Source: Heterodontus francisci
Taxonomy: Eukaryota
Reading direction: 5' to 3'
Assembly: GCF_036365525.1 (NCBI RefSeq)
Contig: NC_090397.1
Location: 67,833,781-67,897,780 of the forward strand
DNA length: 64,000 nt
In this document: positions 1-64,000 of the stretch, piece after piece
Numbering within the stretch: the first letter of the stretch is position 1
Layout of the letters: every line of letters begins with the position of its first letter
The notes under the pieces: generated by a model
Databases searched by the model: none
The model's input: only the letters and a program-made list of their open reading frames with translations
Told to the model about the DNA's origin: nothing
Translations under genes and position numbers: made by a program

Positions 1-282
1 AGACAGCAACCTATGGATATTCAGATTTAACTGCACATCTACCCCTCTGCCTGAAGTCACTGGACCATTTATCCATAAATAACTGCGAACAGCATTAGCC
101 TTAACATTCATGGAAAGCAAAATCTGGCCCATTCTTTAAGAAGAAAAGTTTCTTGCAAAAAATATTGCATGTTGATCTGGTTATAAAACATTTAGCAATA
201 CCAGCACACAATTGTTTTAATCCAGCAGTCATAGGGCTCAGAAGGTCGAAATATTTCTATCACTTCACTTTGTAGAAAAAAC

Positions 283-428
283 AGAAAAGCCAAAAAGAGA
301 CATGCTGTCGAAGCTTTTTATAAATTGCTGCTCCCTTTGAAATGTGGCATTCTTGCACTCATCAGGATAGATGCAAGACAAAAAGCTTTGACAGCATGTC
401 TCTTTTCTCAGCAATAGAAAAGCCAAAA
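283..428. mobile_element. Short Penelope-type insertion with 27-bp inverted arms and 13-bp flanking direct repeat
   Basis: AGAAAAGCCAAAA at 283-295 and 416-428; arms 293-319 and 380-406; CTGATGA on the minus strand inside an inner hairpin. Confidence 0.6.
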
Positions 429-598
429 TTCACTTTCTGACTTCCAAAGTCTGTAGCTAGCAGCAGAAATTTATTTCTGCAGTTTGGTAGACAAAATTGC
501 CAATTCATCAAGAATCTGTGTAAGTCAGACAGTTTACTCCCTTCAAAAGAAAAGAGCTTGAGTGAATTTCTAACAATCATCTCAGACCCTGACTTGTC

Positions 599-1518
599 AT
601 CTAGGTATTCTGAAACACAATGGAATCAATGTTGATGTATGATGCTGACATTTGTTATGAAATTGGAAAACTGGATGACACCTGCAAAGACTACGGTCAG
701 CTGCAAATACCACATTCCCAATGAGACTTATAGACACAATAACCACAGTAATGAAGTCTAGAAGGCTAACACTTGCTGGCCATTCCTTCAGAACAAAATC
801 TTAAACAACTCAGTTAGATCACCCCCTAATCTTCTACGCAAAAATTCAATTGTCCATAATCTTTATTTTACAATTAACTACCTCCTTGAAGCTTTGACTA
901 CCCTTTGATTGATTAATAAGAAATATTTATGCATTCTCACAGCATGTTCATTACAATGTTTCTCTGTGAATGCATCTTTCTGTGCGTTGAGTAGTTAGAA
1001 TTATTGCATGTTAATTAAATAATTATTTTCTTTCAATATGCTGTGATCTTTAAAATGAAGTTAGGAAAATGAGGAGGTTGGAGATCAGGTAGTAATCTGC
1101 TTTGAATTAAAAAATAAACTGTAAATGCTGGAAATCTGAAATACAAACAGGAAATGCTGGAAATGCACAGCAGGCTCAGCATCTGCAAAGAGAAAAGACA
1201 AGTTAAAGTTTAGGATGATGATCCTTTACCAAAACTGGAAACTGGTAGGTCAGTGAGCCCCTCAATGGAGGATGTCCAACCTTTCAGAGCTGCATAAAAA
1301 TCAGTGACTGAGCCACATATAATTACATACAAATGCAAGTCCCAATATACATCAGTGCAAGCCCCCAACAAAACATTCCCAAGGCCTTCCACACACACAA
1401 AGTGCAAGACTTCCCAAGACACGCAAGAAGCAAGACTCCTGAAAAATTCTGAGACCACATGCAAACGAAAACATGGAGGAACAAGGGCAACAGGCGCATG
1501 GGAACACCACCACCTGCA
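599..1518. repeat. Copy A of an inverted duplication (partner 45049-46422), in RBM17 intron 6
   Basis: Collinear reverse-complement matches, e.g. CTAGGTATTCTGAA, CCTCCTTGAAGCTTTGACT, GAGGAGGTTGGAGATCAGGTAGTAATCTGCTTTGAA, CCCAATATACATCAGTGCAAGCCC. Confidence 0.92.
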
Positions 1519-1619
1519 GCACCTGTACTGTAGGAAATATATCCTTGTAAAATGTTTAACCAACATCAGAGAAAGATATTTGATAATAAATTGAGTTTAG
1601 TGTTATTTGTTGTACATAC

Positions 1620-1676
1620 GTTCTTTGTCTTTTTCAACAAGTGACGAAGGTGGGGCAATTGCTGCTCCTCCCATAC
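1620..1676 (-). CDS. RBM17: RBM17 coding exon, (S)MGGAAIAPPSSLVEKDKE; G-patch and UHM exons lie beyond the left window edge
   Basis: 57 nt; TTTTAG| acceptor and C|GTATGT donor. Matches SPF45 SMGGAAIAPP. Confidence 0.96.
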
Positions 1677-1807
1677 CTAAAATACAACAAAATAAAGAAC
1701 TTCAACTGATGAAAACCTTTGTTTGAACAGAAATAAATGGCGATCTCTGAGTGAAAAGAAATTAAAACAGTCACAACACCATGCTGCAAAGAACAAGATG
1801 CACCTAC

Positions 1808-1911
1808 TTCTTTTTCGCCTTTCTTTTTCTCTTTCATCATCATCTTCATCCGAGTCTGGATCTGGTCGTCTCGCGAACCCACTAGGTTGTTCATGTCTCT
1901 CCTTCCTTCGC
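1808..1911 (-). CDS. RBM17: RBM17 coding exon, RRKERHEQPSGFARRPDPDSDEDDDEREKERRKR(S)
   Basis: 104 nt; CCAG| acceptor and A|GTAGGT donor. Frame is continuous with both flanking exons; matches SPF45 GFARRPDPDSDED. Confidence 0.97.
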
Positions 1912-3404
1912 CTGGATATTTTAATAGAGAAATTGTTACACTTTGACAAGTATACATTGTCTTATTCAAGAATGCAGTAGTGCTGGGTCTAAAGTGGCAT
2001 TATTTAGGGTGAATCATTGAATTACATAGAATCCGCAGCATAGAAACAGCCTATTTGGCCAAACTCATCGATGCCGGTGTTTATGCTCCACACGAGCTTC
2101 CCCCCCCATTTAATTACCTCTTTCTACCCTGGCACCGTATCCCACTATTCCCTACTCCCTCATGCGTCAATCTGCCTCTTCATTGTACTAATGGTTTGTG
2201 CTTCAACCAATCCACGTGGCAGCGAGTTACACTTTCATACAATCCTCTACTGAAAGAAATTCCTTCCAAATTCTTGATTTGATGCAGAAATGGCTGCCTT
2301 AGATTTATACCCCCTTGTTCTGAATTAGTGGAAACAATTTCATCACATCCACCCTATTGAATGCATTCATAATGCTCTACCAGGTCCTCTCAGTCTTCAC
2401 TTTCCACAGAGAGTCCCAGTCTGCTCAGTCTTCCCTAATAGTTACATCCTCTCAATTCTGCTAACATCCTTGTAAATCTTCTTTGCATGTTCTCCAATAT
2501 CCAGCACTTGCAGGAACACTTTTTGTTTCATTGTGGTTAGCCCTTTCTAATTCTGGCCTCACTTGCTTCTTGCTCAGTCCCCGTAAAGTCAAGCTAGAAT
2601 GTTTTCAAAAAAATTGATTTGCTATTTAATATAAAGCAAGTTGCCTTACTCAGCTAAAAAGAAACAGCTGCAAATACAAAATAAAAACAGAGTATGCTGG
2701 AATACACAACAGGTGTACAACTGAAAAGACAAGTTAATGTTTCAGGTGGAGATCTTCTGCCAGAATTTGATTTTGACAAAGGATCTATGTTCTATTCCAG
2801 AAAGCCAGTTGGTGAAGGATAGAACTGCAGTCAATCTTTACACTCATTTATATTTATTTAGAGTTACACATTACAAGTACATACCTCCTAACCCAATAAC
2901 CAGTTTTAAAGTGGCTCAAGTGAATCACTAGTTAATGCCGATCACCTGCATACAATTAACAATCTACACCAATATCCTTATGGACCTGCTGTGTATTTCC
3001 ATCACTGTCTGTTTTTATGACTGAACTCAGCCATTTAAAATGCTGCCCTGTATTTTTTTTCTCTCTAGAAAAACAGAAGGACGAGGGGCAAATAATAGAG
3101 ATCTTTTAAAAATTATTAAAGGGTTTGTAGGGTAGGCATAGAGATGTTTCCACTCGTGGGGGAGATCAAAGCTACCGGGGAGGGGGGGTGCATGAATATA
3201 AGGCAGTCACGAATAAATTCAATAAGGAATTCAAAAGAAACTTCGTTATCCAGGGAGTGTAGAAAGTGGAACTCGCTCACACAAAGAGTAGTTGAAGCAA
3301 ATAGTATAGATGCAGTTAAGGGGAAGCTAGATAAGCACATAAGGGAGAAAGGAATAGAAGGATATGCTGATCGGGTTTTCTTTTTTATTTATTTTTATTT
3401 ATTT

Positions 3405-3715
3405 TATTTATAGATACAGCACTGAAACAGGCCCTTCGGCCCACCGAGTCTGTGCCGACCAACAACCCATTTTATACTAACCCTGCAATAATCCCATATT
3501 CCCTATCACCTACCTACACTAGGGGCAATTTACAATGGCCAATTTACCTATCAACCTGCAAGTCTTTGGCTGTGAGAGGAAACCGGAGCACCCGGAGAAA
3601 ACACATGCGGTCACAGGGAGAACTTGCAAACTCTGCACAGGCAGTACCCAGAATCGAACCCGGGTCGCTGGAGCTGTGAGGCTGCAGTGCTAACCACTGC
3701 ACCACTGTGCCGCCC
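3405..3715 (-). mobile_element. tRNA-derived V-SINE (HE1-like), nested in a CR1 3' fragment (about 3105-3790)
   Basis: Head GGGCGGCACAGTGGTGCAGTGGTTAGCAC with B-box GGTTCGATT; V-domain GGGTGCTCCGGTTTCCTC; CR1-like tail GGGCCGAAGGGCCTGTTTCAGTGCTGTATC. Confidence 0.85.
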
Positions 3716-6208
3716 TGGCTATATGAAGGAGGGCGAGGGGAGGCTCGAGTGCAGCATTAACACTGGCACAAACCAGTTGGGCCGGATGAACTCTTCAAAA
3801 CATTGAAAAAAATTCTGAGCAATACAAATACTGTTGCTCAACATTCCATAACAGCGGAGCACTGGCAATGCTTGTATGGACTGCACAGTTACAATGCTCT
3901 CGTGCACCAGTGTAAATAAGAAGATAGCAAAATTTTGTGCATGCACAATTAAACTAGTGCATCTAGTATAATTTACTGGCCAATGCTGCCTGTGTGGTTT
4001 CTATCAATTGGAATTGGCTTACAGAACCATCAGCGCTATTCAAATGTGGAAAAGGAAACTGCAGATACTGCAGTCTCACTACAGTTACAACCAAGCAAAT
4101 CTGACACTGAAGTCTTTGTAGCCAGTGCCAAAGTTTAAAGTAAATCCCATACGCCAGGGGTTCTCGCCTGTGAGACGATTTCAGGAGATTATAAAGAAAG
4201 CTTACACAAATCGAAACTGATGCTTAGTATGAGTGACTGGATGCAGAATGGTGCTGCCATCCATTGGCTCCCCCAGGAATTACAGCTATAAAAATCTCAC
4301 TGAGCAGAGTTTGAGTCCCTAGTTTATTCAATTTATTTGAGAGTTCCCAAGTGCTCCTCGCCCTGAACTACACAGGGGTAGAGATTTGATACATGGGCAA
4401 TTTCCCTTAAGCTGGAAGCCTATATAATTGGGTCTGGTGAACAAGTAGATTAAACTATCACTCAGGTTCATTGATGTATAAAATCACAGAATGGTTACAG
4501 CACAGAAAGAGGCCATTCAGCCCAGCCTCCGCGCCAACTCTCTGCAAGAGCAACTCAGCAACTCCCCTGTCCTTTCCCTGTAGCCCTGCAAATTTATCTC
4601 TCTTCAAGTGCTTATCCAATTCCCTTTTGAAAGCCACAAGTGAATCTGATTTACTTGTTTCACAATGTCAAACCTGAAACTTTCCACCTCTACTGCAAAA
4701 TGTCCACAACAGAACATCGGAACTTAGTCACGGGGTGATGAAAATCTCTTTCACACAAGTATTCAATTTTCCAAGTATAAAGAAAAGCCCAGTGGCCTCT
4801 TAGAATCAATATTAAATGTAACACTCCAAATAAAAAAAGGGAATATTCTGAGGGAGAGTAAAGCAAAAATTTGAGCTCTTCAGATCCTTCAAGGAAGCAT
4901 GACAATTAAAGACACCAACAGATTAGTGTAGAGCTAGACACTGCTGTGCCGGTGCAGAATGGAGGAGGGGCAACAGAAAGATCAATGTTCCCAATAAATC
5001 AGTGACAAGAAACAGACTGTCCAGATACGAATTCCAAACTCTACCCCCAACAAAGACAGACTCTATTGATCTGAGTGCAGGGGTGCACATTGACAGAATA
5101 CTATGAAGAGAGAGTGGCCAAGCATCACGTTGGAGTTGGCCCAGGGCTGTTGCCCAATGCAGATCACTGGATGGTTCTTGCTGGTTTGTTCTCCAGGTAA
5201 CGGCCCCAGAAGCTGTTCTCCCAAATCGCAGAGCTTCCCCTTCAGCCATAGATGGGGCAACTGCCTTCAGTAAGACACATGGGGTTACACAGGACCAATA
5301 GCAGGGCGTCAACCACCTTTCTGGTCTCAATGCTTAATTTCAGTGCCATTTACCAGGATCACGAACCACCAAGTACAACATAGGAAATGCATGGCCTGGC
5401 CCCAAGTTAGGGGTTTAGCAGAGGTATCCTCACTTTGGGATTGATCCTCCCCAGTTACCCAATCCCAATATGCTTTTACCCAGAGTTTTCCCTCCATGAA
5501 ACGAGTTCCCTTTTTCGCCTGAAATCTACCTCATAACTTGGCTCATGGATCTGGTAACTGGAGCACAGATTGAAGATCTCCATGCCTTGACAGAACTGGT
5601 GCTCAGAACCAACAGCAGGCTTCATATTAAGTAAAGCAAAAATACATGTTTAATTGTATAGCTAGTTTTAATACAGAGAAATACACATGTTGTGTTACAG
5701 GGGCCCATCAAACTTGTGTAACACAGGCGGGGGGGGGGGGGGAGAAACCTGAGAAGCAAAAAGATTGAGAACCCCCGTCACACATGACTCTATATTCTTG
5801 TTGAACCATTTCTCTGCAAAATGTCTACCCAAACCCTCCTGATATGCCTCCAGTGCCTTATGCAAAAAGCTTGAAACTAAGCTGCTGTTTAGATTTTCAT
5901 GTAGAGAATTCCCAGATAGCACAGAGCAAGCTGCAAGCAAAAGTTGGAACATAAAAGCAATGCTGAAACTTCAAAACAGGCTCAGTTGGGTAATCTCACA
6001 CATCATGTTATGGAACCAATGTCATGGCTTCTGAGGAGGAGAAATAGACAGTTTTGTTGATGTTAAGAAAATTTCAAAATTGTTACATTCAAAGCCTCAA
6101 CCTATACGAACAGCTAATGCAACAGGTACACATTTTTGGTGAGCTAATAGTCTGGTACTTTTCCTCCAAAGACTAGATGAAAACATTTGCAGCTTTCCAA
6201 ATACTCAC

Positions 6209-6375
6209 TTTTCCCTTTCTTCAATTTCTTTCTGTCGCTCCAGCTCACGCTGTCGTTGTCTGTCCTCACGCTGCCGTTTTACAACTTTCTCATAGTCATT
6301 GGGGTACATGGGGTCATATTCATCAGCTAGTGGGATCAAGACCTCTCCTGTAGAGAATCCACTTGGTACAGGATC
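6209..6375 (-). CDS. RBM17: RBM17 coding exon, DPVPSGFSTGEVLIPLADEYDPMYPNDYEKVVKRQREDRQRQRELERQKEIEERE(K)
   Basis: Contains the SF45 motif EYDPxxPNDYE. 167 nt; TTTCAAG| acceptor and AA|GTGAGT donor (phase 2). Confidence 0.98.
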
Positions 6376-7104
6376 CTTGAAAGGAGCAACAATATTTGTG
6401 ACCCTCCTCAGATGGTTAAATATGCTACCTACATGATACATGAATAGTCGTGTGAGGTCAGCACTTACTAAACACAACCCCAGCTGGAGTCACAGCCTTC
6501 AGATCAGGTGGTGATAAAATTGGGTAAAAACGGAAATGTCATGCAAGTATTTCAATTCACCTGCCAGTATCAACATCAAATCATACTGTACTGATATCAT
6601 CCCCATTGAATAATATCTTTATATTGCGTAGCATGACAGAGCAGGTTCAAAGGATTGAATGGCCTACTCCTGCTCCTATTTCCTATGCTCCCTATGACAC
6701 ATTCTAATTACTACAACTGATTTTCTCTCAAGAATTCATTTTTACAAATGTTTTGTTCTAAAACATGAAACACCAAAATGTTTAAAGTATTTCTATTTGT
6801 TATAATAAAGAATCCCACCCACAGTATTAACACTTGTCTCTCACATGCTATCTAGCCTCCTACTTTGCACTTCTAGAACATCCTGTACTATTTCTAATTT
6901 CCTTTTTAACCTCATCCCATCCCTTGTGGATGCAACCTGCACTTGTAGATGACAGGTAAACCTTAAATAGGCAAATTTGAGAAGCCAACGCACGTTCTTT
7001 GCTTTTGTTCAAAATAAAATGTAACTCAAACCCCTCTGTGTTGGCTGATCTGAGCCGGCGTGCTGGTAAGAGAGCTTATCAAAAGTCTTAAAGGACTTAA
7101 AGGA

Positions 7105-8270
7105 GCCAACCACCCAGGGCTTTCATTTTTTGAGGATGTTACTTGTAGCATAGCTAAAGGAGAGTCAGTGGATGTGGGATATTTGGATTTTCAGAAGGCT
7201 TTTGATAAGGTCCCACACAGGTTAGTAAACAAAATTAGAGCACATGGGATTGGGGATAATATACTGCAATGGATTAAGAATTGGTTACAGACAGAAAGCA
7301 GAGAGTAGGAATAAATGGATCATTCTCAGGATGGCAAGCTGTTACTAGTGGGGTACCGCAAGGATCAGTGCTTGGGCCACAGCTGTGTTCACAATCTATA
7401 TAAACGACTTGGATATGGGGACCAATTGTAATATTTCTAAATTTGCGGATGACACAAAACTAGGAGGGAATGTAAGTTGTGAGGAGGATGTAAGGAGGCT
7501 TCAAGGGCATTTGGACAGGCTAAGTGAATGGTCAAGAACATGACAGATGGAATATAATGGTGAGAGGTTGGGAAGTGTTGACGTCCAGAGAGACCTGGGT
7601 GTCCTTGTTCATGAGTCACTAAAAGCTGGTATGCAGGTGCAGCAAGCAATTAAGGCAAATGGTATGTTGGTCTTCATTGCAAGGAGATTTGAACACAGGA
7701 GTAAAGATATATTGATTCAGTTGTATAAAGGCTTGGTGAGATTGCACCTGGAGTATTTGTGTACAGTTTTGGTCTCCTTACCTAAGGAAGGATATTCTTG
7801 CCATAGAGCGAGTACAACGGAGGTTCACCAGACTAACCCGGTATGGTGGGATTGTCTTATGAGATTGCAGAAACTGGGCCTGTATTCTCTAGAGTTTCAA
7901 AGAATGAGAAGTGATCATTAAAACTTACAAAATTCCTCCAGTGCAGATGTAGATAGGATGTTTCCTCAGGTTGGTGAGTCTAGAACAGTATCAGAATAAG
8001 GGGCAGGCTGTTCAAGACTGTGATGAGAAGGAAGTTCTTTACTCAGAGGATGGTGAATCTGTGGAATTCTCTACCCCAGAGGGCTGTGGAAGCTCAATCA
8101 TTGAGCACGTTCAAGACAGAAATCAATAGATTTCTGAACACTAACATCAAGGGATATGCAGATATTGGGGAAAAAAATGGCGTAAAGGTAGATGATCAGC
8201 CATGATCTGCTTGAATGGCGGAACAGGCTTGATGGGCCAAATGGCCTACTCCTGCTCCTATTTCCCATGA
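7105..8270 (+). mobile_element. CR1 LINE 3' fragment (degenerate RT), antisense within RBM17 intron 3
   Basis: YLDFQKAFDKVPH, GVPQGSVLGP, KFADD, RDLGVLV and FFTQRMVNLWNSLP motifs with frameshifts. Confidence 0.95.
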
Positions 8271-8336
8271 TCTCCAGTGAATCAGTCCTGGCCTCGGTGT
8301 TCCCTCAAGCTCTTTAGACTTGAGAGAGATTCTTAC

Positions 8337-8453
8337 CTTTAAACCAGATGCTATATGAGGTGGCGTATCAACAATCTGTCTGTCTTCCCCAGAGCTGCCT
8401 CGCTTTAAGTCGATTACTGGAGCTAAAACAGTGCTCTGCTTTGAACGTTGGGT
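8337..8453 (-). CDS. RBM17: RBM17 coding exon, TQRSKQSTVLAPVIDLKRGSSGEDRQIVDTPPHIASGLK
   Basis: Translated by hand; not in the ORF track. 117 nt, phase 0/0, TTATAG| acceptor and |GTAAGA donor. Matches SPF45 STVLAPVIDLKR. Confidence 0.97.
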
Positions 8454-9416
8454 CTATAAACAAAGGTAGACACGAATTAGAACCAGTAGCACTTTCCAGC
8501 AAAACAAAGTCTTCCCACTGAAAAGATGGAAAATACTGAAAAGATAGAAAATGTACAGATCTTTAATAAATCATCCCGCCACAATTCATCTGACAGTAAC
8601 ATCTCTCTTGCTGATTAACACTATCGCAGACAAAAACTATAAACTGTGTGAATAACCAAATAGTGATAAAAGTCAATTAGAGTGCTTTATCAAAAAATAG
8701 CACATCATTTTGCTTTTTAAAATGATTTCCTATTCTCTTTATCTGCTCACCACATTATGCACCTTTGTTCTGCCATAAAGTGGCACCAGCGACCTACTTC
8801 CAGTCATCAACTGACCTCCAGGATTTGTACTCAAGCCAACTCTTCCTGAATTACTCAGCAATTTTCTCTCGCTCTCTATAGCAAAGTGCTGGATGAAGAC
8901 CTGACACACTCCTCTTCTTAGGCAGTCCCTCGGGAATGAGGATGACTTTCTTCCACTCCAGGGTTGTGAGTCCTTAGGTGACTGAATAGTCCAATTCTGG
9001 ATCCGCACACTCTGCCACAGGTGGCAGAAACTGGAAGCATCACGAGCCACAAAGGCGCAGGATTCAGTTCATACCTGTTTATTGCAATCTCACCCATGAC
9101 GCCATATCAAGTGTTGAGCAAATATTTGGCACAAGACGAAGACAAAAATCCAGAACAAGATTCAACACATTTTAGTGGCTGATGTCAAAGCTAAATGCAG
9201 AAACAGTTCCCTACTCAGACAAGCCAGATGCACAACACAGCAAGATCGAAGAAAATACCTCTTAGGGAGCGTTGTCTAACAGTTGTACGTTGTACCATTC
9301 AGTACAAAAATGTGAATGACAGATTAAAAGTCTCCTTTATTTAGCAACATTTGATAGGAGACAGCTATACTTCGAACCTGACTTGAAAGCAAAGAGCTGA
9401 AAAATAAAGGTATTAC

Positions 9417-9539
9417 CTTTGCTTGTGTAAGTGTCGCTTTCTTCACTTGCAGCTGAGACTGAAGGAGTTTGAAGTTTTTTGACCAGCCCTCCGTCTTTGA
9501 GTCACTGGTCTCCACACCCAAGTCATCATAAAGAGACAT
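9417..9539 (-). CDS. RBM17: RBM17 (splicing factor 45) first coding exon, MSLYDDLGVETSDSKTEGWSKNFKLLQSQLQVKKATLTQAK
   Basis: Near-identical to the vertebrate SPF45 N-terminus. 123 coding nt; acceptor TGTAG| 18 nt upstream of the ATG (exon starts 9557); donor AAG|GTAATA. Confidence 0.98.
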
Positions 9540-9595
9540 TGTGTCTTCTCTTTACAGCTACAACAAACAGAAAATAAAATCACAGCTTAATCAAG

Positions 9596-11743
9596 GAGAT
9601 GGAAGGTGGGGGGGGGGGGGGGGGAGAGAGATGGAAGGGGGGGGGGGGAGATGGAAGGGGGGGGGGAGAGATGGAAGGGGGGGGGAGAGATGGAAGGGGG
9701 GGGAGAGATGGAAGGGGGGGGGGGGAGAGATGGAAGGGGGGGGGGAGAGATGGAAGGGGGGGGGGGAGAGATGGAAGGGGGGGGGGAGAGATGGAAGGGG
9801 GGGGGGGAGAGATGGAAGGGGGGGGGAGAGATGGAAAGGGGGGGGGAGAGATGGAAGGGGGGGGGGAGAGATGGAAGGGGGGGGGGGAGAGATGGAAGGG
9901 GGGGGGGAGAGATGGAAGGGGGGGGGGAGAGATGGAAGGGGGGGGGGGAGAGATGGAAGGGGGGGGGGGAGAGATGGAAGGGGGGGGGGGAGAGATGGAA
10001 GGGGGGGGGGAGAGATGGAAGGGGGGGGGAGAGATGGAAGGGGGGGGGAGAGATGGAAGGGGGGGGGAGAGATGGAAGGGGGGGGGGGGAGAGATGGAAG
10101 GGGGGGGGGGGAGAGATGGAAGGGGGGGGGGGAGAGATGGAAGGGGGGGGGGGAGAGATGGAAGGGGGGGGGGAGAGATGGAAGGGGGGGGGGAGAGATG
10201 GAAGGGGGGGGGGAGAGATGGAAGGGGGGGGGAGAGATGGAAGGGGGGGGGGAGAGATGGAAGGGGGGGGGGAGAGATGGAAGGGGGGGGGGAGAGATGG
10301 AAGGGGGGGGGGAGAGATGGAAGGGGGGGGGGAGAGATGGAAGGGGGGGGGGAGAGATGGAAGGGGGGGGGGAGAGATGGAAGGGGGGGGGGAGAGATGG
10401 AAGGGGGGGGGGAGAGATGGAAGGGGGGGGGAGAGATGGAAGGGGGGGGGAGAGATGGAAGGGGGGGGGGAGAGATGGAAGGGGGGGGGGAGAGATGGAA
10501 GGGGGGGGGGAGAGATGGAAGGGGGGGGGGAGAGATGGAAGGGGGGGGGGAGAGATGGAAGGGGGGGGGGAGAGATGGAAGGGGGGGGGGAGAGATGGAA
10601 GGGGGGGGGAGAGATGGAAGGGGGGGGGAGAGATGGAAGGGGGGGGGAGAGATGGAAGGGGGGGGGGAGAGATGGAAGGGGGGGGGGAGAGATGGAAGGG
10701 GGGGGGGAGAGATGGAAGGGGGGGGGGGAGAGATGGAAGGGGGGGGGGAGAGATGGAAGGGGGGGGGAGAGATGGAAGGGGGGGGGGAGAGATGGAAGGG
10801 GGGGGAGGAGAGATGGAAGGGGGGGGAGAGATGGAAGGGGGGGGAGAGATGGAAGGGGGGGGAGAGAGATGGAAGGGGGGGGGGAGAGATGGAAGGGGGG
10901 GGGGAGAGATGGAAGGGGGGGGAGAGAGATGGAAGGGGGGGGAGAGATGGAAGGGGGGGGAGAGATGGAAGGGGGGGGGGGGAGAGATGGAAGGGGGGGG
11001 GAGAGATGGAAGGGGGGGGGGGGAGAGATGGAAGGGGGGGGGGAGAGATGGAAGGGGGGGGGGAGAGATGGAAGGGGGGGGAGAGAGATGGAAGGGGGGG
11101 GGGAGAGATGGAAGGGGGGGGGGGAGAGATGGAAGGGGGGGGGGGGAGAGATGGAAGGGGGGGGAGAGAGATGGAAGGGGGGGAGAGAGATGGAAGGGGG
11201 GGGGGAGAGATGGAAGGGGGGGGGGAGAGATGGAAGGGGGGGGGGAGAGATGGAAGGGGGGGGAGAGAGATGGAAGGGGGGGGGGAGAGATGGAAGGGGG
11301 GGGGGGGAGAGATGGAAGGGGGGGGGGGAGAGATGGAAGGGGGGGGGGGAGAGATGGAAGGGGGGGGGGAGAGATGGAAGGGGGGGGAGAGATGGAAGGG
11401 GGGGGAGAGATGGAAGGGGGGGGGGAGAGATGGAAGGGGGGGGAGAGATGGAAGGGGGGGGAGAGATGGAAGGGGGGGGGGAGAGATGGAAGGGGGGGGG
11501 AGAGATGGAAGGGGGGGGGGAGAGATGGAAGGGGGGGGGGAGAGATGGAAGGGGGGGGGGAAGAGATGGAAGGGGGGGGGGGAGAGATGGAAGGGGGGGG
11601 GGAGAGATGGAAGGGGGGGGGGGAGAGATGGAAGGGGGGGGGGGAGAGATGGAAGGGGGGGGGGGAGAGATGGAAGGGGGGGGGGAGAGATGGAAGGGGG
11701 GGGGGAGAGATGGAAGGGGGGGGGAGAGATGGAAGGGGGGGGG
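9596..11743 (+). repeat. Tandem minisatellite (GAGAGATGGAA-Gn), unit about 20 bp, roughly 105-110 copies
   Basis: Directly visible. Variation is almost entirely in G-run length; no C on the plus strand. Confidence 0.99.
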
Positions 11744-11789
11744 TTTCTCAGCCTCGCTTCCCAATGAACAGAATCGGAATTGAGGCCTG

Positions 11790-12140
11790 AAGCCCGGCAT
11801 TAAATTATACAGCGGTGCGGAGTGTCCCTCTGAATCCCCGGCTCCTTACCTCCCCGGGCCCGGCCTCTCCCCCGGAGCCGCTCTTTCTGGGTGTTTTGCT
11901 CCGCGAGCGCCCTCAGCGAGGCGGCCGATCACCGGAAGCCGGAGCAGTCCGTCCGCATCAGGCCTCCGGGGGGAAACAAGCAGCCGCCGCAGAATCAGTC
12001 CCCCCCCCCCCCCTGGGCCTCCCTCATCTCCAACCCATTTGGGCTCTCCAATTCTGTTTTTGTTTGAGCCACCTCGTTGGATTACATTGTGCTGTCTGGT
12101 CACTCATCCATGCCTCATCCGTCCACCACGTCAGTGAGTG
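11790..12140. promoter_or_regulatory. CpG-rich, probably bidirectional promoter shared by RBM17 and ECHDC3
   Basis: CpG-dense non-repeat segment between divergent genes. ETS/GABP-type ACCGGAAGC at 11931-11939, C-run 12000-12013, CCAAT 12048-12052. Candidate plus-strand donor CA|GTGAGT at 12134. Confidence 0.7.
11850..11990 (-). other. RBM17: RBM17 non-coding exon 1 (5' UTR); 5' boundary uncertain
   Basis: CpG-rich segment ending on the minus strand in a consensus donor GAG|GTAAGG (GT at 11849-11848). It is the nearest strong donor upstream of the exon-2 acceptor at 9559-9558. Confidence 0.75.
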
Positions 12141-12317
12141 TACCTGGCAATTCGACTGTGGTAGTCATCACAGTCAAATCCTGCCTTCATCCCCACACCT
12201 GCACTTATAGCAGGAGTTACTTGTCGCCACCAGGAGTTGGAACTGAGTCTATTTTGCCTTCTCTAAACCAGGGGCTTCTCAGAGTCCAAATGTTCCACCA
12301 GCAACACCTCCCAGCTA

Positions 12318-12805
12318 AAAGACTTGCATTTTTATCCAGAGCTTTTTGTGAGCTCAGGACGTCCCAAAGCAATTTGCAGCCAATTATGTACTTCTTTTTT
12401 GGAAATGTGTAGCTACTATTGTAATGTAGGAAACACTGCAGCAAATTTGTACGCAGCAAGATCCCACAAATAGACCAAATAGTCTGGTTCAGTGATGCTG
12501 TTTGAGGGATAAACATTGGCCAGGACAACAGAGAAACCTCCCCCTGCTCTGCTTCAAAATAGTGACATAGGATCTTTTACATCCACCTCAGAGGCAAAAC
12601 TGGGCCCTGGTTCCGGCACAGACACGATGGGCCAAGTGGCCTCTTTCTGTGCCTTAAACTTTCTATGATTCTATGGTTTAATGTCTCACCTCAAAGGCGG
12701 CACCTCTGACAGTGCAGCACTCCCTCAGTACCGCACTGCGGTGTCAGCCTAGCTGTGCTCAAGTCCCACAACTTTCTGGCGGGAGTGCTACCACTGAGCC
12801 ACAGA
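12318..12805 (-). mobile_element. Deu-domain SINE (SacSINE1/AmnSINE1-like) between the promoter and the ECHDC3 ATG
   Basis: Deu core TGTCCTGGCCAATGTTTATCCCTCA...TTTGTGGGATCTTGCTG and tail ...AAATGCAAGTC. Same family as copies at 21.0, 31.9, 51.0 and 61.9 kb. Confidence 0.85.
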
Positions 12806-13164
12806 TACAGTCGGCGAACCGTGCACTGACGAGGAGTTGATCAGTACCTCAGGATATTAAAACTGTTAAATACTATTGCCATCAATATTTGCACAAGTAT
12901 TAGAGGTGAGATTTGCACATGGTGCTAAAGTGAAACAGTGGGAGTTCATTTAAACAAAAAAGCCAGTTTTTTTACAGAGCGAGGTATTACCAATGTAGGT
13001 TAAATGGAAAAGATTATAATTTACAGTGGAACATTTATGAGAAAAACCAAACAAAAAAGTGAACAATCCTATGGTTGGACAGCATCTTAGGTGGAACTTT
13101 AAATCTGAGTTTCAGGTTGTGTTGGGGCCGGTTTATTGTATGAACAGGAGTATCTAGGAACAAC

Positions 13165-13355
13165 ATGGGGTGTGTGACTGCTGGGAAATGTTTCAGGACA
13201 ATGCAACACTTTGCAAGACCCACAGTTCAGCTTTTGCAGCAACGACACACAGTAAAAAACACACCTCTTGCTTATGCCCAAGCTCATTTTGCCAGTGAAG
13301 CCACTCAGGCTACATGTGATAAACTGACTGTCAGAACACAGCAGGATGGGATCAG
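13165..13355 (+). CDS. ECHDC3: ECHDC3 first coding exon (presequence-like N-terminus to ...QQDGIR)
   Basis: Strong Kozak context AACAACATGG. Ends LTVRTQQDGI-AG|GTCAGT (phase 2), matching ECHDC3 RQxDGIR. Possible acceptor TTTCAG| at 13115. Confidence 0.9.
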
Positions 13356-13854
13356 GTCAGTATTGGCCCAGACTGGCTCATCCAGCAGCTTCAGCTGTTT
13401 AATTTACCGCAAACTGTAAACTGCAGAGAATGAGCCTGTCCCCAGGTTCAGTTAGTTGCACTTTTTAAGGTGAATTTGGATCAAGGAGGCAGGGATTGCA
13501 GCTTGTCCTTTTATTGTGCATTCCACAGAATGTGGTGGGGGGGAATGAACAGAGGTTGAGGGACTGGAGCGGGAATCGAGAAGGAATTTGGGAAGGTGAC
13601 TGAAAGCAGAGTCTAAGAAATAGCTTTTGTAAATGGGCAAGGTGTTAGCAAGGGAGAGCGTTTGAGATTCAGAGCTTTAATTGAAGGCCAGAACAATCGG
13701 GTTGGGAAAGACTGCATATGGAAGGAGCAGAGAGGCTGCGGAGAGATTTTATTTCGACAAACGATTTCAAAGCCATTGTGCTGTGATTCAGGGAGCTTCA
13801 CAGTATTTATACTAACAAAAATTATACTTTTATGATTTTTGTATAAATGAATAC

Positions 13855-14540
13855 AGGTCCATAGGTTACTGAAAGTGGCAACGCAGGTGGATAAGGTAGT
13901 CAAGAAGGCATATGGCATGCTTGCCTTCATCGGTCGGGGCATAGAGTATAAAAATTGGCAAGTCATGTTGCAGCTGTACAGAACTTCAGTTAGGCCACAC
14001 TTAGAATATTGCGTGCAATTCTGGTCGCCACACTACCATAGGACGTGGAGGCTTTGGAGAGGGTACAGAAGAGGTTTACCAGGATGTTGCCTGGTCTGGA
14101 GGGCATTAGCTATGAGGAGAGGTTGGATAAACTCGGATTGTTTTCACTGGAACGACGGAGGTGGAGGGGCGACATGATAGAGGTTTACAAAGTTATGAGC
14201 GGCATGGACAGAGTGGATAGTCAGAAGCTTTTTCCCAGGGTGGAAGAGTCAGTTACTAGGGGACATAGGTTTAAGGTGCGAGGGGCAAAGTTTAGAGGGG
14301 ATGTGCGAGGCAAGTTTTTTACACAGAGGGTGGTGAGTGTCTGGAACTTGCTGCCGGGGTAGGTGGTGGAAGCAGGTACGATAGAGACGTTTAAGAGGCA
14401 TCTTGACAAATACATGAATAGGAAGGGAATAGAGGGATACGGTCCCCGGAAGTGCAGAAGGTTTTAGTTTAGGCAGGCATCAAGATCGGCGCAGGCTTGG
14501 AGGGTCGAATGGCCTGTTCCTGTGCTGTACTGTTCTTTGT
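13855..14540 (+). mobile_element. Young CR1 LINE 3' fragment in ECHDC3 intron
   Basis: KKAYGMLAFIGRGIEYK, RPHLEYCVQFWSP and FFTQRVVSVWN; many CpGs retained. Confidence 0.95.
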
Positions 14541-16384
14541 TTTTTGAATCTGTTGGAGTACTAGATTTTAACCTGCAACAGTGACCAGTGTGATGTCTCT
14601 TCCACTCTCTGTGCACTAGAGACCCTGGTTACAATATGTCAGTACATTGGATGATTTCATTCCAGAGCCATTTTCCGAACATAACACCAACATCTACACC
14701 CCGTCCCATCCCCCACTCTAAGCTAACGTAGAAGCTGCAACCTTCAGATAATGGTACTGCTCTTAAAACAATTTGTTCAATCAAATAGGAACAATGGAAT
14801 ACCAGTGACAGTTAACAAGAACATGATGGCAGCTTCCACTTTTCCCACTACACTAGGTATCGCCACCCATTTTATTCATTCGTGGAATGTGGGCATCACT
14901 GGCAAGGCCAGCATTTGTTGCCTAACCCTAATTGCCCTTGAGAAGGAGGTGGTGAGCTTCTTGAACCGCTGCAGTCCATGTAGTTGAGGTACTCCGACAG
15001 TGCTGTTAGGGAGGCAGTTCCAGGATCTTGTCCCAGCTTGACGAGTCTGTGGGGCAGCTGTTCCAATTTTGGCACAAATCCCCAGATGGAGGTGCCTTTG
15101 CCATGGCAGGTTTCCTTCGTAAAGCACATTAGTGAACCAGTCAGGTTTTTAGAACAATGCGATAGTTTTATTAGCTTTTTATTCCCAATCTATTTAATTA
15201 ACTGAATTCTATTTGAACCCTGCAGACCTTCTTTCCTTGGTGCGTTCCCCTTTAAAAGTCTCCTTCAAACCAATCTTTTCACCTATATTTTCATAGCGCC
15301 ACAGGAAGCTCAGGGCTGGAAAAGACCACAGGTGCCTCTAGTCTGTCTTCCTACTGTCCTAACACTTGTATCCTTGGGATCGATGTAGAACACTAAGAAG
15401 CAAATCCAGTTGTCACTGGCATATGTGTGGGAAATGATCCTGTGTTCCTAGGTGATATATGGATGATAAAGGATGAAGAGATGGGACCAAGGTTGGAGTT
15501 CAAGGTAACACTGGAGACGACTTTGAGCATGAGAAGAAAAACAGATGAAGGGAAAGTTTCCCGTTCCAAAAAATTGACTTCTCCTCCCCGACGTATGCTG
15601 GACTAGGATTCGAAGAGTGCCAGCTGTCGTCTTTATTCCTCATCCAAGGGGCCATTTTTCTTGTGTGAGCCTAGCTAGAAACTGCCAGCAGCTGATTCAA
15701 CTGTGAAGGGCCTCACCTAACCCTGTTCTTACCTGATGCCCACATTCCCACAAGGTGAACCAGAAGTGGGAAGGCGATTAGAGTAAGCAATTGTCACGTC
15801 AGGTGAGGTCAGCTAAACTCAGCACTGACAAGGGCTTGAACCTGGGATCTTCCTGACTGGACAGCCCAGCAAATAGTAGAAACTGCTCAACTAGTGGAAC
15901 TCAGTTTGCCCTCCCCTAATTTCTTAACCTCTCACACCTCTGTCACCTCCTGCACCATTCACACAATAGTTCCTGTGTGAAGGTCCTCTGTTCACTAACT
16001 TAACCAAACTGTTCATCCGTATGTTAAAACAGCATTCAAATTACATTTGTTAGTCATAAAGGACAGTGCAATTTCAGACCAGTTGCATTTGTTCAAGAAT
16101 TAATAATTTGGAGTGTAATGTTAAACACATTGGGGTTCACTTTGAACTTCAGCACCTGGGCAACACCTTGCAGAGCCAATCGCCTGCTGTCGAACCTACC
16201 TGATTTTTATTTTAATTGAAAGCAATAAAATGAAAATTGTCAGGTGATATAACAAGCGGCAACACCACCTGGTGGTGAGGGTGAAAATTACTCCCATAAA
16301 CTCCAAACACTTTGGTAAGTTAAATTAATCAAGCTCCTCTCAGTGAACCATTGGGAGAGCTAAGAATATCATTATAAATGCTGT

Positions 16385-16880
16385 ACGTGAAGTCATCCAA
16401 AACTCTGCTGCCCATGTCTTAACTCGCACCAAGTCCCATTCATCTATCGCCCCTATGCTCGCTGACCTACACTGGCTCCTGGTCAAACAACATCCTGATT
16501 TTAAAATTCTCATCCTTGTTTCCAAATCTCTCCATGGCCTCTCCCCTCCCTATCTCTGTAATCTCCTTCAGTCCCACAACCCTCTGAGATATCTGCACTC
16601 ATCTAATTCTGATCTCTTGAGCATCCCCGATTTTAATCGCTCCACCATTAGTGGCCGTGCCTTTAGTTACCGAGGCCCAGAGCTCTGGAATTCCCCCCCC
16701 CCTACAATCTCCGTCTCTCCTTCCTCCTTTGAGACACTCCTTAAAACCTACCTCTTCGATCGTGCTTTTGGTCATCTGACCTAGTATCTCCTTTTGTGGC
16801 TCGGTGCCATACTTTGTTTTATAACACTCCTGTAAAGTGCCTTGGTATGCTTTATTAAAGGTGCCTTTATAATAAAATAT
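16385..16880 (+). mobile_element. L2-clade LINE 3' fragment
   Basis: LADLHWLLVKQ.DFKILILV.KSLHGLSPPYL...GRAFSY.GP.LWNS...LKTYLF. Confidence 0.9.
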
Positions 16881-16952
16881 AAATATAAGTTATTGATGTA
16901 CAGAAACTGTAAGGTCACTTTTTCTGCTTTAAAAATGTTGTCTGCTGTTTAG

Positions 16953-17074
16953 GACTATCGTGCTGAATAACCCAAAGAAGCGGAATGCTCTATCGCTGAG
17001 CATGTTAGAATCTCTGCGCACTGATCTCCTCCATGAAGCAGAAAGCAACGACCTCCGAGTTATTGTGATTTCAG
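16953..17074 (+). CDS. ECHDC3: ECHDC3 coding exon 2, TIVLNNPKKRNALSLSMLESLRTDLLHEAESNDLRVIVIS
   Basis: Translated by hand. Crotonase LNxPxKRNAL motif; 122 nt; TTTAG| acceptor and G|GTAAAT donor. Confidence 0.97.
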
Positions 17075-17134
17075 GTAAATCCAGGCTTGGTTTTAACATT
17101 TAATAAAGTCCAATGGATCTAAGTAGATCACAGT

Positions 17135-17505
17135 CAGGCTCATGTGGTAACGTGCGAAACGTGGCCAAAGAAACCAGAAGGGACCCAGATTCAGTCCCTG
17201 ATTTGTGCTGAGTTAGATGATTCTATCTGGAGCACCAACTGAGAAGATGTGAGTGGCCCCTGGTCATGCTGTGGAACATGAGCGACTGCTCCTACTCCCT
17301 GGCTGCTATCCTGCTCAACTGTGTGGATTTGGAGAGATCAGGTGAGGTCACGATCAGGCTGGGCTAGAACTTGTGAACACTGACTGTCAAACCTCAGGCA
17401 TGAAAAATGGGGCAACTCCCAAAAGGTGGATGATGCTGAAGGAACTGTATCCCAGGAAGGAGTCAGCTCCTCTGGAAAGGGGAGGTGGAGAAGAGGAAGG
17501 AGAAT
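17135..17505 (+). mobile_element. Old tRNA-derived SINE, family not named (other copies near 15.6-15.9, 21.8, 23.9-24.3, 28.3, 37.9-38.2, 52.6-53.0 and 63.0-63.3 kb)
   Basis: Recurring CCCAGGTTCxATCCCTGGTCTGTGCTGAGTTAGCTGATCTCAGC-like head and GGGTGAGGACAGGATCAGG-like body in many diverged copies. Confidence 0.65.
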
Positions 17506-17789
17506 ATAGTTATGAGGAAAAGTTAGTCTTGAAAGGAGGCGAAAGAGGATGGCACTTAAATAGAGGTGTACAAGAAGCAAAGTGGAACAGAACTGGTTAA
17601 TCCTGAGTGATGCTTCATGTTAAACCACGTCTAGAGAACAAGGGGATGGATGTAGATACAAATTGGTAAAAGGCAGCATTTCTTTCCACAGAGAATGAAT
17701 AATTGGAAGGGACTTCCAGATTGGGTAGTGAAAGCAAAAAACCTCTGGCCTTACTCATGAGGGAGTCACATGCTGTGGTGGGGGGGAAT

Positions 17790-18210
17790 TCATTCTTGGA
17801 ATGTGGGCATCACTGGCAAGGCCAGCATTTATTGCCCATCCCTAAATGCCCTTGAGAAGGGGGTGGTGAACTGCCTTCTTGAATACAACTGAGCGCTTTG
17901 TTAGGCCATTTCAGAGGGCAGTTAAGAGTCAACCACATTGCTGTAGGTCTGGAGTCACATGTAGGCCAGACCAGGTAAGGATGGAAGATTCCCTTCCCTA
18001 AAGGACATTAGTCAACCAGTTGGGTTTTTAACAACAATCCAGTAGTTTCATAGTCGCTATTACTGATACTAGCTTTTTAATTCCAGATTTATTTAATTAA
18101 CTGAATTTAAATTCCCCCGTTGTCATGGTGGGATTTGATTTTATGTCACTGGATCATTAGTCTAGGCCTCTGGATTACACGGCCAGTAACATAATCGCTA
18201 TGCTACCATG
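17790..18210 (-). mobile_element. tRNA-derived SINE with a LINE-shared tail (other copies 25.7-26.2, 33.8-35.1 and 59.7-60.05 kb)
   Basis: Head AGCGATTATGTTACTGG...AAATCCCACCATG and tail AAGGGCAxTTAGGGATGGGCAATAAATGCTGGCC, repeated across the window. Confidence 0.85.
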
Positions 18211-18444
18211 CATGAAGGCCTCCCTCATCTGTATGTATCCATGGGAGGTCTGGGAATCGGCTCTCTCTCTCCACACAGCTCAGATTAGAAACAAAAGAGT
18301 ACAGAAGGGAAGAAAATAATAAATCCCTGCTTATCAAAAGAATGTGTTAACATAAGCCATCAATGGAAGTGTTTTTATTTATTCTAAATGCAATATTGGT
18401 ATCATATTTCCATTTGAGGCTTATACTGTGATCCATGTGTGCAG

Positions 18445-18542
18445 CTGAGGGACCCGTATTTTCATCCGGCCACGATCTCAAGGAACTAAGCTCTGTTAAA
18501 GGATGGGATCACCATGCCAAGGTGTTTGCAGTCTGCACTGAA
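18445..18542 (+). CDS. ECHDC3: ECHDC3 coding exon 3, (A)EGPVFSSGHDLKELSSVKGWDHHAKVFAVCTE
   Basis: Translated by hand. FSSGHDL oxyanion-hole motif; 98 nt; GCAG| acceptor and |GTAAGC donor. Confidence 0.97.
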
Positions 18543-19124
18543 GTAAGCTGATCAATTTATATTTAATGTATTGAATAACAACAACAGCTTGCATTTCTAC
18601 AGTGCCATTAACGTAATAAAACGTCCCAAAGGTGCTACAGAGGTGCGATTATCAAATAAATATAACACCAAGCCACAAAAGGAGACATTGAGGTAGGTTG
18701 AAGGAGGAGACAGTGGTCGAGAGGTGTAGGGAGGTAATTTGGAGTTTAGCGCCTCGGCAATTGAAGGCACAGCCACCAGTGATGAAGTGATTAAAATCGG
18801 GAATCGCAAAGAACAGGGCCTGAAAATACAGTAATATTCTGGAATGTTTGACACAATGACGAGAACCATGAGAGTGAAGATTTTAGTGGTTTATTGATGA
18901 GATCTCAATTTGTTGTGTACCTGTCCTGCAATAAACATCATACAACATGTGCTCAACCTTTCATTGCCTTAATGAACTAACAATTGGCTTATTGGTGTAA
19001 GGCAGTGAGCAGTTGACCCCTACAGACCCCCGCAAGTGGAAGAGTAGAGTAGACAGGGTCAGGCCTAACTGTGACGCCCTCATAGTCAAATTGCCTGCTG
19101 GCATTCACTGTCTAGACGCATAAT

Positions 19125-20090
19125 TTCTTTTATTCATTCTTGGGATGTGAGCATCACCGACTAGGCCAGCATTTGTTGCCCATCCCTAAATGCCCTTGAG
19201 AAAGTGGCGATGAGCCATCTTCTTAAACTACTGCAGTCCATTTGGGGTAGGTACACCCACAGTGCTGTTAGGAAGGGAGTTCCAGGATTCTGACTCAGCG
19301 ACAGTGAAGGAACGGCGATATAGTTCCAAGTCAGAATGGTGTGAGGCTTGGAGGGGAACTTGCAGGTGGTGGTGTTCCCATGTGCCTGCTGCCCTTGTCC
19401 TAGGTCTTAGAGGTCGCGGGTTTGGCAGGTGCTGTCAAAGGAGCCTTGTTGCATTGCTGCAGTGCATCTTGAGGATCTTTTGCATCTGTGTGCCAGTGGT
19501 GGAGGGAGTGAATGTTTTAGGTGGTGAATGGGGTGCAAATCAAGCAGGCTGCTTTATCTTGGATGGTGTTGAGCTTCTTGAGTGTGGTTGGAACTGCACT
19601 TATCCAGGCGAGTGGAGAATATTCCATCACATTCCTGACTTGTGCTTTGTAGATGGTGGACAGGCTTTGGGGAATCAGGTGATGAGTTCTTTGCCACTGA
19701 ATTCCAAGACTCTGACCTGCTCTTGTAGCCACAGTTCAATTTCTGGTCAATGGTAACTTCCAGAATGTTCATGGTGGGAGACTCAGTGATGGTAATACCG
19801 TTGAATGTCCTGGGGAGATGGTTAGATTCTTGTTGGAGATGGTCATTGCCTGGGCAATTGTGTGGCACAAATGTCACTCAGTACTTAACAGCCCAAGTCT
19901 GAATGTTGTCCAGGTCTTGCTGCATATGGACACGAACTGCTTCATTATCTGAGGAGTTGCGAATGGTGCTGAACTTTGTGCGATCATCAGTGAGCATCCC
20001 CACTTCTGACTTCATGTTGGAGGGAAGGTCATTGATGAAGCAGCTGAAGATGGTTGGGCCTAGGACACTACCCGGAGGAACTCCTGCAGC
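19125..20090 (-). mobile_element. CR1/L2-group LINE 3' fragment (RT), probable partner of the preceding SINE family
   Basis: GVPPGSVLGPTIFSCFINDLP...MLTDD and STIYKAQVRNVMEYSPLAW. Same 3' tail as the SINE. Related fragments at 22545-22840, 44820-45090 and 54790-55410. Confidence 0.9.
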
Positions 20091-20230
20091 AAATGAAGAA
20101 TGGTCACGTTGGAGAGATACTAGAGGGCACCCGGTGCCTGTGGAAGTTCCCCAGGAGGAGGCAGGACATTGAGGATGGGTGAAAGCAGCTGGAAGGGGGG
20201 GCAGAAATGACATTGAATATGGAAATATTC

Positions 20231-20273
20231 CGGGGTTCCGAAGAAGGGTCACTGACCCGAAACGTTAACTCTG
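20231..20273 (+). ncRNA. Minimal type-I hammerhead ribozyme motif (Penelope-derived), best-preserved copy
   Basis: Helix I CGGGGTT/AACTCTG; core CCGAAGA; helix II GGGTC-ACT-GACCC; GAAA-CG-TT with palindromic AACGTT. Predicted cleavage after 20266. Confidence 0.7.
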
Positions 20274-20454
20274 CTTCTCTTTCCACAGATGCTGCCAGAT
20301 CTGCTGAGTGATTCCAGCATTTCTTGTTTTTATTTCAGATTTCCAGCATCCGCAGTATTTTGCTTTTATTATTATGGAAATTTCAGTAGTGGGACTGCAG
20401 TAATACTAAAAATCACCAGTTATCTTTGCTCATCATACTTTTTACAACTTGTAG

Positions 20455-20655
20455 GTTATGACCCTCCTTCAGGATATCTCAGTTCCAGTTATTGCGAAGG
20501 TCAATGGTTTGGCCACAGCTGCTGGCTGCCAGCTTGTGGCCAGTTGCGATATTGCTGTGGTGTCAGACAAGTCAAAATTTGCCACTCCAGGAGTCAACAT
20601 TGGGCTCTTCTGTTCCACACCAGCCGTTGCAGTGGGACGATCTCTTCCTCGAAAG
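20455..20655 (+). CDS. ECHDC3: ECHDC3 coding exon 4, [35 protein letters not shown]...[25 protein letters not shown]
   Basis: Enoyl-CoA hydratase signature region; 201 nt; GTAG| acceptor and |GTACGT donor. Confidence 0.98.
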
Positions 20656-21029
20656 GTACGTCACTACAGCATTTGACCTGGTTTAAAGTTGACTGGAACT
20701 TGTTTGCACTGCAGTCGGTATATACCACAAGCTAGAATAGTGCTTTATGAGGCCCTCTCAGCATTTTTAATCACAAATTATATATAACTCTGTACAATCC
20801 CACAAACACTGCAAATCTCTTTTATACAAATTCTTCAAAGCTTATTACCAAGACCACTAGTTTAAGGTTTTCAGAGAATAAATGGATGGAATCACAGAAT
20901 GTGATCCCCATTTCTAACAGTTTAGGAATCTTATGTAATAAAAATGTAACTGACTTCTGCAAATAACCATAAACCATTAATTATTGAATGTCTGATACTC
21001 TGCTGAGCTATTAAAAGATAAGGAAACAA

Positions 21030-21415
21030 CTTACCTCAGAAAAATCCCACGGCGCTTTAAACCTATTTTTGAAGTGTAGTCACTGTTGTAATGCAGGAAA
21101 TGTGGCAGCCAATTTGTACACAGCAAGCTCCCACAAACAGCAATGTGATAATGACCAGATAATCTGTTTTCTTTTCGTGATGTTGATTGAGGGATAAATA
21201 TTGACCAGGACACCAGGGCTAACTCCCCTGCTCTTCTTTGAAATAATGCCATAAGATCTTTTATGTCCATCTCAGAGGGCACACAGGGCCTCGGTTTAAC
21301 GTCTCATCCAAAAGACGGCACCTCCGACAGTGCAGCACTCTGTCGGTACTGCAATGGAGTATCAGCCTTGATTTTTGTTCTCAAGTCTCTGGAGTGGAAC
21401 TTGAACCCACTCTTT
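21030..21415 (-). mobile_element. Deu-domain SINE in the last ECHDC3 intron
   Basis: Same Deu core and tRNA-like head as 12318-12805. Confidence 0.85.
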
Positions 21416-22982
21416 CCTTTCAGGCTCCTCCTTTTCCTATAAAATAACTTTCCCTGTTGTAGTCTCCATGTGCTCTGATCCTTCCCAACCCAGGTGTGCG
21501 GGTTTGGAGAAGTTACAACCAAGCGTCCACTTCTGCTGTTCTGTATTTGTTCACAAAGAGACTCTCAAGCTGCTGGGATGACGCATCCTCCTTCTTTACT
21601 GGTGATCATTCAGGTTTTACTCAAAGTTTCCCTATACTGTGATCAGTGACCCACAAGATGGGGAAGCGAGAGCACAGATCAGTGGCTTACCACTCTACAG
21701 AGTGGACTTGGCACTCTGATCTGTTGGCCCACTCCCTTATTCAATTTCCCACTTGTGTAGCTGCTTCTTGTGACTGTATGTAAACCTGCTGCTCTCTGTG
21801 GTAGCTTCACTCTGTTATAAGGTTGACTGCATGGTTTCAGAGCTGAAAATTCTTGTTCACAGGGAGGTCCCATGTTTAATCCCTAGTTTGTGCCGTGTTG
21901 AGCTGATCTCAGTTGAAGTGATCCCTCAATGCCTCAGTGATCCTGGACCAGGGAACGGTGGGGGAAAAGAAAATTCACCCTGGATTTACACATCCCAATT
22001 GTGAATCATTGATGGAAAGTGATGTACATGTCGACATCACGGGGTAGAGTTTCCATGGAGGTTCTCCAATCTCCCAACCCACCTTCAGCAGAATTTACAG
22101 CACAGGCATAGACTCAATGGGCCAAATGGCCTCCTGTGCTGTAATGAGAAAGAGCCCATTTGCCCCAGCTGGTCTGTGCCATTGTTTACTATCCACACGC
22201 ACCACCTTCAGCCTGATCTCATCTGACTGCATCTGCAAAACCCGCTTTTCCTTTCTCCCTCAAGTACTAATATAGCGTCCCCTGAACAGCATCTATGGTA
22301 TTCGCCTCAGCTACTCCATGTGGCAGCGAGTTCCACATTCAGTGTCAGTTTGACCCAGAGATAAGGCAGGAGATTGGGAAATCCCCCTGTGGAAATTCTA
22401 ACCCCCAGGTGAATGCAGGTTCAGGTTTGGCTGTGATGCCCTCCTGTTTACACTCACTGTCCAGACTTTATAGCTGAAGAGTGGTCATTGTTATGTAAGG
22501 TATTCGAGGGTGACCAGGACTGCAGAAACTCACTAAGATACCTTCCAAAACCACGAGCTCTACCACCTAGAAGGACAGGGGCAGCAGATGCATGGGAACA
22601 CCATCACATTGCAAGTTCCCCTCCAAATCACGCACCATCCTGACTGAGAATTATATCGCCATTCCTTCACTGTCGCTGGGTCAAAATCCTGGAACTCCCT
22701 CCCTAACAGTACTGTTGGTGTACCTACACCACAAGGATTGCAGCAGTTCAAGAAGGTGGCTCACCACCACCTTCTCAGGGCAATTAGCGATGGGCAATAA
22801 ATGCTGGCATAGCCAGTAACATTCACATCCCAGGAGAGAAAAAAATAAAATTATCCAGCCTGTGTGAATACTTATCAGGACAGGAGGGAAGAAAAGCACA
22901 GAAATTCAGGGAAGAAAAGTATCAGTTTGCTCAGACTTTTTATGCAAATACAGAAGATTTGAATAAATTCTATTTTTAACAG

Positions 22983-23315
22983 GTTACTTTAGAAATGCTG
23001 TTTACTGGAGAACCTATTTCTGCCCATGTTGCGCTGTTGCATGGGCTAGTTAGCAGAGTGGTGCCTGAGGACAAGTTGGATGAAGTGACGATGAAAATTG
23101 CGAGCAAAATCTGTGAAACGAGCAGATCTGTTGTTGCGCTGGGAAAAGCCACATTTTACAAGCAAATGGCCCAGAACCGAAACGAGGCATATCAAATCGC
23201 TACACAGGTGATGGTGGACAACTTGGCGTTGAAGGATGGTCAGGAAGGAATCCAGTCCTTTATACAGAAGAGAAAACCTGTCTGGACACATTCCACAGAG
23301 AAGGTGTACGAATAA
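22983..23315 (+). CDS. ECHDC3: ECHDC3 last coding exon, VTLEMLFTGEPISA...DGQEGIQSFIQKRKPVWTHSTEKVYE*
   Basis: 333 nt including TAA. The five exons sum to 945 nt (314 aa plus stop) with no frameshift. Confidence 0.98.
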   Translation, partial: VTLEMLFTGEPISAHVALLHGLVSRVVPEDKLDEVTMKIASKICETSRSVVALGKATFYKQMAQNRNEAYQIATQVMVDNLALKDGQEGIQSFIQKRKPVWTHSTEKVYE

Positions 23316-23490
23316 CAATGTTTGTTGTTTAGGTGTGTGCAGTGATTTGGTACGTGCTTCCACAGAGTTCAACCATGAAATCTAATTAGAGATCTCTGTA
23401 AATTTCCCAATGTGAGATTGGATTCACTTCAGGGAACATAATTTGTACCAGTATGGAATGAATTGTAAATAGAAAATGGACATCATTAGA

Positions 23491-23496
23491 AATAAA
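23491..23496 (+). terminator. Candidate ECHDC3 polyadenylation signal AATAAA
   Basis: First AATAAA after the stop codon, about 175 nt downstream and before repeat-derived sequence begins. Confidence 0.5.
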
Positions 23497-24334
23497 GGAA
23501 AAATATAATTTGCTGTAGAATTAATGAAAATACAAAGAAATTTTATGATGAAACACAACTCGGGACTATAGAAGCATACATGAGGCCATTTGGCCCATCG
23601 TGTCTGTACCAGCTCTTTGAAAAAGCTATCCAATTAGTCCCACTCCCTGCTCTTTCCTACGTAGCCCTGCAATTATTTCCTTTGCAAGTATTTATCCAAT
23701 TCCCTTTTGAAAGTTATTATTGAATCCGTTTCCATCACCCTTTCAGGCAGTGCATTCCAGTTCACATCAATTCACTGTTAAAAAAGAAATTCTTCTCTTG
23801 CCTCTGGTTCTTTCTGCAGTTACCATAAATCTCTGTGCTCTGGTTCCGGAACCACCTACCAGTGTCAACTATTGGGTTATTAATTATTATTCTGCTCAGA
23901 ATCAAAGGTGATGCTGAGTTCCCTGATAACTGAGTGAGTTTAACCAGTGTGTATAGTAGCTCACCTGTACGGATGAGGAAGTACCAGGTTTATTTCTCAC
24001 CGTGTGCTGAATTAATTAATCTTAGCTGGTGGCAGTACCATAACAGGCCTCAGCATTCACTGGTTACAGAAGAGAAATCAGCTGGAGTCTCTACCACTGA
24101 TTGCTCACCCAGTAACACTCTGCGAGCATATCTGTGTGAGGATATGATCAGATTCAACGTGACCCTCCTCTTCACGGTCAAAACAGTCAGCCAACACCCA
24201 CACTGACTCTGTCAAAGTTCCCAAATGAATAATGGTCACTTGGGGTGGGGTTTGGGACCAGTGTCCTTTGAAGCATATACCAGCAAGGAGTCAAGACTTT
24301 CAGACAAGATCGGGGAAAATTGTCAACAAACGAC

Positions 24335-24800
24335 TTCAGAGAAGGTACACTAGGTTGATTGCTGGGATGGGGTTGTCTTATTGGCATGTTCTGCCTGTAC
24401 TCATTGGAGTTTAGAAGAACGATGGGTGATCTCATTGAAACATATAAGATTCTGAGGGGGCTTGACGGAGTGGATACAGAAAGGATGTTTCCCCTCGTGG
24501 GGTAATCTAGAACTAGGGAGCACAGTTTCAAAATAAGGGGTCTCCCATTTAAGATGGAAATGAGGAGGAATTTCTTCTCTTAGGGGGTTGTGAATCTTTG
24601 GAATTCTGTTCCTCAGAGAGCTGTGGAGGCTGAGTCATAGAATGTACTCAAGGTTGAGATAAGCAGGTTCTTGAATGATAAGGGATTCAAGGGTTGTGGG
24701 GATCAGGCAGGGAAGTGAAGTTGAGGCTAAGATCTTATAGAATGGCAGAGCAGGCTCGAGGGGCTGAATGGCCTACTCCTGCTCATATTTCTTATGTTCT
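24335..24800 (+). mobile_element. CR1 LINE 3' fragment
   Basis: GDLIETYKILRGLD and VVNLWNS motifs; tail GGCTGAATGGCCTACTCCTGCTC. Confidence 0.9.
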
Positions 24801-25951
24801 TCTGATGACAAGGAAGCTTCAATCTCCATCTCCTGATCTCAGGGGAGCTTTACATCTCAATTCAACCCGAAGATGGCAGTAGGCTTCAAACTTATCCACT
24901 GAACTAAAGTAGCCCGCAAGGATTAGAGCTATAAGTTATCAAAATTACAGAAAAAAGTATTTTCAAGGGGTTGTGTGTAGTTTTAGATGGAGTTCTGCAA
25001 AGGTGTGAAATCCATTTTTCCCAGTGTTCTTTCAAAAACTAGTTGTTACAATTTGGGGTTTTATTGCACTGTTTACTCTCTCAAAGGTTTCACTGAGGTT
25101 TCTGTAAACAAACATTCATTTAAGATAATGTGCTCCTTGCAGAGTTGCATAAGCCAAGGATTAGTAATTATTCTACTTGTAATAATCTTTGTTAAACATA
25201 GTTTTGCATCAGACTACAATATACATTTTCGAATAGCAGATAAACTTAGATTGGGTTTTAACATTTACACAGAGAAATCAAATACAAAACTTTGATTAAT
25301 ACTACAAGATATAAAACATAAATAGAATGAAGAACCTCTATTAGTGTAGTTTTAAATATGTAAATATATTCATAGGAAAAGTTTGGTTTTAAATAGCAAA
25401 TTAAATCTTGTTTTGCCTCTCGTACCCCTTTTTCTGTTAGTGTCTCTTATCAAAAGAAAGGCTTGCAAATGTTGTATCTCATGGAATCATGGAATAGTTA
25501 CAGCACAGAAGGAGACCATTCAGCCCATCTAGTCATTGCCAGCTCACTGCAAAAGCATTCCAGCTAGTCCCACTCCCCCTCCCTTTCCCCTGCACATTTT
25601 TTACACTTCAAGTGCTTGTCTAATTCCCTTTTGAAAGTCACAATTGTCCCTCACGTACTGAATCCAGAGTGATTTTTTTTATTCTGTCATGGGATGCGGG
25701 CCTCACTGGCAAGGCCAGCATTTATTGCCCATCCCTAATTGCTGTAGAGAAGGTGCTGGTGAGCTACTCACTTGACAACTGAGTGGCTTGCTAGGCCATT
25801 ACAGAGGGCAGTTAAGACACAACCACATTGCTGTGGGTCTGGAGTCACATGTAGGCCAGACCAGGTAAAGATGGCAGATTCCCTTCTCTAATGGACATAA
25901 ATGAACCAGATGGCTTTTTACAACAATCAAGTAGTTATATTACCACCATGT

Positions 25952-26085
25952 GTTCTGATGAAGGGTCACAGATCTGAAGCGTTAACTCTGTTTCTCTCTA
26001 CACAGATGTTGCCAGACCTGCTGAGTATTTCCGGCACGTTCTGTTCTCATTTCAGAGTTCCAGCATCTGCAGTCATTTACTCTTA
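25952..26085 (+). mobile_element. Short Penelope 3'-end unit with hammerhead motif, nested in a SINE
   Basis: GTT-CTGATGA-A-GGGTC-ACA-GATCT-GAAG-CG-TT-AACT followed by the conserved CAGATG..CAGCATCTG tail. It interrupts the SINE at 25.7-26.2 kb. Confidence 0.8.
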
Positions 26086-26599
26086 TATTATCATCATTAC
26101 TGATACTAGTTTTTTAAAATATAAATGACCAGCCACCACGGTGGGATTTAAATTCGCGCCACCAGATCATTAATCGCAGTCTCTGCATTGCCAGTCCTAT
26201 AACATAACCACTATGCTACTGTTGGCATCTAAAACACTAAACAGAATTTTGGAGGAAGGCAGACGCACTTCAGCTGCAGCCGAGTGTGCAGGATGGAAAG
26301 CTGCTCCCAGGCCACTGGCAATCCCAGGAGATGTGCGACAGTGGCTTGAGTTTTCCCCCTTCTTCCTCTGTTGGGGAAGGACTTGAGCTGCGTTTACAGC
26401 ACTCAAGCAGAGATTGGAAAATCGGTACAGTAAGGGAGATCAAATCAATGCATCACCTTTACTCTGGTACCATCCTTTACAATGATGGGAGATGGTGGTA
26501 GAGTGGTAATGTCACTGGACTAGTAATCTAGAGACCCAGGCTAATACTCTGGGGACATGGGTTCAAATCCTACCATGGCAGCTGGTGGAACTTTAATTA

Positions 26600-27678
26600 T
26601 CTGAATATGAACTGGGATAGTAGTAGTGAAAAGGGCAGAGAGGGCAAGAGTTCCTACAGTGTGTTCAGGAAAATTTTCTACAGCTGTATGTTTCCAGTCC
26701 AATGAGAGGGAAGGCACTGCTGGACCTGGTTCTTGGGATCAAATATCAGTAGGAGAGCACTGAGGGGACCGTGATCATTGTATCATAATGTTTAGGTTGG
26801 CTATGGAAAAGGACAAAGAACAATCTAGAGTAAGAATAATTAACTGGGGTAAAGCCAATGTCAATGGAGTAAGAACGTATCTGGGCCAAATAAATTGGAA
26901 TCAAAAGCTGGCAGGAAAAACGGAGCTGAACAATGGGCTACCCTCAAAGAAGAGATAGTTTGGGCACAGACAAGGCATGTTCCCTCGAAGGGGAAAGGTA
27001 GGGTAAACAAATCCAGAGCTCCCTGGATAACAAAAGAGATAGAGATGAAGATGAAAATGTATGCTTAGGACAGATGACCAGTATATAATACAATGGAGAC
27101 CCAGGCTGAATATAAAAGGTTCAGAGGGGAAATGAAAAACCAAATAAGAGAAGAGGGAGTATAAAAAGAGACTGGCAACCAACATAAAAGGGAATCCCAA
27201 AGTCTTTTATAGGCATATAAACAGTAAAAATGTTGCAAAAGGAGGAGTGGGGCTGATAGGGACCAGAAACAGGATATACACATGGAGGCGGGGCAATAGC
27301 TGAGGTGCTAGATGAATACTTTGCATCTGTCTTTACCAAGGAAGATGATGCAACTGAGGTCACTGTGAAAGAGGAGGCAATTAATACACTAGAAGGATTT
27401 AAAATTGATAAGAAGGAGGTGTTAGATAGGCTGTCTATATTTAAAGTTGATAAAACACCAGGACCGGATGAGATGCATCCAAGGATACTGAGAGAAGTGA
27501 GCGTGGAAGTTGTGGAGGCATATTCCAGTCTTCTTTAGACTCAGGAGTGGCGCCAGAGGACTGCAGAACTGCAGATGTTACACCCTTATTCAAAAAAGGG
27601 TGTGAAGATAAGCCCAGCAGCTACAGGCCAGTCAGTTTGACTTTGGTGGTGGGTAAACTTCTAGAAACAATAATTCGG
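26600..27678 (+). mobile_element. CR1 LINE internal ORF2 fragment (endonuclease end to RT start), degenerate
   Basis: LLDLVLG, DHCIIMF, YFASVFTKED, KTPGPDEMHPRIL and YRPVSLT motifs. Confidence 0.92.
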
Positions 27679-27679
27679 G

Positions 27680-28310
27680 CTCCGCTCAGTCCGAAATCAT
27701 GACCCCGAGCTTCCTGTTGATTGCCATTTCAACTCACCACTCTGCTCTCATGTCCACATTTCTGTCCTTGGCCTGCTGCACTGTTCCAGTGAATATCAAC
27801 ACAAGCTTGAGGAACAGGACCTCATCTTTCGATTATGCACTCTACAGCCTGCCGGACTCAACATTGAGTTCAACAATTTCAGAGCACGACTGGCCTTTTT
27901 AAAATTATTTTAAACCATGTGCCTGCCTTAAACTTGTTTTTTCATGTTGTGCTTTTGGACACAGCTGCTCATTATTCTGTCATTGACACTCTCTCTGGAC
28001 TAATGCTTTGTCTTTCACCACGAACATCAACACTTTCTTTGCCTTTATCCCATGACATCTTTGTTATTTAATCTCTCCTGCCCTCTACCCTATCACACAC
28101 CTTCCCTTTTGTTCTCTTCCCCACCAGCCCTACCTTCACTTGCTTTAAACCTAATACATTTCTAACCTTTGCCAGTTCTGATGAAAGGTCACAGACCTGA
28201 AATGTTATCTCTGCTTCTCTCTCCACAGATGCTGCCAGACCTGCTGAGTATTTCCAGCACTTTTTGTTTTTGTTTCAGATTTCCAGCATCTGCAGTATTT
28301 TGCTTTTATA
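27680..28310 (+). mobile_element. Penelope-like element 3' part: GIY-YIG C-terminus, 3' UTR and hammerhead (28174-28210)
   Basis: Translates QHKLEEQDLIFRLCTLQPAGLNIEFNNFRA, then CAGTT-CTGATGA-A-AGGTC-ACA-GACCT-GAAA-TG-TT. Confidence 0.85.
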
Positions 28311-29280
28311 TAATCTTTCCCTTCCCGAACCCAGGAATGCAGAGATCAATTGTAGTACGCTTACTACTGCTCCCAGCTGAGGCTAACAAATGCAGCACAG
28401 ACCAGGGATCAAAGCTGGAAATTTCTGGTTTATATGGCTTAATAACACGCCACATAGTCTGTTTACTCACTAAGCCATGGGGCAGCCACTTCAATATCCC
28501 GTTGTCTTTAAAGCAAGATTTAATCTTATTAATAACCGTGTTGCTCATGTCTTCCTGACTCTCCTCTTCTTGCTCTCCCTGCGTGAAAGAATGGGCTTCC
28601 CAACACTCAGTATTTCCCATGACGACATGGTCAAAGCCAGTGATTATGGAATAGTTGTGATGAGCCTGTGTAATTACGAACGTCACAGTGCACTATGTGG
28701 AAGGATTAATTATGCATCCACATCTCTAAACAAATGCTCATTTTGTTTAGTACATAAACATGTATTATCTATGCATTTCATTGAATCATAGAATGGTTAC
28801 AGCACAGAAGGAGGCATTTAGCTCATCAAGCCATGACGGTTCTCTGCAATTTAGCTAGTCCCACTTCCCCACCCTTTCCCTGTAACCCTACAAATATCTT
28901 CCCTTCAGGTGTTTATCCAATTCCCTTTGGAAAGCCAACATTGAACTTGTCTCCACCACCATCTCGGGCAATACATTCCAAACCCTTATTACTCGCTGCC
29001 TCTTTTGCCAATCACCTTAAATAGGGGCCCTCTGGTTCCTGACCCTTCCACCAATGGGAACAGTTTCTCCCTATCTACTCTGTCCAGACTCTTCATGATT
29101 TTGAGCACCTCTATTAAATCTCCTCTCAACCTTCTCTTCTCTAGAGAACAACCCCAGCTTCTCCAATCTATCCATGTAACTGAAGTCCATCATCCCTGGA
29201 ACCATTCTCGTGAATCTTTTCTGCACCCTCTCTAAAGCCTTCACATCCTTCTAAAATGCAGTACCCAAAAAGGACACAAT

Positions 29281-30000
29281 GGCCAGAATTTTACCGTGGC
29301 CTGAGGGGAGCAATCCACCAACTGAAAAGCCGGTGGCAATCCCACCTTCACCAGGCCTGGGGATCCGGACCGGATTTTACAGTCCCCAGGCCCTTAATTG
29401 ATATTAGTCAGGACTTCCACCTCATTGAGGCAGGAAGTCCCACCTAATGGAAGTGCAGGCCAATCAGCGGGACGGCAGCTCATAGTTCCAGCAGCGCCAC
29501 CAGGAGCGGTGGCCACTACTGGGACTGCAACACAACTGAAGATCTCGGGGAGCGGATAAGTTTTTGGGCCCTCACCAGGGGCGATTGGTCGGGCCCCAGC
29601 GAGGCAAGGGGGGGGAGTCGATTGGGTGGGGGGCGGGGGGCATGTTGGGCATTGGGGGCAGTTTGGGCATTGGGGGGCAGCCGTCCGTCGGTCACAGGGT
29701 GTCTGATCAGGAGGGCCCCTCCCCCCTCAAGGCTGTCAGAAGGCCGCCTAGATTTATCAGATGACTTTTCTGAGGCCTTGGCCGCCCACCCGCCAACAGT
29801 AAAATCCCCATGGTGGCAAGCGGAGGCCCTTAAGTGGCCGTTAATTGGTCACTTAAGGGCTTTGATTGGCCTGGGGTCGGCGAGCCGTTTCTAGCCGCCG
29901 CTGCCCCACGTAAAATGGCGGCAGAGGCGGAGGCAGGTTGGGAAGGGCCCTCCACACTCCCTCCCCCCCCCAATCACCTCCCACTCCATTTTACACCCCC
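29281..30000. mobile_element. GC-rich non-coding MITE-like element (possibly Harbinger-type), one end apparently missing
   Basis: Starts GGCCAGAATTTTAC; internal 14-bp-arm palindrome at 29826-29860. Related ends at 36350-36575 (..TAAAATTCCCC) and near 47416. Confidence 0.5.
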
Positions 30001-30654
30001 AGGACCTTGTTACAAGGGAGCAACAGGTTACATTTATACACCACACTAGAGAATTCCCCAGAGGGCTTTGGAAAAGGAGGGGGGCATCACACAGGGGATA
30101 GGAAAGATTAAAGCGGTACCGAGTTTTTAGGCAGCTTATGAAGGAAGGGAGAAGCAGTAAAATGGTGTCATTTTGGAAGACAGTGCAAAAAAGGATCTTA
30201 GGGATTGAGAATGTTCTGCAATGGAAGAGTCCTGGATGAATCGTATTAGAAACACTGCAAATTGTCCTTCTCCCAAAACCCAACATTTTTATTACATCAG
30301 TGAAATTTCATTCCAGGGTGCCAGCCAACTCCTTAACCTTTATTACAGACCTAAAGGTGAGGCAAACCTTTGCACAAAGTATTTCCCTTAGAGGCAATGT
30401 TATCACTTAATCATTTCAGCTGCAAACACTTTGATCCAAGATAAGCAGTTCTAGCTCAGACCTATTCCCTTTATCCTTTATGTTGAGCTTTTTGTTTAGT
30501 TTGCATTCCATTCCTTTTTGTTACCCTTCATTTACATTAAGGCCTAAGGTGCACTGACTCGCAGACTCAAATCCAAGAAAATATAGATATGGCTGTCTGC
30601 CAACTGGGTGGGGCTGCTCTCACCTGATTCCATTTTTATCCATCTAATCATAGC

Positions 30655-31665
30655 CAGAGAATCGCACGCAATGGCTTCTATTCCAGCTCCCACACCATTA
30701 CCTCTGGTGTTCCCCAAGGATCTATCCATGGCCCCCTCCTATTTCTCATCGTTAAGCTGCCCCTGGGTGAAATCATCCGAAAGCACAGAGTTAGTTTTCA
30801 CATTTACGCTGACAATACCCAGCTCTACTTCACCACACCTCTCTCGACCAATCCACTGTTGCTAAATTATCAGACTGCTTATCCAACATCCAGTATTAGA
30901 TGAGCGGAAACGTCCTCCAATTAAATATTGGAAAAGACCAAAGCCATTGTCTTCAGTCCCCACTAAAAACTGTGTTCTCTAGTTACCAACTCCATCCCTT
31001 TGCCTGGCAACCGTATGAGGCAGAGCCAGGTTGTTCGCAACCTTGGTATCATATTTGACCCCGAGATGAGCTTCCGATCACATATCTCTAATTCCGCCTA
31101 TTTCCACCTCCGTAACATTGCCGAGTCCTACCTTCCCTCAGCTCATCTGCTGCTGAAACCTTCATTCATGTATTTGTTACCTATAAACTTGACTATTTCA
31201 ACGTACTTTGGCTGGTCACCCACATTCTACTCTCCGTAAACTTGAGGTCTTCGAAATCTCTGCTGTCTATGTCCTAAATCGCACCAAGTCCCGTTCACCT
31301 ATCACTCCTTTGTTCACCGAACGGCAGTGGCTCCCAGTTAAGCAACACCTCGATTTTAAAATTCTCATCCATGTTTTCAAATCCCTCCATGGCCTCACCC
31401 CTCCCTATCCATGTAATCTCCTCCAACCCCACAACCCTCCGAGATATCTTCACTCCTCCAATTCTGGCATCTTGAGCATCCCCAATTTTAATTGCTTCAC
31501 CATTGGCAGCCATCCCTTCAGCTGCCTTGACCCTAAACTCTGGAATTCCCTTCCTAATCCTCTCCACCTCTCTTTCTCTTTTTCCTCCTTTAAGATGCTG
31601 CTTATAACCTACCTCTTTGGCCATCTCTTAATATTGCCTTATGTGGCTCCGTGTCATATTCTGCT
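30655..31665 (+). mobile_element. L2-clade LINE 3' fragment
   Basis: GVPQGS, VRNLGIIFD.EMSF, SAYFHLRNIA and WLPVKQHLDFKIL..FKSLHGLTPPY motifs. Confidence 0.92.
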
Positions 31666-31904
31666 CGGATACCGTTTTCTGGCAGGCAGCCATTTACATT
31701 GTTCAGTTACAGGAAGAAAAGGAGAAAGGAGCCTGCGTGCTTAACTTCTTTCTAATCCTAATTCTAGAATATAAATTCAGAAAGGGACACTTGTTAAGAG
31801 TAAAAGCAGCAAAACTCACCACCCCCAACCCCCCACCCGATGGATCTGGATGCTGAGTGTCTCAAAACGAGAGTGGTATCAGAGATGAGTCATATTGCAT
31901 AAGT

Positions 31905-32310
31905 GTCAGTTGTGGCTCTGGTAACACTCTGTGCAGAAGGTTAGGGGTTCAAGTCCCACTCTAGGGTTTAAGCACAAAATCACTGCTCAAATGCATTACT
32001 GAGGGATTGTTGAAGAAGTCATCTTTTGAATGAGATGTTAAACCAAGGTCCTGTTGGCTCTCTCAGGTTGATATAAAACATCCCATTTTGAAGAAGAGCA
32101 GGGGTTTGATCCCCAGTGTCCTGGCCAATATTTATCCCTCAATCAACATCACAAATGAAACAGATAATCTGCTCATTATCACATTATTGTTTGTGGGAGC
32201 TTGCTATGCGCTTCCTACATTACAACTGTGACAAAACTTCATTGGATATAAAGTGCTTTCAGATGTCCTTTGGCCATGAAAGGCGCTATATAAATGCGAG
32301 TCATTTTTCT
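31905..32310 (+). mobile_element. Deu-domain SINE
   Basis: GTCAGTTGTGGCTC head; GTCCTGGCCAATATTTATCCCTCAA core; AAGGCGCTATATAAATGC tail. Confidence 0.85.
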
Positions 32311-32854
32311 CTCAGCTATTTCCATCTCATCAACCATGGTGCACCCACACAGCTATTACCCAAACAGCTGCTCATTCACATAATACTATCCTTACTTTCA
32401 GTCTGAGCCATGTACTCTGAGCTTCTGTGTTAGAGATACACCCTGATTGGAACCATTCACCAGTTTATTTCAGAGATTATTCCGATGGGGATCAAGTGCT
32501 GTTGGGCCTCACATCCATCACCTGACTATGTTGTGTACTTAAATCATTTCAAGTAAAGGAATATCCTGAACAACTGAATAGGAATTATTTTAATGGTTGC
32601 TGTCACTGCAGGAAGTAGTTTCAATCAGGACAACAACCTGCTTCCAAAACTTGTGCCCAAACCCATATGCCATGACAAATACCGAATTTGGGAGAAAAAA
32701 TTAAAGTGCCAATTTTCCTCTTTTCCCCAAAAGCAGGACATTCTTCCACACCCAGTAGCTATTCTCTGGTACCTTACTTAATTATCCATTACATATGCCT
32801 AGACAATGAATCTAACCATGGAGTGTACAATATTCCTGCTGCTGTGCATGTTGT

Positions 32855-33117
32855 ATCTGTGTATGTGTGTGTGTATGTGCATGTATGTGTATATGCACGT
32901 GTGCATGCACATTTGTGTGTGCGTACGCACGTTTGTGTGTATGCATATCTGTGTGTGTGCATGTGTACATGCATGTGTGAGCGTGTATATGCGCATGTGT
33001 GTACATGTATACAACTGCATGTATACATGTGCATGTGTGTGCATGCACCCTTGTGTGTACGTGTTTGTGTGTGCATGGATATGTATGCATGTGTGTGCCT
33101 ATGATTGTGTGTGCGCA
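32855..33117. repeat. Compound (TG/CA/TA) alternating purine-pyrimidine microsatellite
   Basis: Directly visible. Confidence 0.95.
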
Positions 33118-34012
33118 GTCAGGTGATAACAGGATCAGGTTGGCTGTATGCCAGAAATGGTGGGGCCAACTGTTCAATATTAAAATCCAATTCAATATGG
33201 CAGGAAATTTTGCACAAAATCAGTTTGTGCACCTTTTCCACTGTCAAAGCCTTAGCTTTACACAGAAGCTACTTGTATTTTCTTCGTACATATTCCTTTC
33301 TCCTCCTAGGCTGTGAAATTTGACTTGTGCCTAAAACAGGTGCAAACTCCGCTGAGCGCCAGCACATGCTAGCCTGACACCCGAGCCAAACTCGAGTGCA
33401 TGCTCAAGACAGATGTGTCACTGCGTCACTGATCGGGATGAGGGAGGAACTGGCTGGCCCTGTGCTGAAATGACCCAGTGTTAGCAGTGCAGCTCCTGTG
33501 GGATTAGGCAACTCATACAACCCTACCTAGTTTCCATAGCAGCAAAATGGTATGAGGACACACCTGGACAACACAAGTCAAACCCCAAGGGAAATTTTGC
33601 ATTCCATTCCGCTGTTCCTTCTCACATTAAGACTTAGTGAACCGTGCCATTAATTCTCAAAATATTTTTCCATTGACAATTTTCTTCCCTCCCCTCATTA
33701 AGTTCCCAACGCCTGGCTGCAGTACAGTAGCTTGCTCAAGTTTTTTTTTATTAATAATGGGATGTTGGTGCTGCTGGCTAGGCCAGCATTTATTGCACAT
33801 CCCTAATTGCCTTGAGCAGGTGGTGGTGAGCACTTACAACTGAGTGGCTTGCTAGGCCATTTCAGACAGAAGTTAAGAGTCAACCACTTTGGTGTGGGTC
33901 TGGAGTCAGACTGGGTAAGGACAGCAGATTTCCTTCTCTGCAGGACATTAGTGAACCAGTTGGGTTTTTAACAACAATCCAGAAATGTGGTGTTCATTAT
34001 TAATGACTGTAG

Positions 34013-34952
34013 TGTTATGCAGGCCACACCACCCCCCCACCAACCTGCCAAGAATGAGGCACATTAATTTTGTCATATGAACATTGATTTGAAAACTGCT
34101 GAAGTGAAGAAAGGACTTGTTTAAAAAAGAAGAAATCACCAGGCCCTTGGCTGGCAAGACATTTGCAAATTAACAGACTGTGCTTGTGGAGACAAAGGCG
34201 TTACTTCCCTTATCCAATTTAACCCACAATGGACTTTGAGTACCAGACGTTGAAGGTGAGGGAGCTCAAATCTCAGGATGACTGCTAGGATGGCCGACTC
34301 CACAAACAGACGTGGTCAGACCAACTGGTCACGTGACTAGCCTTCTTGGCAACCTGGTTTTTCTGAATTGTACAAAGAATTTTGAAAAGAGAGACTGCAG
34401 TATGCTCCTGGACTGAAGAAGACCTCTCCTGTCTGGCTCTCCCTCTCTTTCTCATAGAACTCCAAATCCATTGAAGACACATGAACCCCAAGAGAGAAAG
34501 GTCTCCTACAGCGAACAAGGTTTAAGAAGAATACTGGGCCCCAATGAAGAGCAAGATCTACCTTCAATCAAAGACTTGACAGTGAGCTCAAAGAACCAAA
34601 ACAAAAACCCTCTTCAGAGATTGCCTCAAACTTTTCTACTTTATTTTCTTCTGCTCTGTTCTGTCCCTATCTGCATGTGTGTATAGAGTATGCATGCTAG
34701 TGTGGGCACATTGTGTATCCATAGACGTTAACTGAATTAGAGTTTAAGTTTAATCAATTTCAACTTTTCTTCTTTAAACCTAAGAAAACCTGTTTGTGCT
34801 GGGTTTCTTTGCCTTATAATTGGAAAGCAGTGAACAAGGATTCACCAAGGGGGAGCTAAAAACACGGTGTGTTTAAAATTAAACCATGTTATGGTAAGAC
34901 CAGGTGAAGGCTGAGATGGAACCCTAGACCCCTTTCTCACCTGATCGTAACA
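34013..34952 (+). mobile_element. Solo LTR copy 1, inserted in a SINE
   Basis: TGTTATG...CGTAACA termini with GTAG on both sides. The host SINE resumes at 34953. Confidence 0.88.
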
Positions 34953-37900
34953 GTAGCATTTTATTCCAGTTAGATTAATTAATTAAATTTCCTCCTGCGA
35001 CTGTGGTGGGATTTGAACTCATGTCTCCAGAGCATTAGTGCAGGCCTCTGTATTACTAGTCCAGTAACATTACCACAATGGAACTGTCCACCTGAGACGA
35101 CAGATGGGGCCTTGGTTTAAAGTCTCATCTAAAAGGTGGCACCTCTGGCACTGCAGCATTCCCTCAGTGCTGCTCTGGAGTGTCAGCCTTGAATTTTGTG
35201 CTCACGTTTCTGGAGTGGGACTTGAACACACAACCTTGTGACTCAGAGGTGAGAGTGGTACCAACAAATCCCAAGTTGGATCTTCAGTCTGTCCTGGGTC
35301 TGCTGACCTCAGCTAGAGTGCTGGTACAGACATTGCAATTTGTTTTGGTACAGTCGGGCTGGGGAAAAGAGAGTAGGTCAGTCGGAGTTACCAGTCCCAA
35401 GGGAGGTCGGAAAGAATGGTTTCTTCCATGTGCCACTTGTATCAAATTGAGAAACCTATTTTGCATTAAACATATGTAAGATTCTGCTACATGTAATGCA
35501 CAGTCTAAACTCCTCAATTCTGGGCAGATTCTATACACAGCAGTCAGAAATAAAATGCTAAAATTAATCAATATTCTGAAGGAGCACATGTGTAAGGAAT
35601 TATACAATTCTACAATAACCAAACACAGTATTGATATGGGTTGCACAATGAGGAGTTAAAGTACAAATTGTACTGTACAGTAATTAATGTGGAATTTGCT
35701 GCAAAAATCACTATTAATAACCACTTGTGGTCACGTGACACTGAATGCTTTAAAAATTGCCCATGAGTTATACAATCTCAGTATCACACGTAGAGTTTAG
35801 TGTGGAATGTTCTCAACTACAGGGATTGTGTCTGAATGTATGCATTAAAAAAAACTTGCATTTATACAACATCTTATTCCATCTCAAACCACTTAAGATT
35901 TGTGAAATGCAGTCAATCCTGTCTGGTAAAGTGGGTGGAAGGTTATCGGGAGTTGGTGGAAATGTGGAGTAATCAGTTCAGCTATGAACTTGTTGAATAG
36001 CGGAGCAGGCTCGAAGGGCCGAGTGGCCTACTCCTGCTCCTAATTCATATGTTCGATTGTAAAAAATATGGGATCCTGAACTTTATAAATAAAGGCATAG
36101 GGTACAAAAGCAAGGAAGTTATGATGAACATTTATATAACTCTGGCTCAGCCTCAACTGGACTATTGTGTCTAATTCTGGGCACCACACTTTAGGAAGGA
36201 TGTGAAGACTTTAGAGAGGGTGCAGGAAGGATTTACAAGAATGGTTCCAGGGATGAGGGACTTTAGTTAAGTGGGTAGATTGGAGAACCTGGGGCTGTTC
36301 TCCTTAGAGAAGAGAAGGCTAAGAGGAGATTTGATTGAGGTGTTCAAAATCAAGACCGGCTAATTGTGGTGGTGGCAGGTAGAGGCCCTTATTTGGGCAT
36401 TAAGTGCTCACCTAATAGGCTGCGGGGCTGGAAGTCCATTCACAGGCCTTCCCGCCCCAGACTTAATTTCGGCGGAGACGGGAAGGTGGTTAGGGTCTCC
36501 CCACCACCACCATCCCACCCGATTATATGCTCTCCCGGTTTCCAAACCCACCGGGGGGAGAGCATAAAATTCCCCAATGGGCTGAATGGCCTCCTTCTGT
36601 GCTGTAACCATTCTATGATTCTATAAATGCAGCAACAACATCCACAGATGGCCATGCAATAAATTATCAGTTAATCTGCTCTCAGTGCTTCAGCTACAGC
36701 CTTTACCCTGCTCTTCTTCAAATGGTGTCATGGGATCTTTAGCATCCACCTGAATAGGCAGACAGGGTCTCGGTTTAATATTTCATCCAAAGAGCTATGT
36801 TTCGATCAATGCAGCACTCCCTCATTACTGCACTGATCCATCAGGTTAACCTTTTGAGTGGAAACGCATTGTCAGAAATTACCCTGACCATTTATCAGAA
36901 TGCAACACAATGAGTTCTGACAAAGGGGTTCTACCTAAAAAAATTAGTCTGTCCTTCTCTTATCAAATGCTAATCAGTTTTCTCCAATATTTTGCTTTTT
37001 TATTTCAGATTTTCAGGGTTTTTTTAAATTCTTGAACTTAATCAATGTACTGACATAAAGGGAAAGCTTTGAGTGTTTGATACACATCCTTTTTGTTTGG
37101 GAGGAACAATGTACCATTTCTCCACTGTAGTTTTACTTACAAATCCTGTACTTCTGGTTATAAATAGATGAAAACAGTATGCCAAATACATTTCTTTTTC
37201 CATGAAAAAAGATATCCCTTTAAATTGATGTGTTTCTTTGAACTGAAATAATTGCAGCCAGTGTGTTGATTCAAATCAGGCCTCAGGTGAAGGAGCTCCC
37301 CACTTCTGAAATTCTTAAACAGCAATTATATTTCATTCATGCGGCTCACACTTGTTTATGGTACTTTTGTCTCCCTCAGGTATTGGTTCCTAGCATTGTT
37401 CCACTCTGCTATTCGGTAAACCTGTCCTATTCATGCTGCATTTGGTTTCATTAACAGGAGGCAGGAAACAAAAGGGTTGAGGTGGCAATAAAATATGGGT
37501 CCAGCTTGCCCCACTATGCTCCATGCATCTGAGAAGGTATATCCATTAGGCCTTGACAATAATGCCAGTTATTTTTAACATAATATAGTTGCAAACAAGG
37601 TTTTTGTTTTTTGGATTAGAAAAGTGGCTCCCTCAGAAAAACTATGATAATTGAAACCATGGCCTTAATGGGAAGTCTTTGGGTGAGAGAAAGTTATTGA
37701 CTCCAGTGTGCTTTGCAAGTACTAGGATGGTAGAATGTGAACTAGATGGGCCATGGTCTTTTATCATCAGCATTTCCTATGTTCCTTGGATCAGATTGGA
37801 TCACCTTAAATTTATTATGAAATTTATTTTATTTCATGCCAATCCTCACCTCACCTCCTTCTCTCCAGGAGGATTTGACTCTTTGCTGAGGTACAGTTCC

Positions 37901-38574
37901 ATGGGCACCAGGCATCCTGCAGTACCTGACCCAGTAGTCATTTATTATAGGTGGGTCCAGACGGTAGGTATCCGCTGATTATTCAACCATAACAGCCAAG
38001 CTCATTCTTTTCTCAACTTGTGTCCACACATTCCCCACCCTTGAGGCAGGGGTACAATATATTGATAGGGCTGTGTACTGTGACCAATATTTCCCATTCT
38101 CACTCTAAGACCAGTTTAGTGTACTTCCCTCACCCAGAGCCCAGATAATATCATCTAATTCAGGAGAGTCCAGGATTCAAAGTGGGACTTTCCTGACCTG
38201 CACACCCTACCTCCTCACGAGATAAACTTGATAAGCCAATGAGAGAGTAAAAGTTGTTTTTAATCACAATTAAACAGATGCCAGGTGCAGAAGGTTTGAT
38301 GTGAAAAGAGTTCTATTATGATGAATTGGGTGCTGCTTTCAACCTCTCAACTCCAGGAATTTTACATTTGATGCTGTATTGAAAGTCGCTCTTTAGATTG
38401 CAAATTCCCTGAGTGCAGTATGAACTCCCTTTCACAATGGACCTTCAATCCATCTACACCTCCATCCCACACCACCACCACCCCCCCCACCCCCCACCCC
38501 CCACCAAGGCAACCTATGATCTTTTCTACTTCTCATTGAATTGTAACCAAATTAGTTTCCATCCATCACCCTCC

Positions 38575-39679
38575 CCGTCTGACCAAACTTGATTTCACCC
38601 CGAACAACTTTTCCTTCAACTCGACTCACTTCCCCCAAATAAAAGGTGTTGTTAAGGGAACCCACATGAGACCTAGTTATAAATAAAATCAGATAGTGCT
38701 GGAAATACTCAGCAGGTCTGGCAACATCTGTGGTGAGAGAAACAGAGTTAACATTTCAGGTCGATGACCTTTCATCAGAACCAGGAAAAGTTAGAAATGT
38801 AACAGGTTTTAAACAAGTACAGAGGCAGGGAAAGGAGGGAGGGAGGGGAGAACAAAAGGGAAGGTCCGTGATAAGGTGGAAGACAGGAGAGATTGTATGG
38901 CAAAAGGGATGATGGTGCAAGGCAAAAAGAGATGCCAAGTAAAGAAACAAAAGCTGCCATCTGAAAACAAAAAAAAAACAGAGAGAGAAAGAAATGGGGG
39001 CAGAGATTATGATCTGAAATTGTTGAACTCAATATTGAGCTGGGAAAGCTATAAAGTGCCTAATTGAAAGATGAGGTGCCGTTCCTCGAGCTTGCGTTGA
39101 GATTTATGGATGAAATTTTCCAGTTTGTGGCAAAAGCAGGAAGCAGCACCAATACAGTCATCAATGTACCATATAAAGAGGTGAAGGAAGGGGCCTGAGT
39201 AGGACTGGAACAAGGAATTTTTCACATTTCCCACGAAGAAGCAGGCAGAGCTCTGATAGCAACAAATATTATTTGGAGTAAGTGAGTGGAGTTAAAGGAG
39301 AATAAAAGCAAAATACTGCAGATGCTGGAAATCTGAAATAAAAACAAAAAGTGCTGGAAATACTCAGCAGGTCTGGCAGCATCTGTGGAAAGAGAAGCAA
39401 AGTTAACTTTTCAGGTCTGTGACCTTTCATCAGAACTGGCAAAGGTTAGAAAAGAATCAGGTTCTAAGCAAGTGAAGGGGAGGGGGTGGGGGAAAGAACA
39501 AAGGGGAAGGTGTTTGATGGGGCAGAGGGTGATGAAATAACAAAGCTGTCCTGGGACAAACGCAAAGCATGTGTTAATGCTAATAGTGAAAAACAAAGCA
39601 TTAGTCCAGGGAGAGTGTTAATAGCGGAATAATGAGCAGCTACATGACTACATGAAAAGCAGGCACATGGTTAAAAAAT
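38575..39679 (-). mobile_element. Rearranged Penelope-like element fragments with two hammerheads (38743-38785 and 39401-39438)
   Basis: Plus-strand NNFSFNSTHFPQIKGV..GTHM.PSY (RT) abuts minus-strand WYIDDCIGAAS and RKLEERHLIFQLGTL. Two CTGATGA-A-AGGTC-NNN-GACCT-GAAA motifs. Confidence 0.85.
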
Positions 39680-40883
39680 TCTTCTTCTTCTTTGGCCTCC
39701 TTGTCTCAAGAGACAATGGGTAAGCGCCTGGAGGTGGTCAGTGGTGTGTGGAGCAGTGCCTGGAGTGGCTATAAAGGCCAATTCTAGAGTGACAGACTCT
39801 TCCACAGGTGCTGCAGAAAAATGTGTTTGTCGGGGCTGTTACACAGTTGGCTCGCTCCTTGTGCCTCTGTCTTTTTTCCTGCCAACTGCTAAGTCTCTTC
39901 GATTCACCACACTTTAGCCCCGCCTTTATGGCTGCCCGCCAGCTCTGGCGAACGCTGGCAACTGACTCCCACAACTTGTGATCAATGTCACAGGACTTCA
40001 TGTCGCGTTTGCAGACGTCTTTAAAGCGGAGACATGGACGGCCGGTGGGTCTGATACCAGTGGCGAGCTCGCTGTACACTGTGTCTTTGGGGATCCTGCC
40101 ATCTTCCATGCGGCTCACATGACCAAGCCATCTCAAGCGCCGCTGACTCAGTAGTGTGTATAAGCTGGGGATGTTGGCCGCCTCGAGGACCTCTGTGTTG
40201 GAGATGCGGTCCTGCCACCTGATGCCAAGGATTCTCCGGAGGCAGCGAAGATGGAATGAATTGAGACGTCGCTCTTGGCTGACATACGTTGACCAGGCCT
40301 TGCTGCCATAGAGCAAGGTACTGAGGACACAGGCCTGATACACTCGGACTTTTGTGTTCCGTGTCAGTGCGCCATTTTCCCACACTCTCTTGGCCAGTCT
40401 GGACATAACAGTAGAAGCCTTTCACATGCGCTTGTTCATTTCTGCATCTAGAGACAGGTTACTGGTGATAGTTGAGCCTAGGTAGCTGAATTCTTGAACC
40501 ACTTCCAGAGCGTGGTCGCCAATATTGATGGATGGAGCATTTCTGACGTCCTGCCCCATGATGTTTGTTTTCTTGAGGCTGATGGTTAGGCCAAATTCAT
40601 TGCAGGCAGCCGCAAACCTGTCGATGAGACTCTGCAGGCACTCTTCAGTGTGAGATGTTAATGCAGCATCGTCAGCAAAGAGGAGTTCCCTGATGAGGAC
40701 TTTCCGTACTTTGGACTTCGCTCTTAGACGGGCAAGGTTGAACAACCTGCCCCCTGATCTTGTGTGGAGGAAGATTCCTTCTTCAGAGGACTTGAACGCA
40801 TGTGAGAGCAGCAGGGAGAAGAAAATCCCAAAAAGTGTGGGTGCGAGAACACAGCCCTGTTTCACGCCACTCAGGATAGGAAA
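39680..40883 (-). mobile_element. Young 5'-truncated RTE-clade LINE with 11-bp TSD
   Basis: GVKQGCVLAPTLF, LLFADDAAL, RLRWLGHV.RM and CHSRIGLYSH motifs; (GAA)n tail; TSD GGTTAAAAAAT at 39669-39679 and 40884-40894. Confidence 0.95.
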
Positions 40884-41210
40884 GGTTAAAAAATAATATA
40901 TTAAAAAAAGGCCAGTCACGCTCTGAAGTTATTGAACTCAATGTTCAGTCTGAAAGGCTGTAGAGTGCCTAATAGAAAGATCAGGTGCTGCTCCTCGAGC
41001 TTGCGTTGATGTTCACTGGTACACATAGAGTTAAAGGAGAAGTTGTTCAATGTGAGAACAAGTTTAACCAGGCTGAGGAAGGTGGTGATGGATAGAACTG
41101 GTTGGGCCTTGGTCCAAGGAAGAAACAAAGAGCCCTCAGATCGTCCTGGTGGGGAATAGAACAGTAGAGAGATTGGACGTCCATGGTGAAAAGGAGATGG
41201 TTAAGCCGGA
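40884..41210 (-). mobile_element. Continuation of the Penelope-like element interrupted by the RTE
   Basis: LVKLVLTLNNFSFNS joined to QRKLEEQHLIFLLGTLQPFRLNIEFNNFRA*, implying an internal deletion. Confidence 0.85.
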
Positions 41211-41329
41211 AAACTGTTATAAACAGTTAAAAACAATGAGGCCTAGCTCGGCTTATTTTTTGTAAGATACATTGTTTGTTCCGGTCTTACTCAGGTCCCC
41301 TCCCTGACCTCTTCAGATTCACTAAAATG

Positions 41330-41780
41330 ATACCAGGGTTAAATGATAAGGACAGGATGCATAGACTAGTCTTGTAGCCCTTGAATATAGAAGATGAAGG
41401 GGTGATCTAATGAAACTGTTTGAGATGACTAAAGGATTTGATAGGATAGAGAGAAACTATTTCTCCTGGTGAGAAAACAAATCCAGAACAAGGGGGCATA
41501 ATCTTAAAATTAGAGCTATGTCATTCAGGGATGATGTCAGGAAGCACTTCTTCACACAAGGGGTAGTGGAAATCTGAAACTCTCTCCCCCAAAAAGCTGT
41601 TGAGGCTGGAGTCAATTGATAATTTCAAAACTAAGATTGATAGATTTTTGTTAGTCAAAGGTATTAAAGGTTACAGAATAAACACAAGTAGTTGGAGTTA
41701 AGATATGGATCAGCCGTGATCTAATGGAATGGTGTGGAACAGACCGGAGGGGCTGAATGGCCTTCTCTTGTTCCTATGTT
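41330..41780 (+). mobile_element. CR1 LINE 3' fragment
   Basis: RTRGHNLKIR and HFFTQGVV motifs with typical tail. Confidence 0.85.
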
Positions 41781-42084
41781 ACACAGATGGTTGTGTCAAA
41801 AACAAAAACATGTATTTATATTGCCCAAGCTGTTTCACAGGAGCATAAACAGAAACATAAAATTTGACACTGAGCCACATAAGGAGATAGTCAGACCAAT
41901 GACTCAAATGCTTGATCAAAGAAGTCAGTCCAGGTTCCTGTTCTTGCCTAAACTCGAGGATCTTGTTCATTTTACTCCTAACTTCCACCCCTCCCTTCTC
42001 TTTAAGTGGTCCACTTCTGACTCTTCCCTTCCCTTCCTCGAGATTTGTAACTATCTCTGGGGACGGACTGCCCACTGTTATCTA

Positions 42085-42764
42085 TTTTTTGTTCATTCAT
42101 TGGTATCACCTTCTTCCCAGAAGGTTGACTGCCATAGATCTCCACCTCTGTCTGTCCTGTGCTGTCCTTACACATTCCACACAGATCAACTGCATCCAGT
42201 CCATTCTATCTGTCATCCATTTTCTTCCCTGCTTCCCTTTCCTACGTTTTCCATCAATCTTTCCTTCCAATAATTGTCTGTCTACCTTCTGCTCTAATGA
42301 TGTGACTGAAATATTGTATCTTTCTCTTTGATGTTATGCACTAATTTCCTCTTTTCTCCAGCCATTTCCAGCACTTCCTCATTAGTCTTTCAGTCTGTGT
42401 AAGATATGCAGAACATCCTCCTATATGTCCACATCTCGAATGCATTTAGCTTATCAATAGTCTCTTTGTTTGTTGTCCATGTCTCTGAGGCATATAACAT
42501 ATATGGCAAAATGTAGCACCTGAGCATTCTTTTCCAAAGATTCAGGGTCAGTTTCTTTGATATTAACACGTACTTCATTCTGATAAAGCTGGTCTTGGCT
42601 ATCTCAATTCTCCTTCGGATCTCACAACCACATCTCCCATCGTCTGTGATAATCTGCCCAAGAGACCTTTTCACTTGTTCCAGGGCTTGTCCGTTTACTT
42701 CAATTTTCACTTCTGTGGTTAGGTCTCTGCTTATCACCATTGTCTTGGTCTTCTTCACATTCAT
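42085..42764 (-). mobile_element. Older RTE/BovB-like LINE 3' fragment, next to a short Penelope RT fragment at 41915-42080
   Basis: MNVKKTKTMV...EIRRRIEIAK...LYASETWT...NAFEMWTYRRM; adjacent FHPSLLFKWSTSDSSLPFL is Penelope RT-like. Confidence 0.85.
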
Positions 42765-43084
42765 TTAGAGTCATAGAGAGATACAGCACTGAAACAGGCC
42801 TTTTGGCCCACTGAGTCTGTGCTGACCAACAACCACCCATTTATACTAATCCTACATTAATTCCATATTCCCTACCACATCCTGCCACCTACCTACACTA
42901 GGGGCAATTTACAATGGCCAATTTACCTATCAACATGCAAGTCTTTGGCTGTGGGAGGAAACCGGAGCACCCGGCAGAAACCCACGCGGTCACAGGGAGA
43001 ACTTACAAACTCCACACAGGCAGTACCCAGAACCGAAGCTGGGTCACTGGAGCTGTGAGGCTGCGGTGCTAACCACTGCCGCCC
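42765..43084 (-). mobile_element. V-SINE (HE1-like)
   Basis: Same sequence family as 3405-3715 and 48036-48335. Confidence 0.88.
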
Positions 43085-43476
43085 AAATCCATGTCTCATA
43101 GTACATAGTTCAGGCACTTGTCATACAACAAGCAATATCCTCATTGTGAAAGTAGCACAGAACTTATATGGACGGTAGTATTGATAACACCCTCAATCAA
43201 GCCTTACCAATCAATACTATTGCAATAAAGACAGATTAATCCGATAAGAAGTATTGGAAAATATGATATTGTAGTCTTATTATTTTGTAGACCTGTAGAT
43301 CCATAGCAACATCAACAAACAAATATAGCCCAATCTGATTAAACAATAGTTCAAAGTGGTAAATGCCTCATTTGATACAATGCCAACTGGTTTCTACCTG
43401 CTTAATACTTAATAATTCTAGAAGTCATGCACCAGCCAAAAGTCTGATCACTTCATGTTCTATAAAGAACAATGTT

Positions 43477-44388
43477 TGTTATGACCAGGTGAGAAAGGGG
43501 TCTAGGGGTCCCTTTTGCCTTCACTTGGTCTTACTATAACAGGATTTTTTTTTTAAACACTGTGTTTTCAGCTCCCCCTTGGTGAATCCTTGTTCACCAC
43601 TTTCCAATTATAAGGCAAAGAAATGAGCACAAACAGGCTTTCTTAGGTTGAAAGAAGAAAAGTGAAATTTATTAAAACTTAAACTCTAATTCGGTTTTCG
43701 CCTACGGATATACGCTGCGCCCATGCATAGGCGATACGCACATGCAAATAGAGACAGAAAAAAGCAGAAGAAAAATAAAGTAGAGGTTTGAGGCCATCTC
43801 TGAAGAGGGGTTTTTGTTACTGCACTTGGAGCTCGCTGTAGTCCTTGATTGTAGGTAGATCTTGCTTTTCGTTGGGGCCCAGTATTCTTCTTAAACCTTG
43901 TTCACTGTCGGAGATTTTTCTCTCTCGGGATTCATATGTCTTCGATGGATTCGAAAGCTGGTGAGAATGAGATGAGAGCAGACAGGTGAGATGTCTTTTC
44001 CAGTCCAAGAGCAAACAGCTTTCTGTCCTCAAACACTGTTTCTCCAATTTAAAACTCCCCTAGTTGACCAGCAGGTGGTCACATGACTGACTGCTTTGAC
44101 CATGTCTCTTCTGTGTATTGGGAGCATCTTAGCATTCAACCTGGAATGCTAGCCTCTCCACCTTCAACGTCTGGTAATCAAAAGTCTATTGTGGATTAAA
44201 TTGGAGCAAGGAATGGCCCCTTTGTCCTTTCCAAGTACTGTCTGTTACTATGCAAATGTCTTTCCAGTCAAGGGTCTTTTTTTTTAAAAAGGCAAGTTCT
44301 TTCTTTACTCCAGTAACCGTTTAAAAATCAATGTTCATGTGGCGAAATTAATGTGCCTCATTCTTGGCAGGTGAGGACCTGCATGACA
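43477..44388 (-). mobile_element. Solo LTR copy 2
   Basis: Reverse complement of copies 1 and 3; flanks ATGTT and ATGGT (5-bp TSD with one mismatch). Confidence 0.88.
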
Positions 44389-45048
44389 ATGGTAAACATT
44401 CAAAATGTCAACTAATCTCTATTAAACAAATAAACAAGAACATGGGTTGCAGCATTAACGTGAGTCTAATGCTCATGTCTGCAACTTTGAAGTTCCCAAC
44501 ACCTCTGCCCAGTTTAACAACAAGAACTTATTACTATCTCTGTCGCCCTGCCTCTCCAGTCAAACTTCAGTGTAGATCATAGGCTATTTCTTCATTGTGG
44601 CACTTCTGTTTGACCATGACCTCTTTTCTCACTCTTGACATCACAGCGCATTCATCAGTTTTTGTATCTCCCACCCAATGCATCCTCTATATAATGCAAC
44701 AGCACATACACTCAAATCTCTATCTTCACATTACCAACTGTTGGACCAAACTGCAGTAAATGAATATCCCTTTTATTCTTATCTGAGAGGGTTTAATTTG
44801 TTTATTTTTGCACTTTTTTTATTTGTTCATGGGACGTGGGCATCGATGGCGAGGCCAGCACTTATTGCCCATCCTTAATTGTCCTTGAGAAGGTGATGAT
44901 GAGCTTTCTTCTTGAACCACTGCAGTTCTTGGGGTGTAGGTACACCCATAGTGCCGTTAGAAAGGGAGTTCCAGGATTTTGACCCAACGACACTGAAGGA
45001 ACAGCGATATAGTTCCAAGTCAGGATGGTGTGTGACTTGGAGGGGAAC

Positions 45049-46422
45049 TTGCAGGTGGTGGGGTTCCCATGCATCAGCTGCCCTTATCCTTCTGGTTTTT
45101 GTTTGCTTAGGGTCTCAGAATTTTTAAATATGGGGTTTTAGAATTTGTGCGTCAGGGGTCTTGCTTCTTGTGTCTATGGGGAAGTCGTACACTTTAAGTA
45201 TGTGCGGAGGGCCTTGGACATGTTTTGTTGAGGGCTTGCACTGATGTATATTGGGACTTATATTTGTATGTGACTCACTGACTGATTTTTATGCAGTTTT
45301 GAAAGGTTGGACATCCTTCCAGTGAGGGGTTCACTGACCTATCAGTTTCCAGTTTTGATAAAGGATCATCCTCCTAAACATTAACTTGTCTTTTCTCTTT
45401 GCAAATGCTGATGGGCCTGCTGTGCATTTCCAGCATTTCCTGTTTATATTTCAGATTTCCAGCATTTACAGTTTATTTTTATTTCAAAGCAGATTACTAC
45501 CTGATCTCCAACCTCCTCATGTTCCTAACTTCTTTTTAAAGGTCATTTATGTCATATTGAGAGAAAATAATTGTGTCTAATTAAAAGATATAATTAATAA
45601 TTCAAACAGTTCAACACACAGAAAGATTTATTCAAAGGGAAACCTTCTAATGAACAAGCTATGGGACCATTCAAATAGCTCCTTCTGATAATCAAAGGGG
45701 AGTCAAAGCTTCAAGGAGGCAGTTAATTGTAAAATAGAGATTATGGACAACTGAATGTTTACAAAGCAGATTAGGGGGTGATCTGACTGAATTGTTTTAA
45801 GATGATTAAAGGATCTGATTGGGTCAATAGAGAGATACTTTTCCTTTGATAGGGCAGTCCAGAACAAGGAGTATAACTTAAAATTAGAGCTAGGATATTC
45901 AAGGATGATGTTTCAGATAAAGTGGCGTGGAAATCTAGAATTCCGCTGTGGGTCAAATGAAAAGTTCAAATCAGTGATTGTTAGATTTTTACTAGGTAAG
46001 AGTATGAAGGGATAGGGAACCAAAGCAGGTAACTGGAGTTCAGATACAGATCAAGCATGATCTAATTGAATGGTGAAACAGACTCGAGGGGTTGAATGGC
46101 CTCCTCCTGTATGGTGGTAATTCCTCTTTTATTTTATTTCCTGTACATGTTGAGCATTGTACTTAATTCTAGTCCTCTCTCTCTCTCTTTGTTTCCATGT
46201 TCCCAGAATAATAGTTCTGAAACCAGTTCCTCTGCTCTGAAGGAATGACCAGCTTCATTACTGTTGTTTTTGCAGCTAAGTCTAATTGGGAATGCAGTCT
46301 TTCCAGTTGACACTATTTCTGTGCAGGCACCATCGAGTTTCTTTTCCTGTTTCATAGCAAATGACCAAGTGTCATCAACTATATATCAACACTGATTCCA
46401 CTGTGCTTCAGAATACCTAGAT
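45049..46422. repeat. Copy B of the inverted duplication (partner 599-1518), with about 430 bp extra, mostly a CR1 3' tail
   Basis: Same blocks as copy A, in reverse order and opposite orientation. Confidence 0.92.
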
Positions 46423-48035
46423 CTTATCTTTCCTGCCCACCTCTTCGGGGCAATTACTAACCTAACTACACCTAATGAATGCCAAGTGAATGAGTGCCTG
46501 GAGAGGGCTCGTGGAGGAAATGCCAGCAAAGGGCAGGCAAACAGTGGGAAACATACAAACCTATGGAGCTGATGGGCAACAAAAGACGAGTCACTCTGTC
46601 AAGCCTGCCCCACATACCATGATGGCTGGAGCATCATGACTAGACACCTCCTCCCAGCCCCCTCCCTCCCCACCACTGCAGACCAGTAATCTCCTGGGAG
46701 AGGCAAAAAAAATCAGAGAAAAAACCCAGAGCCAAGAAGGGAAAAAATATTCTGGAAAATTCCTCAACGAACTCCTCAAGTGATCGAAAGATGAGGATGA
46801 GAAGACTCCGAAGAAGTATAATTCCATGAGAAAATAAGGAAACCACAAAGCGAGCACAATGAGCAACAGATGCAGCATATATGAAAGTTAAACATTTGAC
46901 TGATCTCAGCTCTTCTGAAATCTTTTCCTTTATTTAATTTTACAGTGGCCCAGATTTTGCAGGAAGGATACTTGTGAAATTATTAGTGCTCACCATAATT
47001 AAGAAGTAAATCAGACAGCAACCTCCGGCGACTACACACACACAATTAAGCGCAGAAATTAGGAAGTTGCTGTCCAAGTTTCCTGGCTCCTCCAGAAGCT
47101 CTGCTATACTGCTATTTCTCTGAGAGACATGGCATTGAGGGGAACAATGAGAAGTTGCTGTACTTACATAATAGATGCACACTAAACTTGCCAGAAAAAG
47201 TTAGAACTTGTCCATTCCAGTGTAAGTGTATTTTTAGCACCGTAATATGTCTTAATTACTGCCATGTAACCTCTCTGGCACTGAAAATCAAATTTACAAG
47301 TATGGAGTCTCATTCCTTCAGATTTTAATTATTTTACCTTTCTCTCTATTTTGCTTCCTGTACAGAATTTGACATTGAATTAAGTATTCTGACACTTCCT
47401 GGTTCAGATACTGCAAGGGAAATTTTAACCCCCAAAAATCGCAAAATTGAGCCCAACCTGCCTTGAACCCATCCTGTCTTGAACCCATCCATTTCCAGAT
47501 TTAACAGAGACAGGAGAGGGGTCATAAGGGATGGAGAACCAACCTGCTCCCGGGAGACAAATTTAAATATTTTAATGAGACTTTGAGCCTCAAATTCTAT
47601 CTCTCTTCCAGCATAAAGCCACAGTGTTCCCACCTCCCCACCCGTCGTGATCTCTACCCCAACAGCATGAACTTACCTACACCAGGCCTGCAGCAAGTTT
47701 TGCAGCAGTCCCCATCTGACACAGAGCCAAGCCTGTAAACCAGTTTAAACCCCACAGCATTGGATGCAATTCAGTTTCCCAACCAGCACCTCTACACACA
47801 CCAACACCCAATAGCCCCAACCCAGATTTGCAAATGCAGTAAACATTAGAGCCTGTGTGTCTCGGTAAGGATTCTTCAATCTGATTGGTTAAGGTGATAC
47901 ACAGTTTCTTGTCCTGTTCACCCAAGTCCCAGATCCCCTGTAGAGGCTGCCGTGCTGTTTTGAGTTTCTAATCACCGCAAGTTCCAGTGCAAAAGCCCAT
48001 AGAACCTCAGTGGGCGAGAGTAAGTGTAATGAACA

Positions 48036-48335
48036 GGGCGGCACAGTGGTGCAGTGGTTAGCACCACAGCTTCACAGCTCCAGCGACCCAGGTTCAATTC
48101 TGGGTACTGCCTGTGCAGAGTTTGCAAGTTCTCCCTGTGACCGTGTGGGTTTCCGCCGGGTGCTCCGGTTTCCTCCCACAGCCAAAGACTTGCAGGTTGA
48201 TAAGTAAATTGGCCATTATAAATTTCCCCTAGTATAGGTGGGGATGTGGTAGGAATATGGGATTAATGTAGGATTAGTATAAATGGGTGGTTGATGGTGG
48301 GCCGAAGGGCCTGTTTCAGTGCTGTATCTCTAAAT
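48036..48335 (+). mobile_element. V-SINE (HE1-like)
   Basis: GGGCGGCACAGTGGTGCAGTGGTTAGCAC head, B-box GGTTCAATTC and V-domain. Confidence 0.9.
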
Positions 48336-48373
48336 AAAATTTTAAAAAACAGCTGGAATCATTTGTTTGTCAC

Positions 48374-49258
48374 TGTCATGTTAGGCCCCACCTGCCAAGA
48401 ATGAAGCACATTAATTTTGTCATGAACATTGATTTTAAACTGTTACTGGAGTGAAGAAATGACTTGTTAAACAGATCAGCCATGGCTTGAAAAGACATTT
48501 GCATATTAACAGATGGTGATTGGAAGGACAAAGGACCATTCCCTGATACATTCAACACACAATGGACCTTGATCACCAGGTATTGTGTGTAAGAGGAGCG
48601 TTCCAGAGACTGCTAAGGTGATACAATCCAAGACGTGGTCAGACCAGATAGTCACATGACTAACCTGCTTGGCATCCTGGGTTTTTCTGAATTGTACAAA
48701 CAGTTTGAACTGAGAGTGTCTGTTTTGCTCCTGGATTGAGAAGATCTCTCTCCTGTCTGCTCCCATCTCTTTCTCACAGAACTTCAAACCCACTGAAGAC
48801 ACATGAACCCCAAGAGAGAAAAGTGTCCTGCAGCAAACAAGATTTAAGAAGAATACTGGGCCCCAACAAAAAGCAAGATCTACCTACAATCAAGGACTCT
48901 ACAGTGAGCTCGAAGAACCGTAACCAAAAACTCTTCAGATATTGCCTCAAACTTTTCCACTTTATTTTCTTCTGCTCTTTTTCTGTCTCTATCTGCATGT
49001 GTGTATTGCATAGGCATGCTAGTGTGGGTGCGTTGTGTATCCGTAGGTGTCAACCGAACTAGAGTTTAAGTTTAATAAATGTCAATCTTCTTTAAACCTA
49101 AGAAAGCCTGTTTATGCTGGTTTCTTTGCCTTATAATTGGAAAGTGATGAACAAGGATTCATCAAGAGGGAGCTAAATTAAAGATTAAACCCTGTTACGG
49201 TAAGACCAGGTGAAAGCTGAGAGGGGCCCTTAGACATCTTTCTCACCTGGTCATAACA
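48374..49258 (+). mobile_element. Solo LTR copy 3
   Basis: TGTCATG...CATAACA termini; perfect 5-bp TSD GTCAC (48369-48373 and 49259-49263); AATAAA at 49074. Confidence 0.92.
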
Positions 49259-49854
49259 GTCACTGACCACAAACTCCAGGCCATATTTCTTCTTTTAGTT
49301 TGGATTCCAGGGACCCAAGCCCATGAGCCAACTGTGAAATAGATGTCACTCAATTGTTTTCTATAGTCTAGCGGCAGACTCTTAGGGTCTTGTACAAGAC
49401 TGTCAGTGGCCTATGAATAGCTGATTTGGTGGCACATCTGTTCCCCAGATCCTAAATCAAAAGTAAATTAGGATGAAAGCAGATTGTCAGTGCCAGTTAT
49501 TGAGGAAAGGCTCAAGGGTAAAAAGGTGCCAAACAATCATTTACATTATGACGCACTGACAGTGTCAACTCTAACCTTGAGTATCAACTGTGTGAACAAA
49601 ATCAGGTAGTGCCAAAATTGTTAAGAACCAGTATGGACAGGATGTCCCAGGCCCCTCTACAAACAGCAGCAATGTTTATTATGAATGCTGTCTCTATCAG
49701 AGATGAAGAATTGCATAAGGACAGTTGTGACATCAATGTTGTGGAATTTACCTCACCTTGTACAGTAACAGCATATTAAAGAACCAGTTCTTCCGAACTA
49801 TGTTGTGATTTAAAAAAAAACTCTTCATAATTTTAGGAAGTTAACTCCAGGATT

Positions 49855-50790
49855 AGATAGAGTCATAGAGTCGTACAGCACAGAAACAGGCCCTTCGGCC
49901 CACCGTGTCCATGCCGACCGTAATGCCTATCTATACTAATCCCACCTGCCTGCATTAATTCCATATCCCTCTATGCATTGTTCATTCAAGTACCTGTCCA
50001 GATGCCTCTTAAATGTCGCTACTGTTCCTGCCTCCACCACCTCCTCAGGCAGCTCATTCCAGATACCCACTATTCTTTGTGTGAAAAATGTACCCCTTTG
50101 ATCCCCTTTAAACCTCCTCCCTCTCACCTTAAATCTATGCCCTCTAGTTTTAGTCACCCCTACCATGGGAAACAGACTCTGGCTATCTACCCTATATATG
50201 CCTCTCATAATTTTATATACCACTATCATGTCCCCTCTCAGCCTCCTTTGCTCCAGGGAAAACAGGCCCAGCCTATCCAATCTCTCTTTATAACTCAAGC
50301 CCTCCATACCAGGCAACATCCTTGTGAATCTTTTCAGCACCCTCTCTAGCTTAATCACATCTTTCCTGTACTGCAGTGACCAGAACTGCACACAGTACTC
50401 CAAATGCAGCCTAACAAACGTTATGTACAACTGTAACATGACGTCCCAACTCTTACTCAATGCCTCGGCCAATGAAGGCAAGCATGCCATACGCCTTCTT
50501 CACCACCCTGTCTAACTGTGTTGCCACTTTCAGGGAACTATGTACTTGCACCCCAAGGTCTCTCTGCTCAACAACACTCCCCAGGGCCCTGCCATTCACT
50601 GTATATGTCCTGCTCTGGTTTAACTTCCCAAAATGCATCACTTCACACTTGTCTGCATTAAATTCCATTTGCCAATCCCTTGCCCACTTTCCCAGTTGAT
50701 CTATATTCTGTTGTAACCTTAGACAACCTTCTTCACTGTCCACTATCCCCCCAGTTTTGGTGTAATCTGCAAACCTACTAATCATGCCCC
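49855..50790 (-). mobile_element. CR1 LINE 3' fragment (HER1-like) sharing its tail with the V-SINE
   Basis: ISRFADYTK, WQMEFNADKCEVMHFG and HLEYCVQFWS motifs; tail GGTGGGCCGAAGGGCCTGTTTCTGTGCTGTA. Confidence 0.95.
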
Positions 50791-50994
50791 TTACATCTCT
50801 ATCCAGCCTTAACCTTGCTACGTTAAACCATTTTATTATGTAGAGTGGTGAAATGGAAGAACAGGAAGATTCTAATAGTAATGAACCTCTCCATCTTCCC
50901 TTACATAGCTGAAACTATTCTACTACAACCACAAAATCTTAAATAGCAAAATGTCCCAAGGCACTGCACAGTTCAAAGTTGGATTTGAGGAAAA

Positions 50995-51440
50995 GAAAGA
51001 CTTGTATTTATATAACATCTTTTACAACCTCAGGACATCCCAAAGTGCTTCATAATGAATGAAGTACTTTTGAAGTGTCATCGCTGTTGTAATGTGGGAA
51101 ACACAGCAGCCAATTTACACACAGCAAGCTCCCACAAACAGTGTGATAATGACCGTATAATCTGTTTTTTTAAAATGTGGCCTAAGGAATAAATATTTAC
51201 CAGGACACCAGGAATAACACCCATGCTCTTCTTTGAAATAGTGCCATGAGATCTTTTACATCCACCTGAGAGAGCAGACAGGGCCTCAGTTTAACATCTC
51301 ATCTGAAAGACGGCACCTCTGACAGTGCAGCACTCCCTCAGAACTGCACTGGAGTGTCAAGTTGTGCTCAAATGTCTGGAGTGGGACTTGAACCCATGAC
51401 CATCTGAGGTGAAGTTGCTGCCAATTGAGCCACTGCTGAC
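50995..51440 (-). mobile_element. Deu-domain SINE
   Basis: Full head, core and tail match to the other copies. Confidence 0.88.
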
Positions 51441-51829
51441 ACAAGGAGGAATAGGAGGACAGTTAATGGAGGTGGGGCGGTGGTTGAAGACATGGTCCCA
51501 TTGGTATGTTTTAAGGAAGCTTTTGAAGGTGAGGAACTAGGGAGGTAAAATAGGAAGGTAAGGAGTAGCCTAGTGTTAGAGAAGTGAGGGTGTGGTAAGC
51601 ATGTAAAGGTGGGGGAGAACACCTGGTAGAGTGGGTGTAAGTCATAGAGGGATTTAGAAGAACAAGAATTTTAAAGTCAACCCATGGAGCACCGGGAGCT
51701 AGTGGAGCTCAATGAGGTGGGTTAATTAGAGAAGACAGGGGTAATGCAAGTGTGGTAAAAACCAAGGGTGATATAAATGTGGAAGAAGACAGGAATTATG
51801 GGAATCTGGATATGAGAGTGTCAGTGCGA

Positions 51830-52280
51830 TGGGAGTGTGGGAGGGAGAGAGTGGGGGTGGGAGTGAGGGAGAGAGTGAGGGTGGGAGTGAGGGTGGGAGT
51901 GAGGGTGGGAGTGAGGGAGCGAGTGAGGGAGCGAGTGAAGGAGAGTGTGAGGGAGAGAGTGGGGGTGGGAGTGAGGGAGCGAGTGAGGGAGCGAGTGGAG
52001 GTGGGAGTAAGGGAGAGAGTGAGGGAGAGTGTGAGGGTGGGAGTGAGGGTGGGAGTGAGGGAGCGAGTGGAGGTGGGAGTAAGGGAGAGAGTGGGGGTGG
52101 GAGTGAGGGAGAGAGTGAGGGAGAGTGTGAGGGTGGGAGTGAGGGTGGGAGCGAGTGAAGGAGCGAGTGAAGGAGCGAGTGAGGGAGCGAGTGGAGGTGG
52201 GAGTAAGGGAGAGAGTGGGGATGGGAGTGGAGGTGGGAGTGAGGGAGAGAGTGGGGGTGGGAGTATGAGTGAAGGGAGTA
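51830..52280 (+). repeat. Purine-rich compound minisatellite (GAGTGAGGGTGG / GAGTGAGGGAGA 12-mers)
   Basis: Directly visible 6/12-bp periodicity. Confidence 0.95.
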
Positions 52281-52989
52281 TGGAAAATGGGTGCAGATAA
52301 GAGACAGAGAAAAGACATGGGTGATGGTAGTGTGACAACAAATCCAAATGGGACTGGATCATTTTGTGCTCCTCAGTAAGATCTGCCAAAGTACAAATAC
52401 TGTTTGTATAAGTATAATGTCTCTATTGTAGAAGAGTTTCCCCAATAGTTTTTCATCATAGATTTAGTAAATATATTTGAAAATAATGAATCAAAAATTA
52501 AATGTTAGGTTCTTGTATGCAAATTTTCACCATGAATCTCCTGCAGGCATTGCCTCTCTACTAGGATGCAATTGCATTGCTCGCCTTTGCAGTATCTCAC
52601 CCAAGGTGGCTATTACAGGAATCCAGTATAAACGTGGATGGGCTATTCAATCATGTGAGACATCATGGATGGCATCTAGATGTGTTGGGGTTGCTGTATA
52701 ATGATTGGAAGAGGGAGCTCTGGATAATTTTCCCTTCATTAACCTATGAATACTTATGCAACTCTAGCAGCCAATATTCCTGCTAAATTGTACAAACGTG
52801 CAGCAACCCGAAAGATCCGCCCACAGGCCATGCAAACATTTTTAAAGGGGCCACGCAGTTAAATAAATAGCTCGTGCATTCCAAAAAGATTAGAGGGAAC
52901 GTTGCTGGCAGTGATATGGAACCCTGGCTACATCAGTGAATACAGTACAGTTCAGGATCAAATCTGGGACCTTTCTAATGTGTGCAATT

Positions 52990-53395
52990 TACAACAACTG
53001 ATATTTATATAGCACCTTTAACACAATAAAAACATCCCAAGGTGCTTCATAGGAGCATTATAAGGCAAAATTTGACACTGAGACACTTAAGGAGATATTA
53101 GGGCCAATGGCCAATATCTTGGTCAAAGAGGTTGGTTTTAAGGAGCAATTCAAAGAAGGAAAGAGAGATAGAGAGGAGGAGAGATTTCGGGAGGGAATTC
53201 CGGCCTAGGCATCTGAAGGCACAGCAAACGGTGCAGTGATTAAAATCAGGGATGCTCAAGAGGCTAGAAACAGAGGAGCTCAAATATCTCGGAGGGTTGT
53301 GCGGCTGGAGGAGATTACAGAGATAGGGAGGGAGGGAGGGGTGAAGCCATGGAGGGATTTGAAAACAAGGATAAGAATTTTAAAATCAAGACATT
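52990..53395 (-). mobile_element. L2-clade LINE 3' fragment (similar ones at 18590-18890, 55940-56165 and 58915-59200)
   Basis: Reverse complement of the 16.4-kb and 31.3-kb L2 tails. Confidence 0.85.
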
Positions 53396-56300
53396 TAACT
53401 CTTTACTGTCTCATTGGGGGAGTGAAATGATGTGTGATGAGGGGTCTGGGGCTGACAATATGCTCCTTTTATTTTCTCTAGATAATGTTCTATTTCCGAA
53501 GAACTCAGTGAAATCGGAGAGTAATGCTAAATAATGTACCGGACATTGGACAAGGGCAAGATGTCTGAGAGTAATAACTTTTCTCTCCTAACAAAATGTT
53601 TTCAAAAAGAAATTCAAGTCACCGAAACAGAGGGATCATGGCAACTCTTAGTCTGCGGCTGCCTGGAGTGTGGTTGGCGATGTGACTCACTGCTTGTTTC
53701 TGATAGTGTTCTGTTATTTGCTTAGAAAGGATGCAGTTATAGGAGACATCTAGTCATCACCTGTTCAAGTCACCACACTACCAGGTGGTAAGTCTCCTTC
53801 AAGTTATCCATTCAGTATTTTTACCTAATTAAGCAGGTCTGCCACCTAACTAATCTTTAACCCCAATCTGTAAATTATACATGCTGACTCAAGGCATTTT
53901 CTTCTTAAACTGAAATTGTCCTTTACTATAGCTCTGTGAAAAACAGGGAAAGATGATGCTTTCATACATATGTCTCGTCAATACTGACACATTATATTAA
54001 CTAGTCTGTCCTCTCCACAGACCCTGTCTGACCGGCTGAGTGTTTCCAACTTGTTCTGCTCCTGTTTCAGATTTCCAGCATCTGCAGTTTTTAGCTTTTT
54101 GTCTTCATGTCACTAAGTTTACACGAAGAAGAGGCTGTTTTGAGGGAAGGAACTTCAATCTAACCTGTCTCATGCAGAAAACATACTGTGCTGAGTCTTG
54201 GAAGTAATTCTTTGCCTGTGAAGTACTTTGGGATGTGATAATGTGTTACATAAATGCAAGTCTTTCTTTATAGAACAACAATGTAGCCCCTCTTCACTTG
54301 TACTGTATCTCTCTGCTAATGCAACCAGTATCTTATTTGCTTTGCACAAAGGCAGATTTTTGTGCATCACCCATACTCACACACCCTGAACTGGAAAAGG
54401 TTCCGACCTGTATGAATTAACCTGAAATTGTCTGTGGGCCTCTCCTTTGGCCTGCTGCATAGTGACTTTTCTTCCATATGGCAAAGTTATGCATCATGCA
54501 GCAGACAGTGGTTACAGCACAGAAGGAGGCCATTGGCCCATCATGTCCATTTGGCTCTTTGGAAGAGCTACTCAGCTAGTCCCACTCCCCTGCATTTTCC
54601 CTGTAGCCCTGCAAATTTTTTTACTTCAGATAATTATCCAATTTCCTTTTGAAAACTACGATTGACTCTGCCTCCATCACACTCTCAGGCAGTGCATTCC
54701 AAATCCTAACCACAGCTGCGTAAAAAAGTTTTTCCTTATGTTGCCTCCGATTCTTTTGCCAATCACCTTACTTTTAAAAATTATTTCAAAGGATGTGGGC
54801 ATCGCTGGCCAGGCCAGCATTAATTGCCCACACCTAATTGCCCCTGAGAAGATGGTGATAAGCCGCCTTCTTGAACCGCTGCAGTCCATGTGGGGTAGGT
54901 ATACCCACAGTGCTGTTAGGAAGGGAGTTCCACATTTTTGACCCAGTGACAGTGAAGGAACAGTGATATGGTTCTAAGTCAGGATGGTGTGTGGCTTGGA
55001 GGGGAACTTGTAGGTGGTGGTGTTCCCATGCTTCTGCTGCCCTTGTCCTTCCAGGTGGTAGAGGTCGCGGGTTTGGAAGATACTGTCAAAGGAGCCTTGG
55101 TGAGTTGCTGCAGTGCATCTTGTATGTGGTGCACACTACTGCCACTGTGCATCAGTGGTGCAGGGAGTGAATGTTGAAGGTGGTGGATGAGATGCCAATC
55201 AAGCGGGCTGCTTTGTCCTTGGATGGTGTTAAGCTTCTTGAGTATTGTTGGAGCTGCACTCATCTGGGCAAGTGGAGAGTATTCCATTGCACTCCTGCCT
55301 TGTAGATAGTGGACAGGCTTTGGGTGAGTCAGGAGATGATTTACTTGCCGCAGAATTCCTAGCCTCTGACCTGCTCTTATAGCCACAGTACTTACATGGC
55401 TGGTCCTGTTCTTGACCGTTCCGCCAATGGGAGCAGTTTCTCCCTATCTATTCTGTCCAGACCCCTAATGTTTTTTACACCTCTAACAAATATCCTCTCA
55501 ACCTTTTCTTCTCTAAGGAGAACAGCCCCAGCTTCTGCAATCAATCCTTGAAACTGAAGTCCCTCATCCCTGGCACCATTTTCATAATCTTTTCTGCACC
55601 CTCTCTAATGTGTTCACATCCTTCCAAAAAATGTGGTTCCCAGAATTGGACTTAACATTTTTGCAGGGCTGTGGAGAAACACCTTGCCTGGGTAGTCCAA
55701 ACACTGGAATCTTTGCTTGACTGTACTAATGATGTGCTCCCTGTTAATTCCAGTTTTAGATGTATGCTTTATTGTATTTACATTTCGCTGCTGCTCCGCA
55801 GTTTTTCAATGGGGTTATCAATCAAGATTGTAGAGGGTAGCCTGGTCTCCCAGCAACCAGTCAGCCAGCAATCCATCGAATCCAATCGATGAACCTTCAA
55901 ATAATGCAGACACCATCAACTTCCACACAAAAACAATAACAGCTCGTGTTTATAATAGCACCTTTAACATCGTAAAATATTCCAATCTGCTTCACTGAAA
56001 ATGAAAATTGATACCGAACCAAAAGAATGAGATATTAGGACAGGTGACCAAAAGCTTGGTCAAACAGGTAGGTTTTAAGGAACATCTTAAAGGAGGTGAG
56101 AGAGGTGATGAGACAGAGAGGTTTAGCCAGTGAATTCCAGAGTTTGGGCCTAGACAGCTGCAGGTATTAATGGATACTTCCTGGATGGTGAGCATTAACT
56201 TGCATTAGAATGGTTCTATAGTGAAACAACACCTGCTCATCAATTGAATGGAAGCCCTTTCTGTTGCTGTAAACCATGGAGTTGCTGTGAAGAGTCCTAC

Positions 56301-59300
56301 TGCTCACATAACGTCCGTCCATTTCCCACTCTCGATCCTCTTGGAAATCCTGGCACCCAGTGAAGGATCTGTGCTTTTTCCAATGGTACACCCTTTTCTC
56401 AGGGAAAGTGAATATGTTGCCCCTAGAAAACATAGCATTTGTCACTATGTGAGTATCTCTGAACTGCAGACTGCCTAATCTGATAGGTGTCTCCTGTACA
56501 GGTATAATGCAGTGCTAATCTTTCCTGTTATGGAAAAAGCTATCACGCTTCTAAAAGTTGTCTGCAGATCCACCTCAAACAGGTTGCACTGCTAAGTGAA
56601 TAACCTCTTGTGTGAGGCAGATGCAGTGATGTCAGGTCTTATCGGCCATGCCCAGGTATGAGTGTACATATCTGTAAATGCAGGACCCTAGAGTAGTGAC
56701 AGGGCAAAGAGAACAGATCAGGTGTCACTGTAGCGGCATTTGATATCCCCTCACAAACTCGTTTTTCTCCTCTGAATCATGGAGCACAGGAGGAAACCCA
56801 AATGGAATTCCCATGCTAAGCATTTTGTTTGATGCAAGTTCCTTTGCTGCATTAAAGGTTTGTGGCAAGAATTGATAAGCTGCAAAAAATATTTTACCCT
56901 CCACTGCAAAATAAACTAATGCAAGAAACTAAATGCAACAAAATCATCCAATAAAGCACAAGTTTTGCTTGAACTTTGGGTTTGGTAACATATCTTGAAG
57001 TATCAAACTTCAACAAGCCAGGTCAGTGAATGAGCCTCTGTCCATGTTATATGGATAAACTGAGTATCAACGGACAGAGCACACCCAAACAAGATAAATT
57101 TTGTGGTGGAATTTTACGGTCATGCCTGCATTACAGGCAGGTCAATGCTGATCAGCAACAGCCAACTTTTTATGCCAACTGCAAAATATGGCATTCACCA
57201 TCTTAAGAACATAGGAACAGGAGGAGACCATTCAGTCCCTCGAGTCTGTTCCATCATTCAGTTAGTTCATGGCTGATCTGTATCTTAACTCTGTCTACCC
57301 ACCTTGGGTCTGTAGTAATAATACCCTTGCCTGGTAAATGTTTACCAATCTCAGTTTTGAAATTTTCAATTGCCCACCCAGCCTCAACAGCTTTTGGGGT
57401 AGAGAGTTACAGATTTCCACTGCCCTTTGTGTGAATACGTGCTTCCTGAGGTCACCCATGAATGGCCAGGCTCTATTTTTAAGGGTATACCCCCCCCCAC
57501 CCCCACCCCCACCCCACCCACTTTGTTCTGGACTCCCACCCCGAGCAGAGGAAATAGCTTCTTTCAGTCTATGCCAATCAAACTTTTAATCATCTTAAAC
57601 ACCTCAATTACATCACCCCTAATCGTCTATATTTAAGGTCACCTCGGGCATTAAACCCAGGCAAGCTGAAAATCCTGATTCCTGCTTACCTATCACATGG
57701 CCCTGTGTTGCCTGTGAAGTCTCGGAATTTTGGAGCAGCTGTATTGAGCAATGTTCCAAAATTTTTAAATGCATGCCTGATGCAATTTTCTGGCTTTGAG
57801 CTGAACAATTAGTTTTCGTTCCCAACAATGTCTATTTTGAATGAGTTCTAGCAAGGCTCTTTAACTGATGGAGCTCTTAAAGAATGACGAAAGATTTGCA
57901 TTTATATAGTGCTTTTCATGACCTCGGGACTCCCCAAAGCATTTTACAGCCAATCAGATTGGCTATAGGGGCATAGTCTAAAAATTAGAGCCAGGCCTTT
58001 CAGGAGTGAAATTAGGAAACACTCTACACACAAAGGGCGGTAGAAGTTTGGAACTCTCTTCCCCAAATGGCCATTGATGCTGGATCAATCGTTACCTTTA
58101 AATCTGAGATTGATAGATTTTTATTAACCAAAGGAATTAAGGGATTTGAAGTTCGGTCACAGATCAGCCATGATCTCATTGAATAGTAGAACAGGCTGAA
58201 GGGGCTGAATGGCCTCTTCCTTTTCCGATGTTCCCAGATACTTTTGAAGTGCAGTCACTGTTGCAATGTAGGAAATGGATTTGAATTTTTTTTTGTTGCA
58301 ATGTTTATGGTGCTTTGTTAGCATAACTTGTTTTTAATTGGGGATTTTTGTAATACCTATTGTTAATCTGAATTTGCAGCAATATTGTTTGAGGAGCAAT
58401 TTTTATTTCATCATAATGGTAATTTAGGTTTCAAACATTCCCAAATATGGTCCATTATCACTCAGGTATGGTTCCGGGAAATCAGATGGTAAGTGAATCA
58501 TTTACAGGTCCTCAGCAGAATAGGAACGCATAAAAAATTTTTTCTCCCAATACCAATTTTCACAGGAGGTGAGGAAGCCATGTGGCATCTGTTTCCACAC
58601 TGCAGCATTTCTGATCTACAGTAAACAAAGATGATGTTTACCATGGGAGTTGGTTTGGATGTGCCCCAAATACAGTATTTCATGGCTGAAGCCGTATAAG
58701 ATGAAAGAAAGACGGCCAGGGCAATCGCCAAGCATTTAAGCTGCATTGGCCACACCTGCCATTATGCCCCAACCGTACCTGAAGGTCTTGGCACACCTAC
58801 CCCGCCAGTGACCTGGGACGCTGAGTGCACAAGCCCCAAGGTCAGCAGGCAGCTATTTGCCAGAGCTTTGCCATCTTGCAACAAGGACACCTGCAGTCAG
58901 CCTGCATCATAACAACAGCAGCAACTTGCATTTATATAGCGCCTTTAATGTGGTAAAACGCCCCAAGGAGCTTCACAGGAGTGTGATAAAGCAAGATTTG
59001 AGACTAAGCCACATAAGGGGATATTGGGGCAGGTGACCAAAAGCTTGGTCAAAGAGGCAGGTTTAAAGGAGCGTCTTAAAGGAGGAGAGATAGAGAGGCG
59101 GAGAGGTTTAGGGAGGGAATTCCAGAGCTTAGGGCCGAGGTAGCTGAAGGCACGGCCGCCAATGGTGGAACCATTAAAATAGGGGGTGTACAAGAAACCA
59201 AACTTGGAGGTGTGAAGCACTCTGTCAGTGGCTGTAAAGAACAATAACATTCTTGCCTTTTATGCTGCAAGGTGCACTGTGGTCCTGTGAGCTGAGTAAC

Positions 59301-60439
59301 CTATAATGCCTAAGAGTGTAACCCATCTTGCACTCATCTCATTCAGCTTAACATCCATTTTGCCATTCACGAAACAGCAGGTTGCTGCACAGCTCTGTCA
59401 CTTGCACCCGCAGACTCCACATTGTTTCACTACATTGAGTTACCTTTCCCTTCATTTTTTTGCCTGGAACTTGATTCCCATCTCTCCTCTTTAAGGCCTT
59501 TTGGAATATAGGAGCAGGAGTAGGCCATTCAGCATCTTCAGCCTTTTAAACCTATCTAAAGGCTGTAAGTATTTGTGCATTTTCCCCATGCAGCTACTTA
59601 TCTTTAAGGGGCCACATTCCTTCAAATTTCATGTGCCCTGTGACTATCATCCCTTACTCACCTAGCTCCCTGGACAAGACCAAAACTGCACTTGGAACTG
59701 GGAAGGGGACAGTAGTGTCGAGGTAACGTTACTGGACTACCAATCCAGAGGCCTGGACTAATGCTCCGGAGACATGAGTTTCAATCCCACCGTGGAAGCT
59801 GGGGGAATTTAAATTCAATTAATAAATCTGCTTATGAGCAATAATCATGAAACTACTGGATTGTCCTGCAGGGGAGGAAATCTGTCATCCTTACCCAGTC
59901 TGGTCTACATGTAACTCAGGGCCACAACAATGTGGTTGATTTTTAACTGCCCTCTGAAATGGCTTAGCAAGCCACTCAGTTCGAGGGCAATTAGGGATCG
60001 GCAATAAATGCTGGTGTTGCCAGCCATCCCAAGAACGAATAAAAACAATAAATTATGCAAATGAGCTGATCAGACAGTCATGCTTGACATTTCAGTCCAG
60101 ACTTAAAAACTAGAATTGAGTTACTGCCTGCTGACCAATCTGACGATGGAGTGAGGTGCTGATGTGACTCTCTCTCAGAGGGAACGTCACTGTGTTTTGC
60201 TCAAGAGTCAGTTCAGGTCAGGCACTGTCTCCAGATTTGGGCTACTCTAATACTCTCGGGGTAGAATTTGCTGTTCCTGCCCCAGGGGTGATTGGACTAT
60301 CATGGACACAGTGAATGCAGGACGACCAGACAGGGAGGAGGCTACACCTACCTGTTGGCGTGAAACAACATCACTCCAGGCCAACACAAGTAGAAATTCA
60401 TCTTATGGGCAGGCGCAAAACAGACGTGTACGATTCTGA

Positions 60440-60775
60440 GAGGGTTCGACGGTTTAGATGCTGTTTCCCCTGGTTGCAGAGTCTAGAACTAGGGAGTATA
60501 GCCTCAGGATAAGGGGCTGGCCATTTAGGACTGAGATGAGGAGAAATGTCTTCACTCACAGGGTTGTGAATCTTTGGAATTCTCTACCCCAGAGGGCTGT
60601 GGATGCTCAGTCATTGAGTATATTCAAGGCAAAACTGATAAGATTTTTGGGCAGTAGGGGAATATGGGGATTGGGCGGGAAGGTGGAGTTGAGGTAAAAG
60701 TTCAACAATGATCTTTACTGAATGGCGGAGCAGGCTCGAGGGGCTGAATGGCCTATTCCTACTGGTATTTCTTAT
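60440..60775 (+). mobile_element. CR1 LINE 3' fragment
   Basis: MRRNVFTHRVVNLWNSLPQRAV motif. Confidence 0.9.
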
Positions 60776-61924
60776 GACTGCCCGTTATAGGTCCTGCCCC
60801 ATATATTGTTTCATTGAAGTCATTGAACCAATTTGCCCATTTCGACAAAGACCAATATAAAGGCACCCAAATCTAGGCACAGAACTGGCACCTAGAACCT
60901 TCCAATTCAGAGCGCTGCTACTGACAAGAGCCCAGCTGGCAGTAGGTGGCGATGTCTCAATTACTTTTGAACAATCTGATTTTTTTTTTAAGAAGGGTGA
61001 AATTATTCATATTTTCTTAGCGCCGATTAAGGAAGGAGGGCCCTGGAAGGGGACGGGAATATAAACAGACACTACGTTGCTCACTACTATCTTTATTCAC
61101 ATCCCCCAGGAAAGTGTCCAACAATGATGTCATGCCCAATTCATGTACAAATTTAAAAGTTGCATCCACATTCCCGAGTGTATTTAAAGTAAAACAGTCC
61201 CCCAGACCACACAAAAAAAAAGCAGACTGACCGAGTGAATGCAGGCGTGGCAAAATGCTAACGAGGTAAGGTTACCTATGAACAAGCCCCCGCCTGCTTG
61301 AGGTGTCCTCACTCACACTCTGCTTCTCTCTTGACAGGGAGGAGACCAAGCCCAGTTGCGCAGAAGCAGTTGCCTGGAAATGTGAGCTCTTTAAATCCCG
61401 AGAATTAATCAGTAACTTGCTGGCAGAGCCTCTAAACCCAAAGCTCAAGGAGGGAGTTTGCAGACTGTGCGGCAAGAGAGAGAAAAGAGGACGAGACTTT
61501 CATTGATTCCATTTATTCCTGAGCTGGTGGAGTTCAACCTGAGCGGATCAACTAGTTCAGGTAAATCATTGGGACTAGGTGTGGGGTTCTGGTGTGTTTC
61601 TGTTGATTTCAACCTGAGAGCAGATTTCTGGCTGATATTTTACACGTGCTGTAAATTCAAGTAATTAAAAAAAAACCATAATCTCCACCTTGCTGTTTTG
61701 TGACCTTATTCTGCCTCTTTTAGTGGAACTCAGAAAGATTAACCATGTCACACAGGACTACAGTGTGGGTTTTTAAACTCTACAGTTTCGGAACATCAGT
61801 GTATTAATCCCTAATCAGCGGAGATCGTTGTTGGTGCTGTCATTAAAAGCCTGTCATTTATAACTATTTAATGCCGATTCCATATGGTGATTTAATGAGT
61901 AAAAATCATCAGAGGAAAACATTA

Positions 61925-62370
61925 GAGAAAGTCTTGCATTTACATAGCGCCTTTCATGACGGCAGGATGTCCCAGAGCACTTTACAGCCCATGAAAGTAG
62001 TTTTGAAATGTCGTCACTGTTTTAGGAAACGCGGCAGCCAATTTGCAGCAAGCTCCCACAAACAGCAATGCAATCACCTGATGATCTGTTTCTCTGATGG
62101 TTGAGGGATAAATATTGGTCAGGGTGCCGGGGAGAACTTCCCTGCTCTTCAAAGTAGCGCCTTGGGATCTTTTACATCCACCTGAGAGAGAAGACAGAGC
62201 CTCGGTTTAACATTTCATCTGAAAGACAGCACCTCTGACAGTGTAGCTCTCCCTCAGTATGGCACTGGAGTGTCAGCTTTGATTTTTGTGCTCAAGTCCT
62301 GGAGTGGGACTTGAACCCACAACCCTTCTGACTCTGGGTGGGAGTGCTACGAACTGAGCCAGGGCTGACA
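61925..62370 (-). mobile_element. Deu-domain SINE
   Basis: Full-length match to the other copies. Confidence 0.88.
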
Positions 62371-62511
62371 TGAAAATAATTTAGGCCAGAAGGTGGTTGA
62401 TATAGTCTTTCCTGGAACAAGGGAGCTTGTGATGTAGAGCAGGCCTGGGTTGGGTTCAACCTTGAAGAATACCCTATTGGCCTACTTGCATTGGTGTGCT
62501 ATTATTGGTGT

Positions 62512-62573
62512 CTTCTTTGGCCTCCTTATCTCGAGAGACAATGGGTAAGCGCCTGGAGGTGGTCAGTGTACTG
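62512..62573 (-). mobile_element. About 60-bp 3' stub of the same RTE family as 39680-40883, with 12-bp TSD
   Basis: CTTCTTTGGCCTCCTTATCTCGAGAGACAATGGGTAAGCGCCTGGAGGTGGTCAGTG; TSD TATTATTGGTGT at 62500-62511 and 62574-62585. Confidence 0.9.
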
Positions 62574-63875
62574 TATTATTGGTGTACTGTGTTGTTTACC
62601 CATGCAGTTTTACTGACTGTTTCATCTTAGTGTGCCTTATTAGTTTGCTTTGTTTTTCGATTTGTTGGCACGTTTTATCATATACGAGGGTGACGTGTTG
62701 CACCTATTGTTGTATCATATAATGGTGAATCACAATGGTATGCCATGTTGACACATCATGTTAGTTTGCCTGATATGTTGGTGTACATTTTTAAGGTGTG
62801 TTTTGTTAATACATCTTGTCAGTCTGCATTTACGTATGTGCTAACAGTGTACCTTTATCACTGTTAAAAAAAAAAAATCATTCCAAACCCAGAATTCTGA
62901 AATTGGGCTTTGATAATGAAACCATGCCTCATTGGTGAGGGATATCATATTAACAAGCTCCCCTGATGGTTATATTCTCCAGATGCAGTTCTGTACTCAA
63001 TGCCCAGTCTGTGTTGAGTTATCTGATATCAGTCCGGGTGATGATGGGCCTCTGCATTCCTGGGCTAGGGAGGAGGAAAAACCAGCTAATGTTCCTGCGG
63101 CAGATCACCCGATTGGAATCCTTGCTGGAAGGTGCAAGCATCTGGTTGTTAATGAGGGCAGGGCTAGGCTTGGTGCTGAGGCAATAGTCTTCCAGCATTC
63201 ACTGTCTGGTTTCAGACATAAATAATGTTTACTTGGGTGAGGTATGGGAGGGCTGCCAGAACAAAACCTCACATTGAGTCACTGCCGAGGGTGAGAAAAG
63301 GCAGAAAACAGGTACAAACAATACAGACATTGACATTGCCATTACAATTATTTGTATGAAGTGGCTTTCTCTTCGCTAAGGTCCTGAAGGAGGAAAAAAA
63401 TTTGCGGGGTTATGGGGAAAGGGCGAGGGGTGCTACTCCCTGTCTAGCCTTGTTCTGTGCTGTAACCATTCTATGATTCTATTCTATTTCTGTGTAAGCT
63501 GTTGCTTTATCATTAGATGTCAACATCAAGAGAAATAGCTGCTTGCATTAGTTCATTTGGTTGAGAGACACAAAGTCTTGCTTTAAGTAAGATGGGAGGA
63601 GGTTTGTGTGCAGTATAGACCTGTTGGGCCGAGTGGCCTGCTTCTGTGATGTAAATACTATATAATACTAGGTTCTGCTGAGGTTTAAGGGTGCATTCAC
63701 ATTACATCCACAGTGTCATGACAAAGCTTTTTAACTTCACATTGATGCAGTATTGACAGTGTAAATCTGGCATCAGGGTCTGATCTAACACCACAACTAG
63801 GCTGAATGAGACAGCCTGGAGGATTCAGTCTTCTGCTGCTTCCATTTGGAGTCAGTTTGAGCTCTTAGCATAATA

Positions 63876-64000
63876 ATGAAAGCAAAATACTACAGATGCT
63901 GGAAACCTGAAATAAAAACAGAAAGTGCTGGAAATACTCAGCTGGTCAGGCAGCATCTGTGGAGAGAGAAACAGAGTTGACGTCTGTGACCTTTCATCAG
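63876..64000 (-). mobile_element. Penelope 3'-end unit with a hammerhead that has lost its GAAA segment; runs off the window
   Basis: CTGATGA-A-AGGTC-ACA-GAC[deletion]GTCAACTCTG plus the conserved tail. Confidence 0.8.

What the first reader, a model, noticed from the sequence alone, without database searches (positions are those of the whole stretch)
1200..64000. Dispersed family of about 130-200-bp hammerhead-bearing Penelope end units with covarying helix II
Seen: related motifs near 1205(-), 2735(-), 20231(+), 25952(+), 28174(+), 36915(+), 38743(-), 39401(-), 45350(+) and 63970(-). Helix II varies in a compensatory way: AGGTC/GACCT, GGGTC/GACCC, GGGTC/GATCT and AGGAT/ATCCT, with loops ACA, ACT, ATC and CATC. 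Three copies remain attached to GIY-YIG/RT coding remnants; the rest stand alone, one nested in a SINE. Inference: the ribozyme-to-tail unit may spread as a non-autonomous, SINE- or retrozyme-like RNA mobilised by Penelope enzymes. The density here is about one per 6-7 kb, suggesting a very large genomic family.
Basis: partly seen in the sequence, partly recalled or inferred. Interest (0 to 1): 0.7.

Follow-up and report, generated by a model that had tools for sequence, protein, structure and literature searches.

The report
Penelope stubs that mark RNA start
These repeats are the short, hammerhead-bearing ends of a very abundant Penelope-like jumping gene, a known kind; about half begin at one fixed spot that likely marks the capped start of the element's RNA, so they are likely by-products of its copying rather than a separate ribozyme element.

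Summary
The motifs are real: 9 of 10 listed copies pass a profile search, and one is borderline. They are the pseudo-LTR ends (minimal type-I hammerhead plus 'tail') of a Neptune/Nematis-type Penelope-like element, whose 924-aa RT+GIY-YIG frame is intact elsewhere in the genome. A spread sample gives one unit per 14 kb (about 4x10^5), less than the window suggests. Covariation is one pair (A-U/G-U/G-C); the AGGAT/ATCCT 'variant' is one decayed, duplicated insertion. Solos have their own target duplications and an excess G before the junction. They form no lineage of their own, and no cleavage-bounded tandem monomers were seen, so a SINE master or retrozyme is not supported. Best reading: run-off cDNAs from a capped RNA starting at helix I, primed at two internal sites about 96 and 133 nt downstream (18 of 18 head-to-head pairs use one each). 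The RNA start is inferred, not measured. Scattered Penelope hammerheads are published (2014), and this scan noted the fixed start in other genomes before.

The parts
27680..28311 (+). 5'-truncated Penelope-like copy: C-terminal GIY-YIG remnant (27680-27886), 3' UTR, hammerhead core from 28178, unit with tail
   Evidence: tblastn 83% to aa 856-924 of an intact copy; profile 153.8 bits
20235..20371 (+). Solo unit of the youngest subfamily (core CCGAAGA, helix II GGGTC/GACCC), starts at -3 with a G before it, long (+133) end, target duplication of about 9-11 bp, inside a LINE fragment
   Evidence: 96.5% to the young element; duplication
25952..26088 (+). Solo unit starting at -3, nested in a dispersed short repeat, imperfect target duplication
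38680..39302 (-). Older copy: unit with short end (38680-38781), UTR, endonuclease C-terminus (39010-39099), RT fragment (39106-39302); its RT continues at 41028-41216
39301..41027 (-). 5'-truncated copy inserted into the RT of the previous element (14-bp duplication); unit 39301-39439; its UTR is split by a later LINE insertion; endonuclease C-terminus 40915-41024
63870..64000 (-). Solo unit cut by the window edge; starts at -3 with a G before it; deletion in the GAAA box
   Evidence: neighbouring stretch L253
45349..45477 (+). Decayed unit with broken core; one of two copies of an old local inverted duplication
1113..1238 (-). Decayed unit, duplicate of 45349-45477 (shared flanks 798-1518)
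2666..2761 (-). Heavily decayed unit
   Evidence: 26.4 bits, E=1e-7
2982..3044 (+).
   Evidence: 23.1 bits
36913..37018 (+). Possible very old solo unit; not statistically secure
   Evidence: 5.9 bits, E=0.21
53994..54099 (+).
   Evidence: 57 bits

Best explanation
The repeats are 3' ends of a Penelope-like retrotransposon, and the stand-alone 100-140-bp copies are likely run-off cDNAs, made when the element's enzyme primes just downstream of the likely capped 5' end of its own RNA. Shown: the unit is the pLTR of an intact 3.29-kb RT+GIY-YIG element; about half of all copies start at -7..+9 of the hammerhead core and the rest trail off up to kilobases upstream; 3' ends fall at about +96 or +133; solos are separate insertions with target duplications. 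Inferred: transcription starts at A(-4)/G(-3) in an initiator-like YCAGTT, so helix I is the 5' end of the mRNA; the protein nicks both target strands and starts reverse transcription at the two internal sites, as shown in vitro for the anole Poseidon element; priming at the first pLTR of the RNA runs off the capped end after 100-135 nt and leaves a solo, or a head-to-head pair when both ends are extended. Longer copies would come from RNAs that run through the pLTR from upstream. Ribozyme cleavage does not define these insertions, and most genomic copies are likely inert.
For: Intact 924-aa frames, tandem unit 3,292 bp, hammerhead in each pLTR; Pfam RVT_1 and GIY-YIG, both below curated cut-off. 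Boundary: 49 of 100 consecutive exact-match young copies at -7..+9, about 50-fold the per-base rate at -300..-8; 31 of 54 among single insertions; 10 of 30 in an older subfamily; 28 of 63 in the spread sample. Genome-wide exact counts fall from 30,994 (match from -2) to 28,152 (-3), about 23,474 (-4) and 18,466 (-5) (+43+45, 43). G precedes the -4 junction in 2,499 of about 5,008 non-templated cases (50%; about 63% after removing copies that really extend upstream, estimated from 30+30 sampled loci) against 28% expected, and the -3 junction in 2,474 of about 4,678 (53%) against 30%. Long truncations show G in 10 of 36. An extra G at full-length L1/SVA 5' ends is ascribed to cap copying (PMC3287187, PMC11702581, passages). 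Target duplications of 9 bp or more in 16 of 31 solos against 1 of 906 mismatched pairs. 18 of 18 head-to-head pairs combine one short and one long 3' end. Same haplotypes in short and long copies.
Against: No RNA 5' end was measured: only assembled contigs were available. In the 100-copy sample alone the G excess is not significant (11 of 23 vs 10 of 36, p=0.16). About a third of sampled G-junction loci are inversion junctions, where microhomology can supply the G, and terminal transferase activity at any template end could also add it. The same pyrimidine-rich CAG reads as a splice acceptor, and in D. virilis an intron ends at helix I (PMC4209133). 15 of 31 solos show no duplication of 9 bp or more. 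The lineage test has little power on 90 near-identical bases.
Confidence: 0.62

Rival explanations
1. The RNA 5' end at helix I is made by processing (exonuclease trimming up to the folded or protein-bound hammerhead, or a splicing-related cut) or reverse transcriptase stalls there; no promoter is needed at that point.
For: The boundary coincides with the first pair of helix I; the upstream tract looks like a 3' splice site and an older family keeps a pyrimidine tract plus CAG there; an intron ends at helix I in D. virilis (PMC4209133).
Against: G excess at the junction; target duplications abut the unit with no upstream exon; no peak at the would-be branch point (1 of 100 at -14); only 2 of 16 long copies stop at the second pLTR, against a sequence-intrinsic stall.
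Confidence: 0.2
2. The 100-135-nt unit is a self-propagating non-autonomous element: solo copies are transcribed from an internal promoter and recopied in trans by Penelope protein, like a SINE.
For: Discrete length, own target duplications, about half of all copies. Penelope promoters are internal in D. virilis (PMC2377424, passages). One 8.4-kb segment that starts at a LINE 5' end and ends at a solo's +96 site is copied into another LINE. pLTRs mobilise host DNA in trans in A. vaga (PMC3846280, passages).
Against: No solo-specific lineage: nearest-neighbour same-class 0.506 vs 0.510 +/- 0.026 shuffled, 188 copies; the five commonest short haplotypes all occur in long copies. 7 of 29 tailed solos match 6-10 bases of the ORF-leading sequence. 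Among 82 plain solos only two pairs share a flank. The 8.4-kb case has no target duplication and could be LINE-made or recombinational.
Confidence: 0.13
3. The unit is a non-LTR retrozyme: monomers are released by hammerhead cleavage, circularised and reinserted.
For: Type-I hammerhead and Penelope origin, as reported for animal retrozymes (10.64898/2026.07.22.740005; PMC7229834).
Against: 0 of 100 young copies start at +20..+34 around the cut site at +29; no palindromic joints at the cut site in any fetched locus; no arrays of cleavage-bounded monomers among 75 clusters; the young subfamily has C at core position 4. 3 of 30 older copies start at +25..+31, all inversion junctions.
Confidence: 0.03
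4. Plain random 5' truncation or deletion remnants.
For: 45 of 100 young copies do trail off at random upstream points; papers call single motifs 'probably truncated PLEs' (PMC4209133).
Against: About 50-fold peak over 17 bases; 40% of exact matches lost over three bases genome-wide; intact target duplications.
Confidence: 0.02

Closest known systems
Minimal type-I hammerheads in pLTRs of metazoan Penelope-like elements (Cervera and de la Pena 2014, PMC4209133; text parts 1-2 of 4 read)
   Same: 4-bp helix I, extra nucleotide before helix II, palindromic ACGU in place of helix III, thousands of single scattered motifs, subfamilies with compensatory changes.
   Different: That text calls singles probably truncated PLEs and gives no fixed 5' boundary; helix II here is 5 bp; the youngest subfamily has C at core position 4.
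Anole Poseidon element PAc (Frangieh et al. 2024, PMC11167929; text parts 1-2 of 4 read)
   Same: Internal start of reverse transcription at two sites that bound the optional tail, extension of both target strands, no RNA ends at the hammerhead cut site.
   Different: Here a Neptune/Nematis-type element, priming sites lie in the 5' UTR before the ORF, evidence is genomic only; the part read does not describe a fixed 5' start of short copies.
EN+ Penelope-like elements, Neptune/Nematis clades (Craig et al. 2021, PMC8557442; passages)
   Same: RT plus C-terminal GIY-YIG, Cys-rich linker motif, partial tandems, inverted 5'-truncated arms, 30-40-bp tail at one end.
   Different: Clade not placed by a tree here.
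Animal non-LTR retrozymes (PMC7229834, passages; bioRxiv 10.64898/2026.07.22.740005, parts 1-3 of 5)
   Same: Type-I hammerhead, non-coding, derived from pLTRs, dispersed monomers exist.
   Different: Retrozymes are defined by tandem units each with a hammerhead and by circular RNA; here units are solos or head-to-head pairs bounded by the presumed RNA start and priming sites.
Solo pLTRs and trans-mobilised host DNA in Adineta vaga (PMC3846280; passages)
   Same: Solo pLTRs, Inr-like motif in the pLTR, host DNA moved with pLTR signals.
   Different: There several solos lack target duplications and are ascribed to recombination or deletion; here half show clear duplications and a fixed start.

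Membership tests
EN+ Penelope-like element | Single ORF with RT and C-terminal GIY-YIG | tested here: met
   924-aa open frames; RVT_1 E=8e-6 and GIY-YIG E=9e-4, both under curated cut-offs
EN+ Penelope-like element | Partial tandems (pLTRs), inverted 5'-truncated arms, optional 30-40-bp tail | tested here: met
Neptune/Nematis clade | Zn-finger-like Cys motif between RT and EN | tested here: met
   CxxxxCxxC just before the GIY-YIG domain; feature from PMC8557442 passage
Neptune/Nematis clade | Phylogenetic placement of RT | not tested
   No tree with named references was built
Minimal type-I hammerhead | Core boxes, helices I and II, palindromic 15.1-16.1 | tested here: met
   met by the older subfamily; Rfam gives no hammerhead hit
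Minimal type-I hammerhead | Canonical U4 in CUGANGA | tested here: inconclusive
   U in older copies, C in the youngest, ORF-intact subfamily; effect on cleavage unknown
Minimal type-I hammerhead | Self-cleavage as a dimer | not testable with these tools
   Needs in vitro assay; related motifs cleave weakly (PMC4209133)
Non-LTR retrozyme | Tandem units each with a hammerhead | tested here: not met
   None among 75 clusters of 100 young copies; whole genome not scanned for rare arrays
Non-LTR retrozyme | Ends set by ribozyme cleavage; circular RNA | tested here: not met
   0 of 100 start at +20..+34; circles not testable with contigs
SINE-like non-autonomous element | Discrete length with own target duplications | tested here: met
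SINE-like non-autonomous element | Own lineage or master copies distinct from the autonomous partner | tested here: not met
   low power
SINE-like non-autonomous element | Independent transcription of solo copies | not testable with these tools
   Only contigs available

The most novel reading that the evidence does not exclude
The hammerhead is the capped first 37 nt of the Penelope mRNA, and the 100-135-nt unit holds both an internal promoter and the enzyme's loading site. Each of some 200,000 solo 'strong-stop' copies is then a potential mini-element that can be recopied in trans and can carry kilobases of upstream host DNA with it, as the one 8.4-kb case suggests.
Probability: 0.2. Interest if true: 0.68.

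Novelty: new member of a known kind. Interest (0 to 1): 0.4.

Why it matters
The family itself is an expected kind. Its value is as a record of the poorly understood Penelope copying cycle: tens of thousands of near-identical junctions point to a single-base RNA start, two priming sites and paired priming from both target ends, in a genome that still holds intact elements. That makes three questions directly testable: where the RNA starts, what a hammerhead at the very 5' end of the mRNA does if cleavage leaves no trace in insertions, and whether solo ends move host DNA.

Tried and rejected
Rfam scan: no hammerhead family hit at E<=10. RNA evidence: 22 runs listed, all contigs, most only guessed to be RNA; 4 laid, unit present, no start, end or consistent splice joint can be read. 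AGGAT/ATCCT helix with intact core: 0 genome-wide. Cleavage-site starts and palindromic joints at the cut site: none. Spliced-in upstream exon: rejected because target duplications abut the unit. Solo lineage: null; an earlier run collapsed identical long copies and its solo/long counts were discarded, only its pair counts are used. Covariation statistic: 20 hand-picked copies give 89.6% paired cells, 1 of 500 shuffles as high, but the shuffle ignores relatedness and only one pair has a repeated double change; one search had a mis-indexed structure and is void; R-scape was not available and no covariance model was built. The Fisher test used slightly wrong counts and is replaced. Shared-flank search among 82 plain solos: one local duplicate pair and one candidate transduction. 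Lunse et al. 2017 on Penelope hammerhead variants could not be read, so whether a C at position 4 is a known active variant is open. Supplements of the bioRxiv preprint, which include one cartilaginous fish, were not seen and may list this family. No repeat library (Repbase, Dfam) was on hand. Sequence look-up in earlier findings gave nothing.
Full report
Coordinates below are relative to the first base of the hammerhead core (C3 = 0). Helix I pairs -4..-1 with +29..+32, helix II pairs +8..+12 with +16..+20, and cleavage would leave a 3' product starting at +29.

1. Observation. A profile of the 144-base unit finds 11 hits in the window and none on reversed sequence. Nine of the ten listed copies pass at E<=1e-7; 36915 reaches only E=0.21; two unlisted pieces lie at 53994 and 2982. 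Rfam has no matching hammerhead model, but the motif fits the minimal type-I hammerhead described in Penelope pLTRs (PMC4209133, parts 1-2 of 4 read). Three window copies keep a recognisable motif under a relaxed descriptor. Coding remnants beside 28174, 38743 and 39401 are confirmed by tblastn. The 39401 copy sits inside the RT of the 38743 element with a 14-bp duplication. Copies 1205 and 45350 share 769 bp with flanks at 80%, and the upstream flank matched no other fetched locus, so they are one old insertion counted twice.

2. Covariation is thinner than claimed. Among 271 distinct copies the outer pair of helix II is G-C 147, A-T 90, G-T 25 and A-C 2; the other four pairs have no common alternative (sets enriched for the young subfamily; in the 42 spread-sample and window copies A-T 17, G-C 15, G-T 7). 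This is one compensated change between subfamilies, through a wobble. AGGAT/ATCCT with an intact core has 0 matches in the genome. A pair count on 20 hand-picked copies beats letter shuffles (1 of 500) but cannot correct for relatedness.

3. The parent. The genome holds many copies of a 924-aa open frame. One tandem has a 3,292-bp period with the unit in each pLTR. Pfam gives RVT_1 and GIY-YIG, both below curated cut-offs. A Cys-rich linker motif points to the Neptune or Nematis clade (PMC8557442, passages); no tree was built. The surrounding repeats look like those of cartilaginous fishes (recalled, not tested). In 92 evenly spaced 10-kb loci on contigs C1-C35 there are 63 hits, one per 14 kb, about 421,000 genome-wide; the window is over twice as dense.

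4. The boundary test. I took the first 100 exact matches on C1 to a 41-mer at +48..+88, a choice blind to upstream sequence. 49 start at -7..+9 (36 at -7..0), 45 start between -14 and -4154, 6 at +16..+46, and none at +20..+34. Per base the peak is about 50 times the rate at -300..-8. The 100 matches form 75 clusters; among 54 single insertions 31 are in the peak, two of them one duplicated locus. An older subfamily gives 10 of 30 and the spread sample 28 of 63. Exact genome-wide counts are 30,994 from -2, 28,152 from -3, about 23,474 from -4, 18,466 from -5 and 13,992 from -14 (+43+45, 43, 48; the -4 figure includes a pattern two bases shorter, and the -14 figure also loses subfamily variants). 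Solos are true insertions: 16 of 31 have a duplication of 9 bp or more, against 1 of 906 mismatched pairs.

5. What sets the boundary. G precedes the -4 junction in 2,499 of about 5,008 cases; 13 of 30 sampled A/T cases and 1 of 30 G cases are really extended copies, which raises the share to about 63%, against 28% expected. At -3 the share is 53% against 30%. Long truncations show 10 of 36. In L1 and SVA an extra G at full-length 5' ends is ascribed to copying of the cap (PMC3287187 and PMC11702581, passages). The site YCAGTT resembles an initiator (consensus recalled), and Penelope promoters lie in the pLTR (PMC2377424, PMC3846280, passages). Against this: about a third of the G loci are inversion junctions; the 100-copy sample alone is not significant (p=0.16); only 2 of 16 long copies stop at their 5' pLTR, which argues against a plain stall but also requires a second, read-through RNA class; and no RNA end could be measured.

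6. The 3' ends. 50 of 100 copies end at +91..+108 and 47 at +131..+141; all 18 head-to-head pairs combine one of each (4e-6 if independent). This matches the two internal priming sites and two-strand extension shown in vitro for the anole element (PMC11167929, parts 1-2 of 4), where ribozyme cleavage was not needed for insertion and no reads ended at the cut site.

7. Is it a separate element? The commonest haplotype has 37 long and 41 short copies, the next 10 and 6; the nearest-neighbour test on 188 copies is 0.506 against 0.510 shuffled; four rare short haplotypes of 3 copies each were not seen among long copies. 7 of 29 tailed solos match 6-10 bases of the sequence leading to the ORF. No tandem monomer arrays appear in the sample, so the retrozyme definition (PMC7229834, passages; bioRxiv 10.64898/2026.07.22.740005, parts 1-3 of 5) is not met. 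One case points the other way: an 8.4-kb segment, 98% identical between two C1 loci, begins at the 5' end of a LINE, ends at a solo's short priming site and interrupts another LINE without a duplication. It may be a Penelope-primed transduction, a LINE product or recombination.

8. Mechanism. Shown: identity, boundaries, duplications, paired ends, shared haplotypes. Inferred: capped start at helix I, priming at the first pLTR, run-off and insertion. The youngest subfamily has C at core position 4, and four upstream bases let it fold into a rival hairpin (-9.7 against -7.8 kcal/mol for the hammerhead-like fold), whereas an RNA starting at -4 folds with helices I and II. This is a prediction only.

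9. Novelty. Scattered single minimal hammerheads from Penelope elements are in print since 2014, and a 2026 preprint ties animal retrozymes to pLTRs. I found no description of a fixed, cap-marked start of solo pLTRs in searches or in the passages read; Lunse et al. 2017, the preprint's supplements and repeat libraries were not seen. This scan has recorded the same fixed start in other genomes (unchecked notes, read after my reading was set down). Verdict: new member of a known kind with a testable mechanistic signal; interest 0.4.

Noticed in passing
L353-L356 (G000:C1, near 26.02-26.03 Mb and 27.66-27.67 Mb); L342, L344: An 8.4-kb segment starting at a LINE 5' end and ending at a solo unit's +96 site is duplicated at 98% into another LINE, with no target duplication; candidate transduction primed on a solo end.
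   Followed up: partly
L083:4903-4943 and window 20235-20270: Youngest, ORF-intact subfamily has CCGAAGA instead of CUGAUGA and a predicted rival hairpin with the four bases upstream of the presumed start.
   Followed up: partly
window 38425-41216: Nest of Penelope copies: one inserted into the RT of another with a 14-bp duplication, later split by an RTE-like LINE (family name recalled).
   Followed up: yes
window 798-1518 and 45050-45803: Old local inverted duplication, 80% identical, 44 kb apart.
   Followed up: yes
L112:5075-5182 and 9309-9439: An older related family with a different helix II and a pyrimidine tract plus CAG right before the unit, like a splice acceptor.
   Followed up: no
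window 9559-11790: About 2.2-kb G-rich tandem array of a 20-bp unit.
   Followed up: no
window 293-406: Long near-perfect inverted repeat of 26-bp arms (chance miRNA-model hit).
   Followed up: no
window 32856-33090 and 51716-52422: TG/CA-rich microsatellite and a purine-rich 12-bp repeat array.
   Followed up: no
window 6286-6326: Stretch that reads like a coding exon of a host gene on the minus strand (seen); the units may be intronic.
   Followed up: no
L328: A unit starting at -3 joined directly to the element's own ORF sequence, suggesting a template jump or internal deletion.
   Followed up: no

What the first reader, a model, noticed from the sequence alone, without database searches (positions are those of the whole stretch)
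20231..20273. Intact-looking minimal hammerhead ribozyme, sense to ECHDC3, about 190 nt upstream of coding exon 4
Seen: a 7-bp helix I (CGGGGTT/AACTCTG, two G-U pairs), core CCGAAGA (U4-to-C variant), perfect helix II and GAAA-CG-U-U. It is the only copy here with both GAAA and the palindromic AACGTT intact. Established: Penelope-like elements carry minimal type-I hammerheads lacking a stable helix III, which are thought to cleave as dimers through that palindrome. Inference: a Penelope transcript or a second copy could complete helix III in trans and cut ECHDC3 pre-mRNA near the branch region. That would couple retroelement expression to host gene output.
Basis: partly seen in the sequence, partly recalled or inferred. 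Interest (0 to 1): 0.7.

Follow-up and report, generated by a model that had tools for sequence, protein, structure and literature searches.

The report
Retrotransposon scrap carrying a weak hammerhead
The ribozyme-like motif in an ECHDC3 intron is the front end of a short Penelope-type retrotransposon insertion whose motif has over 28,000 exact copies in this genome, and it is likely a passive passenger rather than a switch for the gene.

Summary
It is the 5' end of a 136-bp insertion (20235-20370) with a 9-bp target-site duplication, 97.8% identical to the end of a 3,290-bp Penelope-like element with an open RT/GIY-YIG frame. The exact 35-mer occurs 28,152 times in the genome. The U4-to-C core is the young family's master state, not a feature of this locus; an older subfamily has the canonical core. 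Four of the seven helix I pairs come from insertion filler, and helix I is predicted not to form in intron context. The double-hammerhead dimer is predicted to be unfavourable. Spliced ECHDC3 contigs join exons 3 and 4. Regulation of ECHDC3 by cleavage in trans is unlikely (about 3-4%). One side result: 29 of 100 copies begin in a 5-nt window at the hammerhead's 5' edge and 0 of 100 at its cut site, which suggests uncut RNA templates. Ordinary; low interest.

The parts
20218..20226 (+). 5' copy of the 9-bp target-site duplication (TATGGAAAT)
   Evidence: same 9-mer at 20373-20381
20227..20234 (+).
   Evidence: family has different letters at 20230-20234; similar short fillers at other 5' junctions. 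The first 3 nt also match the family in register, so the exact boundary is uncertain.
20235..20370 (+). 136-bp 5'-truncated end (pLTR piece plus tail) of a Penelope-like retroelement
   Evidence: 97.8% identical to bases 1-136 of the 3,290-bp tandem unit in L031/L032
20235..20270 (+). minimal type-I hammerhead motif of the element: helix I strands GTT and AAC(T), core CCGAAGA (U4C), extra A, 5-bp helix II, GAAA-CG-U-U
   Evidence: 28,152 exact copies of 20235-20269
20261..20266 (+). AACGTT palindrome (would give a 4-bp intermolecular helix III); predicted cut after U17 at 20266
   Evidence: sequence; dimer model; numbering from PMC4209133
20191..20205 (+). purine-rich host flank predicted to capture the 3' strand of helix I (pairs with about 20270-20285)
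   Evidence: 20271 pairs with 20204 at probability 0.92-1.0 in folds of 120 nt or more
20265..20288 (+). cryptic 3' splice-site-like stretch brought by the element (TTAAC, pyrimidine tract, CAG)
   Evidence: branch-like A at 20268, 80% pyrimidine in the 20 nt before the CAG ending at 20288; no use seen in the listed pieces or joints
20373..20381 (+). 3' copy of the target-site duplication
18543..20454 (+). ECHDC3 intron 3, which hosts the insertion (GT...AG)
   Evidence: contigs of X5 and X6 join 18542 to 20455
20455..20655 (+). ECHDC3 coding exon 4
   Evidence: five exons give an open 314-aa frame

Best explanation
The motif is the 5' end of a 136-bp insertion of a young, very abundant Penelope-like retroelement in ECHDC3 intron 3, and it likely does not cut or regulate the ECHDC3 transcript. 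Shown: the insertion, its target-site duplication, its parent element, the copy numbers, and that U4C is the family's master state. Inferred mechanism: the element's GIY-YIG endonuclease nicked AT-rich DNA; its RT started at the distal of two preferred sites in the tail, copied about 135 nt of uncut RNA through the hammerhead, and stopped at the hammerhead's 5' edge, where nearly half of the copies that reach that point stop; joining then added an 8-nt filler. The hammerhead is inherited cargo of the element's terminal repeat. In the intron it is predicted to lack helix III, to lose helix I to a flanking purine tract and to carry a weakening core change, and it is removed with the intron.
For: Parent: 3,290-bp tandem units 100% identical, with an open 915-aa frame. 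Pfam RVT_1 E 6e-6 and GIY-YIG E 3e-4, both below their curated cut-offs. Copy 97.8% identical to the parent, with a 9-bp TSD. Exact 35-mer: 14,207 + and 13,945 - copies, control 0. Loose intact motif: 43,642 with CCGA and 24,278 with CTGA, about one per 89 kb, so about 0.06 sense copies are expected in a gene of this size. CCGA 28,152 against CTGA 1,298 and CCAA 1,161 is near-symmetric CpG decay from a CCGA master. TSDs of 7 bp or more in 24 of 33 non-inverted short copies, against a shuffled mean of 0.4 (the control searched 30 nt upstream and the test 60 nt; 21 of 33 lie within 15 nt of the core). Two preferred 3' ends about 35-40 nt apart match the PLE tail and the two RT start sites in PMC11167929. 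0 of 100 tail-anchored and 0 of 30 ORF-start copies begin at the cut site. Double hammerhead is +3.4 to +5.8 kcal/mol against monomer ensembles. Exon 3-4 junction present in contigs of X5 and X6.
Against: No cleavage assay was possible. The anole Poseidon hammerhead cuts when the element's protein is added (PMC11167929), so folding energies of bare RNA may understate activity. U4C is reported to leave enough activity in vivo for a viroid (PMC3088659). The family keeps helix II with a double-sided change between subfamilies (A-U in 29 motif copies, G-C in 114, G-U in 33, A-C in 2, other rows 4, of 182), so the motif has been under selection in the element. Contigs drop rare forms and cannot show RNA ends, and X5 and X6 come from one sample and are RNA only by guess. 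The orthologous site in other species could not be read.
Confidence: 0.87

Rival explanations
1. One reading: a Penelope transcript or second copy pairs through AACGTT, completes a double hammerhead and cuts ECHDC3 pre-mRNA, tying element expression to gene output. The strongest form has the element's own protein folding the ribozyme.
For: Motif intact and sense to the gene. Potential partners are abundant and intact parent elements exist. Protein-assisted cleavage is reported for the anole Poseidon hammerhead (PMC11167929). Low multimer activity is reported for a Schistosoma minimal hammerhead (PMC4209133).
Against: With an intact-element partner, the core that cuts ECHDC3 RNA is held by only 4 bp of helix I plus 4 bp of helix III. 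That dimer is +4.6 kcal/mol against monomers and 11 kcal/mol above a duplex formed through the helix II strands. The substrate arm is predicted to be buried by the flank. Most partners of the young family carry U4C. No genomic footprint of cut RNA, and no RNA-seq ends at the site in anole. Slow intronic cuts are reported still to splice. Thousands of copies must lie in the same kind of position, so nothing singles out ECHDC3.
Confidence: 0.04
2. The insertion affects ECHDC3 slightly, through splicing rather than cleavage: it adds acceptor-like sites (ending 20288, 20338, 20346) upstream of exon 4 that could be used at low frequency.
For: TTAAC with A at 20268, an 80% pyrimidine tract and CAG at 20288; two more CAG sites with 75% pyrimidine. 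PLE terminal repeats carry real introns in other species (PMC2377424).
Against: The listed ECHDC3 contigs use only the normal acceptor at 20455. No splice-site scoring was available. The same sites are in every copy of the family.
Confidence: 0.06
3. The copy self-cleaves as a monomer at a meaningful rate because its filler-extended 7-bp helix I stabilises it.
For: Helix I probability 0.84-1.0 when only 70 nt are folded.
Against: C15.2-G16.2 has no loop, so helix III cannot close within one strand. A single minimal PLE hammerhead showed no detectable cleavage (PMC4209133). Helix I is lost in longer context. The same 7-bp potential occurs in 1,287 copies as a by-product of junction formation.
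Confidence: 0.03

Closest known systems
Minimal type-I hammerheads (min-HHR) of metazoan Penelope-like elements (Cervera and de la Pena 2014, PMC4209133)
   Same: No helix III loop, palindromic 15.2-16.2, extra nucleotide between 9 and 10.1, G10.1-C11.1, short 4-bp family helix I, location in the terminal repeat, many solo and head-to-head copies.
   Different: The young family's core is CCGA (U4C). In the supplement file searched, both CCGA hits lay outside cores (file 1 not searched). The exact-copy number (28,152) exceeds the about 4,000 and 9,000 reported there for coelacanth and Xenopus.
Poseidon element of the green anole (Frangieh et al. 2024, PMC11167929)
   Same: Two 3' ends a tail apart, AT-rich targets, tandem arrays, and no sign that cut RNA is the template.
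   Different: There the ORF starts inside the hammerhead; here the ATG is about 170 nt downstream of the core, and a CX4CX2C linker before the endonuclease points to the Neptune clade.
Neptune clade of EN+ Penelope-like elements (as described in PMC8557442)
   Same: [quoted passage not shown]
   Different: Clade assigned by motif only; no tree was built.
Conserved intronic hammerheads of amniotes (RECK and others; PMC6155905 passages)
   Same: Type-I hammerhead motif in an intron of a protein-coding gene.
   Different: Those are described as conserved across birds and mammals with tertiary contacts; this is a young repeat copy with a minimal, variant core and no evidence of conservation.
Non-LTR retrozymes (bioRxiv 10.64898/2026.07.22.740005 passages)
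   Same: Short non-autonomous hammerhead-bearing sequences derived from PLE terminal repeats; reported in one chondrichthyan genome.
   Different: Retrozymes are tandem arrays with two or more hammerheads; this is a solo dispersed copy with a TSD.

Membership tests
PLE minimal hammerhead (min-HHR) | Core boxes CUGANGA and GAAA with U16.1-H17 | tested here: inconclusive
   GAAA, U16.1 and U17 present; first box is CCGAAGA (U4C), fixed in the young family; canonical CTGA in 91 of 100 listed older-subfamily motifs
PLE minimal hammerhead (min-HHR) | Helix II with G10.1-C11.1 and an extra base after position 9 | tested here: met
   5-bp helix, probability 0.97-1.0 in all contexts; A-U versus G-C closing pair between subfamilies
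PLE minimal hammerhead (min-HHR) | Short helix I (4-5 bp) | tested here: met
   family AGTT/AACT, 4 bp; in this copy 3 element pairs plus 4 filler pairs, lost in intron context
PLE minimal hammerhead (min-HHR) | No helix III loop; palindromic 15.2-16.2 | tested here: met
   GAAA-CG-U-U; CGTT in 165 of 182 motif copies in the fetched loci (most loci were picked by patterns holding these letters)
PLE minimal hammerhead (min-HHR) | Lies in the terminal repeat of a PLE | tested here: met
   same motif at each junction of the 3,290-bp tandem units
Active hammerhead ribozyme | Site-specific self-cleavage | not testable with these tools
   no assay; indirect signs negative: 0 of 100 and 0 of 30 copies start at the cut site, dimer unfavourable
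EN+ Penelope-like element | Single ORF with RT and C-terminal GIY-YIG | tested here: met
   parent 915-aa frame; RVT_1 E 6e-6, GIY-YIG E 3e-4, both under Pfam cut-offs; YIDD and YCIRC...LYIGET motifs
EN+ Penelope-like element | Tandem or partial-tandem structure, inverted 5'-truncated neighbours, tail, short TSD | tested here: met
   tandem array; 20 of 53 short copies with inverted junctions, two 3' ends, TSDs in 24 of 33
Neptune clade | CX2-5CxxC linker between RT and endonuclease | tested here: met
   CNRRRCNTC in the parent frame; definition from PMC8557442 passages
Neptune clade | Placement in RT phylogeny | not tested
   no reference proteins were fetched
Domesticated intronic hammerhead | Conserved at the orthologous site across species | tested here: inconclusive
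   other species' contigs did not bridge the flanks; 97.8% identity to an intact element and a clean TSD argue for a recent origin
Non-LTR retrozyme | Tandem units with at least two hammerheads | tested here: not met
   solo copy; nearest family copy is 5.7 kb away and has a broken GAAA box

The most novel reading that the evidence does not exclude
When this very abundant element is expressed, its RT-endonuclease protein (or its RNA) switches on the dormant hammerheads in thousands of host introns, ECHDC3 among them, so that a burst of retroelement activity cuts host pre-mRNAs genome-wide; the U4C change, fixed as the family expanded, would be a damping mutation that limits this cost.
Probability: 0.04. 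Interest if true: 0.7.

Novelty: new member of a known kind. Interest (0 to 1): 0.2.

Why it matters
As a feature of ECHDC3 it matters little: it is one of tens of thousands of equivalent copies. Two family-level facts have modest value for the open question of what PLE hammerheads do. First, a family that expanded to more than 28,000 near-identical copies did so with a U4C core, while an older subfamily had the canonical core, which suggests that fast cleavage is not needed for retrotransposition. Second, short copies begin at the hammerhead's 5' edge and not at its cut site, a genomic sign that the template RNA is uncut and has an end or barrier there. With intact parents in the genome, both are directly testable in the purified-protein assay of PMC11167929. 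Eight literature searches listed no paper on this family, and the passages read did not describe this junction hotspot; the library lacks most subscription journals and no repeat database was searched.

Tried and rejected
Rfam: 0 matches at gathering score over the window and 6 weak unrelated matches near the motif; uninformative, since minimal hammerheads may not be modelled. Shuffle test of the 43-, 56- and 131-nt folds: not significant. Empty orthologous site in other species: runs X9, X12, X16 and X17 hold the family, but no listed piece bridged the flanks, so no verdict. The run search listed no holder on record as RNA, and no raw RNA reads, so RNA ends could not be mapped. Earlier findings of the scan: nothing. 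U4C as a chance mutation of this copy: rejected. 7-bp helix I as a selected feature: rejected; it is filler and 1,287 copies have the same potential. Short copies as spliced or exon-capturing products of the conserved YAG just before the core: not supported, because TSDs abut the junction in 21 of 33 non-inverted copies and upstream sequences differ between copies. The hotspot as a simple transcription start of all element RNA: weakened, because only 2 of 30 ORF-start copies begin there and 14 run past it (one search used 15 by a miscount, corrected, p 0.013). Supplement search of PMC11167929 found none of four terms; its figures were not seen. A planned literature search on the NUU triplet was not completed, so the weakness of a GUU cut site is recalled only and is not used as evidence.

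Full report
1. Observation. The motif is present as described at 20231-20273: helix I strands CGGGGTT and AACTCTG, core CCGAAGA, one extra A, a 5-bp helix II with a 3-nt loop, GAAA-CG-U-U, and a predicted cut after 20266. Folded alone it gives helices I and II but no better energy than shuffles (z -1.18, 25 of 200). Rfam gave 0 matches at gathering score and no hammerhead among 6 weak matches. The downstream exon is ECHDC3 (best PDB hit human ECHDC3, E 8e-28). Contigs of runs X5 and X6 (one sample; RNA by guess) join five exons at GT-AG junctions into an open 314-aa frame; the motif lies sense in intron 3 (18543-20454), 188 nt before exon 4. The nearest branch-like adenosines for exon 4 are at 20432 and 20444, so the cut is about 165-180 nt from the branch region. 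Of 9 family copies in the window, this is the only one with GAAA and AACGTT intact.

2. What it is. The 35 bases 20235-20269 occur exactly 28,152 times in the 6.0-Gb genome, evenly on both strands, with a control count of 0. Following long copies upstream led to a reverse-transcriptase and GIY-YIG frame and to a tandem array whose 3,290-bp units are 100% identical and carry an open 915-aa frame. Pfam gives RVT_1 at E 6e-6 and GIY-YIG at E 3e-4, both under their cut-offs. A CX4CX2C linker suggests the Neptune clade (definition from passages of PMC8557442); no tree was built. The repeats look like those of cartilaginous fishes; that is recalled, not tested. Window 20235-20370 matches the end of the unit at 97.8% over 136 bp. 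It is flanked by a 9-bp duplication (20218-20226 and 20373-20381) with 8 filler bases before the element. So four of the seven helix I pairs are filler; the family's helix I is 4 bp. A pattern for the same 7-bp potential matches 1,287 copies, about 11% of the 12,028 exact copies that lack the family's three upstream letters (the patterns differ slightly in length). Loose intact motifs number 43,642 with CCGA and 24,278 with CTGA, which predicts 0.72 per 64 kb and 0.06 sense copies in a gene of this size.

3. The core variant. In the young 35-mer, CCGA is found 28,152 times, CTGA 1,298 times and CCAA 1,161 times, close to the symmetric pattern of CpG decay from a CCGA master. An older subfamily with an A-U pair closing helix II has 5,651 matches, and 91 of the first 100 listed are CTGA, 3 CCGA, 2 CCAA and 4 other. 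U4C therefore arose in the lineage that expanded most recently. Passages of PMC3088659 state that U4C considerably lowers activity in vitro yet allows viroid infectivity. The A-U to G-C change at the base of helix II between subfamilies indicates that the fold was selected in the element at some time.

4. Could it cut ECHDC3? In longer folds, helix II persists (0.97-1.0) but helix I falls from 0.84-1.0 (70 nt) to 0.08 or less (120 nt) and 0 (220 and 360 nt), because a purine tract at 20191-20205, transcribed first, takes the 3' strand. In a double hammerhead helix I is exchanged between the molecules, so the core that cuts ECHDC3 RNA would be the partner's, held by 4 bp of helix I and 4 bp of helix III. 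That structure is 3.4, 4.6 and 5.8 kcal/mol above the summed monomer ensembles for copy-copy, copy-parent and parent-parent pairs, and about 11 kcal/mol above a duplex through the helix II strands. These are bare-RNA predictions. PMC4209133 (parts 1-2 of 4 read) reports no cleavage by a single minimal hammerhead and low cleavage by dimers and trimers. Passages of PMC2995048 report, citing others, that introns cut by a slow hammerhead still splice while a fast ribozyme blocks splicing. Spliced ECHDC3 contigs exist, but contigs drop rare forms and cannot show RNA ends. The orthologous site in other species could not be read.

5. Junction map. Among the first 100 copies of an exact tail 31-mer (51,261 in the genome), 38 have their 5' junction within -10 to +6 of the core's first C, 29 of them in five positions (-4 to 0); 37 run 200 nt or more upstream; 8 stop between -199 and -11; 12 stop between +7 and +24; 5 stop at +33 to +40; none starts at the cut site, +29. 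The per-base rate in the five positions is about 137 times that further upstream. The 100 include 13 close head-to-head pairs and one apparent duplicate, so independent events are fewer. In 30 copies with an older-type tail, 12 by eye start at the same edge and none at the cut site. Of 30 copies that include the ORF start, 2 begin at the edge, 14 run past it, 14 stop earlier and none begins at the cut site (stop-versus-pass p 0.013). Of 53 short copies, 20 have inverted junctions, and 24 of the other 33 have a TSD of 7 bp or more. The 3' ends fall in two groups about 35-40 nt apart, as for the PLE tail. The window copy is a typical member of this class. The cause of the hotspot is open: an RNA 5' end, a barrier to RT at the hammerhead, or fold-back of the new DNA. 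A YAG sits just before the core in young and old subfamilies, and PMC4209133 places an intron end at the 5' end of helix I in the Drosophila element; head-to-head palindromes are discussed as self-priming in passages of PMC3846280.

6. Mechanism, shown and inferred. Shown: insertion, duplication, filler, parent, copy numbers, master state of U4C, junction map, and a spliced host transcript. Inferred: target-primed insertion from the distal tail site on uncut RNA with a stop at the hammerhead edge; inactivity of the motif in the intron; no regulatory role. Confidence 0.87. Rivals: minor effects through cryptic acceptors (0.06), cleavage in trans or with protein help (0.04), monomer cleavage (0.03).

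7. Comparison and novelty. It has the architecture of the known minimal hammerheads of metazoan Penelope-like elements and belongs to such an element; the catalytic test could not be run and one core base departs from consensus. It is not a tandem retrozyme (passages of bioRxiv 10.64898/2026.07.22.740005; supplements not seen) and shows none of the conservation described for amniote intronic hammerheads (passages of PMC6155905). Passages of PMC2377424 were read for promoter and intron position. Eight searches listed no paper on this family. Supplement file 1 of PMC4209133 was not searchable and may hold related alignments. Verdict: new member of a known kind; interest 0.2.

Noticed in passing
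G000:C1 first 11.8 Mb (loci L064-L136 and others): 29 of 100 tail-anchored copies begin within five bases at the hammerhead's 5' edge and none at its cut site; many carry short fold-back or repeated pieces at the junction. Cause unexplained.
   Followed up: partly
L031/L032 (G000:C1:23218500-23238000, minus strand): Tandem array of a 3,290-bp Penelope-like unit, 100% identical between units, one with an open 915-aa frame; 1,802 exact copies of the ORF-start 35-mer genome-wide, so the family is likely very recent or active.
   Followed up: partly
genome-wide motif counts: The young family expanded with a U4C core and a G-C closing pair in helix II; an older subfamily has the canonical core and an A-U pair.
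   Followed up: yes
L033:~330-470 (G000:C1:8645528, minus strand): A copy in which the hammerhead's 5' edge is joined directly to an internal ORF position, consistent with a template jump.
   Followed up: no
L031/L032 unit, around the hammerhead and before the ATG: Several acceptor-like sites in the element: just before the core, about 50 and 100 nt after it, and right before the ATG; which intron, if any, is used is unknown.
   Followed up: no
window 27680-28309 (+) and 39301-39609 (-), 38425-41216: Longer pieces of older members of the same family, including endonuclease and RT fragments at 72-88% identity to the intact unit.
   Followed up: no
window 9617-11743: 2.1-kb array of a 20-bp G-rich unit (106 copies, 95% matches, extreme GC skew) about 1.4 kb upstream of the first ECHDC3 exon seen.
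   Followed up: no
window 51841-52264: Purine-rich 12-bp tandem array, 35 copies.
   Followed up: no
window 39738-40928 (-), 49936-50914 (-), 19878-20130 (-): Frames resembling LINE reverse-transcriptase ends (family names recalled, not tested); one such fragment lies about 100 bp upstream of the insertion in intron 3.
   Followed up: no
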